Shown here: positions 1-64,000 of the stretch, one piece after another
Layout of the letters: each line of letters begins with the position of its first letter
How positions within the stretch are numbered: the first letter of the stretch is position 1
NCBI RefSeq assembly: GCF_006345805.1
Contig: NC_043025.1
Span: 1,674,001 to 1,738,000 of the forward strand
Source: Octopus sinensis
Lineage: Eukaryota
DNA: 64,000 nucleotides
Reading direction: 5' to 3'
Notes under the pieces: model-generated
The model's database searches: none
Told to the model about the DNA's origin: nothing
The model's input: only the letters and a program-made list of their open reading frames with translations
Position numbers and translations under genes: made by a program

Positions 1-408
1 GCAAACTAACCAGGCCCAGAACACGTACTTTACTTCTTTTCTGCTCAGATCCCTTATTACTTTGCATCATTATAAGGTGCCAGATAACGAGAGAAGGCAT
101 GATAATGTTGAAGATGAGACTGATCGCAACAGGAGCCAGGAAAGCAGCATAGAAAGATGGTGCGGACAACCAACAGCTACAAAGAAAATAGAAAGGCAAT
201 AAAAGAAAGAAAGTTGTCAAATGTTCAGTTAATAAAATGAAGTATCACACAAGGATTTAAGTGGAGTGATTTCGATCCAAAGAAAACGAAAAAAATTTCT
301 CATGTTTGCGACAAATTATGTACGTTAATGAGTAGAAAATAATTATTGTACGTTTCGATATCCAGACACACAGAAACAAAGACATACACGCACACACACA
401 TACATTTA

Positions 409-415
409 TATATGC

Positions 416-454
<39 letters not shown>

Positions 455-471
455 AACACACACAGACACAG

Positions 472-531
<60 letters not shown>
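409..531. repeat. (CA)n followed by (TA)n microsatellite
   Basis: Directly visible dinucleotide runs. They explain the low-complexity ORFs 257..481, 300..554, 346..693 and 418..612. Confidence 0.97.
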
Positions 532-533
<2 letters not shown>

Positions 534-708
534 GTTTAAATATTTGTTGTGCAAGATTTTTTATGTGAAGTCGTGTGTTGAAACAGATATTGTTATATTT
601 CGGAATGGTCATTTTGCCAGTTTAGCCAATAAAAACACACGCACTATATATTTGGTGTTACTTTGCTTCAGTGTTATTTATTTTTTACATTAATTTTAAT
701 CTTGTTTC

Positions 709-753
709 GGCGAGAGTTCTTTCGTCACACTCCTGTGACCGCATCAGTGGTCC
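709..753 (-). ncRNA. Hammerhead-like motif in PLE1 left arm (variant core CUGAUGC)
   Basis: Reverse complement reads ggacca CTGATGC g gtcac-aggagt-gtgac GAAA g aa c TC tcgcc. Stem II is perfect, stem I has a mismatch and the core is non-canonical. Confidence 0.4.
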
Positions 754-2465
754 TTTGTTTTTTTTGTTTTGTTTTCTTCTTTCTTATTTGTGTCTCTCCT
801 TACTAACCGTCAGCCATTTTGTATTTCTATTGTATGTCTTCATTTGCGCATGCTTATATCTCTATGTTCGTCTATGTTTATTTAGTGTGTGTATGTGCGG
901 GGATGCCTGTAATATTTGTATCTTCTGTTTGTATGTGTGTATGTGTGTGTATGTGCGGGGATGCCTGTATATTTGTATCTTCTGTTTATATATGTTCATG
1001 TAATTTGTATTTTGTTTTTTGTTTTTGTTGTTTTTGTTTATTCTTATTTTGTTCTTGTGTTTACATCCACTTACTATTATCATTACATATGCTTGCGTGT
1101 ATAACAACAATACTAGTAATAATAATAATAAATCAAATCGAAAAAAATATATGAAAAAAAATAATAAAAATTTAAAAAAATTATAAATAAATAAAAATTT
1201 ATAAAAAAAAAACATATATATATATATATATATATATAGTTATTTATTTCTATTAATTTATTTATCGGTGTATTTATTATGTTTTCAGGATCCTCTATCG
1301 TCATATGTTGTGGTATGAGTTAGTTTTCTATTCAGGCTAGGTTTATTTTCTATTATGTGTGTAGCTTCTGTAATTTGTCTAATTGTTGCATCTGATCTAT
1401 GTGTGGATAATATTTATTACTATGTTATTGATTGATTCCCCCGTGTTCCTGTTCGGCGTGTTGGTACAGAATCGATGAGCTTTTACATTCCTTGAGTTGT
1501 CTCCAATGCCCATTTACCCGGTCTCCTATGCTTCTTGCCGTTTCCCCTATGTATGTCGTTGTCTTGTTACTGCATCGTCCCTCTATACATCTTATACTAT
1601 AGACTACATTTCTGACTTTATAGTTTGTTTGTGGGCTAAATCTACATACAGTACAGTACTTATCCGTACAGGGGGTTCTACTAAAAGGATAGGTTCTACC
1701 AATTATAGATTTGATATGGTTGCCTGGCTTTTCAACAACCTTAATTCTTAGTTTAAGTTTGTCTAGAGGCCTTCTAAAACGGTACGCCAGTTCACCTCCA
1801 GGGGTGGTGTCAACGAACATGACACTCTGGTATTTATGGCTATCATACCAAGAGTTGGCCTTCCCTATTTTCTTTTTTTGTCCTTTCTATAGTGTTCCAT
1901 GACTTGTTCCTATAGAGTGGGCAAATCCCATTCCTATCATTACATAATATATTATCAAATTTCTTAATGGCTCCTTTGTATACACTGATCCTTTCTTTAT
2001 GGCTGTAACCTGAGAACTGCATGCGGTGAATGAAATATTGTATGTGTCTCTTTAACTCTGTAGGCTCGCACATGCATGACACATTTCTCATTATTCTGAC
2101 GAGGTCTGCCGTCAAAATATTGAATTTGGCATTGTCCGCAATGGCTGAGTTCCGGTGGATCAAGTATTTTGAGGCCATAGGTTTGGCATAGTATGAATGA
2201 AGGATTTGGGTTTTATTATTCACAATTTCTGGCCAGAGTTCTGTGTCTAGTACCGGTAGTCTATGGTTGGGGGTGTTTAGTGGGGTAGTCTATTGTGACC
2301 TTAATACTCTGGTTGATGGAGTTAGCTATTTGCTGGATGCTCTCCATAGTATTAGTTTATATTACTATATCAACATTACTCTCTTGTGGGGGTGCCTTTA
2401 CCATTATGTTGATATCATCAACATAGCGAGAGTACATGTTTACGAGTATGGGGTTCTGTGTTAGG

Positions 2466-2808
2466 CTGTACTGTATGTAGCTTTAGCCCACAAGCAAACT
2501 GTAAAGCCAGAAATGTAGTCTATAGTATAATATGTATAGAGGGACGATGCAGTAACAAGACAACGACATACGTAGGGGAAACGGCAAGAAGCATAGGAGA
2601 GCGGGTAAATGAGCATTGGAGACAACTCAAGGAAGGTAAAAGCTGATCGATTCTGTACCAACACGCCGAACAGGAACACGGGGGATCAATCAATAACATA
2701 GGAATAAAAATATTATCCACACATAGATCAGATACAACAATTAGAAAAATTACAGAAGCTACACTCATAATAGAAAATAAACCTAGCCTGAATAGAAAAC
2801 TAGAATAG
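2466..2808 (+). pseudogene. Inverted duplicate of the PLE1 GIY-YIG endonuclease domain
   Basis: Reads ARNVVYSIICIEGRCSNKTTTYVGETARSIGERVNEHWRQLKEGKS*, continuing in frame to ..RKITEATLIIENKPSLNRKLE*. The internal TGA corresponds to TCA (Ser) in the other arm. Confidence 0.85.
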
Positions 2809-2893
2809 ACCACTAACACACACCACAACATATGACGATAGGGGATCCTGAAAACATAATAAATACACAGATAAATAAACTAATGGAAATAAA

Positions 2894-2929
<36 letters not shown>

Positions 2930-3326
2930 TTTATAAATTTTTTTATCGATTTATAATTTTTTTTAAATTTATTTTTTATTTTTTATTTATTTTTTATTTT
3001 TTATATATTCTTAGATTCGATTTATTATTATTACTAGTATTGTTGTTATACATACAAGCATATGTAATAATAATAATAAGTGGATGTAAACACACGAACA
3101 AAATAAGAATAAACAAAAACAACAAAAACAAAATACAAAATAAAAATTACATGAACATATATAAACAGAAGATACAAATATTACAGGCATCCACCCACAT
3201 ACACACATTAAATAAACATAGACGCACATAGAGATATAAGCATGCGCAAATGAAGACATACAATAGAAATACAAAATGACTGAGACACAAATAAGAAAGA
3301 AGAAAAAAACCAAAAAAACAAACAAA

Positions 3327-3371
3327 GGACCACTGATGCGGTGACAGGAGTGTGACGAAAGAACTCTGGCC
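3327..3371 (+). ncRNA. Hammerhead-like motif in PLE1 right arm
   Basis: ggacca CTGATGC g gtgac-aggagt-gtgac GAAA g aa c TC tggcc. Stem I cca/tgg is intact and stem II has one mismatch. Confidence 0.4.
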
Positions 3372-3511
3372 GAAACAAGATTAAAATTAATGTAAAAAAT
3401 AAATAACACTGAAACAAAATAAAACCATATATATAGTGCGTGTGTTTTTATTGGCTAAACTGGCAAAATGACCATTCCGAAAAATAACAATATATATATA
3501 TATATATAGCC

Positions 3512-3574
3512 AGATAACCGAAGAGATGGTGTTGTGGATTTCCACTTCGGCATCTGAAACTCAGAGTTTTATCT
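3512..3574 (+). ncRNA. Type I hammerhead-like ribozyme in 5' pLTR of PLE2
   Basis: Stem I agataa/ttatct, core CCGAAGA (U4 to C variant), stem II gatg/catc plus one extra U, GAAA, stem III actc-a-gagt, GUU triplet. Confidence 0.6.
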
Positions 3575-3779
3575 TGACTACCGAGTAATGTAACATATTG
3601 TATAGATAAATTTCCTCTATTTACATAATATTGAGGTCTCTATCTTTCTTTTGTTATCTTACCGTTTTATCAATAAATCACCTCCCGGACGACGTTATTC
3701 TCAACTAAGAGCTAATACGACCTTTTTGGGATTATCGCATAACATCGGTCGAGGACTCTCACAAACAAAAGAATCTAAT

Positions 3780-5886
3780 ATGGACGCATATCACATAGAT
3801 TATTCTATGAAAAATATACCGATCCCATCAAAGGATCTTTACTCTAAGAAACTTCTGCAGAAAATTACTGATGTAATTAAGCGTATGAGATGGAAGGCTT
3901 TCTTTTTTGACACAAAAGCGAACACCAAGGACAACATTTTCTATCAAATAAAATCCAAAAAATTCCCTCCCAGGATTAAAGGCTTGGAAGATTTCGAAGC
4001 GGACCTGCTGAAAATCATGAGCAAAATAAAATTTCGTAAGTCTTTTAACGATTTCCAACATAAATTGAAAAAAGATATTAATCATATAAAAAGCTCCAAG
4101 AAAAAAGCACTTTTTTCGAATAAAACCAAGAACTTATACCTGGTAGATAACAGCAAATACACACAACTCTTACACAACAGCATCATTAATAATTACACTA
4201 AGGCTAGGGCACAGACATATAACGAAATTAATAAAGAAGCTAGCGTCATCGCCGCTAAACTTAAATTAGATAAAAAAAATAGAAGCCCTCCCCCAAAAAG
4301 AGGCCTTTATTACTAGTAAAGATCACAAAGAAAACTTCCTTTCCAACCCTAAATGTAGGCTTATCAACCCAGCCAAGTCAGAACTAGGGATTATTAGCAA
4401 AGAAATTTTAGATAAAATAAATACGAAAATTAAGACCGATACTAGGCTAGTGCAATGGTCCAATAGTATAGAAGTCGTAGACTGGTTTAAAGCTATTAAG
4501 AATAAGAAAAAAGCGAGGTTTACACAATTCGATATTGTTGATTTTTATGCCTCTATCTCTAAAGAACTGCTAGATAAAGCCCTAATCTTCGCTAGTGACT
4601 TCATAGAAATTAGTACCAATGATAAGGATATAATCTTCCATGCTAGAAAGACATTACTTTTCAGTGAGAATGCAAAGTGGGTAAAAAACACCGACACGGA
4701 GGGCGCTTTCGATGTGAGCATGGGTTCATATGATGGGGCAGGCATCTGTGATCTAATTGGACTCTTTCTCCTAGATACCTTCGGTAAGACATTCCCTAAC
4801 GTACATTTCGCCATCTACAAAGATGATGCCCTCGCCTTAACAGCTAATACAAATGGACCAGCACAAGATCGTTTTAGGAAGGATATTATCCAGTTAATGA
4901 AACACTTCGGACTTAGTATAACTATAGACACTAACCTGACGGTTGTCAATTTCTTAGACGTTTCCTTAGATCTTAATAATAATAGACTTAATAGACTAAG
5001 TTATATTAATGTAGGTTCATGCCATCCCCCTATAGTATTCAAAAATTTAGTTAAAAATATTAGTAAGAGGATTTCTAGCCTCTCATCTAATGAGGACATC
5101 TTCAATAGCATTGCCCCAGTTTATAATAAAGCTTTAAAAGATAGTGGTTTTGGCGAAAAAATAAAATATACACCTATCACTAGCCCAACAGTAAGGAAAA
5201 GGAATAATAGAAATAGGAAGGTCATCTGGTTTACGCCCCCTTACTCACCCGAGGTGGCCTTCAATATAGGTAAATATTTCCTAGCACTGATAGATAGACA
5301 TTTTCCAGTTAACCATGCTTATAGGAAACTCTTCAATAGACATAATTTAAAAATTAGTTTTAGTTCAACTACCAATTTTAAAAACATAATCAATCATAAC
5401 ATACAAAAACCACAAGAAGAAAACAGCTGTTCATGCAGGAATAAAGAATTGTGCCCGCTAAATGGAGCTTGCATGTCCAAGACCATCATATATGAAGCTA
5501 CCGTAAACTCTATAACCACTAAAGACACCGTTTCAACGAAGAAATACGTGGGCCTTACAGAGGGTAATTTCAAGGCCAGGTTCAATAACCACACTTTGAG
5601 CTTTAGGCACTGGAACAAAAGAAAAGCGACACAATTATCCAATCATATTTGGTTTTTAAGAGATAAAGGTGTCGATTATAACATACAATGGAAGATTTTG
5701 GCCAGACGTAAGCCCTATACTAACGGCAGCGGAAGGTGCGGTTTATGCGACATGGAGAGATGGCTTATCTGGAAAAGCAGCTTAGACCCTACCACATGTC
5801 TAAATACAAGGACAGAGCTTTTCGGATCATGCCCACATGTGACTAAATTTCTGTTACGTTTTTGGTCCCCTAAAGAAAACGGATAG
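3780..5886 (+). CDS. PLE2 reverse transcriptase / GIY-YIG endonuclease ORF, interrupted by a +1 frameshift in an A8 run (4272-4279)
   Basis: Motifs: YSMKNIPIPSK..KRMRWKAFFF; after the frameshift EAFITSKDHKENF..KCRLINPAKSELG; QFDIVDFYASI; MGSYDGAGICDLIG; YKDD; NFLDVSLDL; CSC..CPLNGAC; YVGLTEGNFKARFNNH; CGLC..E..LNTRTE..CPH. Removing one A joins 3651..4316 to 4450..5886. Confidence 0.85.
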
Positions 5887-6094
5887 AACATGCTTTCTGT
5901 GTTATGTCCCAAGAAGAATTTATATATTTTTATATTTTTATATATTTTTATATATATATATTTTTATGTATTTTTATATAATTTTTATGACGAAAAATGC
6001 GAGCGATGTATAAGTACGCAGGCAAAGCAGAGTTATAACAGAGTAATTTCCCTTCATTTTTAACGGTATTTTTTCATAACGTTTTCAAATAGCC

Positions 6095-6157
6095 AGATAA
6101 CCGAAGAGATGGTGTTGTGGATTTCCACTTCGGCATCTGAAACTCAGAGTTTTATCT
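6095..6157 (+). ncRNA. Type I hammerhead-like ribozyme in 3' pLTR of PLE2
   Basis: Identical copy of 3512-3574. Confidence 0.6.
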
Positions 6158-6436
6158 TGACTACCGAGTAATGTAACATATTGTATAGATATATATATAT
6201 ATCAGCTGAACGGACGCGCTCGAAAGGTAAATATATTTTTAAAAAATAGTTTAAGTAGTAAGCCTAGTTGATGGCAAAGTGCATGTCATTAGTGTTTATA
6301 TATACTATTAATTTTTCTATCAGTAATTGAAACAGCACAAAGCCTTTTCAAGGCCAATGTCAGCTCCCTCGTTGGTCAGTGTGTATTAAACACACGCTAG
6401 TTCTTTTTTGTTCCCTGATCGAACAGGAATACGAAT

Positions 6437-6437
<1 letters not shown>

Positions 6438-6498
<61 letters not shown>
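6438..6498. repeat. (ACT)n trinucleotide microsatellite
   Basis: Visible run. It explains the poly-Leu ORF 6379..6723. Confidence 0.97.
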
Positions 6499-7424
6499 GT
6501 GATGCAGCACTACAGCAACTACAATAATATCATCAACAGCACAGGAAGCAACTACAACCTGACAGCCAACCTATCCCTCTCATATCCTGTGGTTAGAGAA
6601 CAAATCCAAGCTGGTGACAAAAGCAACAGCGATAAGATCACTTGCCGTGGCTACAGAAGTAAGGACAAAAAGTACGATCTTGGTTTTCTTACGCTGAATC
6701 TTCACCGAGGAAATTACAAGTGAGCAATGGACTCTCTGAGAAGTCTTTTGGCATGATAGAAAGAGTAGTTACATCTCTTTCAAATCGCACTTAACATCGC
6801 AGAGAAAAGAAAAGATCAGATAGTGGGATTCTTTATGTGGATGTCCATGTGAACAGTGCGGGCAATTGGTGCCACCTATGCCTTGCATACGCTGGTGTAA
6901 CATTTCGTTTAAGGGAGGCTTGTAGCAAATTACACAGGGCTAACTTGGTGTCCAAAAACCTTGGCCAGCAATCACGTTACAGCTGGTGTTGTATCTGGGG
7001 TAGCCCTTTACATGAAAATCTCAAATAAACACAGCCACGGAGACAACTGTAAAAAATTATTACCATTCTTTGCTATAACGATAACAATTTCAAACCCAAG
7101 TAACGGTACGAACGGGAAAACTACCCTAGATGTCCAAGACACCAGATCTACTGCACCCAACAGGGTACGCTCAGAGGGCAATGAGGTGGAAGACCAGACT
7201 CCACCCTGTCGTTGTCCTTTTAATAACTGCAAACAAGACCTGCCAGAGTATGCTTTTAATGCAAAGAGACTCAACAAAATTTGGACTTAACAAAAACGGA
7301 CAGGTACAAAGTAGCAAGAAAGTGGTATGAATGCAAGCCAGAGGATATGACAAAGAATAATAATTTACAGACTACTATGGGGTCTATTCATAAAGACTTG
7401 CCATACTACTGAGCCAGAACATTA

Positions 7425-7884
7425 GAGAGGATTTTAAAGAAGATGAAAGAATTGTAACTGTGTAAGATGATAGATTTTGCAATACTAAATGTTGGTAGAA
7501 TTGATATCAAAGAGATCGAGTAAACAGAGATATCCGAAACTAATCAAAGATCTGAAGAAATTGTGAAAGACTATTGACAGTTGTTCCTGAGATTATTGAT
7601 GTTCTGGTTTCGACACCCAAACTGCTTTCTAAGAAAGCGATGGTTACTGGAATGAATTGGCATCGTGTATTCTTCAAAAATGTAAAGATTTGACGAGACT
7701 TATCATAAACGCTTTAATAAGACAGGTGTGTGTCCCACACTTTCACAATTTCTTCAGATCTTTGATTAGTTTCGGATACCTCTGTTTACTCGCTCTCTTT
7801 GATATCAATTCTACCAACATTTAGTATTGCAAAATCTATCATCTTTCACTGTTACAATTCTTTCATCTTCTTTAAAATCCTCTC
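7425..7884. repeat. Inverted repeat with 145-bp arms (7425-7569 / 7740-7884) and a 170-bp spacer
   Basis: gagaggattttaaagaagatg..ttgtgaaag is the reverse complement of ctttcacaa..tttaaaatcctctc, with about four mismatches. Confidence 0.9.
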
Positions 7885-9546
7885 AACTGCTGCTCCTACT
7901 GCAGTCATTAGAAGGTGACGCCATCCCACTGTTCACCTTCTTTGTATGATCCTACTTAGTATAATGTTTGCTTACAGTAGTCTCCATACACTAAACCAAA
8001 TATTAGGAGAATTATGACAGATCAGAGAACAACTACAAAATAAATAAACAAAATAAATGGCATAACTGAAATTGATTATTGGGGTTGCTTTGAAATACGC
8101 TGCCACAAGCACCGCATCATTCGCATGATGCAGAAAATATGCTACAACGTTGCTTCATCGATCATTTTTTATGTGCATTGTAGAGGTAGTCAATAATGAA
8201 GTGGAATGGATGAAGGAAGGTGGTGAGGTATTTTCATATATATCCATTAAAAATTTTAGTTTAATGTGTTTAAAGTTTAAAGTTGTACAGATTTTCTGGT
8301 TGCATGGAGAAACTAAATGAATTAAATGAATTGGTTGCAGCAGTTGGTCTTAGGAATAAATTCAAGTTGTGAGGACCAAACGAGGTTATGAGAGTGCCAG
8401 AAGTTCCAGAATTTCTCTGACATAGGAATTTCTCCCTGTAGAAAGTGTTGACGTGCTTATAAGGATGTCGCAGAAAAATACCTCTTGCTATCAGTGGGAT
8501 ATGTTTTATACGCTTTATACGCACCTTTGACAAGTTGTGGTGCACCTGAGCACGGTATACATTGATTTCATTATTATTATTATTATCATCTGTTGTAGAA
8601 TATTTACATTGCTTATAATGGACATGTGATGCGTATGAATGAGGACAGCTGCATAAAGAAGAGCTGATCATTGAAAGTGGATGGTACCTGTGGAAGAGGG
8701 AGACCCAAGAAGACACGGCATCAAGTGATTAGGACTGATCTCAGGAAGCTGGCCCTCACAGAGGAAATGATAATGGACCAAGATGTCTGGCGATATGAAT
8801 TCCTTGAGAAGACCCACCCACATCAGCAAAACTGAGTTCTGGAAGCGCTGTGTAGAGAACTTCTCCCACATTCTGCCACAACGAACCACACTTCATCTCT
8901 ACATCGCTTCCTCACATTTCTACTTCATGCTCTATGCTTACCTCCCACTCCCCAATCTTGTCCCCTTGACCTGGTGCCACTTTACCATTGCCCTCTGCTT
9001 GACCCTGACCTGTGCGTTCTACCCACATGCCATGTCTCTATTATTGCCATCTGCCAGCCTCCGACCTGGGTGTTCCACACGTAACAAGAAAACGTGTCCT
9101 TCACCCAACCTCAACAAACCAATTTACATCTCTTTCTAGCATTCCTCCTTCATTCACTATGCCTAGCTCTCTCTCTCTCTCTCCTTGCCAAGCTCTCTCT
9201 CTCTCTATCTCTCCCCTTGCCTAGCTCTCTCTCTCTCCTTGCTTAGCCCTCACTCCCCTGTTCTCTCCTCACCCCCCGTGTTTCTATGCATCGTTGCCAT
9301 CCAGTAGATCTTTCTTACTTTATATATACCCAGGTCCTTCACCACTTACTTGCTCTTCCTTCACAATATCCGGTCACTTGTATTATGGCATTTGAACCTC
9401 AAACCTATGCCCTGGCACTTGCTGCTATTTATATTTCTCTCTCTTCCTTCACTCAACCATCTCATTTATACTCTGAACTCCGTTCCTTGTGAGCATGACC
9501 AGCATTTTGCCATCATCTCCACCCTGCTGCCTCCCCACCCCACACA

Positions 9547-9585
<39 letters not shown>

Positions 9586-10754
9586 CTGCACTTCCCTAAG
9601 GTTGAGCAACTGTGTATTTTCTTTGTGATAGCACACCTCTTTCTGTCTTCATTCGTGATCTTTCTCTCTCCGGCTGGGTAACCTTGTACTTCCTCTTCAG
9701 CAAGATGCCTATATCTGTCTCATTATAACCTTTTCATCATCACCTCCTCTCCTTTTAGATGTTTTTTGTCATGCATGTCACCCTCTCAATGCAGGTGCCA
9801 CTTAAAAAATCACCAAGTCCACACTGTAAAGTGGTTGGTGTTCGGAAGGGTATCCAGCTGTAAAAACCTTGCCAAAACTGACCTCACCTGTGCTTGCGCC
9901 ACATAAAAAGCACTGAGTTCACTCTGCTGAGTGGTTGGTGCTGTGAAGGACATTCAGCTGTAAAAACCTTGCCAAAACCGACCTCACCTTTTAATTAATA
10001 AGTTACTGTTATCACTTTAGTTAGAATAAGTTTATAAGAAATTTGATACAAAATAATTTGTTTTAACATAAATAATTTTTAATTACATATTAATTTCAGA
10101 ATAAAGAGTTTTGATCTAATTTGAATATTTTTTAAATATTTAATTTCAGAACAACTCTTATCACAGAAAACTACAATTCCAAACCCTGTTTCATTTCGCT
10201 TGATTTTGCAAAGGAGAGTTTCCTCTCGCATGATTTTATTGACAAAAAGAAGTCCTTCTCAGAGGTTTCGTGTGTTTTACTTAGGATGTCATCTGAGTTG
10301 ATGATGTTAAAGTCTTGGAATTTAATTGCAAATTGAAATGCAATAAAAGTTCAGTTGTATGAAATATTGTAGGGAAAAAAGGGTTCATTCCCATTATCCG
10401 ATGTTATTTGGAAAGAAGGTGTCATTGTGGCTTTTCTACAGTCACATGGAATTAAAATAAACAAATGTTGTGTCATTATTTCCAACAAGACAAGAGTTTT
10501 TAACACAGTTTTATTTTTGGATTTTAAAATTTTGGATTTATTTTTAAGTGTATAATCACCTCCAATAAAGGGATTTCTTTGTGGTAGATAATCTGCTAGA
10601 AGTAGTAGTCAAATCCACCACAATTCACACTTTGTCACCTTAAAGAAGAATACACTGGACAATGTTTTTCTGGCTCCTCTACATGAAGGATAAAGACAGG
10701 ATGGCCATGGCTGGAATGCGTTTGATCATAGATCACTGTTTGGTTGACATGAGA

Positions 10755-10972
10755 CTAAACATTTCCATGGGAATTCACTGAGTCTAGATATGTTAATGCC
10801 TCTTTACAATGACGTGACTTAAGAGCATTTCTGAGTGTTTCGAATGGGTGTTTCTTTGAATCACATCCCTTGAACCAATAGTGGAGCATCTGGAAAATCT
10901 GTTCTTTAGTATTTTTTGGATAGTCATTGATGATAAAGTCCAGCTCAGTTTGTGGAACTCCTAATTCCCTTC
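10755..10972 (-). CDS. Module A terminal exon: death domain C-terminal part
   Basis: Acceptor ttttgcag, phase 1. Encodes (G)RELGVPQTELDFIINDYPKNTKEQIFQMLHYWFKG..FETLRNALKSRHCKEALTYL..*, matching the death-domain pattern GRELG..I..D....EQ..QML..W. Confidence 0.85.
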
Positions 10973-11399
10973 CTGCAAAACATACAAAAATAATAAATAA
11001 TTGCAACAACATTAAGAATAAAATAAGAGATGCATATTGCAGATTGTAATAACTATAACAACAATATTATATCGGGAGAGAAATTTGAAAATAGGTCAGA
11101 AAAATGAAAAATATTAGACATTGTTCTCTATTTCTAGGAATGATGATTAAAAGATAACAAAGAAATTGAAATAAAGGATTGAAATTGAGAAAATTGTGTT
11201 TTAAAAGAATTGAAAATTACATTTGAGAGAATTTCTGGTAAAGAGATGGCAGGGAAAATGGTTGTGTGGGTAATAGCGTATGAGACCCTAAAGAATCAAT
11301 TAATATCACCCAAAGAGTCACATTATCTCATCCATCTATTCATATTCTCTACCCTCTATTCATAAAAGGGTTGTGGGGGTAGAGTCGCCAGGGAACCCC

Positions 11400-12780
11400 C
11401 TTCAAAGTTACTTTCATCTTACTGTCCAGTTGGATTCTCAAGCTTGACCAATTAAGACTTTAGATATTATCCAACAATCTCATTCTTGGTCTATTCCTTG
11501 GTCTCCGGTCAAGTGGCTCAGCTTAAAGAATCCGTCTTGCAATTCTTTCTTGTGACAGTCTAATCTCATGTCCATAGAACTGGAATTGTGACCCCTCAAT
11601 GCAGGGAAATAGTGGCTCAACCTGGAGAGACTCCCAAATCTCTGAGCCGTGCGCCTCCTTTTGAGTAACAGAGACCATTTAAAGGAATCCCATTTCAGCT
11701 GCTTTGAATCATCACCTGATCAATACCTGGAATAGTCATCAGTGATGTCTCTCCTACTTCTCCTACACTCACTAATTAACAATTAAAACATATCAACATT
11801 TAGAAATAACTTTAACTATCAATACCAGTAATATTAGGTACACCTGGACCAATTAAAATACAAATAAGCATGACACCAGAATGGCCTTAATTTCACAAAA
11901 TACAAAATATAATACTGTTAGGTACACAACACATATTTTAAAAGACACCAACTTAACCATTTTGGGTTCATGACTCGTAATAAAGATTTCTTTTACTGGA
12001 CCAATGCCACAATTTACAGAGAAGTCCGATAATGGAGAGGTTTTGGAGTAAAGCTAACAATGAGAAGAGTTTTAGTTTTGTAGGAAAGAAGACGGGGTCA
12101 CCACCATCTACACCATACACATGTAGACGCTTAGGGCCTGAAGGAATCACTGCATCTACCAACCTCTACATCATCTGGTGAAGTTACCATATTTCATAAG
12201 CAGGTAGAAGGGGTTAATAGGGATTCTATACTGTGCATTCAATGCACACAATGGGTGATGTGGGGTCAGAGGCAAGTTGATGGAGAGGAAGGAGTTTGTG
12301 AGTAGTAGATATACAGGAATAGTTAGTTGTAAGAACAACTGTGAAAGGCATGGACGATAGTTTCTGTTACCTAGGTGACATAATTGGGAGTGGGGGAAAC
12401 TATTCTGAAAGTAAGGTGATTAGAGAAAAAACTGAGGTGGCAAAATATACAGGGAGCTGTTATCCCTACTGACAAATAAAGAATTCTCTTTCTGAATGAA
12501 GGGTAGATTGTATGATGTATATTTGTAAAGTGCAGCGATGCATTGAATGTGGAGGATGTATGAAAACTGGCAAGAAATGAGGTGAGAATACTTCACGAGA
12601 AGTGTAATGTTAGTGTATTGGAATGCTGGAGAACAGATGAGCTGGAAGAAAAACTGGGTCTCAGTAGAATCAGAGATAGGGCACAAGAGAAGAAATGGCA
12701 CAGTCATGGGAAGAGTATGGAAGATGAAAATTGGATAAAGAAGTGCCAGAATATCCAAATGGAAGAAAACAAGAGGTTAA
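11400..12780. mobile_element. Degenerate RTE-type LINE fragments (minus about 11400-11760, plus about 12040-12780)
   Basis: Remnants resemble the RTE copies at 31.6-33.2 kb and 45.3-47 kb (CRKGV.R.SI.C..C zinc motif; gatagtttctgttacctaggtgac). There are many stops. Confidence 0.6.
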
Positions 12781-14080
12781 ACGTGACAAAGATTCACAGC
12801 AATTGTGGGAGAAGTCATCTAACACAAGTGTGGAGGAATGGACTTAAGATGATGATAATGAATATTATTAGGGTGTTTATTTTACCCCAGTATATGGCCG
12901 GTACATTTTGTATGACTCCCAGGGATATAAGAAATCGACATTGTCATAGATGATGTCTTCTCTAAATTCAGTCAGCTGACTGAGAGGATATTATGTTGAC
13001 ATCCTATGTCAGGGGTCAACTGCTCAATACCCCAGGTAAATACATCTCACTATAGGACAGTCTACTTAGATGTACACAGGTGCCATGGGCAGGTACAAGA
13101 CATTGCTATAAATAATGGGAAGTTTGTATAAATCATACTTTCTGTTCTTACCCATTCACACAAAGAGAAATGGAATATTGTGATGTTCATGATTTCTAAA
13201 TGATATTTGTATTGTAAAGGGTGAGGAAAAAATTTCAAATAAGAAATGAAATCAAGTTAAGTTTACAATATTTTAACATGTACAAGGAACCAATTTTTGT
13301 TAAAAATTAGGTTAAAAAAGTATGGGAGTTTCTTATACATGGATAGCATTATAATCCCTTACAAAACCTTTATGCCAAATTTTAAGCCCCAAAATTTAAA
13401 ACAAGGTAATAGTTTTATAATTTGTGTTTTGTTTCATAATTTGTGTTTTGTTTCATAATTTGTGTTTTGTTTCATTAACTTACCTCGCGGAGTTCAACCC
13501 ACACGCAAAAACATTCAAAGATGGGGCCTGTCAATTTAGAGACAAGGCAATAGGCTGACCTGGGGCTATAACAAAAGTAAAAAAAAACTGGTCAGGAGAG
13601 GGGCTACAACATGTCGCGCAAAAGGCACACTCTTGGGTTAACGACGTTGCATTTGATAATGAGATCCTCTTCTCCTAAGAGAAAGAATGATGCCACACCC
13701 GGAACACTTTTCTTTTGAAGACGTCTGCCAGATTAAAGCAGATATCTGCCACAACCATGACAAAAACAACCTACCAGTGAACATAGTAAAAATCTAAAAA
13801 AACGAAACCATTGACATTAACTCACCTGTTTGTATATAAACAACAACATATTTTAGATCCCTATTTTAAAAGAGAATATTAAATCTTTTGTGTCTTCAAA
13901 TTAATCCATTTTACCAACCATGCAAACCTCGATTTTATGAAGTTTCTTCAATAGAATTACTTTGCAGTTAAACTTTCAATTGGAAATTAAAAGAATGGAA
14001 ACTGTTCTCAATCATTCTAACAAACAGAAGCTCAAGTGAAGGCAAATTTTGTAAAAATCAATTAGGTATTAAATGCTCAC

Positions 14081-14152
14081 CAACAAATTCCCAGTCCCTC
14101 CCTAACTTCGTTGCCACCTTATTGAGATGCATCACCTCCAGTTTTACAGACT
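14081..14152 (-). CDS. Module A 72-nt exon: death domain N-terminal helices
   Basis: attttcag|..|gtgagc, phase 1/1. Encodes (E)SVKLEVMHLNKVATKLGRDWEFV(G), which joins in frame to RELGVP. It is not in the ORF track because it is too short. Confidence 0.82.
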
Positions 14153-17138
14153 CTGAAAATAAGATATTTCCAAATTTTACTCATCATACTTTAATTTCTC
14201 TTTCTCTATCAATGGTCGATATTTTGTCATTATTATTCACATCATCAACAGTCAACTGGTGGTCACTATGGTGTTCAACAGCATTTTTATAATTTCCATA
14301 GTGACCCCATCTAATGACACAATGTTAAGGTCCACACCAGAATGGACTAAACTTCATTTCCCTATTAAGATATCCTCCGTAATCAAATAATCTAGTAATT
14401 ATCACTTCATGCCACTGTTCTCTTCTTCGTTTTGTCTTTCTTCTCTTATATCTGTGCCGAATCAATGGCCTTGTTCTCACGTCTCTTGACTTCACTAACC
14501 AGCATTCTTCTTGCTGCTTAATTCCAATGTCAACCAAATTAGTTCTTCAAAGACCTTACCACACACACATGACACACTACTTCAAGTAGGATAAACACAG
14601 ACCTGATCTCTTTGTTGAAGGTTGTTGGTTGTAATCTTTTATGACCACATCACACTTCACCAGAATGTTCTCTGACTCTAGAAATATCTGAAGACATTAC
14701 AATTCTAGTCAGCTTCTCTGATAATTCTACCTAGGTAGAGCAGAAGACGATGACAGGTGTCTTAAAACCCCCAGTACACATGCACAAAACCTCATCAACT
14801 ACTTATATCAGTTGATCCTCGAGTTATTGCACTGAAAGTACTAGAAATGGTTCAGGAGAAATGAGACTCAAAACATTATAAGCAAGATGAGGATATATAC
14901 CAAGCTGCAAGCACCAGATCTTGTATTTGTCCAGTGCTTTTGACTTAACTATTGCTTTTAACCCATTCTCAGTTCGTGCCATGGTCCATAGCATATTCCT
15001 AAACTTCTTATAGGTTTGTCTTTAACTTTTGGAATCGTTTCTACTACTACTTTGAACTTCACTTGCTTCTCATGTCCTTTGACAAATGAATGCATTAATT
15101 AATTGCCTTAAACCTCCTCCTTGAGCAAGTGATTCGTCCATACAGTCTACCCACAACTATTTGCATATCCTCTTCGTCTCATGTTAGAATTCTAATACCA
15201 TCCACCATTGCCATCTTAGGTGATTCCATTTGAGACATTTCTTCTGGGAAATCTGCTAATCTAAGTAACATCTCCGTAACAGACCCAAGCCAGATGACTG
15301 ATATTTGGCAAGCAACAGCAATTCCAACTTCAAGATGATGCCAGTCTGTTGTGAAACATTCTGATGTCTGCCACATCTTGAAATTGTTACAAAAGCCCCT
15401 CATTAGATCGTCAACCTTCTCCAGTGTATAAAAGAAGTCCACTGCTTCCATCAACAATTTCTTTGGTAGAGACCCATGAGTGCTTGCCAGATCAATTTAT
15501 ACAACATTGAAATTTTCTTGACGATATGACAAAGGTTTTACTGCTTGGGCCACAGTAAAATGCTCCCAAGGCCTTTCAAAAATGTGGTTGGTGTTAGGAA
15601 GGGCATGCCACCAGTGAAAAGCTGGACTGTTTTAAGTGAGAGATATTCTTCAGCCAACGAATAAGAGCTGACCAGGACAGTGACCACCCATCTAAAACAT
15701 GAGAGTATGGAAAACATGATTAATAATGAGTACAATATCATTGATTGTATTGAATCTTGTAGCCAAAATCTGTCTTGAAGAAAGCGAGAGAGAGAGAGAG
15801 AGAGAGAGAGACTTTGATTATCTCAGTAGCAAACCAAACTCTTGTACTTGGATAAGAACAATGGATGTATTAAAAGATTTAGTATCGAAAGAAAGAAAGA
15901 CATGGAAATTGCTTTTGGAACACTTTTCATCTTAAGTCTGTGAGAATATGACATCTGGCTGAACAACAACAAAAGTAAACTCTTAGAAAATTTAAAACAA
16001 ACAAAAACCTTGTCAGTACTCGTTCGTTTACCCTTAAACAGCAACATATTTTATTTCCCTATTCCAAAAGACAATATTAACTCTATTTTGTCTAAACTCA
16101 TTTCTCCATATTACCAAACTCAGAAGATATGTGATGAGATTTCAGTAATATTTTTAAGATTATTAATTTACATAAGAATGATCATAAATATGGAATGCAA
16201 ATGTTATTCAAGCCATGTAGCAAGTGTTGATTACATGTGGTTACAAACAAGGAGTTGTGTGTTCAAATCACATTAGGAATTCCTATTTTATTCCTCTTTG
16301 TATATTTTATACGTGAACATAAATACTTTGTTTATATGTAAACATATGTTCACAGTTCAATAAAATTAATTTAACGATCAATATATTAAATTTTTTTAGT
16401 TATCACAACAATATATGTCCTAACCTGAGACATTCCGGGTACGTACCCTAACAAGAGATGACATCTCTGATCAAACAATGGACTAATATTATTGTTTAGC
16501 ATTTTCATAACATGAAAAATCATGAAGAATTCCTGGAGGATAACTTTGCAAAATATGTTGAAACTATCGATGCCATCTTTCACCAAATAAACATTCACAG
16601 CAACACAAAACAATTCATTAAGCAAAACAATTCATTAAGCAAAACAATTAATTAAGCAATCAAAGCCTCTAATGTTGTTCTTTAATCGCTCAGTTGAGAT
16701 TTTCTCATTGAATCTCCTATTTTACAAAAATCATTCTGATGTTCTTGTTAGTAACACTGTCTTTATCAGATACTGATAAATACTGATAAATCATTAATCC
16801 CCTCTAATCACTCGCAATTGACTGTAAAAACATGATATTTACTGAGGGAATCTGGCAGCATCATTAATATTTCTGTTAATCGCCGTTTAACTTGCTGTAT
16901 CACTCATTAGTCTTATCTTGCAAACAGTATCATCTTGAAGTGCAGCAAGCCTTGTATTTGGACGAAGACAAAGTTTGGTGGATGTGGTGCTTGATAAAGT
17001 ATCACAAAGAAAAGACACTTTTATTATAAATCTGCTACATTTATGACAGGTGTGACTCTACATAGTAACATGAAGTATATTATTCAACAGCATAAAGTCA
17101 ATGAGACAAACAGACAGATCATCAAATAGTATTCTTAC

Positions 17139-17281
17139 CGAATCCACGTTTGTCAACTATAACTTGTTGACACTTGGGACAATTTTTAGGCTCATTTTCT
17201 GAACAGCAATCTTTGCATGTAACAGTGTGCTCACATGGTTGAAACGTCACTGTAGCTTCACTAGATTTACACAACAGACAT
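17139..17281 (-). CDS. Module A RING finger exon (C3HC4, MIB/IAP-like)
   Basis: caacag|a..g|gtaaga, phase 2/1. Encodes CLLC..QPCEHTVTCKDCC..NCPKCQQVIVDKRGF. Confidence 0.88.
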
Positions 17282-18623
17282 CTGTTGAACAAAACATAGA
17301 GGCATATCACTGATGATATTCATTTATAACGAATATTGCATTGAGTACATGTTTAGTGTACAGAATATTATGAGACACAGTAAAAGTACATAAAAATATC
17401 TTCGTTAAACAATTACGTAAATGCAAATGTCTGTGTATATGAACTCTATGCTCACACGTGTCTGTGTGTGTGTGTGTGTGGCATTAACATACATATTGTT
17501 AAATATATGTCTTGACTCTGGTACATCACAAAAAATTGCTTTACACACAACGAGCTACATATATTCCAGAAACATACTCCAATTCTTGTAGAGGGACAAT
17601 TTCTTCTGAACAAAACCTAATCTGTTTAACAAGTTCTCTAAACGTAGACAATTCCTTTTGAATTGTATGGATGGACAGATAGGATACAATTGCCCTAGCT
17701 TCTTGTATTTGTGAACAATTTGTTACAAACCAGTCCACAGTTCTATAATAAAACAATACCCCAAGCAACATGCCTGATATGCACATACCAGACCTGAGGA
17801 TAGTTTTGAAGACTGATGAGTTGAATGCAATAAATGTCAGCTAATCCCTTGATGATCCCAGTCTAAGAAAAAGGTAAAAAATTGTTCTATGATGGATGGG
17901 ATATAGAAAACAGCCCAACTACCAAACTGGTCCTTTCAGTGCCTGACCTGTGTGTCTTTTCCAACCATGGCTGTCAAACAAAAACAACCCATTCACAGGG
18001 AAATTGCGGATATCTGACGTAACATATATACAAACAAAAACACCTTACAGAATTGCACAAATGCTCTGCATCCAAACCCGCCCCTAGTTAAAGCTGAATC
18101 CAGGTTTATAGAGAAGGCCATGTTATCTGCCATACATGATGTAATAATGTTTTTGGTGCATCTCAAGAAATCATTGATTTACAAACATTTTCTCTACAAC
18201 TTGTCCACATCAAATGTGTTCCTCCAAAAACATGTTCTCTGCTTCATTAGATTGGATCAAAACCAAAATTAGTTAGATTAACCTTTTACTGAGGCATGTG
18301 CATACTGTCTAGCTTCTAATGAGGCAGAGTGTGACGAATATTTTGTTGAATCTATTTGTACGGGGGAAGTGCTTATTTACTAAGCTAAGAAACATCTTAC
18401 TCGGGTTTTAACACTTAAAGAGAAATTGCAGAGTGTGGTATAACAATCAACACAACCAATCATGTGAATTTAATCAAAATAGAGTTCTTTGATTGTATTT
18501 TCTATTTCTTGTTCTTCTTACAGTTGTTGTGTGATCTTTGGTCAAAACACAGAATAACGTATTGGGAAAATTAAAACCAAGCAAAATATATGAACATGAT
18601 TATGTACAGAAGGGAAAACTCAC

Positions 18624-18835
18624 TGGTCAATCGTGACATTTTCAGTAAATACTTTCACCGGAGGTGGGAAAAGTCTTTTAATTTTTTCCTTTAAATTTGT
18701 ATCCTTGATAAGATCCAGCGGCATCACATTCTGTTCGTTTCTGTGGTAAAAATTGCTTCCATTGTCGGCCAGATAACAAGCCACTGCTAGACCTGAAGGC
18801 TTGCCTCCTTTGCTAAGCTGGAGCTTCTTGTAGTA
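18624..18835 (-). CDS. Module A 212-nt exon (last ankyrin-like repeat and linker)
   Basis: tttgtag|..ca|gtgagt, phase 0/2. Encodes YYKKLQLSKGGKPSGLAVACYLADNGSNFYHRNEQNVMPLDLIKDTNLKEKIKRLFPPPVKVFTENVTID(Q). Confidence 0.85.
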
Positions 18836-19344
18836 CTACAAATGGTGAAATATATGAAGGACAAGTGCATTATTACACAAATATAAACGAAATCATAGCA
18901 TCAAGTCAAATACAAGAAATATAATGGAAACTATGAATGTTAAAAATAACAGAGAACACACAGACTTATCCAAATATACCAACAATGTTTCCATAATTAA
19001 TAAAGAAACATCTTTGGATGATGAAGGTGAAGTAAAAAAGTAAGAATTGGTGTCACGGTTGAGGAAACACACCAACACATTCTATTTGATAAACTGTTGA
19101 AACTGTTAGTCTGACAGTCAATTCCAGTAATGGAGAGAGAAGGGCATTTGACTGCCAGAATAGCTTCTTCGTATCAAAGTGGACATTTCCACAACACAAA
19201 GATGACCATCAACTGTCTGAAATACAGTCACAAATCTGTAGAGACCGTTACCCATGTGGGAATCAGTGAGTTGCTATAAGTGCGCAAAATTTTACAGTAA
19301 ATACTGTTAGATCTACTGATGGTTAGATGTTGATGTATCTGTAT

Positions 19345-19399
<55 letters not shown>

Positions 19400-19504
19400 T
19401 GTGAATGAAAGTAAGTGAACAAATGACAGAGGGGCACTCAAACAATTCATTGGAAGTTACATGTGTGGATCAAAACAGTTTGGATCATTAAACTATTTTG
19501 ATCC

Positions 19505-19534
<30 letters not shown>

Positions 19535-19536
<2 letters not shown>

Positions 19537-19665
19537 TTATTATATAGAAGGAGCTTCTACAGGACTAGAACTGTTTCATTCAAGAGAAATCTTCAGGAAG
19601 CTCCTGAAGATTTCTCTTGAATGAAACAGTTCTAGTCCTGTAGAAGCTCCTTCTATATAATAAAT
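19535..19665. repeat. Perfect palindrome (64-bp arms, 3-nt spacer) containing a CUGAAGA..GAAAC..GUC hammerhead-like core, flanked by (TA)n
   Basis: atttattatatagaaggagcttctacagg..cttcagga-agc-tcctgaag..cctgtagaagctccttctatataataaat. Likely a PLE pLTR remnant with a 5' inversion. Confidence 0.85.
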
Positions 19666-19756
19666 TAATTTTACTCTACTATGTATTGAGTACCTTATTT
19701 ACTGTGGTTAACCCCGAATCAACCCGGGACCTACATATATATATATATATATATAT

Positions 19757-20068
19757 ATTCAAACATATAAGGGATGGCCATAATAGGACATCCGACTCAC
19801 TAGAAAGAGGAGTTAAACTCCAAACCACTAATATCGGGTAAACGTTTTTATTTCTCTTTCCATTTCAGAATTACAACTGTTAGTGTCTTGGAGTTTAACT
19901 GCTCTTTCTAGTGAGTCGGATGTCCTATTATGGCCATCCCTTATATGTTTGAATGTACATTATATAGTCTATTGACTATTTTTTCTTTCTCACTTGACCG
20001 CAGGTAGCGGATAATTTTTCTAGAATTTTTTGCTACCCTAAAATTTATTAATTAATAAAAATAAATGA

Positions 20069-20070
<2 letters not shown>
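19757..20070 (+). mobile_element. Diverged relative of the 492-bp ribozyme repeat, truncated, with a 5' inverted segment
   Basis: Arms 19757-19823 / 19888-19954. ttctagtgagtcggatgtcctattatggcc..gtctattgactatt..ttttgctaccct aligns with ttctagtgggtgaatggcctattatggcc..gtctatgactatt..ttttggcaccct in the 41-43 kb array. Confidence 0.7.
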
Positions 20071-20118
<48 letters not shown>

Positions 20119-20159
20119 ACATATATACTTATATATGTATATATATTATATACTCCATT

Positions 20160-20407
20160 ACTCTTTTACTCTTTTTACTCTTTTACTTGTTTCAGTCATT
20201 TGACTGCGGCCATGTTGGAGCACCGCCTTTAGTCGAGCAAATCGACACCTGGACTTTTTCTTTGTAAGCCCAGTACTTATTCTATCCGTCCCTTTTGCCG
20301 AACCGCTAAGTGACGGGGACGTAAACATACGAGCATCGGTTGTCAATCAATGCTAGGGGGACAAACACCGACAGACAAATCACACACACACACACACACA
20401 CACACAC

Positions 20408-20438
<31 letters not shown>

Positions 20439-20615
20439 TATATATATATATACATATATACGACAGGCTTCTTTCAGTTTCCGTCTACCAAATTCACTCA
20501 CAAGGCATTGGTCGGCCCTGGGCTATAGCAGAAGACACTTGCCCAAGATGTCAGGCAGTGGGACTGGACCCGGAACCATGTGGTTGGTTAGCAAGCTACT
20601 TACCACACAGCCACT
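20160..20615 (-). mobile_element. Two SINE copies separated by CA/TA microsatellite
   Basis: ttttactcttttacttgtttcagtcatttgactgcggcc.. and gacaggcttctttcagtttccgtctacc..ttaccacacagccact resemble abundant octopus SINEs. The second has a tRNA-like end on the minus strand. Family assignment is from recall. Confidence 0.6.
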
Positions 20616-20934
20616 ATGTATATATATATATGTATGTATGTATGTATGTATATATGTACGTACGTATGTATGTATATTGCTTTATTGTATCCATTCTCTA
20701 GTGTTCTAACATTCAATATTGTTATGACATGTCCACAAGAAGCCAGAGGATAAATGTTGTGTACAAGAAGTAAGACAGGGAGCTGTTTTTTCAGAATCCC
20801 TCATAGAATGAAATGAATGTATTTATCATGGCACTTGCATTCTAAAGGTTGTCATCATGTCTCTCTGTTTCTTTTTCTATCTCTTATAAATAAATCCACA
20901 CGTATATATATTTACAAATAATTCTAAAACTTAC

Positions 20935-21144
20935 CTTATCGAAGACAGTTAAGGATTCATCCTCAGAATGGAACTCCTCTTTCCTCACCGCAAGGTGAAG
21001 ACAATTGTTTCCGATATCATCGACCACATTTACGTCTGCTCCTTTAGAAATGAATTCCTGCATTATTCTGAAGTTGCCGCTAGAGACAGCTTGAAGAAAT
21101 GGTGTCATATTATCACAGTTTGTTATGTTCAATTTCACCGAATC
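20935..21144 (-). CDS. Module A first exon: two ankyrin repeats (210 nt)
   Basis: cacaaag|gat..aag|gtaagt, phase 0/0. Encodes DSVKLNITNCDNMTPFLQAVSSGNFRIMQEFISKGADVNVVDDIGNNCLHLAVRKEEFHSEDESLTVFDK. Confidence 0.88.
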
Positions 21145-22299
21145 CTTTGTGGAAGTAAAAATAGAGAATGAAAATTTACATGAAAACCAGGGTGGCTATC
21201 AATGTGTCATTACTGCCTTCTACTGGGTACTTGATCAAACCGATCACGTACATTTCATGTTTGTTAGTTAAGTTAGCCTTGCATAAGGTCCCTATATAAC
21301 TTGCTATGAGTGTGTTTAAGAGACATGATAAATCTATTTAGATGTCATAAACAGATTGGTTCAGCCTAATCTATGTTTGTCCCTCGCTATAGTAAGTTTT
21401 AAGGGAGTTAAACTGCACTGAGCACAAGATTAATGGATTAAGCTTGGGAAAGAACTATACGACTTTTTCTATACATTTGATGTTAATATATTAATAAGGG
21501 GCTCAGAATAGTTATATGTATATATATAGTTATATATATATATATACATATATGTCAAGAAAATCGCACAGATATACACATGGTGTGTGTGTCTTGTTAG
21601 TTCATGGGCTGGTTGCATTTTAGGTGTAAGAGAATATATTCTCAATGCGTCTGGCATTTGAAACACCTGAACGTAAGTCATAAGCAATCAAGGCAACTCA
21701 CACCATATGTATGTATGTATCTGTGGTATAGCTTTAAAGAGATTTGTTATGCCATGGTGGAATAATGTGAGAAGGTACAAAGTAAACTACAAAAGGAAAA
21801 GAGTGGACTGGGTGCCCCAGCACGAGTGCTTTTTCGTGGCACCAGCACCAGCAGGGTGACCAAATAACTTGTAAGACAAAGACTACTCAGCTGAAGGAAG
21901 GAATGAAACTGTGTACCAGGCAGGAGGTTTGACCATGATAGGTGGGAGTAGAGATAGTTCTCTTATTATAGAGGAAATACTTGGCTGCCCCAGTAGGACA
22001 AGGAAGGAAAAGGGAAGATGGGAGTTATGGAGAAAATAGAGAGACAGAATGAAAGAGGAAGAGAAATAGATGGTGGTGCAGATGCATTGGGGCCTACACT
22101 AGGTGAATGGTGGGAAAGTGGAGTATAAGTATTACAAATGAGATAGAGGTTGATGTAGCATAAGAGTGTGAGGGAAGATGATTAGAGATGGGGAGGAGGG
22201 GACTGTAGCAAATGATGGAGGGAGAAACTGGAGTGGCTGGGGAGGTGGGGGTATTGGTAGATAATGTGGGAGTATTGAGTGCAGATAGGCATGTGAGGT

Positions 22300-22780
22300 A
22301 GAGTGGAGGGGCCTGCAGCAGGTGATGCTCACGGGTGGTGGGATGGGAAGTTGTTGGGAGGATGGGTCGTGAAGGTGTTTGGAGATTGTATGTAAGATAA
22401 TTTCTCGTAACTTTGTTCCACATCTTCCTGGATCAACCTCGCCCACAGTTTCGCTCCACAATAAGAGATCAGCGATTTTTATGCAACCGTCCTCATTCAT
22501 ACACATCACATGACCGTACCAACGCAGTCTTCTCTCTTGCACACAACGTCTGAGACCTCTTATACCCAAGTTTTCTCTTAAATCTTTTACACTTTGTAGT
22601 ATACATGCACATACATACATGCATGCATACATACATACATACATACATATATACATACATACATACATACATGCATGCATGCATACATGCATGCATGCAT
22701 AGATACATACATACATACATACATACATACATACATACATACATACATACATGTATATACATTTATATACACAAACACAC
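22300..22780 (-). mobile_element. RTE LINE 3' fragment plus (CATA)n microsatellite (duplicated at about 44040-44500)
   Basis: LRENLGIRGLRRCVQERRLRWYGHVMCMNEDGCIK is a typical RTE C-terminal motif. Confidence 0.75.
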
Positions 22781-23349
22781 ATACAAATGATATCTCTTAA
22801 GGTATCGTAGCCAGTTGAAAACAGCGAGAGAAGTTTTAATTACAAGAGAACAAATTAATTCGTTTTAAATATGCAAACAATTCTTCAAATTAGTTTCTGA
22901 CATTAATATATTCCTCACTCATCAAATCTCAACAATTCTTCATTTTATTATATTTTTCATTGATGGAGAAGAACAATTGCTTGTTTGGTTCCTGTTCTTC
23001 AACTGGGTTTGGTACCAGATGGCATTCCATCTCAGCTATAATGAGATGGGATTTTTTTACACACAGGTTGACAATTGCAATATATTTACCTATGCTGGTG
23101 TATTTAATGGGTTTGAGGAGAAATATATTCATGTGAGTGTTTGTGTGTTTATTTGTGTGTGTGTAATATATATATATTACGTCTTCTACCTTTCCAGATG
23201 GTGGATTTTAACCTACTCAACTCTCTGCCCCATCATGTCTTCTATGTCTGTGTCAATTTTCAGCTGGATCTGACCACTGCTCTGGTCGCCAACCTCTGAC
23301 GTAGCAAAATGTGCACACAATTTTGACCCAAAGACTCTTATATATATAT

Positions 23350-23893
23350 AGATAGCAGAGAAACCCGGTCTTGCTTGGAATTAAAATAGTTTATCATTGT
23401 TTTATTTGTTTCGGTATAATAACTCGATTTCATTCGGGTCTACGCGGGCCCCACTTTAAAAGATGAGGAATTTTGCCCTAGAGGCCACACCTTTCAATTG
23501 AGCAAAAGTCAACGTTGCCATGCTAGCTCCCCAGGACTTTTAAGATAGGTGTGCAAATTTGCAGCTCAATCCGACCATATTTAGTAACATTTTTGCCTGT
23601 ATAACTGCTTGTGAGCCAACGGCTGCCCTTTCCACAAATATGTAGTAGACCTACAGAGGTACCCGGCCTTGCTTGGGATTAAAATGGCATAATTTTTCAT
23701 TGTTATACTTGTTTGGTTAATATAAGCCGATTTCATTCGGGTCTAATCGTGCCACATTTTAAAAGATGAGAAATTTTGTCCTAGAGGTCACGCCTTTCAT
23801 TTGAGGGAAACAGTAGTTGCCATGCAAACTCGCCAGCACTTTTAACATAGGTGTGCATATTTTCAGCTCAACTGACCACATAATGCACACATA

Positions 23894-23937
<44 letters not shown>

Positions 23938-24433
23938 ATGCATGCGTGTGTGAGTGTGTGTGTGTGTGTGTTTCTGTGTGTACGCATTACATATACAAAT
24001 GTATACAAATTATATATGTATCTATATATATATATATATCGTTTCAGCTCAGAGCTGCGCCCATATATATATATTTATATATACATACACACATACACAT
24101 ATAAATTAACCCAATAAATATCTGATTCATAATATTCGTTCTCATGATTGAGTGGTGGTTGTGGCGATAATAATTCTCTCTATGAATGCAGACAGAGTAG
24201 AGAGAGGGAGATAGGAGAAAGAGTGACAGAGCTGGTGAAGGTGGCGGGAGAAAGAGAGTGGAGCTGTCAAACTTCTTTATAGAGATAAAGTGGATGTAAG
24301 GGAGGAAAAAGAGAGAGAGGGACGGAGGAAAACAGGCAGATATGAGAAAGAGAGAAACGACAATTCATAATATTTGTTCTCAAGATTGTGTGGTGGTTGT
24401 GGTGATAAAACTTTCTATGAATGCAGACAGACG

Positions 24434-24468
<35 letters not shown>

Positions 24469-24823
24469 GGGTAGGAGAAAGGGTGACAGAGCTGGCGAGT
24501 GTTGGGGGAAAGATAGTGTAAGGTGTCAAACGTCGTTATAGAGAGGAATTGGAGGTAAGGGGGGAAAGAAAGAGAGGCGGAGGAAGAAGGCAAAAATGGA
24601 AAAGAGAGAAACGTCAAAAACTTGTCAAAATGTGGGTGTTTTGCCCTAGTAACCACAGCTTTTGAGATAGGGATTTCTATCCTAGTCCTCTCACATCCTC
24701 GCCTTGTTTTACACGTCCCTGAGGATTTTGGAGTGAATTTGACCGCATGTAGTGCCACTTAACCCGTTCCAAAACCAAAACCAGACAAACAAACTTATCA
24801 CATTTCAGCTTTATAAATAGAGC

Positions 24824-24825
<2 letters not shown>
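23350..24825 (+). mobile_element. Probable non-autonomous Helentron/DINE-1-like element with an internal duplicated 5' block and microsatellites
   Basis: Starts tagcagagaaacccggtcttgcttgg, repeated in diverged form at about 23650. Ends ..cagacaaacaaacttatcacatttcagctttataaatagag next to (TA)n. The classification is inference. Confidence 0.45.
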
Positions 24826-24879
<54 letters not shown>

Positions 24880-25284
24880 GGAGAGAGAGAGAGTGAGAGA
24901 CAGAGAGCAGTCATTCTACTCTAAGCTAGAAATGAAGGGAGATACCTATGAATATACCAAAGTGTATTAAAATTGTCTTAGAAGAGCAGAAGTGTTTAGG
25001 GGGTTATTTAGGCATACAACAACAACAGCAACAACAACAACAAATGAACAGTTCAAAATTTAACTTTATTTCAAAAGTTAATCTCTAACAACAGGGGAGC
25101 CATACCAGTAAAGGGATTTCTTTGTGGTGAATAGATCTACTAGAAGTAGTAGCCAAATCCACTACAATTCACACCTTATCTCCGTTAAGAAGAATACATT
25201 GGACAATGCGTTTCTGAGCTATCCACATTAAAGATAAAGACTGGAAAGCATTTGATCCTAGGTGTCTATTTGGTTGCTCTGAGA

Positions 25285-25478
25285 CTAAGAGCAACATCGA
25301 AGTGCATCGTAACACTCACATTTTGTCAAAGCTTTTCTCAAAATTTCAAGTGTACATTCCTGTGGATCACTACTTATAAACCACTCAAATAGCATCTGGA
25401 GGCCTTGTCTTTCCATACTTTGACTAAAATCATGCTTAATACAATCCAATGTCCACGATGGAATGTTTAATTCTCTTC
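25285..25478 (-). CDS. Module B terminal exon: death domain C-terminal part
   Basis: ttttgcag|, phase 1. Encodes (G)RELNIPSWTLDCIKHDFSQSMERQGLQMLFEWFISSDPQECTLEILRKALTKCECYDALRCCS*. The stop context (tag tct ca) is homologous to module A. Confidence 0.85.
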
Positions 25479-26874
25479 CTGCAAAAGATATAAATAAAAA
25501 GAGAAATGATTGCAACAGCATTAACAGTAACATGAAAGATGTGTACTGCAGGTTTTAATAAATATAACAAATAAACTACATCAACAGAGAAATAATTAAA
25601 AAACATAGTAAAGAAATATGAAGATATAAGAATTTTGACAAAGAAATATAGAGAGACAGACTGCAGCATGTACAATAGACCATTGCACGTGAGTGAAGTG
25701 TAGTCCTGAACATGATGAAGACATGATATGTCTGTTTCTATGAAGCCTTGGCTTACATCTCATATCATTCAGGAAACTACATGTGTGATGGGTCTGCTTG
25801 ATCAAGGTTGAGATGAGGCTACAAAACAACAACATGGAACAGTACTTGGACATTCACACACAGACCTCCGCTCAGAACTTTCTCACAGCAGAATTAACAC
25901 ACACACACACACCAAATTAGTAGCTTTACTGTCCATATCCACCTTAACCGTTTCTACTCTGGTCATTCCTGGGATATACACCAGCAGAGGCAAATTTCAG
26001 AAAGACATATCTGCCATGGTCTGTCTATGTCCACTATGACCACCGACATTGTGTAGAGGTATAAAACAACAGACTGGACATCAGAAGATGTGTCACATTG
26101 AAGGCTCACTGCCATCCTGCAACCCACACAACAGACCACTGCATGGTGGAGTGCCAGTGTATGGTCTTTAACACGGTGAAAGAAAGGAATACATGAAGTG
26201 CTAGGTCTGTGGTTTTCATGCTGGACTGTAATCCTCTTCTCCAATATCATTATCTTCCACGGAAGGGCTGAAGGGGAACTCTATACCAATAACCTACAAC
26301 ACACACATATTTGCATTTAGAGGGAGATTTGTCTCAAATCACATCCGTCCAGTAAAATCTGGGATTAAGACCACCACATCCTCGTCCCGTCTGGAAGTGA
26401 ACTGTGAAACAATGACGTATGTGATTGCTTCAGCTGCTAGACATCACAGCTAAATAAACCTTAAGATGTTAAAACAAACATATTTGATAATATGCTCTGA
26501 AGAACAAATTACAGTTATCACATCTAGAGGGCCTTTCATCTTAAGTCTGCGAGATTAAAGCAGATATCTACTTAAACAACAACAGTGCCCTTTCAGTAAA
26601 CTTAGTCAAAATGTAAAACAAACTAAAACATTGTCTTTTACTCAACTGTTGACCCTTAAACAATAACATATTTTAATTCCTGGGTTCTAAAAGATACTAA
26701 CTCTTTTGTGTCTTCTAATTTATCCATTCCACTGACCATGCTAGACTTGGTTGATATTTTATGAAAGTTCAGTAGTATTGACATCTTTAATAGAATCATT
26801 TTACAGCTAATCTATCAAAAGCCAGAGTGAAAGGAAAGTTTATACAAATTAGTTAAATATTATTCTAAACTCAC

Positions 26875-26946
26875 CAACTGGCTGCCATCCAAATGCTAAT
26901 TTCTTTGACACCCTCGCAAGAAGTTTTCCACTAAGAATTTGAGGAT
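26875..26946 (-). CDS. Module B 72-nt exon: death domain N-terminal helices
   Basis: tatttcag|..|gtgagt, phase 1/1. Encodes (N)PQILSGKLLARVSKKLAFGWQPV(G). Same length and phase as 14081-14152. Confidence 0.8.
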
Positions 26947-27219
26947 CTGAAATAAATATTCCAAGTTTTAGACTTTATAGTTAAATTTCTTTGTTAATAA
27001 TCAATATTTTATTATTGTGAGACATTTCTATCATTTGTAGTATCCACTATGGGTTTGGTCAACATTTTATACTTTCTACTGTGGTACCATGTAATAACTC
27101 ATACATTTTGGTCCACAACAAAACAGACTAACCTCTCTAATTTTCCTGTCTCTATTAACACATCATACATAATCTCACAACGTTGTAATTATTTCACTTA
27201 TTATTTGATAATAGTTTTT

Positions 27220-27332
27220 CTTGTTTGTTGTTAACACAACTTTTCGGCTGATATAGTCTCCAGCCTTCTCCAGGTTTCCTGGAGAAATTTCAAATCTGGT
27301 TCTCATTCCTAAGGTATCTTTTTATTTAAATA
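27220..27332 (-). mobile_element. Minus-strand copy of the hammerhead-bearing repeat with a degenerate ribozyme (27234-27277)
   Basis: Reverse complement of the 29805-29915 sequence. The core reads CUGGAGA, GAAAA breaks stem III, and stem I is mismatched. Confidence 0.75.
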
Positions 27333-27350
27333 TCATTATTATTATTATTA

Positions 27351-27402
<52 letters not shown>

Positions 27403-27405
<3 letters not shown>

Positions 27406-29293
27406 TAGTTTTATTTTTATAGCGTGCTTTCACTTCACTACCGAGCGCAGCTCTGTGTGCCTTGGGTATGTGCTGTGATTTGTTGTGATACTCTGATGGT
27501 TATTGTATGGAACGTGTTCTGCGTAGGATGTGTGCAGTGCCTAGTAGTGCAATTTTCTGTATGTTATATGTGTTTTTAAGTCCTGGTGTTTTTGTTATGT
27601 ATTTGTCTGAATACTTTTTTATCATGCCTAATGCACCTACTATGATAGGAATTGTTTCTGTTTTTAGATTCAACATTCTGGTTACCTCTATTTTCAGGTC
27701 TTTGTATTTTGAAAGTTTCTCCATTTCTTTTAGAGACACGTTGTCATCTGCCGGTATTGATACATCAATTAGAAAGCATTTTTTTCTTCATGATCTCTGA
27801 CAACTATATCTGGTCTGTTGGCCTTAATTTCTCTCTCTCTGTGTATCGGCATATCCCAGAGTATGGTTGCTTTCTCGATTACTCTCACCTTTTCTGGTGT
27901 GGGCCTATACCATCATTTTTCTGTTGTTATTCCATAATGTTGGCATAGCTTCCAGTGTATGTAGGTTCCAACTCTGTCATGTCTGTGAATATATTCCTTC
28001 TTAGCCAGGACTGGGCAGCCAGAGATAATATGATTTATTGTTTCTTGTCCATCTCCACATATTCTGCAGTTACTTGTTATATTTCTTTTCATTACATGTT
28101 TTTGGTAATTTCTGGTGGGGAGGCTTTGGTCTTGTGCTGCAATTAAAATCCTTCTGAACTGCTTTGAGTCCTGAGCTTCTCAACCATTGCTGGGATTTTT
28201 CTTTGTCTATTTCTTTTGCGTTTAGTTTAGTCCAGTATTTACCATGAAGGGGCTTTTCTTGCCATCGTTTTATCATGGTTCGTTGCTGTTCTATTTTTAG
28301 TTTGGATTTCATTTGTTTTATAGCTTTTGTTGTTTCTTCATATTCTTCCCCTTCTTCTTCATATTTATTAGGTGGTATGATTTCTTATTTGCATTTGTCA
28401 GCTTCCTTAAATACTGGGAACAGTTTTTTGTTTTGCTCGTGTTTTGCAGCTATTTCTATCACTTTTCCTTGCTTCTGAAGTAGATATTTTTGCAGTCGTA
28501 TGGTGGTTATTTTATAGTAGTTTTCCAGCTGTATAAGGCCTCTACCACCTTCTATACGTTGTATATATAGTCTTTCTATGTCAGATTCTGGGTGATGCAT
28601 CCTAGATCCTGTCATTATTATCTTGTTTTCCTATCTATTTTGGTCAGTTCATTTAGTGTCCAGTTAAGCATAATGTAGCTGTAACTTATAACTGGGACGG
28701 CTAAAGTGTTAATACCTATTATCTTGTATTTAGTATTGAGCTCTGTTATTAGTATTGATCTAACTCGTCTATAATATTCTTTTTTTATTTTCTCTTTTAT
28801 TTGTGTGTGTTGTGTCTTATCTAGTTCATGGATTCCTAAGTATTTGTAAGTTTGGCTTTGGTCTAATTCTTTTATTTCATTGGTTTTATCTAGTGTGATG
28901 TTGCTACTCTTAACTAGCTTTCCTCTTTTCAGGGTTACTTTGGCGCATTTTTCTAATCCAAATTTCATATCTATTTCTTTGGTAAACCCATGAACTGTCT
29001 TTAATAGTGTTTCCAGCTGTTTGTCATTTGCAGCGTATAGTTTTAGGTCATCCATATATAAAAGGTGGCTGATCGTTTTGCCGTAACATTTATATCCGCA
29101 TCCAGTTCTATTTAGCATATCAGATAGAGGTGACAGTGCCAAGCAGAAAAGGAGTGGAGAGAGCGTGTCTCCCAGGAATATTCCTCTTCTAATGGGGATG
29201 GCTTTGGTTTTCATGAGTCCCTCTTTTGTTTGGAGCTGTAGCACTGTTTGCCATTTATTGATAGAATGCCCTATGAATTTTATAATTGTTGGT
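27403..29293 (-). mobile_element. 5'-truncated R4/Dong-like LINE (RT + CCHC knuckle + restriction-like endonuclease) inserted in (AAT)n
   Basis: RT motifs RGIFLGDTLSPLLFCL and HLLYMDDLKLY; CRICG..ETINHIISGC; NRPDI..LIDVSIPAD..EKLSKYKDL; IQKIALLGTAHILRR. (ATT)n lies on both flanks (27334-27402, 29293-29431). It is frameshifted. Confidence 0.85.
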
Positions 29294-29307
29294 TATTATT
29301 ATTATTA

Positions 29308-29362
<55 letters not shown>

Positions 29363-29381
29363 ACTATTATTATTATTATTA

Positions 29382-29434
<53 letters not shown>

Positions 29435-29436
29435 AT

Positions 29437-29550
29437 GCCCACGGGCATATGGCATAGTGGTGGTTAAGAGCAAGGGCTACTAACCCCAAGACTCCAAGTT
29501 CAGTTTCAGGCAGTGACCTAAATATTAATAATAATAGTAATAATAATAGT

Positions 29551-29592
<42 letters not shown>

Positions 29593-29629
29593 TATAATAA
29601 TAATAAAAATTAAATTATAATAAAAATTA

Positions 29630-29675
<46 letters not shown>

Positions 29676-29707
29676 TAATAATAATATAATAATATAATAA
29701 TAATAAT

Positions 29708-29775
<68 letters not shown>

Positions 29776-29960
29776 TGATGATGATGATGATGATAATAAT
29801 AGTAACATCGAAAAATACTTTAGGAATGAGAACCTAGGGTTTGAAATTTTCCTAAGACACCTGATGAAGGCTGGAGGGTATATCAGCCGAAACGTTGTGT
29901 TAACAACAAAGAAGATGTAAATAATGTATATAATTCCTCATCTCTCAAATATAGAACTGT
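29437..29960 (+). mobile_element. SINE-like element: tRNA-like head, (AAT)n body, hammerhead-containing tail
   Basis: A-box-like tggcatagtgg, degenerate B-box gttcagtttc, (AAT)n at about 29520-29800, then the hammerhead at 29857-29900. Confidence 0.65.
29857..29900 (+). ncRNA. Minimal type I hammerhead ribozyme with intact core
   Basis: Stem I acac/gtgt, CUGAUGA, a, stem II ggctg/cagcc, GAAA, palindromic stem III acgt, GUU cleavage triplet (after 29896). Confidence 0.8.
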
Positions 29961-30129
29961 ACATGAGAATTATTGTCAAGTATTTAAAAGGATATGATTT
30001 TTAAGTTATTAGAGAAAGAAATTAATTATAGATGGTTAGCTTCACCACAAGACAATCAAAATAGCATCAAAGGGCAATAGTGGAGCAAAGAATGATAGAA
30101 ACACATGAGAATTATAACAAATATTTACC

Positions 30130-33100
30130 AGGGTACTGTCAATTTGGATAGGTGCTCCCTCAAATGGGTCAACATTTGGCAGACTCTCCTCCTCACCATT
30201 CATTCTCCACATTCAGCAGTATTTCATAATGGCATCTCCAAGCCTCTTTCTTTGCAGACTCATTAAATGCAGACACATTTCTCTCCTAAGACATCACAAT
30301 TTTCTTTCACACACTGTTTTGCAATCCAAAACTCTTTAGTTCTTTGATCCTTATGATGCTGAACATTGGCAAACTTCTTCTTTTCTGCATCTCCCTTGGC
30401 TCTATATACCTGAATCCTAGCTTCACCGTTTGGCTATCTGATACAGTTCTCTGCTGCCCCACACTTCCTGGCCTTTGAAGCCTGTTTCTTTGCTCTAACG
30501 GCCATGTTTACAGTATTGCTCCACCACCACGTTACCCTAAGTCTGGATGGCACTTTGCATCAGCCACAGATTTGGTCTGTTGCGCTCAGCAAGCTGTCTC
30601 GCAGGAATTCCCGGTTGCCCTCTGTGTCACAAGTTTGTAACTTCACCTTCTCATCAAATTTCTCAAATAGGATGTTCCTAAATCTCTGACCATATGAAGG
30701 GTCGTTAAGCTTCCAAATCCTTCTTTTCCAGATTGGACTGCTTCTTGGCATCCAATCTAAAATGCGCTAATGACTAGTCTATGCTGGGCCGGGGGGAGTG
30801 CATTCTTCACCTGGGAGAGTCATTGTATTTAAGAGCAAACGGGAATTCCTGCCTGACAGCTTGCTGAGTGCAACAGACCAAATCTGTGGCTGATGCAAAG
30901 TGCCATCCAGACTTAGGGTAACGTGGTGGTGGAGCAATACTGTAAACATGGCCGTTAGAGCAAAGAAACAGGCTTCAAAGGCCAGGAAGTGTGGGGCAGC
31001 AGAGAACTGTATCAGATAGCCAAACGGTGAAGCTAGGATTCGGGTATATAGAGAGTCATCTGATTGATAAATTATCCGTTAGCTGGCTGGCTTCCCGAAG
31101 TTGGTGTTCCAGATCAAAAGGTTATTTGCATCACAGAACTCCAGTAGCCTTGTTCCCTCTTTGTTTCGGGAACCAATTCCATGGCCCCCGTGAACACTAT
31201 GGAAGATACCAGATTGCTATCCACATGCCAATTGAAATCCTCAGCCACGAAGATGAGATCAATGTCACTCGTCTTTGAGGTAGTCTACAGAAGAATATCA
31301 TAAATGTGATCCTTCTATTCATTTGGTAGGACTGCTTGTGGGGCCTAGGCAGAGATAATTGTAGCTATCCCATTCTGAAAGACTAGCCTGAGCTTAAGTA
31401 CTCTTTCGCACACCCTGACTGCCTCTATGAACTTATCTACCCATTTCTCTACAGGAGGTATGCCCACAACCCCTATTCCATCACTGTTACCTTCCCAGAG
31501 GAGTTTATATCTATGTGTGTTGCCTTTGAAGACCCTGACTGAAACTTCTATTGTTCTTTGCTTCACTATTACACTTTGCTGCTTTTTTTGATTTTCTTGT
31601 GGTGAAGCTAGCCATTTCTTCCATTTCTTGTTCGTGATGTGTCCAAGTCTGCAAAGAAAGCGGCTTGGAGATGCCATTATGAAGGACTGCTGAACGTGGA
31701 GAATGAATGGAAGGAGGAGAGTCTGTCAAATATTGACTCAGTTGAGGGACCATCAATCCCAAATCAACAGTACACTGGTAGATAAAGCAACTAAAGTTAT
31801 GAAGACAGGGAAAGCTGCTCCCCCACCAGGTATCGTTGCTGAGATGCTTAAAACATCTGACAGTGTGGGTTATAGCGTAGTCTCTTGTATTGTAATACAA
31901 ATGGTTCATGAAGGAATCATACCCAATGACTGGTGTAGCAACACCATAGTCAACTGCTACAAAGGTAAAGGTGAGGTTTTAGGTAGAAATAACCACAAGG
32001 GTATCACATTGTTGGATAAGGGGTTGAAAGTTACAGAGAGAGTCATAGCCCAACTAATTAGGAAGAAAGTTAGTCTAGATAAGATGCAGTTTGGCTTTGT
32101 GCCATGGAGAAGCGCCACTGATGCTATATTTCTGGTAAGACAACTGCAGGAGAAATATTTAGCCAAAGATAAACCTCTGTGCTTGGGTTTTGTTGATTTT
32201 AAGAAAGCCATCGACACCGTCCCTTGATTCCTCATCTAGTGGTCAACAAGGAAACAAGAGATAGATGAGTGGTTGGTGAGAGCCGCACACACCTTGTACA
32301 CGGATACTACCAGTAAGATGAGGGTGGACAACGGGTACAGTGAAGAATTGAGGGCACAGGTAGGGGTTAACCAAAGATCAGTACTTAGCCCCCTCTTGTT
32401 CATCATAGTCCCCAGGCAATAACAGAGGAATTCAAGACAGGCTGCCTCTGGGAGCTTCTCTATGATGAAGACCTTGCTCTTAAAGATGAATCACTACCTG
32501 AATTAGAGAAGTTCCTGGTATAGAATCAAAGGACCTTAGAGTTAAGCTAGAAAACAACCAACGTCATAGTAAGTAGGAGAGCAGAAAAATCACAAATCCC
32601 TTCAAGTAGATGGCCCTATTCAATCTGTAGAAAAGGTGCAGGTAGAAACCTCATAAGATGAACCCAGGGTAAGCTTTGAACACATAGAAAGTGCAGCAAC
32701 ATCAGAGGAAGGTAGATTAAAAGAAGGTGCACAGGTACAATAAACACTGAAAATGCACAGAATATTGACTCCATCAACTGCTAGGGGAACAAGCTAGAGG
32801 TTGTAGATAGCTTCCATTATCTAGACAACCAAGTTAGTAGTGGAGGTGGATGCTAAATGAGTGTAGCTGTGAGAATAAGATTAGGCTGGGCAAAGTTCAG
32901 AGAGCTCTTACCCCTGCTGGAAATAAAGGGCTTCTCTCTCAGAGTGAAAGGCAGATTATTTAATGCCTGTGTATGAACAGCCATGCTGCATGGCAGTGAA
33001 ATATGGTCTGTGACAGCCGGGGACATGCATATGCTTGAGAGAAAGGAAGCCAGTATGCTTCACTGGATGTGCAATGTCAGTGTGCATACAAGACAGAGTG

Positions 33101-33260
33101 TAAACATCTTGAGAGAAAAGTTAGTCATAAGAGGAATCAGATGTGGTGTGGAGGAGAGACGACTGTGCTAGTATGGTCATGTCATACATATGGACGAGGA
33201 CAGCTGTGTAAAGAATGCCCATCTCTAACTGTGGAGAGAACTGTGGAGACATAGGACAAA
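30130..33260. mobile_element. Internally rearranged RTE-clade LINE (endonuclease part on minus, RT part on plus)
   Basis: Minus 31345..31677 has the APE-type endonuclease motif YKLLWEG..ERVLKLRL..TIISA. Plus 31703..32227 has KAA..GIVAEMLK..YKGKG..MQFGFVP..TDAIFLVRQLQEKY..FVDFKKAIDTVP. About 30430-30640 is inverted at about 30860-31050. Confidence 0.85.
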
Positions 33261-35143
33261 GTGGTGAAGCATGATTTTTGAACTTTGAGCCTCAAAGTGT
33301 TGGGCCTCACGGAGGCACAGTGGCTGAGCTCCTTTCGAGTATTTGGGCTCACAGAGGCAAAGTGGCTGAGGTCTTTTCAAGCACTGGAGCTCACAGTGGC
33401 AAAGTGGCTGAGTTCGAGTGTTGGACTTTTCAGAGGCAATGAATAAAACCTCTGGCATTATGTTATGCTTGAGAAGACCCATCAAGCCAAGCAAAATTGC
33501 AGTCGTGGCAGATACCACTGTCAGTCAAATTGGCACCCATGCCATGGTACGTAAATGCACCCCAGTGTCATGCAACTGGCACCCGTGCTGGTGACACGTA
33601 AAAGCACACGTTACACTGTTGGAGTGGTTGGCATTTGGAAGGGCATGCAACTGTAGAAAACCATGCCAAATGAAACTGGAGTCTGGTGCAGTCTGCATGC
33701 CAGCCCAATCAAACCAGCCAACCCATGCCAGCACGGACAACAGCAGTTAAGTGATGATGATAATGATGATAATATATTCTACCCTGAGATAATCTGGGTA
33801 TACACCCTAACAAGAGATGATATATCAAACAACAGACTACTATAACTGATTGATATTTTCATAAGATGATAAATTATGAAGAAATTCTGGAGGATAATTT
33901 TGTAAAAATATGTTGTAATTATTTATGTCACATTCTACCAACTTTCACTGCCACACAAAACAACTGATTTAACAATCAGACTCTGTTGAAGTTTTGTCAT
34001 TGAATCTCGTACTTTACCAAAGCCAAAACTGATGTTCTACTAAGTTCCATTGTTTTTAATTATCAGCTTTCCAAGTTGTTAATAAATCATTAACCGCCTC
34101 TAATTGGCTCATAATTCCACGTGGCTCAGCCTGTATCATTTACTGTTGTCATCTGCCACCTTTCATTCTTATCCTTTTTGTTATCCTTGTTTCCTTGTAA
34201 CTTTCAGTCCCTGCATCGTGGCTGTCCTTCTGTCATCACTTCTTCCGTTCAAAATATGTCACCTCCTGAAAACAAACCTGAGTGGTTCTAGTGCTATGAT
34301 CAAATGTCCCCAGTACATATCAGGTGGTGAATGAGAGGAGACACCATAATTTAGAGAGGAACGTTTAATATTGTTGAGAACAGGACAATCTTTCCAGAGT
34401 TTGTGCCACAATAAAGTGTGCCCTGGACCCTTTATGGACTGGTTAGTGTTAGGGTGGGCAGAAATTGAATAACAGCTGATTTAGACCATGATGTTTCATA
34501 CAATATAGGGCTGGGCATGGAAAGCAGATAATAAATAATGAGGCTGATATCTATTGTAATGTATTTTGTAGCCAGAATCAATCATAGAGAGAGGTAGATA
34601 GATAGATAGATAGACAAATAGAGAGAGAGAGAGAGAGTGAGAGATACACTGGGTGTCTCAGCAGCAAACCAGCACCTTCTACTTGGATAAAGACAATGTT
34701 TTGTGGATGTAATGACGGATTTCTATCAATGACAAAATGACAGGTTGGTCACATTCGGGTTGCTTCATCGTAAGTCTGCCAGATTAAAAGAAGCATCTGG
34801 TTAAACAATAACGTATCAGTAAATTTAGAAAAAGTGTAAAACAAATGAAAATATTTTCATTAAATCACTTGTTTGCCCCTAAACAATAACGTATTTTACT
34901 TCTGTGTTCCAACAGACAATATCAGATCTATTGTATCTTCCAATTCATCCATATTACCAACAATGTTAAACCTCAGTGGTTATTTTAGGAAATTTCAGTA
35001 AATTCTATGCTTCAACCGAATTACTTTAGAGCTAATCTTTCCAAGGAAAATTAGGAATGAAACCTGCCCTCAATCAATCTGACAAATAAAAATACTCATG
35101 TAAAGGTAAGATTTACAGAAATCAATTAGGTACTGTTACTTAC

Positions 35144-35212
35144 TGACTTGCTGTGATAAAATCTGTGAACTACGTGATACCTTCGGGGCCTTCTCCATAA
35201 ATTCTGAAGCCT
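35144..35212 (-). CDS. Module B 69-nt symmetric exon (linker between RING and death domain)
   Basis: tctttcag|..|gtaagt, phase 1/1, open frame (E)ASEFMEKAPKVSRSSQILSQQV. The flanking intron sequence is homologous to that around the 72-nt exons. Confidence 0.62.
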
Positions 35213-36719
35213 CTGAAAGAAATATTTCCAAATTTTGCCTTTTATAGTATACTTTCTTTATCTTTATTGATACTCTATATTTTATTATTGTGAGACATTT
35301 CTATCATCAATGATCAACTGCTGACCACTATAGTTTTGGTCACCATTTTTATATTTTCTTATGTGGTACCATGTAATATATCTCAATGTTTATGTTCATA
35401 ACCAAATAGATTAATCTTCCTAAGTCTCCTGTCTCTATTAAAGCATCTTGCATAATCTAACACTTCCGTAATCATCTCATTTAATTATCACTAAATCAAA
35501 CCGTTTTTCTCTTACTTTAGGCTTTTCCTTTTGTCATATCCATCAAATGACATTGTGCTCTCATCCCTAGACTTCACTTACCAACATTCCTCGCATCTGC
35601 TTAATTCCAGTATCGAACACGTTGGTCAGCTAAGATCTAGCCACAAACACATGGCACTCTACTTTAAGTAGAAATAGAATACACTTGTTCCGTTTGCTAA
35701 AGGTTGCTGCTGGTAATCTTTAATTTCATTTGTCCACTTCACAGCTTACCAGAATGCCATGAACTAGCTTTTCTTCAGGTGAGCAATGATTAGCTCTATG
35801 CAGCCTGAACAGACAAGTGGTAAGAGGTATTTTAAAACATTGTACACTTTCACAAAGCCTCATGAATTACATATAACTGTTTATACATACATTATTGCAG
35901 TGAAAATATCTGAAATGGTATGAAAGAACTGATTCTGAAGAATGTAGGATATCTCTATCAAAACTCAACTATACATCAAAGCTTCTCTTGCCTTTGATGG
36001 CCCCATTATTCATGGGGTGAGCTTTAATGGGGTGTGAACCTAGTTAACGAATTTGAGGACACAAAATTTAATATTTTAATTTTGTTGTTTACCACTACAA
36101 TATGCATTCCTGTCTGAGACATCCTCACATCAAATCTCAGACTACTGTGTCTAATTGAGATCTTCATAAGATGATGAATCATGAAGAATTTCTGGAGGAC
36201 AACAAAATATATGATTATTCATATCATATTTCATCGATTACCAACATTCACAGCCACGAAAATCAAACAGTCAGACTCTCTAATGTTGGTCCTTAAACTC
36301 TCAGTTGAGATTTTGTCAGTGAATCTCCTACTTTACAAAAGATAACACTGATGTTCTTGTACCATTGTCTTTAATCATCAGCGTCCCATGATACTAATAA
36401 ATCATCAATCACCTCTAAACACTCTTAACTGACTGAATGTGTCTACTGATAGAACCTAGGAGACATACTGATATTTCAATTAGTCACCATTTATCTTACT
36501 TTATCATTCATTAGTCTGATGTTGCAAACTGCATCCTCTTGAAATGTAACAAGTCTTCTACTTGCATAAAGACAAAGTTTCACAGAGAAAGATGACTAGA
36601 ACATCTTTTCTTGTAAGTCTGCCAGATAATGATAAACCTGGATCTACACATCATGGAGTAATTTATTCCATATCATGAAATCAATGAGGCAAACACAAAT
36701 CACCAAAGAGTATTCTTAC

Positions 36720-36859
36720 CGAATCCACTTTCGTTAATCGTAACTTGACACTGGGGACACTGTTTAGATGGACTTTTGCGACAGCAATCATTACATATTA
36801 CAACATGTCCACAAGGGTGAACTCTCTCTGTGTCTTTATCACCTTTGCAAAAATGACAT
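36720..36859 (-). CDS. Module B RING finger exon (C3HC4)
   Basis: ccacag|a..g|gtaaga, phase 2/1. Encodes CHFC..HPCGHVVICNDCC..QCPQCQVTINESGF. Confidence 0.88.
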
Positions 36860-37698
36860 CTGTGGAATAAAATGCGAACACATCTCATCAATAACATTCG
36901 CTTAAAACACGTATTACATTGTGAGCATGTTTAGAGTATAGAACATAATGAGGTACTAGAGTACGTCACAAGTCCTTCTTGAAGGAATTACATATGCATT
37001 CCACTTACACAAACACACATGCATGTAAACACATATTGATAAATACATGTCTTCGAACTGATACGTTACAAAAATTGCGGATATCTGACGTAACATATAT
37101 AAAAACAAAAAATCTTTACAAAATTGCACAAATACCCTGCATCCAAACCCGCCCCTAGTTAAAACTGAATCCAGGTTTATAGAGAAGGCCATGTTATCTG
37201 CCATGCATGATGTAATAATGTTTTTGGTGCATCTCAAGAAATCATTGATTTATAAACATTTTCTCTACAACTTGTCCACATCAAATGTGTTCCTCCAAAA
37301 ACATGTTCTCTGCTTCATTAGATTGGATCAAAACCAAAATTAGTTAGATTAACCTTTTACTGAGGCATGTGCATACTGTCTAGCTTCTAATGAGGCAGAG
37401 TGTGACGAATATTTTGTTGAATCTATTTGCACGGGGGAAGTGCTTATTTACTAAGCTAAGAAACATCTTACTCGGGTTTTAACACTTAAAGAGAAATTGC
37501 AGAGTGTGGTATAGCAATCAACACAAACAATCAATCATGTGAATGTAATCAAAATAGAGTTCTTTGATTGTATTTTCTATTTCCTGACCTTCTTGCAATT
37601 GTTGTGTGGTCTTTGGTCAAAACACAGAATACCGTTTTGGGAAAATTAAAACCAAGCAAAATATATGAACATCATTATGTACAGAATAGAAAACTCAC

Positions 37699-37910
37699 TG
37701 GTCAATCGCGACATTTTCAGTAAATACTGTCACCGGAAGTGGGAAAAGTGTTTTAATTTTTTCCTTTAAATTTGTATCCTTGATAAGATCCAGCGGCATC
37801 ACATTCCGTTCGTTTCTGTGGTAAAAGTTGGCTCCATTGTCGGCCAGATAACAAGCCACTGCTAGACCTGAAGGCTTGCCTCCTTTGCTAAGCTGGAGCT
37901 TCTTGTAGTA
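37699..37910 (-). CDS. Module B 212-nt exon
   Basis: Paralog of 18624-18835 with the same splice sites. Encodes ..GLAVACYLADNGANFYHRNERNVMPLDLIKDTNLKEKIKTLFPLPVTVFTENVAID(Q). Confidence 0.85.
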
Positions 37911-38419
37911 CTACAAATGGTGAAATATATGAAGGACAAGTGCATTATTACACAAATATAAACAAAATCATAACATCAAGTCAAATACAAGAAATATAAT
38001 GGAAACTATGAATGTTAAAAATAACAGAGAACACACAGACTTATCCAAATATATCAACAATGTTTCCATAATTAATAAAGAAACATCTTTGGATGATGAA
38101 GGTGAAGTAAAAAAGTAAGAATTGGTGTCACGGTTGAGGAAACACACCAACATATTCTAGTTGATAAACTGTTGAAACTTTTAGTCTGACAGAAAATTCC
38201 AGTAATGGAGAGAGAAGGGCATTTGACTGCCAGAATAGCTTCTTTGTATCAAAGTGGACATTACCACAACACAAAGATGACCATCAAATGTCTGAAATAC
38301 AGTCACAAATCTGTAGAGACCGTTACTCATGTGGGAATCAGTGAGTTGCTCCAAGTGCGTAAAATTTGACAGTAAATACTGTTAAATCTGCTGATGGTTA
38401 GATGTTGAGGTATTTGTAT

Positions 38420-38484
<65 letters not shown>

Positions 38485-38810
38485 TGTACGCAAAGCATTC
38501 AAACACTGAGATTTGAAATCAGATGTCACAACAGTTCATATCATCTGTGGATAAATTTTAAAATTGATAATATCACCACCAGTGACATAGGTGGATCGCA
38601 GACGCAATAGTATTAAATAGCTATGAATTAATAATTTGCACGAAGCGTTTGGATGCTTAAGAAGCATCCACCTGCTAGAAATAAGAGCTATAGTTTTCAA
38701 TTTATACACCGTACCGCAACAAGATAACAGAGGAAAAGAGTATGCAAGGAAAACAGAAAGGATTAAAACATTTAACAGCACAAATAAAGATATTATGCAA
38801 TTAGGGATAT

Positions 38811-38865
38811 CCACAAACCAGGTTTGGGCTTTTGAGTATTTAAACCCTGAGCCTCATCAGTGTGG
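38811..38865 (-). ncRNA. Inactivated minimal type I hammerhead (G12 to C) in a PLE pLTR-like remnant
   Basis: Reverse complement reads ccaca CTGATGA ggct..agcc CAAA c-ctg-g TT tgtgg. All three stems are intact, but GAAA is changed to CAAA at position 38826. Confidence 0.72.
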
Positions 38866-38890
38866 CCTACCGAATCATAATATATATATA

Positions 38891-38942
<52 letters not shown>

Positions 38943-39075
38943 TATAGTTTAACAATTAAGGATAATCTCTTAATAAGGGATCTTAACAAGAAATTATCGG
39001 GTAGCTAGCGTGAAAACCTCATAAAAGAAAAGAATTCGAAAATAATTTTTTTCTTTTGAACAAATTAATTATATC

Positions 39076-39338
39076 TATATTGTATAGAGGGCATTATTAC
39101 ACATAAATGCCTCACACTAGGAGGGACAAAGTCATTACTACCAAAATTATACTAATCAAACCCAAATGCAGTTTTTCAAAGCAAGACATTTAAAAAAATG
39201 AATTTAGTTCTGAACTAAATTCATTTTTTTAAATGTCTTGCTTTGAAAAACTGCATTTGGGTTTGATTAGTATAATTTTGGTAGTAATGACTTTGTCCCT
39301 CCTAGTGTGAGGCATTTATGTGTAATAATGCCCTCTAT

Positions 39339-39346
<8 letters not shown>
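39076..39346. repeat. Perfect 271-bp palindrome (135-bp arms, 1-nt centre at 39211) beside (TA)n
   Basis: tatattgtatagagggcattattac..gaatttagttc-t-gaactaaattc..gtaataatgccctctatacaatata. Confidence 0.92.
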
Positions 39347-39398
<52 letters not shown>

Positions 39399-39973
39399 AT
39401 ATATATATACGTATATATATATATATATGCGTGAGCGGAAAAGACCACCCGAAAGACCTCCACAACGGTGGAGTGACGATTTCATGAGGACGATTGGAAT
39501 CACGTGGATGAGAAAGGCGCGATACAGAGAGGAGTGGACAGCGAGCTGTGACCAGCGGTGTCAAATGGACGCCTGACGGACTGGTCGGTCAAAGTGATCA
39601 AGTGATATATATACATACATACATGCATACATACTTACATACATATGAATATATATGTGTGTGTATGTATGGCAGTACATACCAAACTTAAGTACCGGAG
39701 CACACGCAAAGGACCCTGCTTTATTGTATCCAATCTCTAGTGTTCTAACATTCAATATTGTTATGACATGTCCACAAGAAGCCAGAGGATAAATGTTGTG
39801 TACAAGAAGTAAGACAGGGAGCTGTTTTTTCAGAATCCCTCATAGAATGGAATGAATGTATTTATCATGGCACTTGCATTATAAAGGTTGTCATCATTTC
39901 TCTCTGTTTCTCTTTCTATCTCTCATAAATAAATCCACACGTATATATATTTACAAATAATTCTAAAACTTAC

Positions 39974-40183
39974 CTTATCGAAGACGGTTAAGGATTCATC
40001 CTCAGAATGGAACTCCTCTTTCCTCACCGCAAGGTGAAGACAATTGTTTCCGTTACCATCGACCACATTTACGTCTGCTCCTTTAGAAATGAATTCCTGC
40101 ATTATTCTGAAGTTGCCGCAAGAGACAGCTTGAAGAAATGGTGTCATATTATCACAGTTTGTTATGTTCAATTTCACTGAATC
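39974..40183 (-). CDS. Module B first exon: two ankyrin repeats (210 nt)
   Basis: caaag|gat..aag|gtaagt, phase 0/0. Differs from 20935-21144 at 3 amino acids. Confidence 0.88.
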
Positions 40184-41058
40184 CTTTGTCGAAGTAAAAA
40201 TAGAGAATGAAAATTTACATGAAAACCAGGGTGTCATTACTGCCTTCTACTGGGTACTTGATCAAACCGATCACGTACATTTCATGTTTGTCAGTAAAGT
40301 TAGCCTTGCATAAGGTCCCTCTATAACTTATGGCTGTGTTTAAGAGACATGATAAATCTATTTAGATGTCATAAACAGATTGGTTCAGCCTAATCTATGT
40401 TTGTCCCTCGCTATAGTAAGTTTTAAGGGAGTTAAACTGCACTGAGCACAAGATTAATGGATTAAGCTTGGGAAAAAAGAACTATACGACTTTTTCTATA
40501 CATTTGATGTTAATATATTAATAAGGGGCTCAGAATAGTTATATGTATATATATAGTTATATATATTCATAATTAATCAATATAGGGTGCCAAAAAAAAT
40601 TTTGTAGAATTTTTTTGCCACCAGCGGCCTAGTGGGAAAAAATTAAATAGTCATAGACCATTTTTAAGTTCAAAATCAACAATCAAGGAACGGCCATAAT
40701 AGGCCATTCACCCACTAGAAATAACAGCCAAAGCTTCAACCGCAAATAAAAGTCAATTCCGTAAACAGGAGAAAATTTAAAAAACATTTACCCTGTAATT
40801 TCTTATACGGTGCACCGTTTCGTCTGCTGTTTAATGGTAAACTAACCTGATTAAATTAAATCAAGCCAATCTTCCATAGTCACCCTATATTGATTAATTA
40901 TGAATTTTCTGGTTAATTCCGTAATGGAATCGACGGCTTATATTTATTTGCTGCCGATAAATTTGGCGCGAGTGCGATGATTTGAAAATTTTAGGTCAGA
41001 TATTAACTTGGCAGGGTCGGAAATGCCTCGTGTAAATATCTGTTCCGACTTGTGGCTA

Positions 41059-41163
41059 TTTCTTACTGAAGAATCTGAGGGCCTATGGAAGATTGGCTTG
41101 ATTTAATTTAATCAGGTTAGTTTACCATTAAACAGCAGACGAAACGGTGCACCGTATAAGAAA
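41059..41163 (+). ncRNA. Type I hammerhead ribozyme, array unit 1
   Basis: Stem I tttctta/taagaaa, CUGAAGA, stem II tctg/caga (A-C at the base, large insert), GAAA, palindromic stem III acggtgcaccgt, GUA cleavage after 41156. Confidence 0.8.
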
Positions 41164-41550
41164 TTACAGGGTAAATGTTTTTTAAATTTTCTCCTGTTTA
41201 CGGAATTGACTTTTATTTGCGGTTGAAGCTTTGGCTGTTATTTCTAGTGGGTGAATGGCCTATTATGGCCGTTCCTTGATTGTTGATGTTGAACTTAAAA
41301 ATGGTCTATGACTATTTAATTTTTTCCCACTAGGCCGCTGGTGGCAAAAAAATTCTACAAAATTTTTTTTGGCACCCTATATTGATTAATTATGAATTTT
41401 CTGGTTAATTCCGTAATGGAATCGACGGCTTATATTTATTTGCTGCCGATAAATTTGGCGCGAGTGCGATGATTTGAAAATTTTAGGTCAGATATTAACT
41501 TGGCAGGGTCGGAAATGCCTCGTGTAAATATCTGTTCCGACTTGTGGCTA

Positions 41551-41655
41551 TTTCTTACTGAAGAATCTGAGAGCCTATGGAAGATTGGCTTGATTTAATT
41601 TAATCAGGTTAGTTTACCATTAAACAGCAGACGAAACGGTGCACCGTATAAGAAA
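41551..41655 (+). ncRNA. Type I hammerhead ribozyme, array unit 2
   Basis: Same fold. Cleavage after 41648. Confidence 0.8.
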
Positions 41656-42041
41656 TTACAGGGTAAATGTTTTTTAAATTTTCTCCTGTTTACGGAATTG
41701 ACTTTTATTTGCGGTTGAAGCTTTGGCTGTTATTTCTAGTGGTGAATGGCCTATTATGGCCGTTCCTTGATTGTTGATGTTGAACTTAAAAATGGTCTAT
41801 GACTATTTAATTTTTTCCCACTAGGCCGCTGGTGGCAAAAAAATTCTACAAAATTTTTTTTGGCACCCTATATTGATTAATTATGAATTTTCTGGTTAAT
41901 TCCGTAATGGAATCGACGGCTTATATTTATTTGCTGCCGATAAATTTGGCGCGAGTGCGATGATTTGAAAATTTTAGGTCAGATATTAACTTGGCAGGGT
42001 CGGAAATGCCTCGTGTAAATATCTGTTCCGACTTGTGGCTA

Positions 42042-42146
42042 TTTCTTACTGAAGAATCTGAGGGCCTATGGAAGATTGGCTTGATTTAATTTAATCAGGT
42101 TAGTTTACCATTAAACAGCAGACGAAACGGTGCACCGTATAAGAAA
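42042..42146 (+). ncRNA. Type I hammerhead ribozyme, array unit 3
   Basis: Same fold. Cleavage after 42139. Confidence 0.8.
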
Positions 42147-42532
42147 TTACAGGGTAAATGTTTTTTAAATTTTCTCCTGTTTACGGAATTGACTTTTATT
42201 TGCGGTTGAAGCTTTGGCTGTTATTTCTAGTGGGTGAATGGCCTATTATGGCCGTTCCTTGATTGTTGATGTTGAACTTAAAAATGGTCTATGACTATTT
42301 AATTTTTTCCCACTAGGCCGCTGGTGGCAAAAAAATTCTACAAAATTTTTTTTGGCACCCTATATTGATTAATTATGAATTTTCTGGTTAATTCCGTAAT
42401 GGAATCGACGGCTTATATTTATTTGCTGCCGATAAATTTGGCGCGAGTGCGATGATTTGAAAATTTTAGGTCAGATATTAACTTGGCAGGGTCGGAAATG
42501 CTCGTGTAAATATCTGTTCCGACTTGTGGCTA

Positions 42533-42637
42533 TTTCTTACTGAAGAATCTGAGAGCCTATGGAAGATTGGCTTGATTTAATTTAATCAGGTTAGTTTACC
42601 ATTAAACAGCAGACGAAACGGTGCACCGTATAAGAAA
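42533..42637 (+). ncRNA. Type I hammerhead ribozyme, array unit 4
   Basis: Same fold. Cleavage after 42630. Confidence 0.8.
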
Positions 42638-43023
42638 TTACAGGGTAAATGTTTTTTAAATTTTCTCCTGTTTACGGAATTGACTTTTATTTGCGGTTGA
42701 AGCTTTGGCTGTTATTTCTAGTGGGTGAATGGCCTATTATGGCCGTTCCTTGATTGTTGATGTTGAACTTAAAAATGGTCTATGACTATTTAATTTTTTC
42801 CCACTAGGCCGCTGGTGGCAAAAAAATTCTACAAAATTTTTTTTGGCACCCTATATTGATTAATTATGAATTTTCTGGTTAATTCCGTAATGGAATCGAC
42901 GGCTTATATTTATTTGCTGCCGATAAATTGGCGCGAGTGCGATGATTTGAAAATTTTAGGTCAGATATTAACTTGGCAGGGTCGGAAATGCCTCGTGTAA
43001 ATATCTGTTCCGACTTGTGGCTA

Positions 43024-43128
43024 TTTCTTACTGAAGAATCTGAGGGCCTATGGAAGATTGGCTTGATTTAATTTAATCAGGTTAGTTTACCATTAAACAG
43101 CAGACGAAACGGTGCACCGTATAAGAAA
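43024..43128 (+). ncRNA. Type I hammerhead ribozyme, array unit 5
   Basis: Same fold. Cleavage after 43121. Confidence 0.8.
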
Positions 43129-45299
43129 TTACAGGGTAAATGTTTTTTAAATTTTCTCCTGTTTACGGAATTGACATTTATTTGCGGTTGAAGCTTTGGC
43201 TGTTATTTCTAGTGGGTGAATGGCCTATTATGGCCGTTCCTTGATTGTTGATATAGTTATATATATATATATACATATATGTCAAGAAAATCGCACAGAT
43301 ATACACATGGTGTGTGTGTCTTGTTAGTTCATGGGCTGGTTGCATTTTTAGGTGTAAGAGAATATATTCTCAATGCGTCTCGCGTTTGAAACACCTGAAC
43401 GTAAGTCATAAGCAATCAAGGCAACTCACACCATATGTACGTATGTATCTGTGGTATAGCTTTAAAGAGATTTGTTATGCCATGGTGGAATAATGTGAGA
43501 AGGTACAAAGTAAACTACAAAAGGAAAAGAGTGGACTGGGTGCCCCAGCACGAGTGCTTTTTCTTGGCACCAGCACCAGCAGGGTGACCAAATAACTTGT
43601 AAGACAAAGACTTCTCAGCTGAGGGAAAGAATGAAATTGAGGGAAGTGGCTGTGTACCAGGCAGGAGGTTTGACCATGATAGGTGGGAGTAGAGATAGTT
43701 CTCTTATTATAGAGGAAATACTTGGCTGCCCCAGTAGGACAAGGAAGGAAAAGGGAAGATGGGAGTTATGGAGAAAATAGAGAGACAGAATGAAAGAGGA
43801 AGAGAAATAGATGGTGGTGCAGATGCATTGCGGCCTACACTAGGTGAATGGTGGGAAAGTGGAGTATAAGTATTACAAATGAGATAGAGGTTGATGTAGC
43901 ATAAGAGTGTGAGGGAAGATGATTAGAGATGGGGAGGAGGGGACTGTAGCAAATGATGGAGGGAGAAACTGGAGTGGCTGGGGAGGTGGGGGTATTGGTA
44001 GATAATGTGGGAGTATTGAGTGCAGATAGGCATGTGAGGTAGAGTGGAGGGGCCTGCAGCAGGTGATGATCACGGGTGGTGGGATGGGAAGTTGTTGGGA
44101 GGATGGGTCGTGAAGGTGTTTGGAGATTGTATGTAAGATAATTTCTCATAACTTTGTTCCACATCTTCCTGGATCAATCTCGCCCACAGTTTCGTTCCAC
44201 AATAAGAGATCAGCGATTTTTATGCAACCGTCCTCATTCATACACATCACATGGCCGTGCAAACGCAGTCTTCTCTCTTGCACACAACGTCTGAGACGTC
44301 TTATACCCAAGTTTTCTCTTAAGTCTTTTACAGTTTGTAGTATACATGCACATACATACACACATACATACATACATACACACATACATACATACATGCA
44401 TGCATACATACATACATACATACTTACATGAATACATACATACATACATACATACATACATACATGCATACATGTATACACATTTATATACACAAACACA
44501 CATACAAATGATATCTCTTAAGGTATCGTAGCCAGTTGAAAACAGCGAGAGAAGTTTTAATTACAAGAGAACAAATTAATTCGTTTTAAATATGCAAACA
44601 ATTCTTCAAATTAGTTTCTGACATTAATATATTCATCACTCATCAAATCTCAACAATTCTTCATTTTATTATATTTTTCATTGATGGAGAAGAACAATTG
44701 CTTGTTTGGTTCCTGTTCTTCAACTGGGTTTGGTACCAGATGGCATTCCATCTCAGCTATAATGAGATGGTTTTAACATACAGGTTGACAATTGTAATAT
44801 ATTTACCTATGCTGGTGTATTTAATGGATTTGAGGAGAAATATATTCATGTGAGGGTTTGTGTATTTATGTGTGTGTGTGTGATATATATACATATATAT
44901 ATCATCATTATCATCCTCATATCATCATTGTTTAACATCCGTTTTCTATGCTGCTAGCATGGTTTGGACATTTCGACTGGGGTCTGGGAAGCCAGGAGAC
45001 TGCACCAGGCTCCATTCTGGTCTGGCAGTGTTTCTACAACTAATACCCTTCCTAATGCCAACCATTCCGTGAGTGTAGTGGGTCCTACGCATGTAGGCTA
45101 GCAACGGTCATGATCGAATGGTGATTTCCACCTTGACCGGCACGGAGCCAGTCAAGGTGGCACTGGCATCGGCCATGTTCAGAGAGTGCTTTTTGCATGC
45201 CACCGGCACGGGTATCGCAACTACAATTTCCATTTGATTTTCACTTTGATGTTGATGTACTTGACTCAACAGGTCTCCTCAACACAGCAAGTCACCCTA

Positions 45300-47000
45300 C
45301 GATCCAAGGTACTTCTAAATGGGCTGCGGCTGGTTACACGAAACTGGTGTAGGATACAGCCATGAATTCATTTTATTTGCTGGGTATTCACAGTCATAGG
45401 ATATCTCCAGAGGTCCCGGTCTTTCGTTATAGCCTCTGTGAGGCCCAACGTACGAAGGTCATGCTTGACCACCTCATCCTATGTCTTCCTGGGTCTACCT
45501 CTACCCCAGATTCCTTCAACTGTTTGGGCGTGGCATTTCTCTCAAGGCACTTATATTCTGTCGTGTGTGCACACTGACATTACACATCCAGCGGATCATG
45601 CTAGCTTCATTTCTTTCGAGCCTACACATGTCCTCCGCAATCATGGTCCATGTTTCACTGCCGTGAAGCATGGCAGTTCCCACACATGCGTTGTACTATC
45701 TACCTTTCACTCTGATTGAGAGGCCCTTTGTCACCCGTAGGGGTAGAGGCTTTCTAAACTTTGCCCAGGCTCGTCTTACTCTAGTGGTGACATTCTCAGA
45801 GCATCAACCCCCACTTCTAACGTGGTCACTTAGGTAGCGGTAGCTATAAACTACATCTAGTGTCTCCCCCTGGAGTGTGATAGAATCTGTTTTCTGAGCA
45901 TATGTGGTGTTTATTGCACCTGTGCATCTGCTGCACACGAAAGCTATCTTCCCGGTTAATCTTCCTTTGATGTTGCTGCACCTCTTATATGTCCATAGCT
46001 TACACAGGGTACGTCTTATGGAGCTTCTACCTACACCTTTTCTACAGATCGAGCAGGGCCACCTACCTGAAGAGGTGCGTGGTGGGTTTCCCTTACTACT
46101 TGCTAGAACTCTAAGGATTTTTGATTCTAAACCTTGCTTCCACACCTGAAATTTCTTCCCTAGTTCTGGTAGTGATTCTGCTATTAAGGCCAGGTCATCA
46201 CCATTCTTCACTATAGTCACTGCTAATACTAACCTTACTAACACTCTCTCTGTATAGGGCCTGTACAGCCCTTATTAGCCATTCGTCAATCTCCAGTTTC
46301 CTCATCGCCCACCAGATAAGGCTTTCTCCAAGTCCACAAAATCTAAGTATAGCAGTTTATCTTTGGCTAGGTATTTCACCTGCAGTTGTCAAACCAGGAA
46401 TATAGCATCATTGGTGCTTCTACCCAGCACAAAACCAAACTGCTTCTCATCTAAGAAGACTCTCTCCCTGATGAGATGGGCTGATCTCCGTGACCTGATC
46501 CAGCAGTTTGATACCCCTGTAGTTATTTCTATCTAGAGCATCACCTTTACCCTTGTAGCAGTTGACTATGGTGCTGCTACGCCAGTCGTTGGGTATGTCT
46601 CCATTATGAACTACCTGGTTTACAATGCGGGTGACTAGGCCATAGCCCACACCACCAGATATTTTAAGCATCTCAGCAATGATTCCTGATGGATCGGGGC
46701 TTTTCGTGGCTCCATACCCTTAATTGCTTGATCTACTAGGGAGCTGTCTATTCGAATAGCTGGTCCCTCTAAGGGTCGACATTTCGCAGGCTTTTCTTCT
46801 CCCATTCATTCTCCACGTTCAGCAGTCTTTCATAATGGCTTCTCGAAGACTCTTTCTTTTCCGAATCGTTAAAAGCAAGTGCACCATCATCCATGCGGAC
46901 GCATTTCTCTCCTGTGACATCACAATTTTCTCTCACCCACTGTCTTGCAATCCGAAGTACCTCAGTTCTTTGGTCCTCACGTCGCTGAATATTGGCAAAC
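45300..47000 (-). mobile_element. Degenerate RTE-clade LINE fragment
   Basis: Motifs DDLALIAESLPEL; SGRWPCSICRKGVGR; MLKISG..YKGKGDALDRNNYRGIKLLDQV. Many stops. Confidence 0.82.
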
Positions 47001-47296
47001 TTCCTCTTTATATATACATATATATATATATATAAAATATAAATTATAGATAAAACCATTATTATGCAACTTAAACAGTGATAGACATAAACCAAAACAA
47101 TATTTTATGTGTTATTTATGTATTGGCTTATGTCAATCACTGTTTGAATTGCCTAATAGTGGTTTTATCTCTAATTCATATTTTATATATTTATATTGTG
47201 AAATTTGATTTAATACTAAATTGAATTTTTCCCTGTAAGTTTGGAATTATACTCCCTATACACCCCCACACACAAACACACACACATATATATATA

Positions 47297-47335
<39 letters not shown>

Positions 47336-47897
47336 TGTTGTCCCTCAATGCTGCTCCCTCCTCTCGAGAGGTCATGTTCAGCAAGTTACTTGGTACCCTC
47401 ACAACTGCTGGTGCCACACACAAAAAAACACCCAGTAACACTCTGTATAGTGCCAATACCAAGAGTAGAGTTTGGTGCAGTCTTCTGACTTACCAGCTCC
47501 TATCAAAACGTCCAACCCATGCCAGCATGGAAAATGGACGTTGAATGATGATGATGTTGATGGTGGTGGTGGTGGTGGTTGTGGTGGTGATGGCGAATGG
47601 CAGACATAAAATGTGATATATTTGGATTAATTTCATCATAATCGTGTACATATTTTCTATAATCTAGCCATTAAAAATGGTATTGTCTGTGGTGGTGGTC
47701 AGCTGAACTGTCTCCACACCATTACCATTACTATTATTATCATGTTTCTCCACAGACCCAAGACCTGTCATTTATAGGTCAGTGGGGTACAATTGATTAA
47801 ATCTACCCCCAGTATTTCACTGGTACTCTGTTAATGTTAATATTGAGCAGATCAAAAAATACAAGAGAGTGTGTATAATATGCATATGTCAACTAAC

Positions 47898-47934
47898 CTG
47901 GGATAGCATCAATGCCACGACATCATAGTCTTGC
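47898..47934 (-). CDS. 37-nt exon linking the giant ankyrin exon to the 3' modules
   Basis: Long pyrimidine tract ..tttttag|g caa gac tat gat gtc gtg gca ttg atg cta tcc cag|gttagt, phase 2/0. It completes GDTPLHRAVV(R)QDYDVVALMLSQ|DSVKLN. Confidence 0.8.
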
Positions 47935-48792
47935 CTAAAAATTATAGAAAGAAGAAAGAAACATATAGAAAATACGAAAATCATAGAGGTTGAGATAATT
48001 AATAATTATTAGGTCATTAATTAGTGAAAACAGATGTAATGAGCTACCTAAAACCTGTTTACATCAATAATTATATAGACACATATAAATACAATCGATA
48101 TATACACTCTAACCAGTTGATTATTCATATATACACATCTGAATAAACACCACAATGTTTTCTATGGTACAACGAACAACAAGTTGACCTCAGCAGGATT
48201 TGAACTCATAATGCAAAGTGTTGTAAATACATACCAACAGTAATAAGAAACAGGAAGAGGATAGAATCCCTGAATATTACTATTTGATATTAAATGAACC
48301 TCTAGATATCACTGGTATAGATTATATTGATCCCAGAGTGACAATAGATACTCTGGCATTATTTGAACTTGGAGCATAAAATAAACAAAAGTAAATCCTG
48401 TAAGGGGGTGGTTCTGTCATTTAACCTAGGGTCAGAGGAAAAAGGAACATTATAAGAGGGGGAGGGAGAGAGAGAGAGTATGAGAGATAGAGAAAGAGAG
48501 AGTAATTGGGGGTTTTACGTGGAATCAAACAAAGAAGACGAAGAATTTGAATCTGAAATGTTGTGGTATGGGGGATGAGGTGGAATAATGGATTTAGTCA
48601 GGTGACAAGAACAAGAATAACAATAATTATGGGGACGATTAATTAATGCTGTAGATCACAGTATCATTACACTATGAGAGAGAGTAGAAGGTTGACCCAT
48701 GGTGGGAATATGATATCATTGAGTCAGTAAAACAAAACATTATTGAAAGGTAAGAAAGAGATTTGGATATTCCAGATCCAATGAGGACTTAC

Positions 48793-51700
48793 CTGACAAC
48801 TGCCCGATGTAGCGGTGTGTCACCAGATTTATTTACCATACATACGCCAATGCCACACTTCTTCAGTAGATGTTTAACAATTTCTGTGTGTCCATAAGCA
48901 CTAGCGAAATGTAATGGCGTTTCACCATCATTATTCGCCGCATTTACATTAATGCTAGACTGCTTCAGTAGATGTCCAACAGTTTCTAGGTCTCCCTTCA
49001 TACATGCCCGATGTAGGGGAGTGTTACCATATTTGTTTACCATACGGACGTCAATGTCGGACTTATTCAACAGATGTTTAACAATTTCTGTGTGTCCACA
49101 AGCACTAGCGAAATGTAATGGCGTTTCACCATCATTATTCGCCGCATTTACATTAATGCTAGACTGCTTCAGTAGATGTTCAACAGTCGCTAGGTGCCCC
49201 TTCATAGAGGCGAAGTGTAGTGGTGTGTCCCGATCATTATCCTCAGCATTTACATCAACATCAGCCTGCTTCAGTAGATGTTCAACAATCTCTAGGTGTC
49301 CACGAGAGCAAGCCAGATATAGAGGTGTGCCACCGTGCTTATTCTTTACGCTGACGACCATACCAGATCGCTGCAGTAGAAGTTTAAAAGTCTCTGGCTG
49401 TCCATTTATACATGCCCGATGTAAAGCTGTGTTGCCGTATTTATTTACCATACGGACGTCAATGTCAGACTTCTTCAACAGATGTTTAACAATTTCTGTG
49501 TGTCCATCAGCACTGGCCAGATGTAATGGCGTTTCACCATCATTATTCGCCGCATTTACATTAATGCTAGACTGATTCAGAAGATTTTCAACAGTCGCTA
49601 GGTGTCCTTTCATAGAGGCGAGATGTAGTGGTGTGTCCCGATCATGATCCTCAGCATTTATATCAGTATCAAATGTCTTCAACAGATGTTTAACAATTTC
49701 TGTGTGTCCATAAGCACTAGCGAAATGTAATGGCGTTTCACCATCATTATTCGCCGCATTTACGTTAATGCTAGACTGCTTCAGTAGATGTTCAACAGTT
49801 GCTAGGTGTCCATTCATAGAGGCGAGATGTAGTGGTGTGTTCCGATCGTTATCCTCAGCATTTACATCAATATCAGACTGCTTCAGTAGATGTTCAACAA
49901 TCTCTAGGTGTCCACGAGCGCAAGCCAGATATAGAGGTGTGCCACCGTGCTTATTCTTTACGCTGACGACCATTCCAGATTGTTGCAGTAGCAGCTCAAC
50001 AACCTGTAGGTGTCCACGAGCGCAAGCCAGTGACAGAGGTGTGTTACCGTCCTTATTCTTTACGCTGACGACCATTTCAGATCGCTGCAGTAGAAGTTTA
50101 AAAGTCTCTATCTGTCCATTTATACATGCCCGATGTAAAGCTGTGTTGCCGTATTTATTTACCATACGGACGTCAATGTCAGACTTCTTCAACAGATGTA
50201 TAACAATTTCTGTGTGTCCATCAGCACTAGCGAAAAGTAATGGCGTTTCACCATCATTATCCGCCGTATTTACGTTAATGCTAGACTTCTTCAGTAGAAG
50301 TTTAACAGTTTCTGTGTGACCATCAGCAATGGCCAGATGTAATGGCGTTTCACCATCATTATTCGCGGCATTTACGTTAATGCTAGACTGCTTCAGTAGA
50401 TGTTCAACAGTCGCTAGGTGTCCGTTAATAGAGGCGAGATGTAGTGGTGTGTCCCGATCATGATCCTCAGCATTTATATCAGTATCAAATGTCTTCAACA
50501 GATGTTTAACAATTTCTGTGTGTCCATAAGCACTAGCGAAATGTAATGGCGTTTCACCATCATTATTCGCCGCATTTACGTTAATGCTAGACTGCTTCAG
50601 TAGATGTTCAACAGTTGCTAGGTGTCCATTCATAGAGGCGAGATGTAGTGGTGTGTTCCGATCGTTATCCTCAGCATTTACATCAATATCAGACTGCTTC
50701 AGTAGATGTTCAACAATCTCTAGGTGTCCACGAGCGCAAGCCAGATATAGAGGTGTGCCACCGTGCTTATTCTTTACGCTGACGACCATTCCAGATTGTT
50801 GCAGTAGCAGCTCAACAACCTGTAGGTGTCCACGAGCGCAAGCCAGTGACAGAGGTGTGTTACCGTCCTTATTCTTTACGCTGACGACCATTTCAGATCG
50901 CTGCAGTAGAAGTTTAAAAGTCTCTATCTGTCCATTTATACATGCCCGATGTAAAGCTGTGTTGCCGTATTTATTTACCATACGGACGTCAATGTCAGAC
51001 TTCTTCAACAGATGTATAACAATTTCTGTGTGTCCATCAGCACTAGCGAAAAGTAATGGCGTTTCACCATCATTATCCGCCGTATTTACGTTAATGCTAG
51101 ACTTCTTCAGTAGAAGTTTAACAATTTCTGTGTGACCATCAGCACTGGCCAGATGTAATGGCGTTTCACCATCATTATTCACCGCATTTACGTTAATGCT
51201 AGACTGCTTCAGTAGATGTTCAACAGTCGCTAGGTGTCCGTTAATAGAGGCGAGATGTAGTGGTGTGTCCTGATAATTATCCCCAGAATTTATATCAGTA
51301 TCAGACCGCTGCAGTAGATGTTCAACAGTTTTTGTGTGACCATCAGCACTGGCCAGATGTAATAGCGTTTCACCACCATTATTCGCCGCATTTATGTTAA
51401 TGCTAGACTGCTTCAGTAGATGTTCAACAGTTTCTAGGTGTCCCTTCATATATGCCAGATGTAGGGTAGTGTTACCGTATTTATTTTCCATACGGACGTC
51501 AATGTCAGACTTATTCAACAGATGTTTAACAGCCTCTGTGTGACCACCAGCATTGGCCAGATGTAATGGCGTTTCACCATCATTATTTGCCGCATTTACG
51601 TTAATGCCAGACTTCTTCAGTAGATGTTTAACAATTTCTGTGTGTCCATCATCACTGGCCAGATGTAATGGCGTTTCACCATCATTATTTGCCGCATTTA

Positions 51701-52721
51701 CGTTAATGCCAGACTTCTTCAGTAGATGTTTAACAATTTCTGTGTGTCCATTATCACTGGCCAGATGTAATGGCGTTTCACCATCATTATTTGCCGCATT
51801 TACGTTAATGCTAGACTGCTTCAGTAGATGTTTAACAGTTTCTAGGTGTCCCTTCATAGAGGCGAGATGTAGTGGTGTGTCCCGATCCTTATCCTCAGCA
51901 TTTACATCAACATCAGACTGCTTCAGTAGATGTTCAACAGTCGCTAGGTGTCCCTTCATAGAGGCGAGATGTAGTGGTGTGTTCCGATCATTATCCTCAG
52001 CATTTACATCAACATCAGACTGCTTCAGTAGATGTTCAACAACCTCTAGGTGTCCACAAGCGGATGCCAGAGATAGAGGTGTGTCACCGTTCTTATTCTT
52101 TACGCTGACGACCATTCCAGATTGTTGCAGTAGCAGCTCTACAACCTCTAGGTGTCCACGAGCGCAAGCCAGTGACAGAGGTGTGTTACCGTCCTTATTC
52201 TTTACGCTGACGACCATTTCATATCGCTGCAGTAGAAGTTTAAAAGTCTCTATCTGTCCATTTATACATGTCCGATGTAAAGCTGTGTTGCCGTATTTAT
52301 TTACCATACGGACGTCAATGTCAGACTTCTTCAACAGATGTTTAACAATTTCTGTGTGTCCACGAGCACTGGCCAGATGTAATGGCGTTTCACCATCATT
52401 ATTTGCCGCATTTACGTTAATGCTAGACTGCTTCAGTAGATGTTCAACAGTTTCTAGGTGTCCCTTCATAGAGGCGAGATGTAGTGGTGTGTCCCGATCA
52501 TTATTCTCAGCATTTATATCAGTATCAACTTTCTTCAACAGATGTTTAACAATTTCTGTGTGTCCATCAGCACTAGCGAAAAGTAATGGCGTTTCACCAT
52601 CATTATTCGCCGTATTTACGTTAATGCCAGACTTCTTCAGTAGATGTCCAACAACGTGTGTGTGTCCACGAGCACAGGCCAGGTGGAGTGGTGTATCACC
52701 ATCGTTATTTTGATGATTTAC
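48793..52721 (-). CDS. Giant ankyrin-repeat exon (3,929 nt; 38 complete 34-aa repeats plus the start of a 39th)
   Basis: tttttcag|gta..gtc ag|gtaagt, phase 0/2. Uninterrupted frame with repeated G.TPLHLAS..GH.E.V..LL motifs at 102-nt period. Contains an 816-nt (8-repeat) internal duplication. Confidence 0.96.
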
Positions 52722-54209
52722 CTGAAAAATCAATAAAAAACACTACAAATAGTGGCTAGAAGGGGACGGGTAGAACCCTTAACGCATATTCAGAAACAGA
52801 ATGTGAGGAATAAGGTGGAATGATGATGGGCGGCCTTGAGTAAGTAAATGAGCTTTGTATTGAGTTTATATTGTATTTACACACACACACAAACACACAC
52901 ACATTCTCTTGCTTTCAATGTTGTAGCAAGCAAGTATGTCTAGATTATGGGAAAGAAAATGAAGAGAGTGTGTTCTGGGGATTAATCTAAAACTCATCAA
53001 AGATTTTTTATTTTATTCCATCAATATAATTATCATCTACACCCTCAAAAATGAAGATTTTTCCCTAAAGAATATGAATCATTGGAAAGTTTTGAGGAAA
53101 CAAAATCTTGGGGCATTAAACTATAAATAGATTAACATGCTGTTTATTTTCGTAAAATAGTGTAAGTTGTCTTTAAAAATATGAAAGTACATTTCAATAG
53201 AAACTCGAAGTAACGACAGTGACATCTTGTAATGTCCTGTAAATGGTGTATGTGACTTACAAACGTATCCAATACACAAACGGGCAGACATTTAGTGTAA
53301 CATAAAAGTCGCATGTATAATTTATATAGGATGAAAAGAGTCACATTAACGAGAAAACATGACAGTCATGGATGACCGAAATGAGTTTTGTGAATAATTT
53401 TTCACAATCTCCAAATTTGTTTCGCTCCACACGGCCATGAAAACACGATGTAAATAAAACATTATTAATCCCGTTCTGTTACATAATTTTCTTTTTGGCG
53501 AACATCGATCGCCCTTCTTTAATTTGTGTCCAGATGCTGTCAGTGTTTGGATACAGAAATCTTAGACAATGGTTGACAACTTCATGAGTAGACAAGTTGC
53601 CGGGACCCACATAAAAAAGCCTATCCATTTGTTATGTGAAGGAATGAAGGGTGACATCCAAAGCAAGGAGGGGCGAGTGATGAAATTCTAATGTTTCACA
53701 CTGATCAATTCCGGTTTCTATAGCAACATATTTTAAGTTTTTGACGGACAATTTGTTTTATGTAGGATGTCATCGCTACCTAATATCATGGAGAGTCCTA
53801 GAAAATTCAGACCCCTACATACACAGGGGCAAGTGTTGTAGACTGTGCATAGCCAAACGGGCGAGGATATTAAAGGACTCCCTCGACCTGGGGACACCCT
53901 TAACTCCAGAATAGAAGACTTCTCACCCAGTTGGCACTTCAGGAGATTCCTGCTGGCACCGTGGGATCCATAAGAAAACAGAGTCGATTACGAATAACAA
54001 CCAAAGGAAGACAATTCCTGTTGCTGACATAGGGCAACGATGCCTTTTCCTTCTCCATTTTCTAAGGAGGACACATACTACAGGGGCCTTGTGCCAACAA
54101 GCTTCGAGGTTTGATGATACGCTGTCAAGCTAAACGCTTTATGGACGTGAAACCCAGGGTAATCTCATAGACCGGCCTTATATATCTTTATATACATATG
54201 TGTGTGCGT

Positions 54210-55445
54210 ATTTCGCTTTTTGGATTTGGTTTGCAAGGTTCTTTATGTGAGTTAGTGTGTTGAAGCATATTTTGTTGTGTCTGGAGAGAGATTCATTCTC
54301 TTTTCGTCCTTTATTATTGAACCCCTTCACCGATTAGGTTTCCACTCATTCACTTATCTACTTTTAAAAAGATTTTCGTTGCGTCTTGTAAATTTTCAGT
54401 AGTCGTTGACACTGTTATCCGAGCTGCGCTCTTTTTGCATGTTTAGGTGCATATGTGTAGGTCAGTGTGCGTGCGCATACACATATTATGTATGTGTGTA
54501 TGTATGTAAGTATGCATGTATGTGTGCGTATGCATATATGTATGTGTGCATGTTTGTATCTATGTATTCTGCATGTTCATGTGTGTGTATGCGCGTGTGT
54601 GTGTGTATGTGTGTACCTCTGTCTCATTGTGTGTGCATGTATGTGTGTGTTTGTGTTTGGGATTTTGTGGCTATGTACTGCAGCTGTTATGTATGGATGT
54701 GTGCCTCCATGTGTTTCCTTGTGTGAAGAAGTGAAGTATATGTGTGTATGGTCACGTGTTTCAGTCTTTATATTTGCGTACGTATGTGTATACGCGTGCT
54801 TGACTGTTCATATTATAGCCAGATAGGTACATAAGTAATATGAACAGACACACACACATGCACACATACATACACAAATGAAGACTGAAACACGTGACCA
54901 TATACACACACACACACACACCCTTCATTTCACTTCACACAAGGTCACACATGGAGGCACACATCCATACATAACAGACGCAGTACATAGTCACACAAAC
55001 CCATACACAGACACACTCAAACATGCACACACAAGAAAACGGAGGTACACACACACACACACTCCCACACATATACATACGCACACACAAACACAAACAC
55101 ATGACTGGGCAGAATACGTACATACAAACGTGCGCATATACATACATATATGCGTATACACACATGATGTATACAAACACATACATGCATACATATATAT
55201 AGCGGGGTACGTACACTTTGTTCTCTTATATGTAAGTATATATACGTACATATGTGCATGCGCATGCACACTGACCCCCACACATGGGCATAAACAAATA
55301 AAAAGGGCAGAGTTAACGCCTATTGAGAAGGTTGCAAGACAAAACGAAAATTTTAGAAAAAATAAATAAGTTAATGAGTGGAAACTTAACCGGTGAGTGT
55401 GTTAAATAATAAGGCACTAAAAGAGAATGACTCTCCCCAGACTCA
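54210..55445. repeat. Large imperfect palindrome (centre about 54830) filled with TG/CA low-complexity sequence; probable old PLE hairpin
   Basis: ggtttccactcattcactta.. vs ..taagttaatgagtggaaac; gtcacgtgtttcagtctt vs aagactgaaacacgtgacc. The left end (gcaagg..tatgtg..gtgtgttgaa..catatt) resembles the PLE1 terminus at 550-590. Confidence 0.65.
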
Positions 55446-55498
55446 AATATATATATAGATGTATCCATACATATGGCCATAATAAGTCTAAGACTGAT

Positions 55499-56510
55499 GA
55501 TGACAGTTCTAGTCCTTCATTAATTTATTTTAAATAAAACTGTATAAAATTATTTTACTTTTTGCAGATTATGTAGAATTTTTTTCTCTTTCGAATGATA
55601 TAGGCGTTATATATCTTTTTACAATTTGAATAATTTTAATGTGCAATTAATTCAAATGATTAAAAATTGTCGACAAAAATAATTCAACTCTTGCTTCTGC
55701 ATCTTTGGATCGGATGGAAAAACTTATATTAGATGCCGTCCAACTGAAGAATTCCGTGTGTCAAGAAAATGGGGCAAGCGGGTGGTTAGTTGGAGTGGGG
55801 TGGGGGTCAATGTTGTGGGTCGCATTCAGCAGCTTAGGTGTCGGTCCAGTTGTTGATGGCAGACTGAACAGTGTCAGCTGTCTGCAATTAGTAAATGAAA
55901 ATGTGCTGCCATATTTAAATAGTCAAATGCTACTGGGATCTATTTTGCAGCAGTACAATTGCCCCGTTCTTAATGCTAGGAAGGCTTTGCAATATTTTGA
56001 GCGCAATAATATGGAGGTTGTTGAGTGGCCTCCGCAGGGCCCGGATTTGTATCCAATAGAAAGTTTGCGGAATTATGATTCTAAAAGAGTTCATGCTAAA
56101 AAAACCCACCAAATTTGTCCCAATTATGTAATTTTATTGAAGGAATTATGGCAGAATATTCTCAGTGATTTTTATCCTCATTTGTCGAACTCCATGTCCC
56201 ACCATTTTAAGGTCATAAAAGAGAATAATGGTTATGGAACTAAATACTGATAATAAATTTTTGTTGATCATTTGTGCCGTAAATTTTCAATTTAAACAAA
56301 ATAATGTTGGTACTGTCTTAAACTTATTTTGCTGACAATTTTTTATCATTTGAATTAATTGCTCATTAAAATTATTCAAAGTGTAGAAAGATATATAATG
56401 CCTCTATCATTAGGAAGAGATAAAAATTCTATATACACTGTAAAAAAGTAAAATAATTTTATACAGTTTTATTTAAAATAAATTAATGAAGGAATAGAGC
56501 TATCATCATA
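55499..56510 (+). mobile_element. Internally deleted Tc1/mariner element with ~200-bp terminal inverted repeats
   Basis: ORF 55705..56250 has MLWVAFSSLGVGP, LQQYNCPV (cf. QQDNAP.H) and WPPQGPDLYPIE (cf. WP..SPDLNPIE). About 55500-55690 is inverted at about 56320-56510. TA-rich right flank. Confidence 0.82.
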
Positions 56511-57043
56511 TATATATATATATATATATAAAGGTAAATTTCTTAATTTGCTTAATAGAGATATATGATCCTAGCAGGTACCGTATTTGCTTTTTCTGGT
56601 TAATATTGGTGGCTAACCTCAGTGAGTGTAGATAAACTCCAGTTAGTTTATTTAACTATTCCCTGTAGATCTTCCTATCGGTAAATCCATGTCTCTAGGT
56701 TGGTGGTAGAGAAGAAATACTGAACGAATAACGAAGGAGAAACGAGATTTATACATCCAGGTTTTATTTTGCAGTTAATCACATCTTGCCATGTTTGTAC
56801 CTACATATGTTTCTGCTGCAAGTCAGTGCACACTGCAAGTTTTGCATCTTGTTGTGCAGGTTAGTGTTGATTACGGATGCTGCTTCTTTAGGGTACCATG
56901 AACTGCATTTCAGATTCCATCGGAACTAAATACAAGTCCAACCAAAATGTTTTATACATGTAGTGTTAGTATTCTAAAAAATAGCCTAAATTTTGAACTT
57001 TCCAGCTCTATATACATAGACACATGCATATACACTCACTGAC

Positions 57044-57200
57044 CTGTAAAATGTTGTTTGCTGAGCCATTTAACAAAAATTCAACTACATCTCTACAGTT
57101 CTTCTTCACAGCCGTATGGAGAGGTGTGTTGCCTTGTAAGTCCTGCTTGTTAATATTGATTCCCTTGGAAACCAGAAGGGCCACAGCATCACGCTTATTG
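57044..57200 (-). CDS. Ankyrin exon (157 nt)
   Basis: ctttcag|c..cag|gtcagt, phase 2/0. Encodes (C)NKRDAVALLVSKGININKQDLQGNTPLHTAVKKNCRDVVEFLLNGSANNILQ. Confidence 0.88.
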
Positions 57201-58239
57201 CTGAAAGTAAGAAATATAAACATCACAGACATTGACATAAGAATTACATTGAATCTACACGCATGTTCAGTACATAAAAATTAAACATACAGAAGTGTAA
57301 GTAATGTATAACACCACCCCAATATTTTCTGATTTATAAGGTACACACGGAAGTCACCCTTTGCATTATATGCCAAAGGTCAGGCTTTGGGTAGACTCCA
57401 ACATGTTCTGGAAGCAAAATAACAGGAATGGTTGCTAGGTTGATGGGGGTGTAAGGAGAGATTGCAAGGGTGTATGGAGAAAGTAAGGAGAAGTTAGAAA
57501 TGGAATAGGGGTGCGAATATGCAGAATATGCAGAATTATGGAGATGTCCAGTGGAAGTTGAGGGTGAGTATATAATGACTAGAGACTGAGAGTAGATGAT
57601 GAGTAAAGATTGGAAAATGATAGTATAGGAATGAATGTTGTGGATGGTAGAGGAGTGATCAATGACTCATATGAGTTGGGGAAGGTCAGGGGGGTTAGGT
57701 GCTGATTGGCAGAATAGGAGGGTGAAGAGCAACAGGATAATAGAAATACTGTAGACAGGAGAGGCATGAGATAAAGGGAGATGATGTGTGTATGTGGTGG
57801 GTGTAGGCTACAAGAGTGTGAGTGGAGAGAAAGACTGGGAGGAAGAGTGAGAGATATATGTTAATAAGAAAAAGTCAACAAGAAGAGATTTAGTGGAAAG
57901 GAGAAAGAGAGTTAATTTCGTAGCATATAAGGGATAAGGGTGATCAATGCAAAATGTGAGTGGAGAGGGACAATGTTAAAAATGAAAGATGGATGTTACG
58001 TGAAGTGGTTCTGGCAGGTGAGAAAGATAACTGCTTTCACAGAAAAGATGATAAAATGTGTAGTTCTCTCCTCATTCAACTACACCATTAGAATAATGTA
58101 CTTAGGTATATGATAGATAATGAGGGGCTGGAGAAGAAGTTTTGATGAGAAAATTAAATAAACGGTCTAATTGTGTATATAAATATTGTATTTCTGAAAT
58201 TCAGTTTTGCTGAGATGGTTGGGTTTCCTTGAGCATAAC

Positions 58240-58600
58240 ATGTTACCAATCAACCCTGTCTTTTGTCATCTCACCCCTTATTTTAAATTTCATTATTCCA
58301 TCCCAAGTCCTCCTGGCTCTCCATTTGCCATAAGGTCCACCCATCTTAAGTGACTGACATTTCTTTATAGAGCTTTCTGCCTCATTGCACGTCACATGAC
58401 CATACCAGTGCTGTCTCCTCTCGTACACACATCATCTGATTCCATTTATACCCAATTCTTCTCTCAACACATTTGCACTTTGTCATACGTATACACTGAT
58501 GTTCCACATCCAATGGAATATACTAGCTTCATTCCGTTCCAGTCTTCGTATGTCCTCTGCCGTCGAGGTTCGTGTCTCACTACCACACACCATTGCCATT
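58240..58600 (-). mobile_element. RTE LINE 3' fragment
   Basis: ERRQHWYGHV..IKKCQSL..RARRTWD. Confidence 0.65.
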
Positions 58601-59284
58601 TGAACAGAAATATCATACATTCTACCTTTTTCTCTAAGAGGGAAATTTCTTTCTAAATACATAGTTAGAAACTCTCTGAACTTTCTCCGTCCTATTCTTA
58701 TTCCGTCAACTCTGACAATTTTGTGTGACTGTTCTTTTCAATTTGATACAAGTCTTTATTCTTCAGTTGTCCATTCTTACTCTGTGTTGACTGTATTTTC
58801 TGATAGTTTATTTCTTTGAAATATCTGTCTTCCGATGAAGTGGTAAAAAGTTGCTACAAAAACAATTGTAAAGAATGAAATTTGGAATAACTATTTCTCT
58901 CTCTTATTACAAAATATGGATTTATATTCTATGGATATTGCAAGCAACGAACATAGATATTGGAATTGTCTTCATAGCTACATTTCTGGGATTGTAATAG
59001 ACTTCACTGTGTGCATGTATGTGTGTGTCTGTGTGTCCAAAATATCTCCAAAGCAACATAATTTTGGAAAGATCTATTTTGACAACAGAGCACCAAAATT
59101 GTTTTTATGATTCAAAACTAAATCATGGAGAAAATAAGAAATAGATGTTGTTGGATATTACTACTATATTGTCATCGTGTCACACTGCCATTACTATGGC
59201 ATATTTGGACATTTGACCTGTTTGGAATTGGAAGAAATTTAGAAACACAACAGATCTGAAGATTTTAGTCAATTCTGAACTTAC

Positions 59285-59436
59285 CACTCCACAGCATGAT
59301 CAAGAGCTGTTTTGCCATCTCCACCCTTCATATCCAAATCAGCTCCAGCCTCGATTAAGAAACTTATAAGATCTGCTTTGCCCACTTGGCAAGCTGCCAT
59401 CAGATATGTCACACCTTGTGAACTTATTTCGTTAAT
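59285..59436 (-). CDS. Most upstream identifiable ankyrin exon (152 nt); start codon not located
   Basis: cttcag|att..tg|gtaagt, phase 0/2. Encodes INEISSQGVTYLMAACQVGKADLISFLIEAGADLDMKGGDGKTALDHAVE. Confidence 0.87.
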
Positions 59437-59559
59437 CTGAAGCGAAGAAAGGGAAGGCATGTAAAATATATTAAAGAGAGAAGAAGAGAGAGTACGGAGG
59501 AAGATGCTTGGGTGGGGATATAGGGATATGAAAGAGAAAGAAAGATGAAGAAGACAGAT

Positions 59560-59596
<37 letters not shown>

Positions 59597-59849
59597 CATA
59601 CACACACATATATATGTCATATTGGATGGTTTCCCTCAAACTCAGATTGGACTTAGAATTCCGGTCGTCCTAAAAGGGGCAGGAGAATTCATATGTACAT
59701 ATACACTCTACATCTCCAGTCTGGAATCTTCATTTTTTTTTACCAGAATATCAACTTACTGGAAACTTCCAGAGATGTGCAACTACACAAATACCCTCTC
59801 TCACTCATTTATCATATCTTAAATGTATTGCTTCTCTGAGCATCAACAC

Positions 59850-61950
59850 ACAAAAATATTTCGTTTCTGGCAGCTAACTTGCTAGAATTCTACAGATTTA
59901 TCCACCATCTTTCCAACAACGTTTCTGACCACCTCTGGAATTCAATACTTCTACCATTCCAGACATGCTTATAAAATCAAAAATAGCCAAGCTACAATGA
60001 TTTTCAGAAACTTTTGTTTCACATTAAAAATTGCCAAAGCTTGGAACAAACTATCTACGTTGGTTGTTAGTTGAACCCTTCAAAATAGCAGACTTCCTGA
60101 AATTCATTAATACTACTTCTGATGTTTCCTATGCATCCGTTCTTCTTTCTACCCTTTTCATTGCTCCCTTTTCTGCCTATGGGTGTTTTACTCTATGTAC
60201 TATGTCATACACTTTAGACTGCCATGGGTGTCTCTCTCTACATGACTTTGTGTTGCTGTCTGACCTTACATGTGATGGGGGAAGATCCATAATTAGGGGA
60301 ATCATACAAATCTACCAATTCCTTTTAAATGAAAAAGTGGGGGGGAAATCACTTCACAGATCCCCCAGTATATTACTGTTACATTTGATATCAAATAGGA
60401 AGCGAAAGAAAACACTGAAAAGATTTCAAGTGTGAGACGCTGACAAGAGACACGCTGCTAAATATACAGAGACCATCTGAACAAACCAACTGTAGAGATT
60501 AGACCATAAGATGGTGTGTAAAGTAATTGAATAGGTAAAGATCTATAACGGGTGAAAAACCTTAGGAATAATTGTGGTGAGTTGATGCATAAAATCAGGA
60601 AGACATTGAAAACCTCTTTAAGTTAGTATTTGAAGCTATTACAAAGGAAATATTTGTGACTTGATATCTGTGGGAAGTTATGAAAGACATCAGGGTCTGC
60701 TAAATATGTCCAAAGTGTGAAAAAGTAGACGCAAAAGAAAGGAAGTGACAGAGAAAATTATAATATTAAGAAAGCAGAGAGTAGTTTGAGGAATCTTAAG
60801 CCAGCAGTATCAGGGCTTTCATTAGTTTGTAGTCATACGGTATGTAAAAATGTGTGAGTGGTTCATACCCAACTGTAATACAACTGTACAGACAAGCAAC
60901 ACTATCAACTTCACCTGGAGGAAAACACCTACCCTCACTAACTGGCAGAAATTCACCCACCGTTGAAATACATGTCTGATGGTCAACAAAAAACGTAAGG
61001 ATTGTTTCTGTATTTCACCATCTGTCAGCTCTTTTCCCTCCCAAATTAGAGCCTAGATTTCTGGTCTCTTACCAAGAATTATCTCCATAAATTAAGCAGA
61101 AGCCTTTTACCCTCCACTCTTTAACTGTGGAGAGGCTCTATACCTGTAATTCTCAAAAATTTGCTATGGCCCCTTTTTCTTTTGTTAACAAATTTTCAAA
61201 AGCTTTTTCCCTTGCTATAATTCAGTGTCCCTCGTTTTAAATGTATATAATACCAGGTGAGAGTATTTTCTTTCTGGGTCCCTGTCTTGACATGGGTGAA
61301 TACTAACCACAGGCCCACCCCACAATAAATGAATATTTGATACATCACGCCTTCACGTTAGTTACTGATTGAACCTTTACTCAGGTAAATATTATTTGTG
61401 TTTCATATATACATACTCCCATTTGTTCCTTGGTCTCCAGTCCTCATAAAATTTTCCACAGCCCCCAACCAGGGGTAGTATTAATCTCTTTGGAAAAGGC
61501 CTGCTCTATATTCTTGTCGAGAGTATCTCATCTGCTGACTACCAACCTATTATTCGAATGTCCAATATTTCAAATATGAAGTAAAAAGTCATAAACAGCC
61601 ATCATCTTCATCCTTTCGGTATCTTCCTCTATTCAATGAACTCCAGTATAGTTCTGTAAAGCCAGATCGAGCAGATGGTAGGGTCGATTCCTATGTGACA
61701 CCCCAGTGTTTTCATATATTTGACAGAAAAGAGAAATGGTGTAACCCTTGACATCAGTAAAACTTTCAATTGTTTCTGGCGAGAGAACGTCATGACAAAG
61801 TCACCACCCATCTACTGGCTCCATCTGTCCCTCATCTCTTGGACTGAATATTTCCTGCCAGAATACTCCATTGCAGTGAGTGATGATGGGCTTCTATCTC
61901 ATTCACATTCCATCAACTCGGACATGCTTCAAGGTTTGGCTAAATATTTA
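59850..61950. mobile_element. Very degenerate CR1/Jockey-type LINE fragments
   Basis: aaagcttggaacaaactat (..AWNKL, about 60035) and LDISKTF..W..SL..W..F (61720..61953) resemble CR1/Jockey RT motifs. Confidence 0.45.
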
Positions 61951-64000
61951 TGAAATCTAGTAATGATGATTAGAGATGAAAGAAAAGAAATACCTGTGTT
62001 TATTTAGGAACAATTAATATTGTGTTTAAAATAGCAATCGACTTTAAGAAGACAATAAACAGAACAACTTACTTTTTGTGAATTCTTTTTAATATATTTT
62101 TGAATATTTTGAGTGTCACCAAGCAAAATTTTGCTTATATTCGTATCAACTCCCATCTTTTAAAGGAAATATGCTAGAAAAAGAAAGAAATCAAAAATTT
62201 CAAAACCTTATAAAATGAGGTAAACAACAATATAAAGAAGATTGTGTTTCTCACATTTCTCATAAAATATTACAAAAATTGGAAACTTCAATTTATCTAA
62301 AGTATTATTTACATCTGGATGTTCTTCCTAGCACTAATAAACCTAACAACAGTCATTGTGTTGTGTCTCTTGGTCAGCTACATTACTCTGCTTATTACAG
62401 TCTGATTGGTGACAATTAAAACCTGAATATTGGAATGTACAATCTGTTGGTCATCCAGGTGGAGATACTGTTCATGTTGAGCTTGGATTTGTGGATCATA
62501 CCTCAGCTAGGTGGAGACACTGTATACCTTGCGCTATAGATCATTCCTCGGAGAGGTGTCAATACAGTACTCTTTGAGCTGTGGGTTTATGGATAATACC
62601 TTGTTATTCAACTCACTGATTACAGGGCGCAGGTGTGTTTGATCAGAACTTACCTGGAGCTACTCAACAACAAATTCCAAGAACTTAGAAGTGATAGAAA
62701 CAGTTATAAACAACCAAATGCTTTATCAATTTCGATATCATTTCCCATTCTGTGACCATCACTATGGTTCCATATTTTCAAAACACACACATATGCTTTT
62801 CGGTTATTTCTTCATGTTAGTCACTATCAGAAAGCATCACCAAAGGATGAAGTTTGCTCAACATATCAGAAGATGAGATCAATAAAGATTTTAATTACCA
62901 AGAATATTATGTTATTAAAATATATTTTATAATGAAGGATCCATCACATAGTATGAGATAATAATTTATTTATTTATTTATAGAACGGATTAAGATACAA
63001 AATACTTAATCCTTGAAGTAAGACACAAGATTTACAACAATATTAAAGCTTGAGTTGATAGAATTCTTAGGCTGCCGGACAAAATGCTTAATGGCATTTC
63101 CTCCGACTTTACATTCTGGGATCAAATGCTGTCAGGCTTCACTTTGCCTTGCATAATTTTGGATGGAATAAGTACCAGTCATGTACTGGGGTCAAGGTAA
63201 TCGACTGGACCCCCTTCCTCCGAATTCCTGGCCTTGTGCCAAATCTTGAGACAAATATTAAAGCATGAAAGACAAGGAAAGATTATTTGTTCTTCAGGTC
63301 ATCCGTCTTCTAGATCATTCTTGACATGACAGAAATATAGAAAGAACACAAGAAAGTAATAAAAAAAGATATTGATACCATAAAAGAAGAGAAATTTGGA
63401 GAAATTAATAAAAGAATCGATAGAAAATGGTTCATGTGCAATAAACCTTTCAGGATTCATCTTTGATTTGATCTCATCTACTTTGTTTCTAGTCTGAACC
63501 ACACCACCAACAAGTGACACTATAGAGTTTCATAAAATATATCTTTAAAGTTATTAATGTAAGATGGATAATTGTTTCATAAATTTCCACACATACCCAC
63601 ATATGTATATATGTGCGTATATGTATTACAGATGCGTCGTAGGCAGTTTTTAGTTCAGTGCCAAGGCGTGGCACACTGGGCAAGGGTATATAGGCACACA
63701 CACACACACGTACGTGTGTTTATACCTGACTCTGTGTGCGTGTGTGTGTGTGTATGTGTGTGTGTGTGTGTGCTTGTTTGTTTATGTTTTGTATCACTGA
63801 AACTTATCCAGCTCAGAATAATAATGTTCTTATTATCTTCCTTATTAGCAAAAGGAGCTTTGACAGAAGCGATCAATTAATTGAGCAGCAGATAAAGGTT
63901 CGTGTTTGGAAGGGATCAAACTGCAAACTATACCATAATGATGTATCCATCTAACCCCTGCTAGCAAAGCAGCATGAGAAAAAAGTGTAAAAATGAATAA

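Follow-up and report, generated by a model that had tools for sequence, protein, structure and literature searches.

A headless RING and death-domain cassette beside a giant ankyrin-array gene in Octopus sinensis, most likely a product of gene-family turnover

The minus strand of a 64,000-nt window of the Octopus sinensis genome (contig NC_043025.1, positions 1,674,001 to 1,738,000) carries two N-terminal exons, an ankyrin exon, a 37-nt exon and then two tandem, phase-compatible tail cassettes, B (40183-25285) followed by A (21144-10755), each of which follows two ankyrin exons with a MIB-type RING exon and then death-domain exons. A sequence-only reading of the window had proposed that one ankyrin sensor switches between the two tails by alternative splicing or polyadenylation. 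That proposal fared poorly, since RefSeq models A as a separate gene and A proved to be a 5′-truncated cassette related to the tail of another family member, paralog F, and not a diverged twin of B. The truncation boundary, the F-like tail and the RefSeq models favour instead what the same reading had offered as its alternative, that A is an orphaned partial duplicate or is driven by a promoter of its own. Tail A is most likely a short gene of its own standing beside a complete one, an outcome of ordinary gene-family turnover.

Organization of the complete gene

The complete gene would run from the ATG at 59460 through two N-terminal exons, a 38-repeat exon and the 37-nt exon into cassette B, ending at an AATAAA at ~25.07 kb (Table 1). 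Upstream of it is a block common to paralogs D, E and F and to the O. vulgaris ortholog of D (L020), whose annotated first exon lies inside the homologous block and whose gene model starts at position 10001; the block likely represents a promoter or 5′ non-coding exon region. The MPSLSSLQ N-terminus encoded from ATG 59460 matches the family N-terminus in paralog P0021 (MSSLSSLQINK). Lengths of 5,130 nt through A and 5,172 nt through B, previously counted from 59436, were reproduced, although 59436 is no exon start and the in-frame ATG gives coding sequences of 5,154 nt (A) and 5,196 nt (B); the B chain reaches 5,172 nt only with a 69-nt linker (35212-35144) plus a 72-nt exon (26946-26875). The ankyrin exon is 3,929 nt long (TRF: period 102, 37.9 copies) and contains a near-perfect 816-bp internal duplication (49507-51240), with 97-100% self-identity at an 816-nt offset.

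The 37-nt exon is the canonical family bridge from ankyrin array to tail. Its MLKQ/DSV junction is also present in paralog proteins P0021, P0016 and P0014, and copies of it sit upstream of the tails of paralogs D, E and F. Its phase-0 donor at 47898 is followed by phase-0 acceptors at 40183 (B) and 21144 (A), as had been read from the sequence; these differ by one base in the 20 nt upstream, and every exon has AG/GT sites. A LINE fragment absent from paralogs D and E interrupts the intron that leads from the 37-nt exon to cassette B, the homology to D skipping from 47724 to 44862 across it. Tail B appears to be the canonical tail, because it offers the first acceptor past the 37-nt exon, as in every other family member.

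Table 1. Features of the window (all on the minus strand; coordinates are those of the window).
Feature	Position	Strand	Basis or remark
Conserved upstream block	61707..62787	-	blastn 84-87% to paralogs D/E/F, 87% to L020 9124-10227
Coding exon 1, start ATG 59460 (MPSLSSLQINE...)	59285..59460	-	donor TG/GTAAGT
Coding exon 2 (ankyrin)	57044..57200	-	AG/GT sites, reading frame, Pfam Ank
Giant ankyrin exon, ~38 units of 102 nt	48793..52721	-	1317-aa open frame; TRF
37-nt exon (R-QDYDVVALMLSQ)	47898..47934	-	phase-0 donor CAG/GTTAGT
LINE/reverse-transcriptase fragment	44892..47700	-	RT-like ORFs 45804-46271, 46447-46719
Cassette B 5′ half (intron, exons 40183-39974 and 37910-37699)	37072..44894	-	blastn blocks
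Tail B exon 1 (ankyrin, phase 0-0)	39974..40183	-	sequence, splice sites
Tail B exon 2 (ankyrin/MIB2-like pre-RING region)	37699..37910	-	sequence, splice sites
Tail B RING exon (CHFC...CPQC)	36720..36859	-	sequence, Pfam
Tail B 69-nt linker exon (phase 1-1)	35144..35212	-	brings B chain to 5,172 nt
Tail B 72-nt exon (death-domain helix 1)	26875..26946	-	phase-aware AG...GT scan
Tail B last exon (death-domain helices 2-6 and stop)	25285..25478	-	sequence, Pfam
Tail B AATAAA	25065..25070	-	215 nt past B stop
B-specific 3′ flank, local tandem repeats and microsatellite	23178..24848	-	ends at non-homologous junction with cassette A
Cassette A and 3′ flank	6651..23177	-	alignments to B, D, E, F
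Tail A exon 1; RefSeq CDS starts at Met 21108	20935..21144	-	sequence, RefSeq
Tail A exon 2	18624..18835	-	sequence, splice sites
Tail A RING exon	17139..17281	-	protein identical to RINGs of C and D
Tail A 72-nt exon (death-domain helix 1)	14081..14152	-	skipped in RefSeq isoform X2
Alternative terminal coding exon, RefSeq isoform X3 (...APGQPIALSLN*)	13531..13565	-	RefSeq
Tail A last exon (death domain and stop)	10755..10972	-	AATAAA at 10542 and 10515

Neither the N-terminus of the window gene nor tail B was found in any protein of the searched databases (queries: tail B, tail A and an N-terminus plus tail chimera; 188-2,933 aa), and in the same searches no annotated protein joined the ankyrin array to tail A or tail B. 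The connection of the array to B, read from exon phases and splice sites, is thus putative and unconfirmed by annotation. Annotation pipelines struggle with the giant ankyrin arrays of this family. The window contains no runs of N; an assembly gap or mis-scaffold was considered and found unsupported, although the A/B junction does fall in tandem-repeat sequence. The window gene is most likely one complete member of a large, Octopus-specific, MIB2-derived family of ankyrin, RING and death-domain proteins.

The 5′ half of cassette B is 96-97% identical to that of A, introns included, except for a 2.7-kb insert at 40566-43251. Its RING type has no close relative in the genome (best 70% or less), and its linker exon resembles the linker of paralog P0037 (...STAKILSVKQQQV). 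For the last exon of B, phmmer over the whole protein library gave a best identity of 52%; the top match, P0256, was rejected as a low-complexity artefact. An AATAAA lies ~215 nt beyond the stop in both tails, that of B inside a 3′UTR block conserved in A, C, D, E and F.

Domains and predicted fold

The presence of a RING and a death domain in both tails, and of all eight RING ligands, held up on examination. Pfam detects Ank, zf-C3HC4_3 (PF13920; A 36.3 bits, B 28.3 bits, cutoff 27 bits) and Death (PF00531; A 37.5 bits over profile positions 2-78 of 86, B 31.4 bits over 4-80 of 86, cutoff 22.6 bits) in each. The helix-1 exons of the death domains were located by a phase-aware AG...GT scan, and it is the addition of the 72-nt exon 26946-26875 that lifts the Death score of B to 31.4 bits. 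Both RINGs share the canonical spacing of the eight zinc ligands, C-x2-C-x10-C-x-H-x3-C-x2-C-x7-C-x2-C, and across 37 family proteins the RING has six Cys/Pro columns that never vary and two further Cys conserved in at least 90%. For the N-terminal 175 aa and both tails, Pfam returned nothing besides Ank, zf-C3HC4_3 and Death, with no MIB/HERC2 or ZZ domain; the remainder of the window protein is the ankyrin exon.

The AlphaFold2 model of the 272-aa A protein has a mean pLDDT of 89.8, with residues 183-269 mostly above 90 and five helices marked there by DSSP. Foldseek aligns the modelled death domain with those of FADD, RAIDD, RIPK1 and ankyrin-G (target-normalised TM 0.78-0.83, rmsd 1.6-2.9 Å), so that it is predicted to adopt the six-helix bundle fold. 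A sequence search of the PDB matched only designed ankyrin proteins.

Ancestry of tail A

Cassette A starts abruptly in mid-intron, 2.1 kb beyond the B stop. Its upstream edge, 23177, lies inside the cassette intron (equivalent to 44894 in B, 4972 in D, 4895 in E and 7049 in F), recurs in the alignments to B, D, E and F and falls just downstream of the position of the paralogs' 37-nt exon. Homology to complete paralogs therefore begins in an intron, and the upstream exons are absent. No ankyrin exon for A was found in 21145-25284, as had been noted earlier, and no copy of the 37-nt exon was found there either in a search allowing up to three mismatches, which matched only 47898-47930, or in a genome-wide search; apart from B 3′UTR and local tandem repeats, the interval contains just the beginning of the duplicated intron. 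No coding sequence emerged on translating weakly conserved intron patches at 26.5-26.8, 13.7-14.0, 36.3-36.6 and 16.6-17.0 kb. Another head-less cassette, C, stands by itself on the opposite strand 70 kb away, and the nearest 7.8 kb hold no array. It duplicates the D tail at 95-99% identity, breaks at another point in the intron, and is likewise listed as a gene by RefSeq.

The two halves of A have different affinities. Identity of 96-97% to B extends only from 23177 to 18001, beyond which it is 68-80% in patches. From 21911 to 6651, A aligns collinearly with paralog F, located at 3.52 Mb, 1.8 Mb from the window gene, through the F tail and into its flank, with identity climbing from 87% to 95.7%; each of the five exons matches at 93-97%, and the 9.2 kb of intron and flank ending at 6651 match at 95.7%, the stretch of high identity spanning the RING, the death domain and 4 kb of 3′ flank. 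The closest relative of A is the tail of a complete gene, F, and not the adjacent tail B. The window gene itself is 84% identical to F in the upstream block, 74% at the start of the array and 90% in the 37-nt region, and a gene whose 5′ parts are 74-90% like F followed by a tail that is 94-96% like F fits an origin of A from a different, F-like gene. A simple tandem duplication of one tail was rejected, as the 3′ halves have different relatives and the 3′ flank of A does not repeat that of B.

RefSeq treats A as a separate gene with three isoforms (XP_036370842/43/44), all starting at Met 21108, in which both exon skipping and an alternative end are represented; XP_036370842/43 equal the module-A translation letter for letter. 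The predicted proteins, of 211-272 aa, comprise about two ankyrin repeats, a RING and a death domain. Three RefSeq isoforms normally require transcript support, and the pipeline would pick the in-frame ATG (ALMLSQ) of the 37-nt exon as the start were that exon present in A transcripts. The RefSeq CDS of A lacks the exon, and the shared start at Met 21108 implies that it is not in those transcripts. These protein models are the basis on which an independent start of A is proposed.

Taken together, the reading given about an even chance derives A from a decapitated or copied paralog, of which it would be the tail, and treats it as an independent short gene partly homogenised with B. A would descend from a paralog other than the window gene that lost its head or was copied without it, its nearest relative being the F tail, and gene conversion or unequal exchange with neighbouring B would later have homogenised its 5′ half. 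The RefSeq models suggest a separate transcription unit producing the short proteins. As for mode of action, the RING would recruit an E2, the death domain drive homotypic assembly and the ankyrin surface select partners, and the head-less A protein may then serve as an unattached RING-death-domain adaptor or compete with the long forms.

Alternative explanations

The arrangement could also be one gene with two endings, either 47898 spliced to 40183 and ending after B, or read-through of the B poly(A) signal with 47898 spliced to 21144; in a variant, a B exon is spliced to the matching A exon, giving the same ankyrin sensor another RING and/or death domain. Both chains are open and phase-compatible, as are the hybrids, the two acceptors are nearly identical, each tail has its AATAAA and the A exons look constrained (see below). 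A precedent is offered by O. vulgaris isoforms P0049 and P0053, which share ankyrin and RING exons and carry different death domains. The exons of the two domains lie 54 kb apart, and the distal ones are part of a paralog further downstream. The isoforms of that annotation derive from PASA with Iso-Seq and RNA-seq (PMC10700109), which indicates that an upstream gene can acquire, by splicing, tail exons from a paralog lying downstream of it. Given the matching phases, the AATAAA in each tail and this death-domain swap, alternative-tail use at the window locus is possible. Against it stand the three A isoforms starting within A exon 1 without the 37-nt exon and the lack of a second tail in sister genes D, E and F; with equal acceptors, the proximal acceptor and the B poly(A) signal would be expected to win co-transcriptionally, and a truncated paralog explains the arrangement fully. 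Two endings at this locus are accordingly regarded as rather doubtful.

It is improbable that A is a relic in decay, a partial pseudogene, whether transcribed or silent, that looks intact through youth and gene conversion from relatives. A does lack the N-terminal exons, the array and the 37-nt exon, and its divergence from F is so small (~4-6%) that a 780-nt open frame is no strong evidence of selection. Its sisters are visibly decaying, with a frameshift in the RING of E, frameshifting indels in the death domain of F and a split array in D, and dN/dS is ~1 in many pairs for the ankyrin and death-domain helix-1 exons. However, the five exons of A contain no stops, frameshifts or lost splice sites, its death domain is intact where that of F is not, and its gene has three RefSeq isoforms. 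RING dN/dS is ~0-0.1, and a single synonymous change separates the RINGs of A and C, against ~8% divergence in the surrounding introns. Polarised substitutions in exons 1 and 2 number 0 A-derived to 6 B-derived, against 26 to 45 in non-coding sequence, a contrast that is suggestive only (one-sided binomial ~0.065, worked by hand). There are thus signs, at the level of sequence, that A may still be constrained. That the polarised exon changes lie on B could mean that B is the drifting copy.

There is a slim chance that the family works as combinatorial cassettes, with read-through splicing joining the giant ankyrin sensor to B, A or B/A effector modules; the same cassettes could also yield free short RING-death-domain proteins. 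The grounds for it are shared exon phases, neighbouring cassettes that exchange sequence and head-less cassettes beside complete genes. Tail exons have the same phase in all paralogs, and cassettes have been shuffled between them.

Finally, it is very unlikely that A is the working tail of an ancestral giant-array gene that ended in an A/C-type tail like D, E and F, with B an intruder inserted between the 37-nt exon and A and now skipped or decaying: the three giant-array sisters each have the type-1 RING of A and lack that of B, the B RING and death domain are in no annotated protein of the searched databases and it is in B that the exons have changed since the A/B split, but the lower similarity to F of the window gene's 5′ parts than of the A tail, the proximal acceptor and poly(A) signal of B, and its four open 3′ exons, which have good splice sites despite ~25-30% divergence from any relative and so imply long purifying selection, all argue against it.

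Relation to known systems and significance

Searches of the O. sinensis genome gave 129 matches to tail-cassette C. Many family members are labelled MIB2-like by RefSeq, and some have arrays of 30-40 ankyrin repeats in a single exon. The RING is conserved, and the ankyrin and death-domain surfaces evolve at an approximately neutral rate. As far as sequence comparison can tell, the family is an Octopus-specific expansion: a MIB-type ankyrin-RING architecture with a death domain was not found outside Octopus in these searches or in the literature searched, and a literature search (MIB2, death domain, octopus, cephalopod ankyrin) returned nothing on the family.

The tail aligns with the region of Lingula and Owenia MIB2 from the C-terminal ankyrin repeats to the first RING (32-34% identity over 82% of the tail), MIB proteins have the same zf-C3HC4_3 RING type after ankyrin repeats, and the predicted ankyrin part of A matches the MIB1 ANK structure 8v0e. 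Unlike MIB, which has two or three RINGs, the octopus protein has one, lacks the MIB/HERC2, ZZ and REP domains (PF06701, PF00569 and PF18346 in Lingula and Owenia MIB2), adds a death domain after the RING and carries ~40 ankyrin repeats in one exon. An ankyrin array with a C-terminal death domain is likewise found in ankyrin-G/B/R, ANKDD1, NF-κB p100/p105 and DAPK1, and the modelled death domain of A superposes on that of ankyrin-G (4o6x, TM 0.80); those proteins, however, have no RING between array and death domain, and the octopus protein lacks their ZU5/UPA, RHD and kinase domains. Among adaptors of innate immunity and apoptosis, cIAP1/2 couple the same C-terminal IAP/MIB-type RING to a death-fold module, although there the CARD precedes the RING and BIR domains are present, whereas the octopus death domain follows the RING and BIR domains are absent. 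By analogy, the architecture suggests that homotypic death-fold assemblies control a ubiquitin ligase or have its activity brought to them. Tandem phase-compatible cassettes on one strand are also a feature of conjoined or read-through transcripts and of alternative last-exon clusters among tandem paralogs, but at the window locus the sole models of A are stand-alone.

A second tail that resembles a designed switch is thus best explained by truncation of a paralog, which happens often where a gene family turns over fast. Should death-domain swapping prove to be regulated, it would show an invertebrate diversifying its immune adaptors by a new route, and were the family to work as combinatorial cassettes, it would provide a 3′-end analogue of clustered-exon diversity for octopus innate immune or cell-death signalling.

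Exon Structure of the Giant-Array Gene and Its Two Tails

All features of interest lie on the minus strand of the window, which is AT-rich, contains many microsatellites and no assembly gaps, and belongs to an assembly of 2.72 Gb in 13,516 contigs. An open frame of 1,317 codons (52742-48789, minus strand) consists of ∼38 ankyrin units of 102 nt and forms a mega-exon with splice sites at 52721 and 48793. The anatomy proposed by the sequence-only reading, in which a 37-nt exon with a phase 0 donor is followed by two tails, was borne out, every exon of both chains being recovered with AG/GT borders. The chain lengths counted from 59436 were likewise reproduced exactly (5,172 nt via B and 5,130 nt via A), and the start itself is corrected: 59436 only resembles an acceptor, and an in-frame ATG at 59460 opens the sequence MPSLSSLQ..., an N-terminus like that of the paralogous family protein P0021.

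Exons of the giant-array gene and of tails B and A (window positions), and the tail-only paralog C (contig position)
Feature	Position	Strand	Remark
Coding exon 1	59460-59285	-	5′ of ankyrin mega-exon; 59436 = apparent acceptor
Coding exon 2	57200-57044	-	5′ of ankyrin mega-exon
37-nt exon	47934-47898	-	3′ of ankyrin mega-exon; donor phase 0
Tail B exon 1	40183-39974	-	
Tail B exon 2	37910-37699	-	
Tail B RING exon	36859-36720	-	
Tail B linker exon	35212-35144	-	69 nt
Tail B 72-nt exon	26946-26875	-	death-domain helix 1
Tail B last exon	25478-25285	-	
Tail A exon 1	21144-20935	-	
Tail A exon 2	18835-18624	-	
Tail A RING exon	17281-17139	-	
Tail A 72-nt exon	14152-14081	-	
Tail A last exon	10972-10755	-	
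Paralog C	1.598-1.605 Mb	opposite	tail only; RefSeq gene XP_036370845

A search of the stretch between B and A found neither a copy of the 37-nt exon nor ankyrin-array sequence, as had been claimed, and a RING and a death domain are present in both tails (Ank, zf-C3HC4_3 and Death above the Pfam threshold). Our own translation of A agrees residue for residue with the RefSeq proteins XP_036370842 and XP_036370843, an independent validation of its exons. The observation as a whole is confirmed.

Within the mega-exon, an 816-bp block of eight repeats is tandemly duplicated with 97-100% identity (49507-51240, minus strand); either the array expanded here very recently or the assembly carries a collapse/expansion artefact. 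Reverse-transcriptase/LINE-like open frames (27500-29300, 31500-33500, 45800-46720 and 58480-58740 of the window) occupy the intron 3′ of coding exon 1 and the long introns within cassette B, whose extra 4.5 kb relative to A they explain.

Origin of Cassette A

Judged by sequence, A is not a straightforward duplicate of B. By blastn, 23177-18001 of A is 96% identical, introns included, to 44894-37072 of B, barring a 2.7-kb insert in B, and past 18001 just patches of 68-80% are found. The linker exon of B is absent from A, and a search of the octopus' own genome found no relative of the B RING exon above 70%. The five exons of A are 93-97% identical to those of F, a paralog on the same contig, and collinearity of A with F runs from 21911 down to 6651, i.e., 4 kb past the stop of A, with 95.7% identity over the final 9.2 kb. 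Upstream of the tail, comparison of the giant-array gene with F gives only 84% for the upstream block, 74% for the array start and 90% for the 37-nt region. All alignments of A (with B, D, E, and F) share a start at 23177, which lies inside the cassette intron, shortly downstream of the site of the 37-nt exon in the paralogs, and is separated from the conserved 3′UTR of B by 1.7 kb of B-specific tandem repeats. This F-like ancestry and intronic edge favour the alternative raised by the sequence-only reading, that A is an orphan partial duplicate or has its own promoter.

Paralogs F, D, and E each comprise one large ankyrin array exon, the 37-nt exon and a single tail. Paralog C is a 95-99% copy of the tail of D with a different intron breakpoint, and neither an array nor a 37-nt exon is found within 7.8 kb upstream of it. 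In the simplest history, tail cassettes would repeatedly have been duplicated, or would have remained in place, minus their heads; A would be an F-like gene's tail that now stands behind a complete gene with its own tail B, and the 5′ halves of the neighbours A and B would have been homogenised afterwards. Such homogenisation would explain the drop in A-F identity from 96 to 87% toward the 5′ end of A.

A conserved block at 61707-62787 of the window, 5′ of coding exon 1, is common to D, E, and F (loci L014, L016, and L017) and to 9124-10227 of the O. vulgaris locus L020 (CATOCA020000001.1:817110-852928). In D, E, and F it directly adjoins the ankyrin array, and the 8.9 kb that in the window carries both N-terminal coding exons is missing, so that, of the four genes, the window gene alone has a canonical start. 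The sister genes look damaged: E (9.35 Mb; L015/L016) has a 1-nt deletion in its RING exon, F (3.52 Mb; L017-L019) has several frameshifting indels, mainly in A-runs, in its last death-domain exon, and the array of D (8.80 Mb; L013/L014) is divided into frames of 330 and 590 codons; homopolymer sequencing error may be an alternative source of this damage. On the same contig (G000:C29), exon matches of two neighbouring family genes at 1.597-1.63 Mb recur in mirror order at 9.32-9.36 Mb, a pattern suggestive of a duplicated haplotype or of a large segmental duplication in inverted orientation. A 2.4-kb element, probably a transposon, occurs 3′ of cassette A at 3602-5964 of the window and, with 89% identity and the same relative orientation, 5′ of cassette C at locus L009 (C29:1591388-1593761). 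The small unplaced contig G000:C2699 carries (1078-1266) an 89% identical copy of the first coding exon of the window gene, which could represent another paralog or else an alternative haplotype.

Alternative Tails or Separate Genes

We favour, at about even confidence, a reading in which the complete giant-array ANK-RING-death-domain gene has B as its end and is accompanied by a head-less paralogous A that is probably expressed alone. RefSeq annotates A with three isoforms, namely the complete form, a form without the 72-nt exon and a third that ends in a different last exon at 13565; all start at Met 21108, and the 37-nt exon, if present in A transcripts, would lengthen the ORF via an in-frame ATG. 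Of the switch proposed earlier, in which the array is spliced to either tail B or tail A, the in-frame compatibility stands, but the annotated A isoforms start without the 37-nt exon. Such a switch seems possible but less likely to us, even though the phases are compatible, the B and A acceptors nearly identical and an AATAAA lies ∼215 nt past the stop in each tail: B, with the proximal acceptor and its own poly(A) signal, would be expected to win, none of D, E, and F has a second tail, and the arrangement requires no functional explanation.

The switch also has a precedent in the O. vulgaris family. The proteins P0049 and P0053 have their first 293 residues in common (ANK and RING exons, 11909-20122 of locus L021, OX597842.1:28223696-28315372) and differ in their death domains, one located 3.7-7.6 kb downstream and the other much farther on (54-61 kb), amid exons of the following paralog. 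In the O. vulgaris annotation, isoforms entered only where PASA updated the models with Iso-Seq and RNA-seq data (PMC10700109). The annotated gene in L021 spans 72 kb, P0049 and P0053 drawing death-domain exons from two tandem paralogs, and a further family protein, P0135 (712 aa), reads as two family members joined head to tail. The gene at 10001-25819 of L020 is the O. vulgaris orthologue of D, with an annotated first exon upstream of a 3-kb ankyrin array; the model splices this exon straight to the 37-nt exon, making the entire array an intron and the product a 265-aa tail-only protein. Neither the N-terminus nor tail B of the window gene was found in any database protein (188-2,933 aa searched). 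Annotation of giant-array genes is thus unreliable, a caveat that cuts both ways on the switch question.

The rest of the probability is shared between a decaying A and B as an intruder. The reading frame of cassette A is free of stops and frameshifts and all its splice sites are retained, in contrast to the last exon of F and the RING exon of E. When A/B differences were polarised with C-F as outgroups, exons 1-2 gave 0 A-derived, 6 B-derived and 7 ambiguous changes, as against 26 A-derived and 45 B-derived in 3.4 kb of non-coding sequence, a contrast that is suggestive only (P ∼0.065, by hand).

A MIB-Derived Protein Family

Over the last ankyrin repeats and the first RING, the tail is 32-34% identical to MIB2 of Lingula and Owenia, but the octopus protein is without the MIB/HERC2 and ZZ domains (Pfam) and has a single RING followed by a death domain. 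AlphaFold2 models the 272-aa A protein with confidence (mean pLDDT 89.8): an ankyrin-like helical region is followed by a flexible linker, the RING and a bundle of helices; the bundle matches the death domains of FADD, RAIDD, RIPK1, and ankyrin-G (TM 0.78-0.83) and the ankyrin part the MIB1 ANK structure. Together, alignment, domain content and fold matches point to a predicted RING ligase that derives from MIB and carries a fused death domain, and not to a MIB orthologue. Own-genome searches gave at least 129 matches with tail-cassette C and at least 36 with the B RING exon, and the Ank, RING and Death combination occurs in dozens of RefSeq 'MIB2-like' proteins of O. sinensis, O. vulgaris, and O. 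bimaculoides; Octopus genomes contain very many such genes. Nei-Gojobori dN/dS is ∼0-0.1 in the RING exon, ∼0.9-1.7 in the two ankyrin exons and 0.5-2.5 in the death-domain helix-1 exon, and these low RING values, with values of ∼1 or more around them, thus suggest a conserved RING held between fast-changing surfaces.

Follow-up and report, generated by a model that had tools for sequence, protein, structure and literature searches.

An intronic tandem array of hammerhead-like motifs in Octopus sinensis, read as a probable retrozyme-type insertion made by Penelope-like element machinery

The window analyzed is the whole stretch of 64,000 nt of Octopus sinensis DNA in which the array lies. Its exons are 100% identical to a MIB2-like protein of Octopus sinensis, in agreement with the cephalopod host assumed in the initial annotation. 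The location of the array in a host intron, also proposed there, agrees with the splice signals, as the array is bracketed by an exon MLSQ|GTTAGT at 47909–47898 (−) and by an acceptor before 40189 (−); the array thus appears to sit in intron 1 of the MIB2-like gene. Its plus strand, which is the ribozyme strand, is antisense to this host gene, so that host transcription would not make ribozyme RNA, and no promoter was identified for the ribozyme strand. The features considered are the following.

19757–20068, plus strand: diverged relative of the same family, 72% identical over unit positions 79–236, without the hammerhead part
39974–40189, minus strand: second coding exon of the MIB2-like paralogue, with an ankyrin repeat and a splice acceptor in front of it; forms the 3′ boundary of the intron
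40553–40566, no strand: left copy of the target-site duplication ATAGTTATATATAT, within a (TA)n-rich tract
40565–40879, minus strand: inverted, 5′-truncated partial copy of 315 nt (unit positions 419–492, then 1–241)
40880, no strand: filler base T, one nucleotide separating the inverted part from the direct part
40881–43252, plus strand: direct tandem array of 4.8 units of 491–492 bp, starting at unit position 217 and ending at terminus T1 (...CCTTGATTGTTGAT)
41058–41164, plus strand: hammerhead-like motif 1, predicted cleavage after 41156
41550–41656, plus strand: hammerhead-like motif 2, A at variant site 41572, predicted cleavage after 41648
42041–42147, plus strand: hammerhead-like motif 3, predicted cleavage after 42139
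42532–42638, plus strand: hammerhead-like motif 4, A at variant site 42554, predicted cleavage after 42630
43023–43129, plus strand: hammerhead-like motif 5, predicted cleavage after 43121
43218–43252, plus strand: conserved hairpin GAAUGGCC-UAUUAU-GGCCGUUC plus 13 nt up to terminus T1
43253–43266, no strand: right copy of the target-site duplication ATAGTTATATATAT, 14 bp, at the 3′ edge of the array
47898–47909, minus strand: inferred first coding exon ATG CTA TCC CAG (MLSQ), followed by donor GTTAGT, N-terminus of protein P0121; 5′ boundary of the intron

The whole insertion (40565–43252) measures 2.7 kb. Tandem Repeats Finder described 40881–43252 as a repeat of period 491 with 4.8 copies, 99% matches and a score of 4702, and the motif spacing was 492/491/491/491 nt, which bears out the five motifs at about 492-nt intervals of the initial annotation. 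The unit has a G+C content of 36% and its longest stop-to-stop frame is 52 aa; a three-frame translation search with it found no protein homologue. The inverted copy is the reverse complement of 41083–41397, with 314 of 315 bases matching, and contains a 110-nt 'tail' (40565–40674) plus the 3′ half of the hammerhead. Its outer end is terminus T2 (...TTAATTATGAAT), 110 nt apart from T1, and the tail between the two termini is one-sided. The target-site duplication is of 14 bp, the last 2 nt of its left copy being ambiguous with the element end. The non-coding character, the inverted partial copy at the 5′ side and the target-site duplication, all of them noticed at the outset, were therefore confirmed by these data.

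The 105-nt motif occurs five times on the plus strand, from 41059, 41551, 42042, 42533 and 43024, and its copies differ at one site only, a G/A position in helix II that reads G-A-G-A-G along the array. In motif 1, stem I (AUUUCUUA/UAAGAAAU) comprises 8 bp instead of the 7 bp first assigned, and the elements follow in the order core CUGAAGA, A·C, UCUG/CAGA plus a long helix II, GAAA, helix III and the GUA site. The invariant core (C3–A9 and G12–A14, i.e., CUGAAGA and GAAA in the right order) is complete in all five copies; it should be borne in mind that the sequence comparison of helices I–III covers five near-identical copies of one array only. The A15.1–U16.1 pair is present and H17 is A (GAA-ACGG...CCGU-A, forming the GUA site), while helix III is a 12-nt palindrome (ACGG-UGCA-CCGU) of 4 bp with a UGCA loop. 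The minimum-free-energy fold of 41055–41167 corresponded exactly to the hammerhead three-way junction (z = −3.9), with three helices around the core and helix I open-ended. This outcome of the fold check around motif 1 agrees with the complete type I hammerhead-like fold attributed earlier to each unit. Concerning stem II, its unusual length stood (about 76 nt), but its division into two sub-hairpins did not, as the minimum-free-energy fold prefers one long irregular hairpin, with 4 bp plus an extension. The predicted folds also contain a GCU bulge beyond the 8 bp of helix I and an internal loop beyond the 4 bp of helix II. Cleavage at the predicted GUA sites would yield monomers of 492, 491, 491 and 491 nt, the lengths given in the initial annotation, in agreement with the motif spacing. 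The unit RNA, as a monomer, is predicted to be highly self-paired (−140.8 kcal/mol, z = −5.0), helix I bringing its two ends together.

The probability of finding such a motif by chance was estimated with dinucleotide-shuffled units. A relaxed descriptor matched 6 of 20,000 of them, a motif quality equal to that observed was reached by none of the 20,000, and the chance expectation for the descriptor was 0.035 hits per 64 kb. The Rfam hammerhead models, proposed at the outset as a check, gave no match either at the gathering score over the whole window or at E ≤ 10 over 40400–43400, the 76-nt helix II being the likely cause; nor did Rfam detect any other ribozyme on either strand of the window and array region. 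Elsewhere in the window, including the region of the Penelope-like elements (PLEs), no canonical or minimal hammerhead was found, even with relaxed helix III. A second descriptor match, at 19596–19558 (−), lies inside a perfect palindrome with 64-bp arms (19535–19665), where stems arise trivially, and was discarded for that reason.

One position of the motif departs from the hammerhead consensus. The pair G10.1–C11.1 is the most conserved stem pair of hammerheads, and the best-tolerated mispair reported is U·U. In all five copies it is replaced by A·C, so the ribozyme activity may be low or absent, and the warning previously attached to the base of stem II was justified. An A+·C wobble retains the purine N7 at 10.1. 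When a single hammerhead was folded with 200-nt flanks, the equilibrium probability of helix I was only about 0.15; in a two-hammerhead transcript, a 12-bp inter-unit helix III was predicted with P of about 1.0. Metazoan and PLE hammerheads, whose mode of action is dimeric, are described as typically having a palindromic helix III.

Concerning the termini, the hairpin preceding T1 is repeated in each unit (41253, 41744, 42236 and 42727), with an inverted copy at 40688–40709, and it is proposed that the region 43218–43252 is the recognition and start region for reverse transcription. In the diverged relative at 19.8 kb, which is non-coding and has (TA)n on either side, the inverted arm ends at the homologue of T1 (19757) and the direct part at the homologue of T2 (about 20068). 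Hence, the four termini of the two independent insertions all fall on two homologous sites, an argument based on n = 2 insertions only. Conservation between the array unit and the relative is highest in the block immediately upstream of T1, and within the hairpin of this block one pair switches from A-U to G-C.

The window also contains two PLE copies, which the initial annotation regarded as possible mobilizers of the array. PLE A (587–3493) is arranged in the same inverted fashion, has a 57-nt tail at one end only and is flanked by (TA)n, and PLE B (3506–6194) has 106-nt pseudo-LTRs and (TA)n flanks. The style of insertion is thus common to them and the array, but no sequence is shared: blastn of the unit against the two PLEs gave no similarity, either to a pseudo-LTR or to the 3′ region of an autonomous PLE, and no canonical hammerhead was found in the copies at 0.6–6.2 kb. 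A motif drawn by eye in the pseudo-LTR of PLE B, in which core position 4 is C, was rejected (folding z = −1.3, Rfam negative).

Judged by its sequence, the element belongs to the class of metazoan non-LTR retrozymes as a new and atypical member, with a predicted ribozyme, and is not a new kind of system. Members of that class have tandem units a few hundred bp long, a G+C content under 50%, a target duplication of more than 4 bp and no coding capacity, LTR, primer-binding site or polypurine tract. The array has a 491-bp tandem unit with a type I motif in each, 36% G+C, a 14-bp duplication, a self-paired monomer, a longest frame of 52 aa and no protein homologues. It resembles metazoan non-LTR retrozymes (PMC7229834; 10.64898/2026.07.22.740005) in the low G+C, the target duplication of more than 4 bp, the strongly self-paired monomer and the PLE link. 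Its unit of 491 bp exceeds the 170–400 nt of the 2020 study (Cervera & de la Peña, PMC7229834), but is inside the 51–972 bp range of the 2026 survey (Li, Clavereau & Pollet preprint, 10.64898/2026.07.22.740005). The differences lie in helix II (about 76 nt versus about 4 bp plus a loop), in the A·C replacing G10.1–C11.1 and in helix III (4 bp versus the 1–2 bp typical of metazoans). The literature searched contained no cephalopod retrozyme or hammerhead, in accordance with the view that such a family was undescribed in cephalopods. Further copies of the family were not found by exact look-ups of the array and junction ORFs, by three-frame translation search or by two metagenome pattern scans, and no orthologous Octopus loci were on record when sought via proteins P0121 and P0123.

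The comparison with PLEs (Cervera & de la Peña 2014, PMC4209133; Craig et al. 2021, PMC8557442; Frangieh et al. 2024, PMC11167929) points to the machinery. In published PLE insertions, the tandems are partial and accompanied by an inverted 5′-truncated copy, the tail is confined to one side, and microsatellite or (TA)n targets are favored; one purified PLE protein cuts both strands and extends them, starting reverse transcription at two internal sites, between which the tail lies. The array displays the partial tandem with the adjacent inverted 5′-truncated copy, the two fixed termini with a tail at one end only and the AT-rich/(TA)n target. Unlike PLEs, it has no reverse transcriptase or endonuclease gene, and its tail is of 110 nt versus 30–40 bp. 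As in PLE pseudo-LTR hammerheads, its palindromic helix III suits dimeric action and its helix II is larger than usual, but the G10.1–C11.1 pair conserved in PLE hammerheads is not kept.

Taken together, the anatomy, the termini and a motif improbable by chance lead us to interpret, with a probability of about 0.72, that 40565–43252 is a single insertion of a retroelement, non-coding and non-autonomous, that belongs with the metazoan non-LTR retrozymes and has a hammerhead-derived motif in each unit, and we infer that it was made by PLE machinery. The PLE endonuclease/reverse transcriptase would have cut both strands of the (TA)n tract, 14 bp apart, and each DNA end would have served as primer for reverse transcription from one of two fixed positions within the element RNA, T1 (...CCUUGAUUGUUGAU) and T2 (...UUAAUUAUGAAU), 110 nt apart and downstream of the conserved hairpin. 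One cDNA would have extended over 4.8 units, copied from a template either multimeric or circular, and the second one over 315 nt in the opposite orientation, both being then joined with one filler base. If the plus strand were transcribed, the motifs would most likely be weak, or would act as double hammerheads between neighboring units; cleavage would free RNAs of about 491 nt, in which helix I could hold the two ends in place to be ligated into circles.

That retrozymes supply animals with abundant small circular RNAs has been recognized only recently, and how they depend on PLEs is still being worked out. At this locus, a clean and young case, the insertion is legible in full at the level of single bases, from the target duplication and the one-sided tail to the two start sites of reverse transcription and the point where the two cDNAs meet. 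Since this anatomy matches the in vitro behavior of one PLE protein, retrozymes are linked here to PLE machinery by anatomy and not by co-occurrence. The array would extend the retrozyme class to cephalopods.

Whether the motif functions is a separate matter, on which two readings deserve similar, limited credit. One tentative possibility is that it is an active variant tolerating A·C at 10.1/11.1 and a 76-nt helix II, which would work as a double hammerhead through the 12-nt palindromic helix III and give circular RNAs of about 491 nt in octopus tissues. If so, this would be the first cephalopod retrozyme, the accepted hammerhead consensus would be widened, which matters for genome-wide ribozyme searches, and current hammerhead models and descriptors would be missing a subclass with long helix II. 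This subclass might be the same as the 'half-core' motifs of Naiad PLEs. In the Naiad 'HHR_half_core' cases (Craig et al. 2021, PMC8557442), as in the array, a long spacer divides the core halves, for which reason standard descriptors miss them; Naiad shares the (TA)n insertion bias, and its remnants occur in cephalopods. However, its spacers are of 35–50 nt, with no demonstrated stems, whereas the array has 76 nt and three helices can be drawn.

It is equally conceivable, though again doubtful, that the same element was inserted by the same mechanism while its hammerhead was a relic with little or no activity left; the template would then have been a linear multimeric transcript in uncleaved form, and no monomeric circular RNA would be made. 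The A·C in 5/5 copies at the most conserved stem pair and the missing Rfam match speak for such a relic, but the core bases and the three helices are all intact in a young, nearly identical array, and with the A+·C wobble the N7 of the purine at position 10.1 would be retained. Cleavage persists in retrozyme hammerheads that have a mismatch at the base of helix II, and it is better when they act as dimers. Amphibian satellite 2 and axolotl retrozymes, with tandem type I hammerheads like those of the array, cleave poorly alone and better as dimers, and one axolotl family has U·U at the base of helix II; the array differs in having A·C there, in the host phylum and in a helix III predicted to be stable enough to fold alone. 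With regard to the template, unprocessed RNA is the main PLE substrate in vitro and hammerhead mutants of PLE insert normally, so the motif need not function for spread. Copying from a monomeric RNA circle is disfavored by the alternating G/A site, as G-A-G-A-G could not arise from such a template, although a dimeric circle or a later duplication of a two-unit block could also produce the alternation.

Somewhat less probable is that the array represents a run of pseudo-LTRs of an autonomous PLE, with the coding part absent from this copy, and that no separate non-autonomous family exists. PLE pseudo-LTRs do bear hammerheads, retrozymes group with pseudo-LTRs, and PLE insertions are heavily 5′-truncated. 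Against this, there are 4.8 complete units with no coding trace, similarity to either PLE of the window is lacking, and the 19.8-kb relative is likewise non-coding. We consider it improbable that the unit count, or the minor divergence among units, is an assembly artefact. The differences confined to single units are three, all of them 1-nt deletions in homopolymer runs (GGG, TTT, CC), typical of consensus errors, but both unique-flank junctions and the inverted/direct joint are specific sequences.

Lastly, an ordinary satellite or local tandem duplication with a chance resemblance to hammerheads is very improbable: the relaxed descriptor does yield false positives, such as the perfect palindrome at 19535–19665, and many chance matches would be expected from it genome-wide, but no shuffled unit out of 20,000 equaled the observed motif, and the target duplication, the inverted copy and the defined termini common to the diverged relative argue for retrotransposition and not for slippage.

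The tandem array, a non-coding repeat of 491-492-bp units each carrying an atypical type I hammerhead motif, is a new family within the known class of non-LTR retrozymes. Members of this class have been documented in cnidarians, mussels, insects and many vertebrates, and an origin from Penelope-like elements (PLEs) was argued for in the literature. Compared with them, the array is atypical in its very long helix II, its A·C at positions 10.1/11.1 and its 110-nt tail. A literature search found no report of cephalopod hammerheads or retrozymes. PLE remnants have been noted in cephalopods, and Naiad elements contain 'half-core' hammerhead motifs with 35-50-nt spacers (Craig et al. 2021, PMC8557442).

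The insertion sits within a (TA)n-rich tract and is made up of the following parts:

40553-40566 and 43253-43266: repeat ATAGTTATATATAT, flanking the whole insertion on both sides
40565-40879: inverted partial copy, reverse complement of 41083-41397 (314/315 bases match)
40880: single T separating the inverted copy from the direct part
40881-43252: the array
41059, 41551, 42042, 42533 and 43024, + strand: starts of the 105-nt hammerhead segment (exact search)

Tandem Repeats Finder reported one array, with a period of 491, 4.8 copies, 99% matches and a score of 4702. The hammerhead segment, UUUCUUA-CUGAAGA-...-GAAA-CGGUGCACCGU-A-UAAGAAA, occurs five times, at spacings of 492, 491, 491 and 491 nt. 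The array, the five motifs, the inverted copy and the flanking repeats had been described correctly in the initial annotation, with slight amendments to the coordinates. No stop-to-stop frame of the unit exceeds 52 aa and its G+C content is 36%; its three-frame translation found no homologue among 5.8 billion proteins. The inverted copy departs from the direct units at a single base, 40674, directly after the terminus called T1 below; this base is T in element orientation, where the direct unit has G (41288).

Only four columns vary among the four full units. At each of three, a single unit has lost 1 nt from a short homopolymer run (GGG to GG at 41742, CC to C at 42501 and TTT to TT at 42928), and these deletions could be errors of the assembly consensus rather than mutations. 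The remaining column, in helix II, is occupied by G or A (41080, 41572, 42063, 42554 and 43045); it reads G-A-G-A-G along the array and so gives it a higher-order period of two units. No other substitution separates the hammerhead motifs, and this one lies in the internal loop of helix II (GAGGGCC versus GAGAGCC). This alternation is unexpected under rolling-circle copying of a monomeric circle and argues that the template was not such a circle. Copying from a multimeric transcript or from a dimeric circle would account for it, and so would duplication of two units at a later time.

By direct reading, all the invariant positions of the hammerhead are present (C3 U4 G5 A6 A7 G8 A9 and G12 A13 A14), as are the A15.1-U16.1 pair and A17, which give a GUA site. 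When 41055-41167 was folded with RNAfold, as the initial annotation had proposed for nearly the same stretch, the hammerhead junction was recovered both as the minimum-free-energy and as the centroid structure (-30.9 kcal/mol, z = -3.9), with the following helices:

Helix I: 8 bp, AUUUCUUA/UAAGAAAU
Helix II: UCUG/CAGA, then an internal loop and a long imperfect hairpin
Helix III: ACGG-UGCA-CCGU

The distance from A9 to G12 is 76 nt. The motif was also sought with a descriptor of our own, in which a mismatch at 10.1/11.1 and a helix II of up to 120 nt were tolerated. In the 64-kb window it matched only the five array sites and one artefact, against 0.035 matches per window in random sequence. 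Dinucleotide shuffling of the unit (20,000 versions) produced a relaxed-descriptor motif in six cases and one as good as that observed in none. The artefact (19596-19558, - strand) lies within a perfect palindrome at 19535-19665, possibly of the foldback or MITE-like kind, with 64-bp arms, a 3-nt centre and (TA)n flanks; besides this false match, the palindrome gave sub-threshold Rfam matches to microRNA precursors. Another inverted repeat, at 7420-7889 (150-nt arms, 96% complementary, 170-nt spacer), has CTGAAGA followed nearby by GAAA in each arm, but lacks the hammerhead stems.

Three observations count against the motif. The Rfam hammerhead models, a check also suggested at the outset, gave no match, whether the window was scanned at the gathering score or 40400-43400 at E<=10. 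Moreover, every copy has A·C as the basal pair of helix II, a feature about which the initial annotation had cautioned. In the literature, G10.1-C11.1 is described as highly conserved in PLE hammerheads and as the most conserved pair after 15.1-16.1, and U·U is reported to be the mispair best tolerated at that position. One axolotl retrozyme hammerhead that has U·U there shows weak cleavage by itself and stronger cleavage in dimeric form. Lastly, look-ups of array and junction ORFs, the three-frame translation and two metagenome pattern scans yielded no diverged copy that includes the hammerhead.

Concerning longer transcripts, the excised 492-nt monomer of the + strand is predicted to fold at -140.8 kcal/mol (z = -5.0), with both ends joined through helix I; the structure of the - strand is weaker (z = -3.4). 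For one hammerhead with 200-nt flanks, the predicted probabilities were about 0.7 for helices II and III and only about 0.15 for helix I. When two complete hammerheads are present in one transcript, the 12-nt palindromes of adjacent units are predicted to pair with each other with a probability of about 1.0, and the two trans helix I pairings required for a double hammerhead with one of 0.2-0.3. Both a palindromic helix III and action as a dimer are, according to published work, characteristic of metazoan and PLE hammerheads.

The ends of the insertion, with unit positions numbered from the predicted cleavage site, were compared with those of a diverged relative of the same family:

T1: unit position 131, end of the direct array, ...CCTTGATTGTTGAT|
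T2: unit position 241, end of the inverted copy, ...TTAATTATGAAT|
19757-20068: the relative, likewise made up of an inverted and a direct part within (TA)n; identity to the unit is 72% at unit positions 79-236

The 110-nt interval between T1 and T2 is present at the left end only. In the relative, the inverted arm stops at the T1 homologue (...GTTTGAAT|) and the direct part at the T2 homologue (...AAATGAAT|), so that four termini from two independent insertions fall at two homologous sites. Conservation between the array unit and the relative is highest in the block directly upstream of T1, where an 8-bp hairpin is closed by a UAUUAU loop; among the pairs of this hairpin, the relative has one G-C in place of A-U, one U-A in place of U-G, and one that is broken. 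The relative lies in an intron of the first of the two MIB2-like paralogues described below; its hammerhead part is absent, and it has an 81-nt inverted arm pair, 94% complementary, with a 48-nt spacer.

Published PLE insertions form partial tandems, in many cases with a 5'-truncated copy lying inverted on the 5' side; a tail of 30-40 bp is found at a single end, and microsatellites, (TA)n included, are the preferred targets (Craig et al. 2021, PMC8557442). One PLE protein, studied in purified form, cuts both strands of the DNA, extends them and prefers AT-rich targets; reverse transcription begins at two internal RNA sites, the tail being the stretch between them, and mutation of the PLE hammerhead does not impair insertion in vitro. 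The array probably arose likewise by target-primed reverse transcription from both nicked strands, T1 and T2 being the proposed start sites. One cDNA would comprise 4.8 units and the other 315 nt, the two being joined at 40880. The start sites would lie about 130 nt after the hammerhead, which resembles the anole PLE, where they are roughly 90 nt past the cut site.

Two PLE copies are present in the window:

587-3493: PLE A, two PLE 3' parts in inverted arrangement (arms 587-1656 and 2466-3493), flanked on each side by (TA)n
1425-1820, - strand: PLE A ORF, GIY-YIG
3506-6194: PLE B, with 106-nt direct terminal repeats (3506-3611 and 6089-6194, 99% identical), (TA)n on both sides
3651-4316 and 4450-5886 (C-terminal part of reverse transcriptase plus GIY-YIG): PLE B ORFs

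For the ORF at 4450-5886, over 300 homologues of about 700 aa each were found (the best 50% identical, some with GIY-YIG), and both it and that at 1425-1820 gave weak GIY-YIG matches. The left arm of PLE A reaches 57 nt past the end of the right arm, as a one-sided tail. Given this tail, the inverted design and the (TA)n flanks, the array was inserted in the style of the local PLEs. The initial annotation had proposed PLEs like those at 0.5-6.2 kb as possible mobilisers; however, the unit showed no blastn similarity to PLE A or PLE B, and no canonical hammerhead was found in either. The terminal repeat of PLE B was considered as a hammerhead (C at position 4, extra U before G12) and rejected (folding z = -1.3, Rfam unsupportive).

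Concerning the host gene, two tandem Octopus MIB2-like paralogues with ankyrin, RING and death-domain exons lie on the - strand, at 10758-21150 and 25300-47909. The homologues of the C-terminal exons were all Octopus MIB2-like proteins (7/7), and the exons 21108-20935, 18835-18623 and 10973-10758 match one O. sinensis isoform with 100% identity, which identifies the DNA as that of Octopus sinensis or a very close relative. The exons of the second paralogue are:

40189-39974, 37910-37698, 36873-36715 and 25479-25300, - strand

A splice acceptor precedes the exon at 40189, which is equivalent to an O. vulgaris protein starting MLSQ from its residue 5 onward. The sole match to MLSQ|GT on the - strand of the whole window is ATGCTATCCCAG|GTTAGT at 47909-47898 (chance expectation about 0.02, computed by hand). 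This donor and the acceptor at 40189 place the array within a putative intron 1, at about 47897-40190, in agreement with the intronic location originally assigned to it. The hammerhead strand is antisense to the host gene, so host transcription would yield the non-ribozyme strand. Other retroelement fragments, seen as intronic RVT_1 matches or LINE-like motifs, lie at 28618-29244 (-), 31703-32227 (+) and 45804-46671 (-). Directly upstream of the second paralogue, 48789-52733 (-) is an uninterrupted ORF of 1314 aa, nearly all of it ankyrin repeats, with long internal near-duplications.
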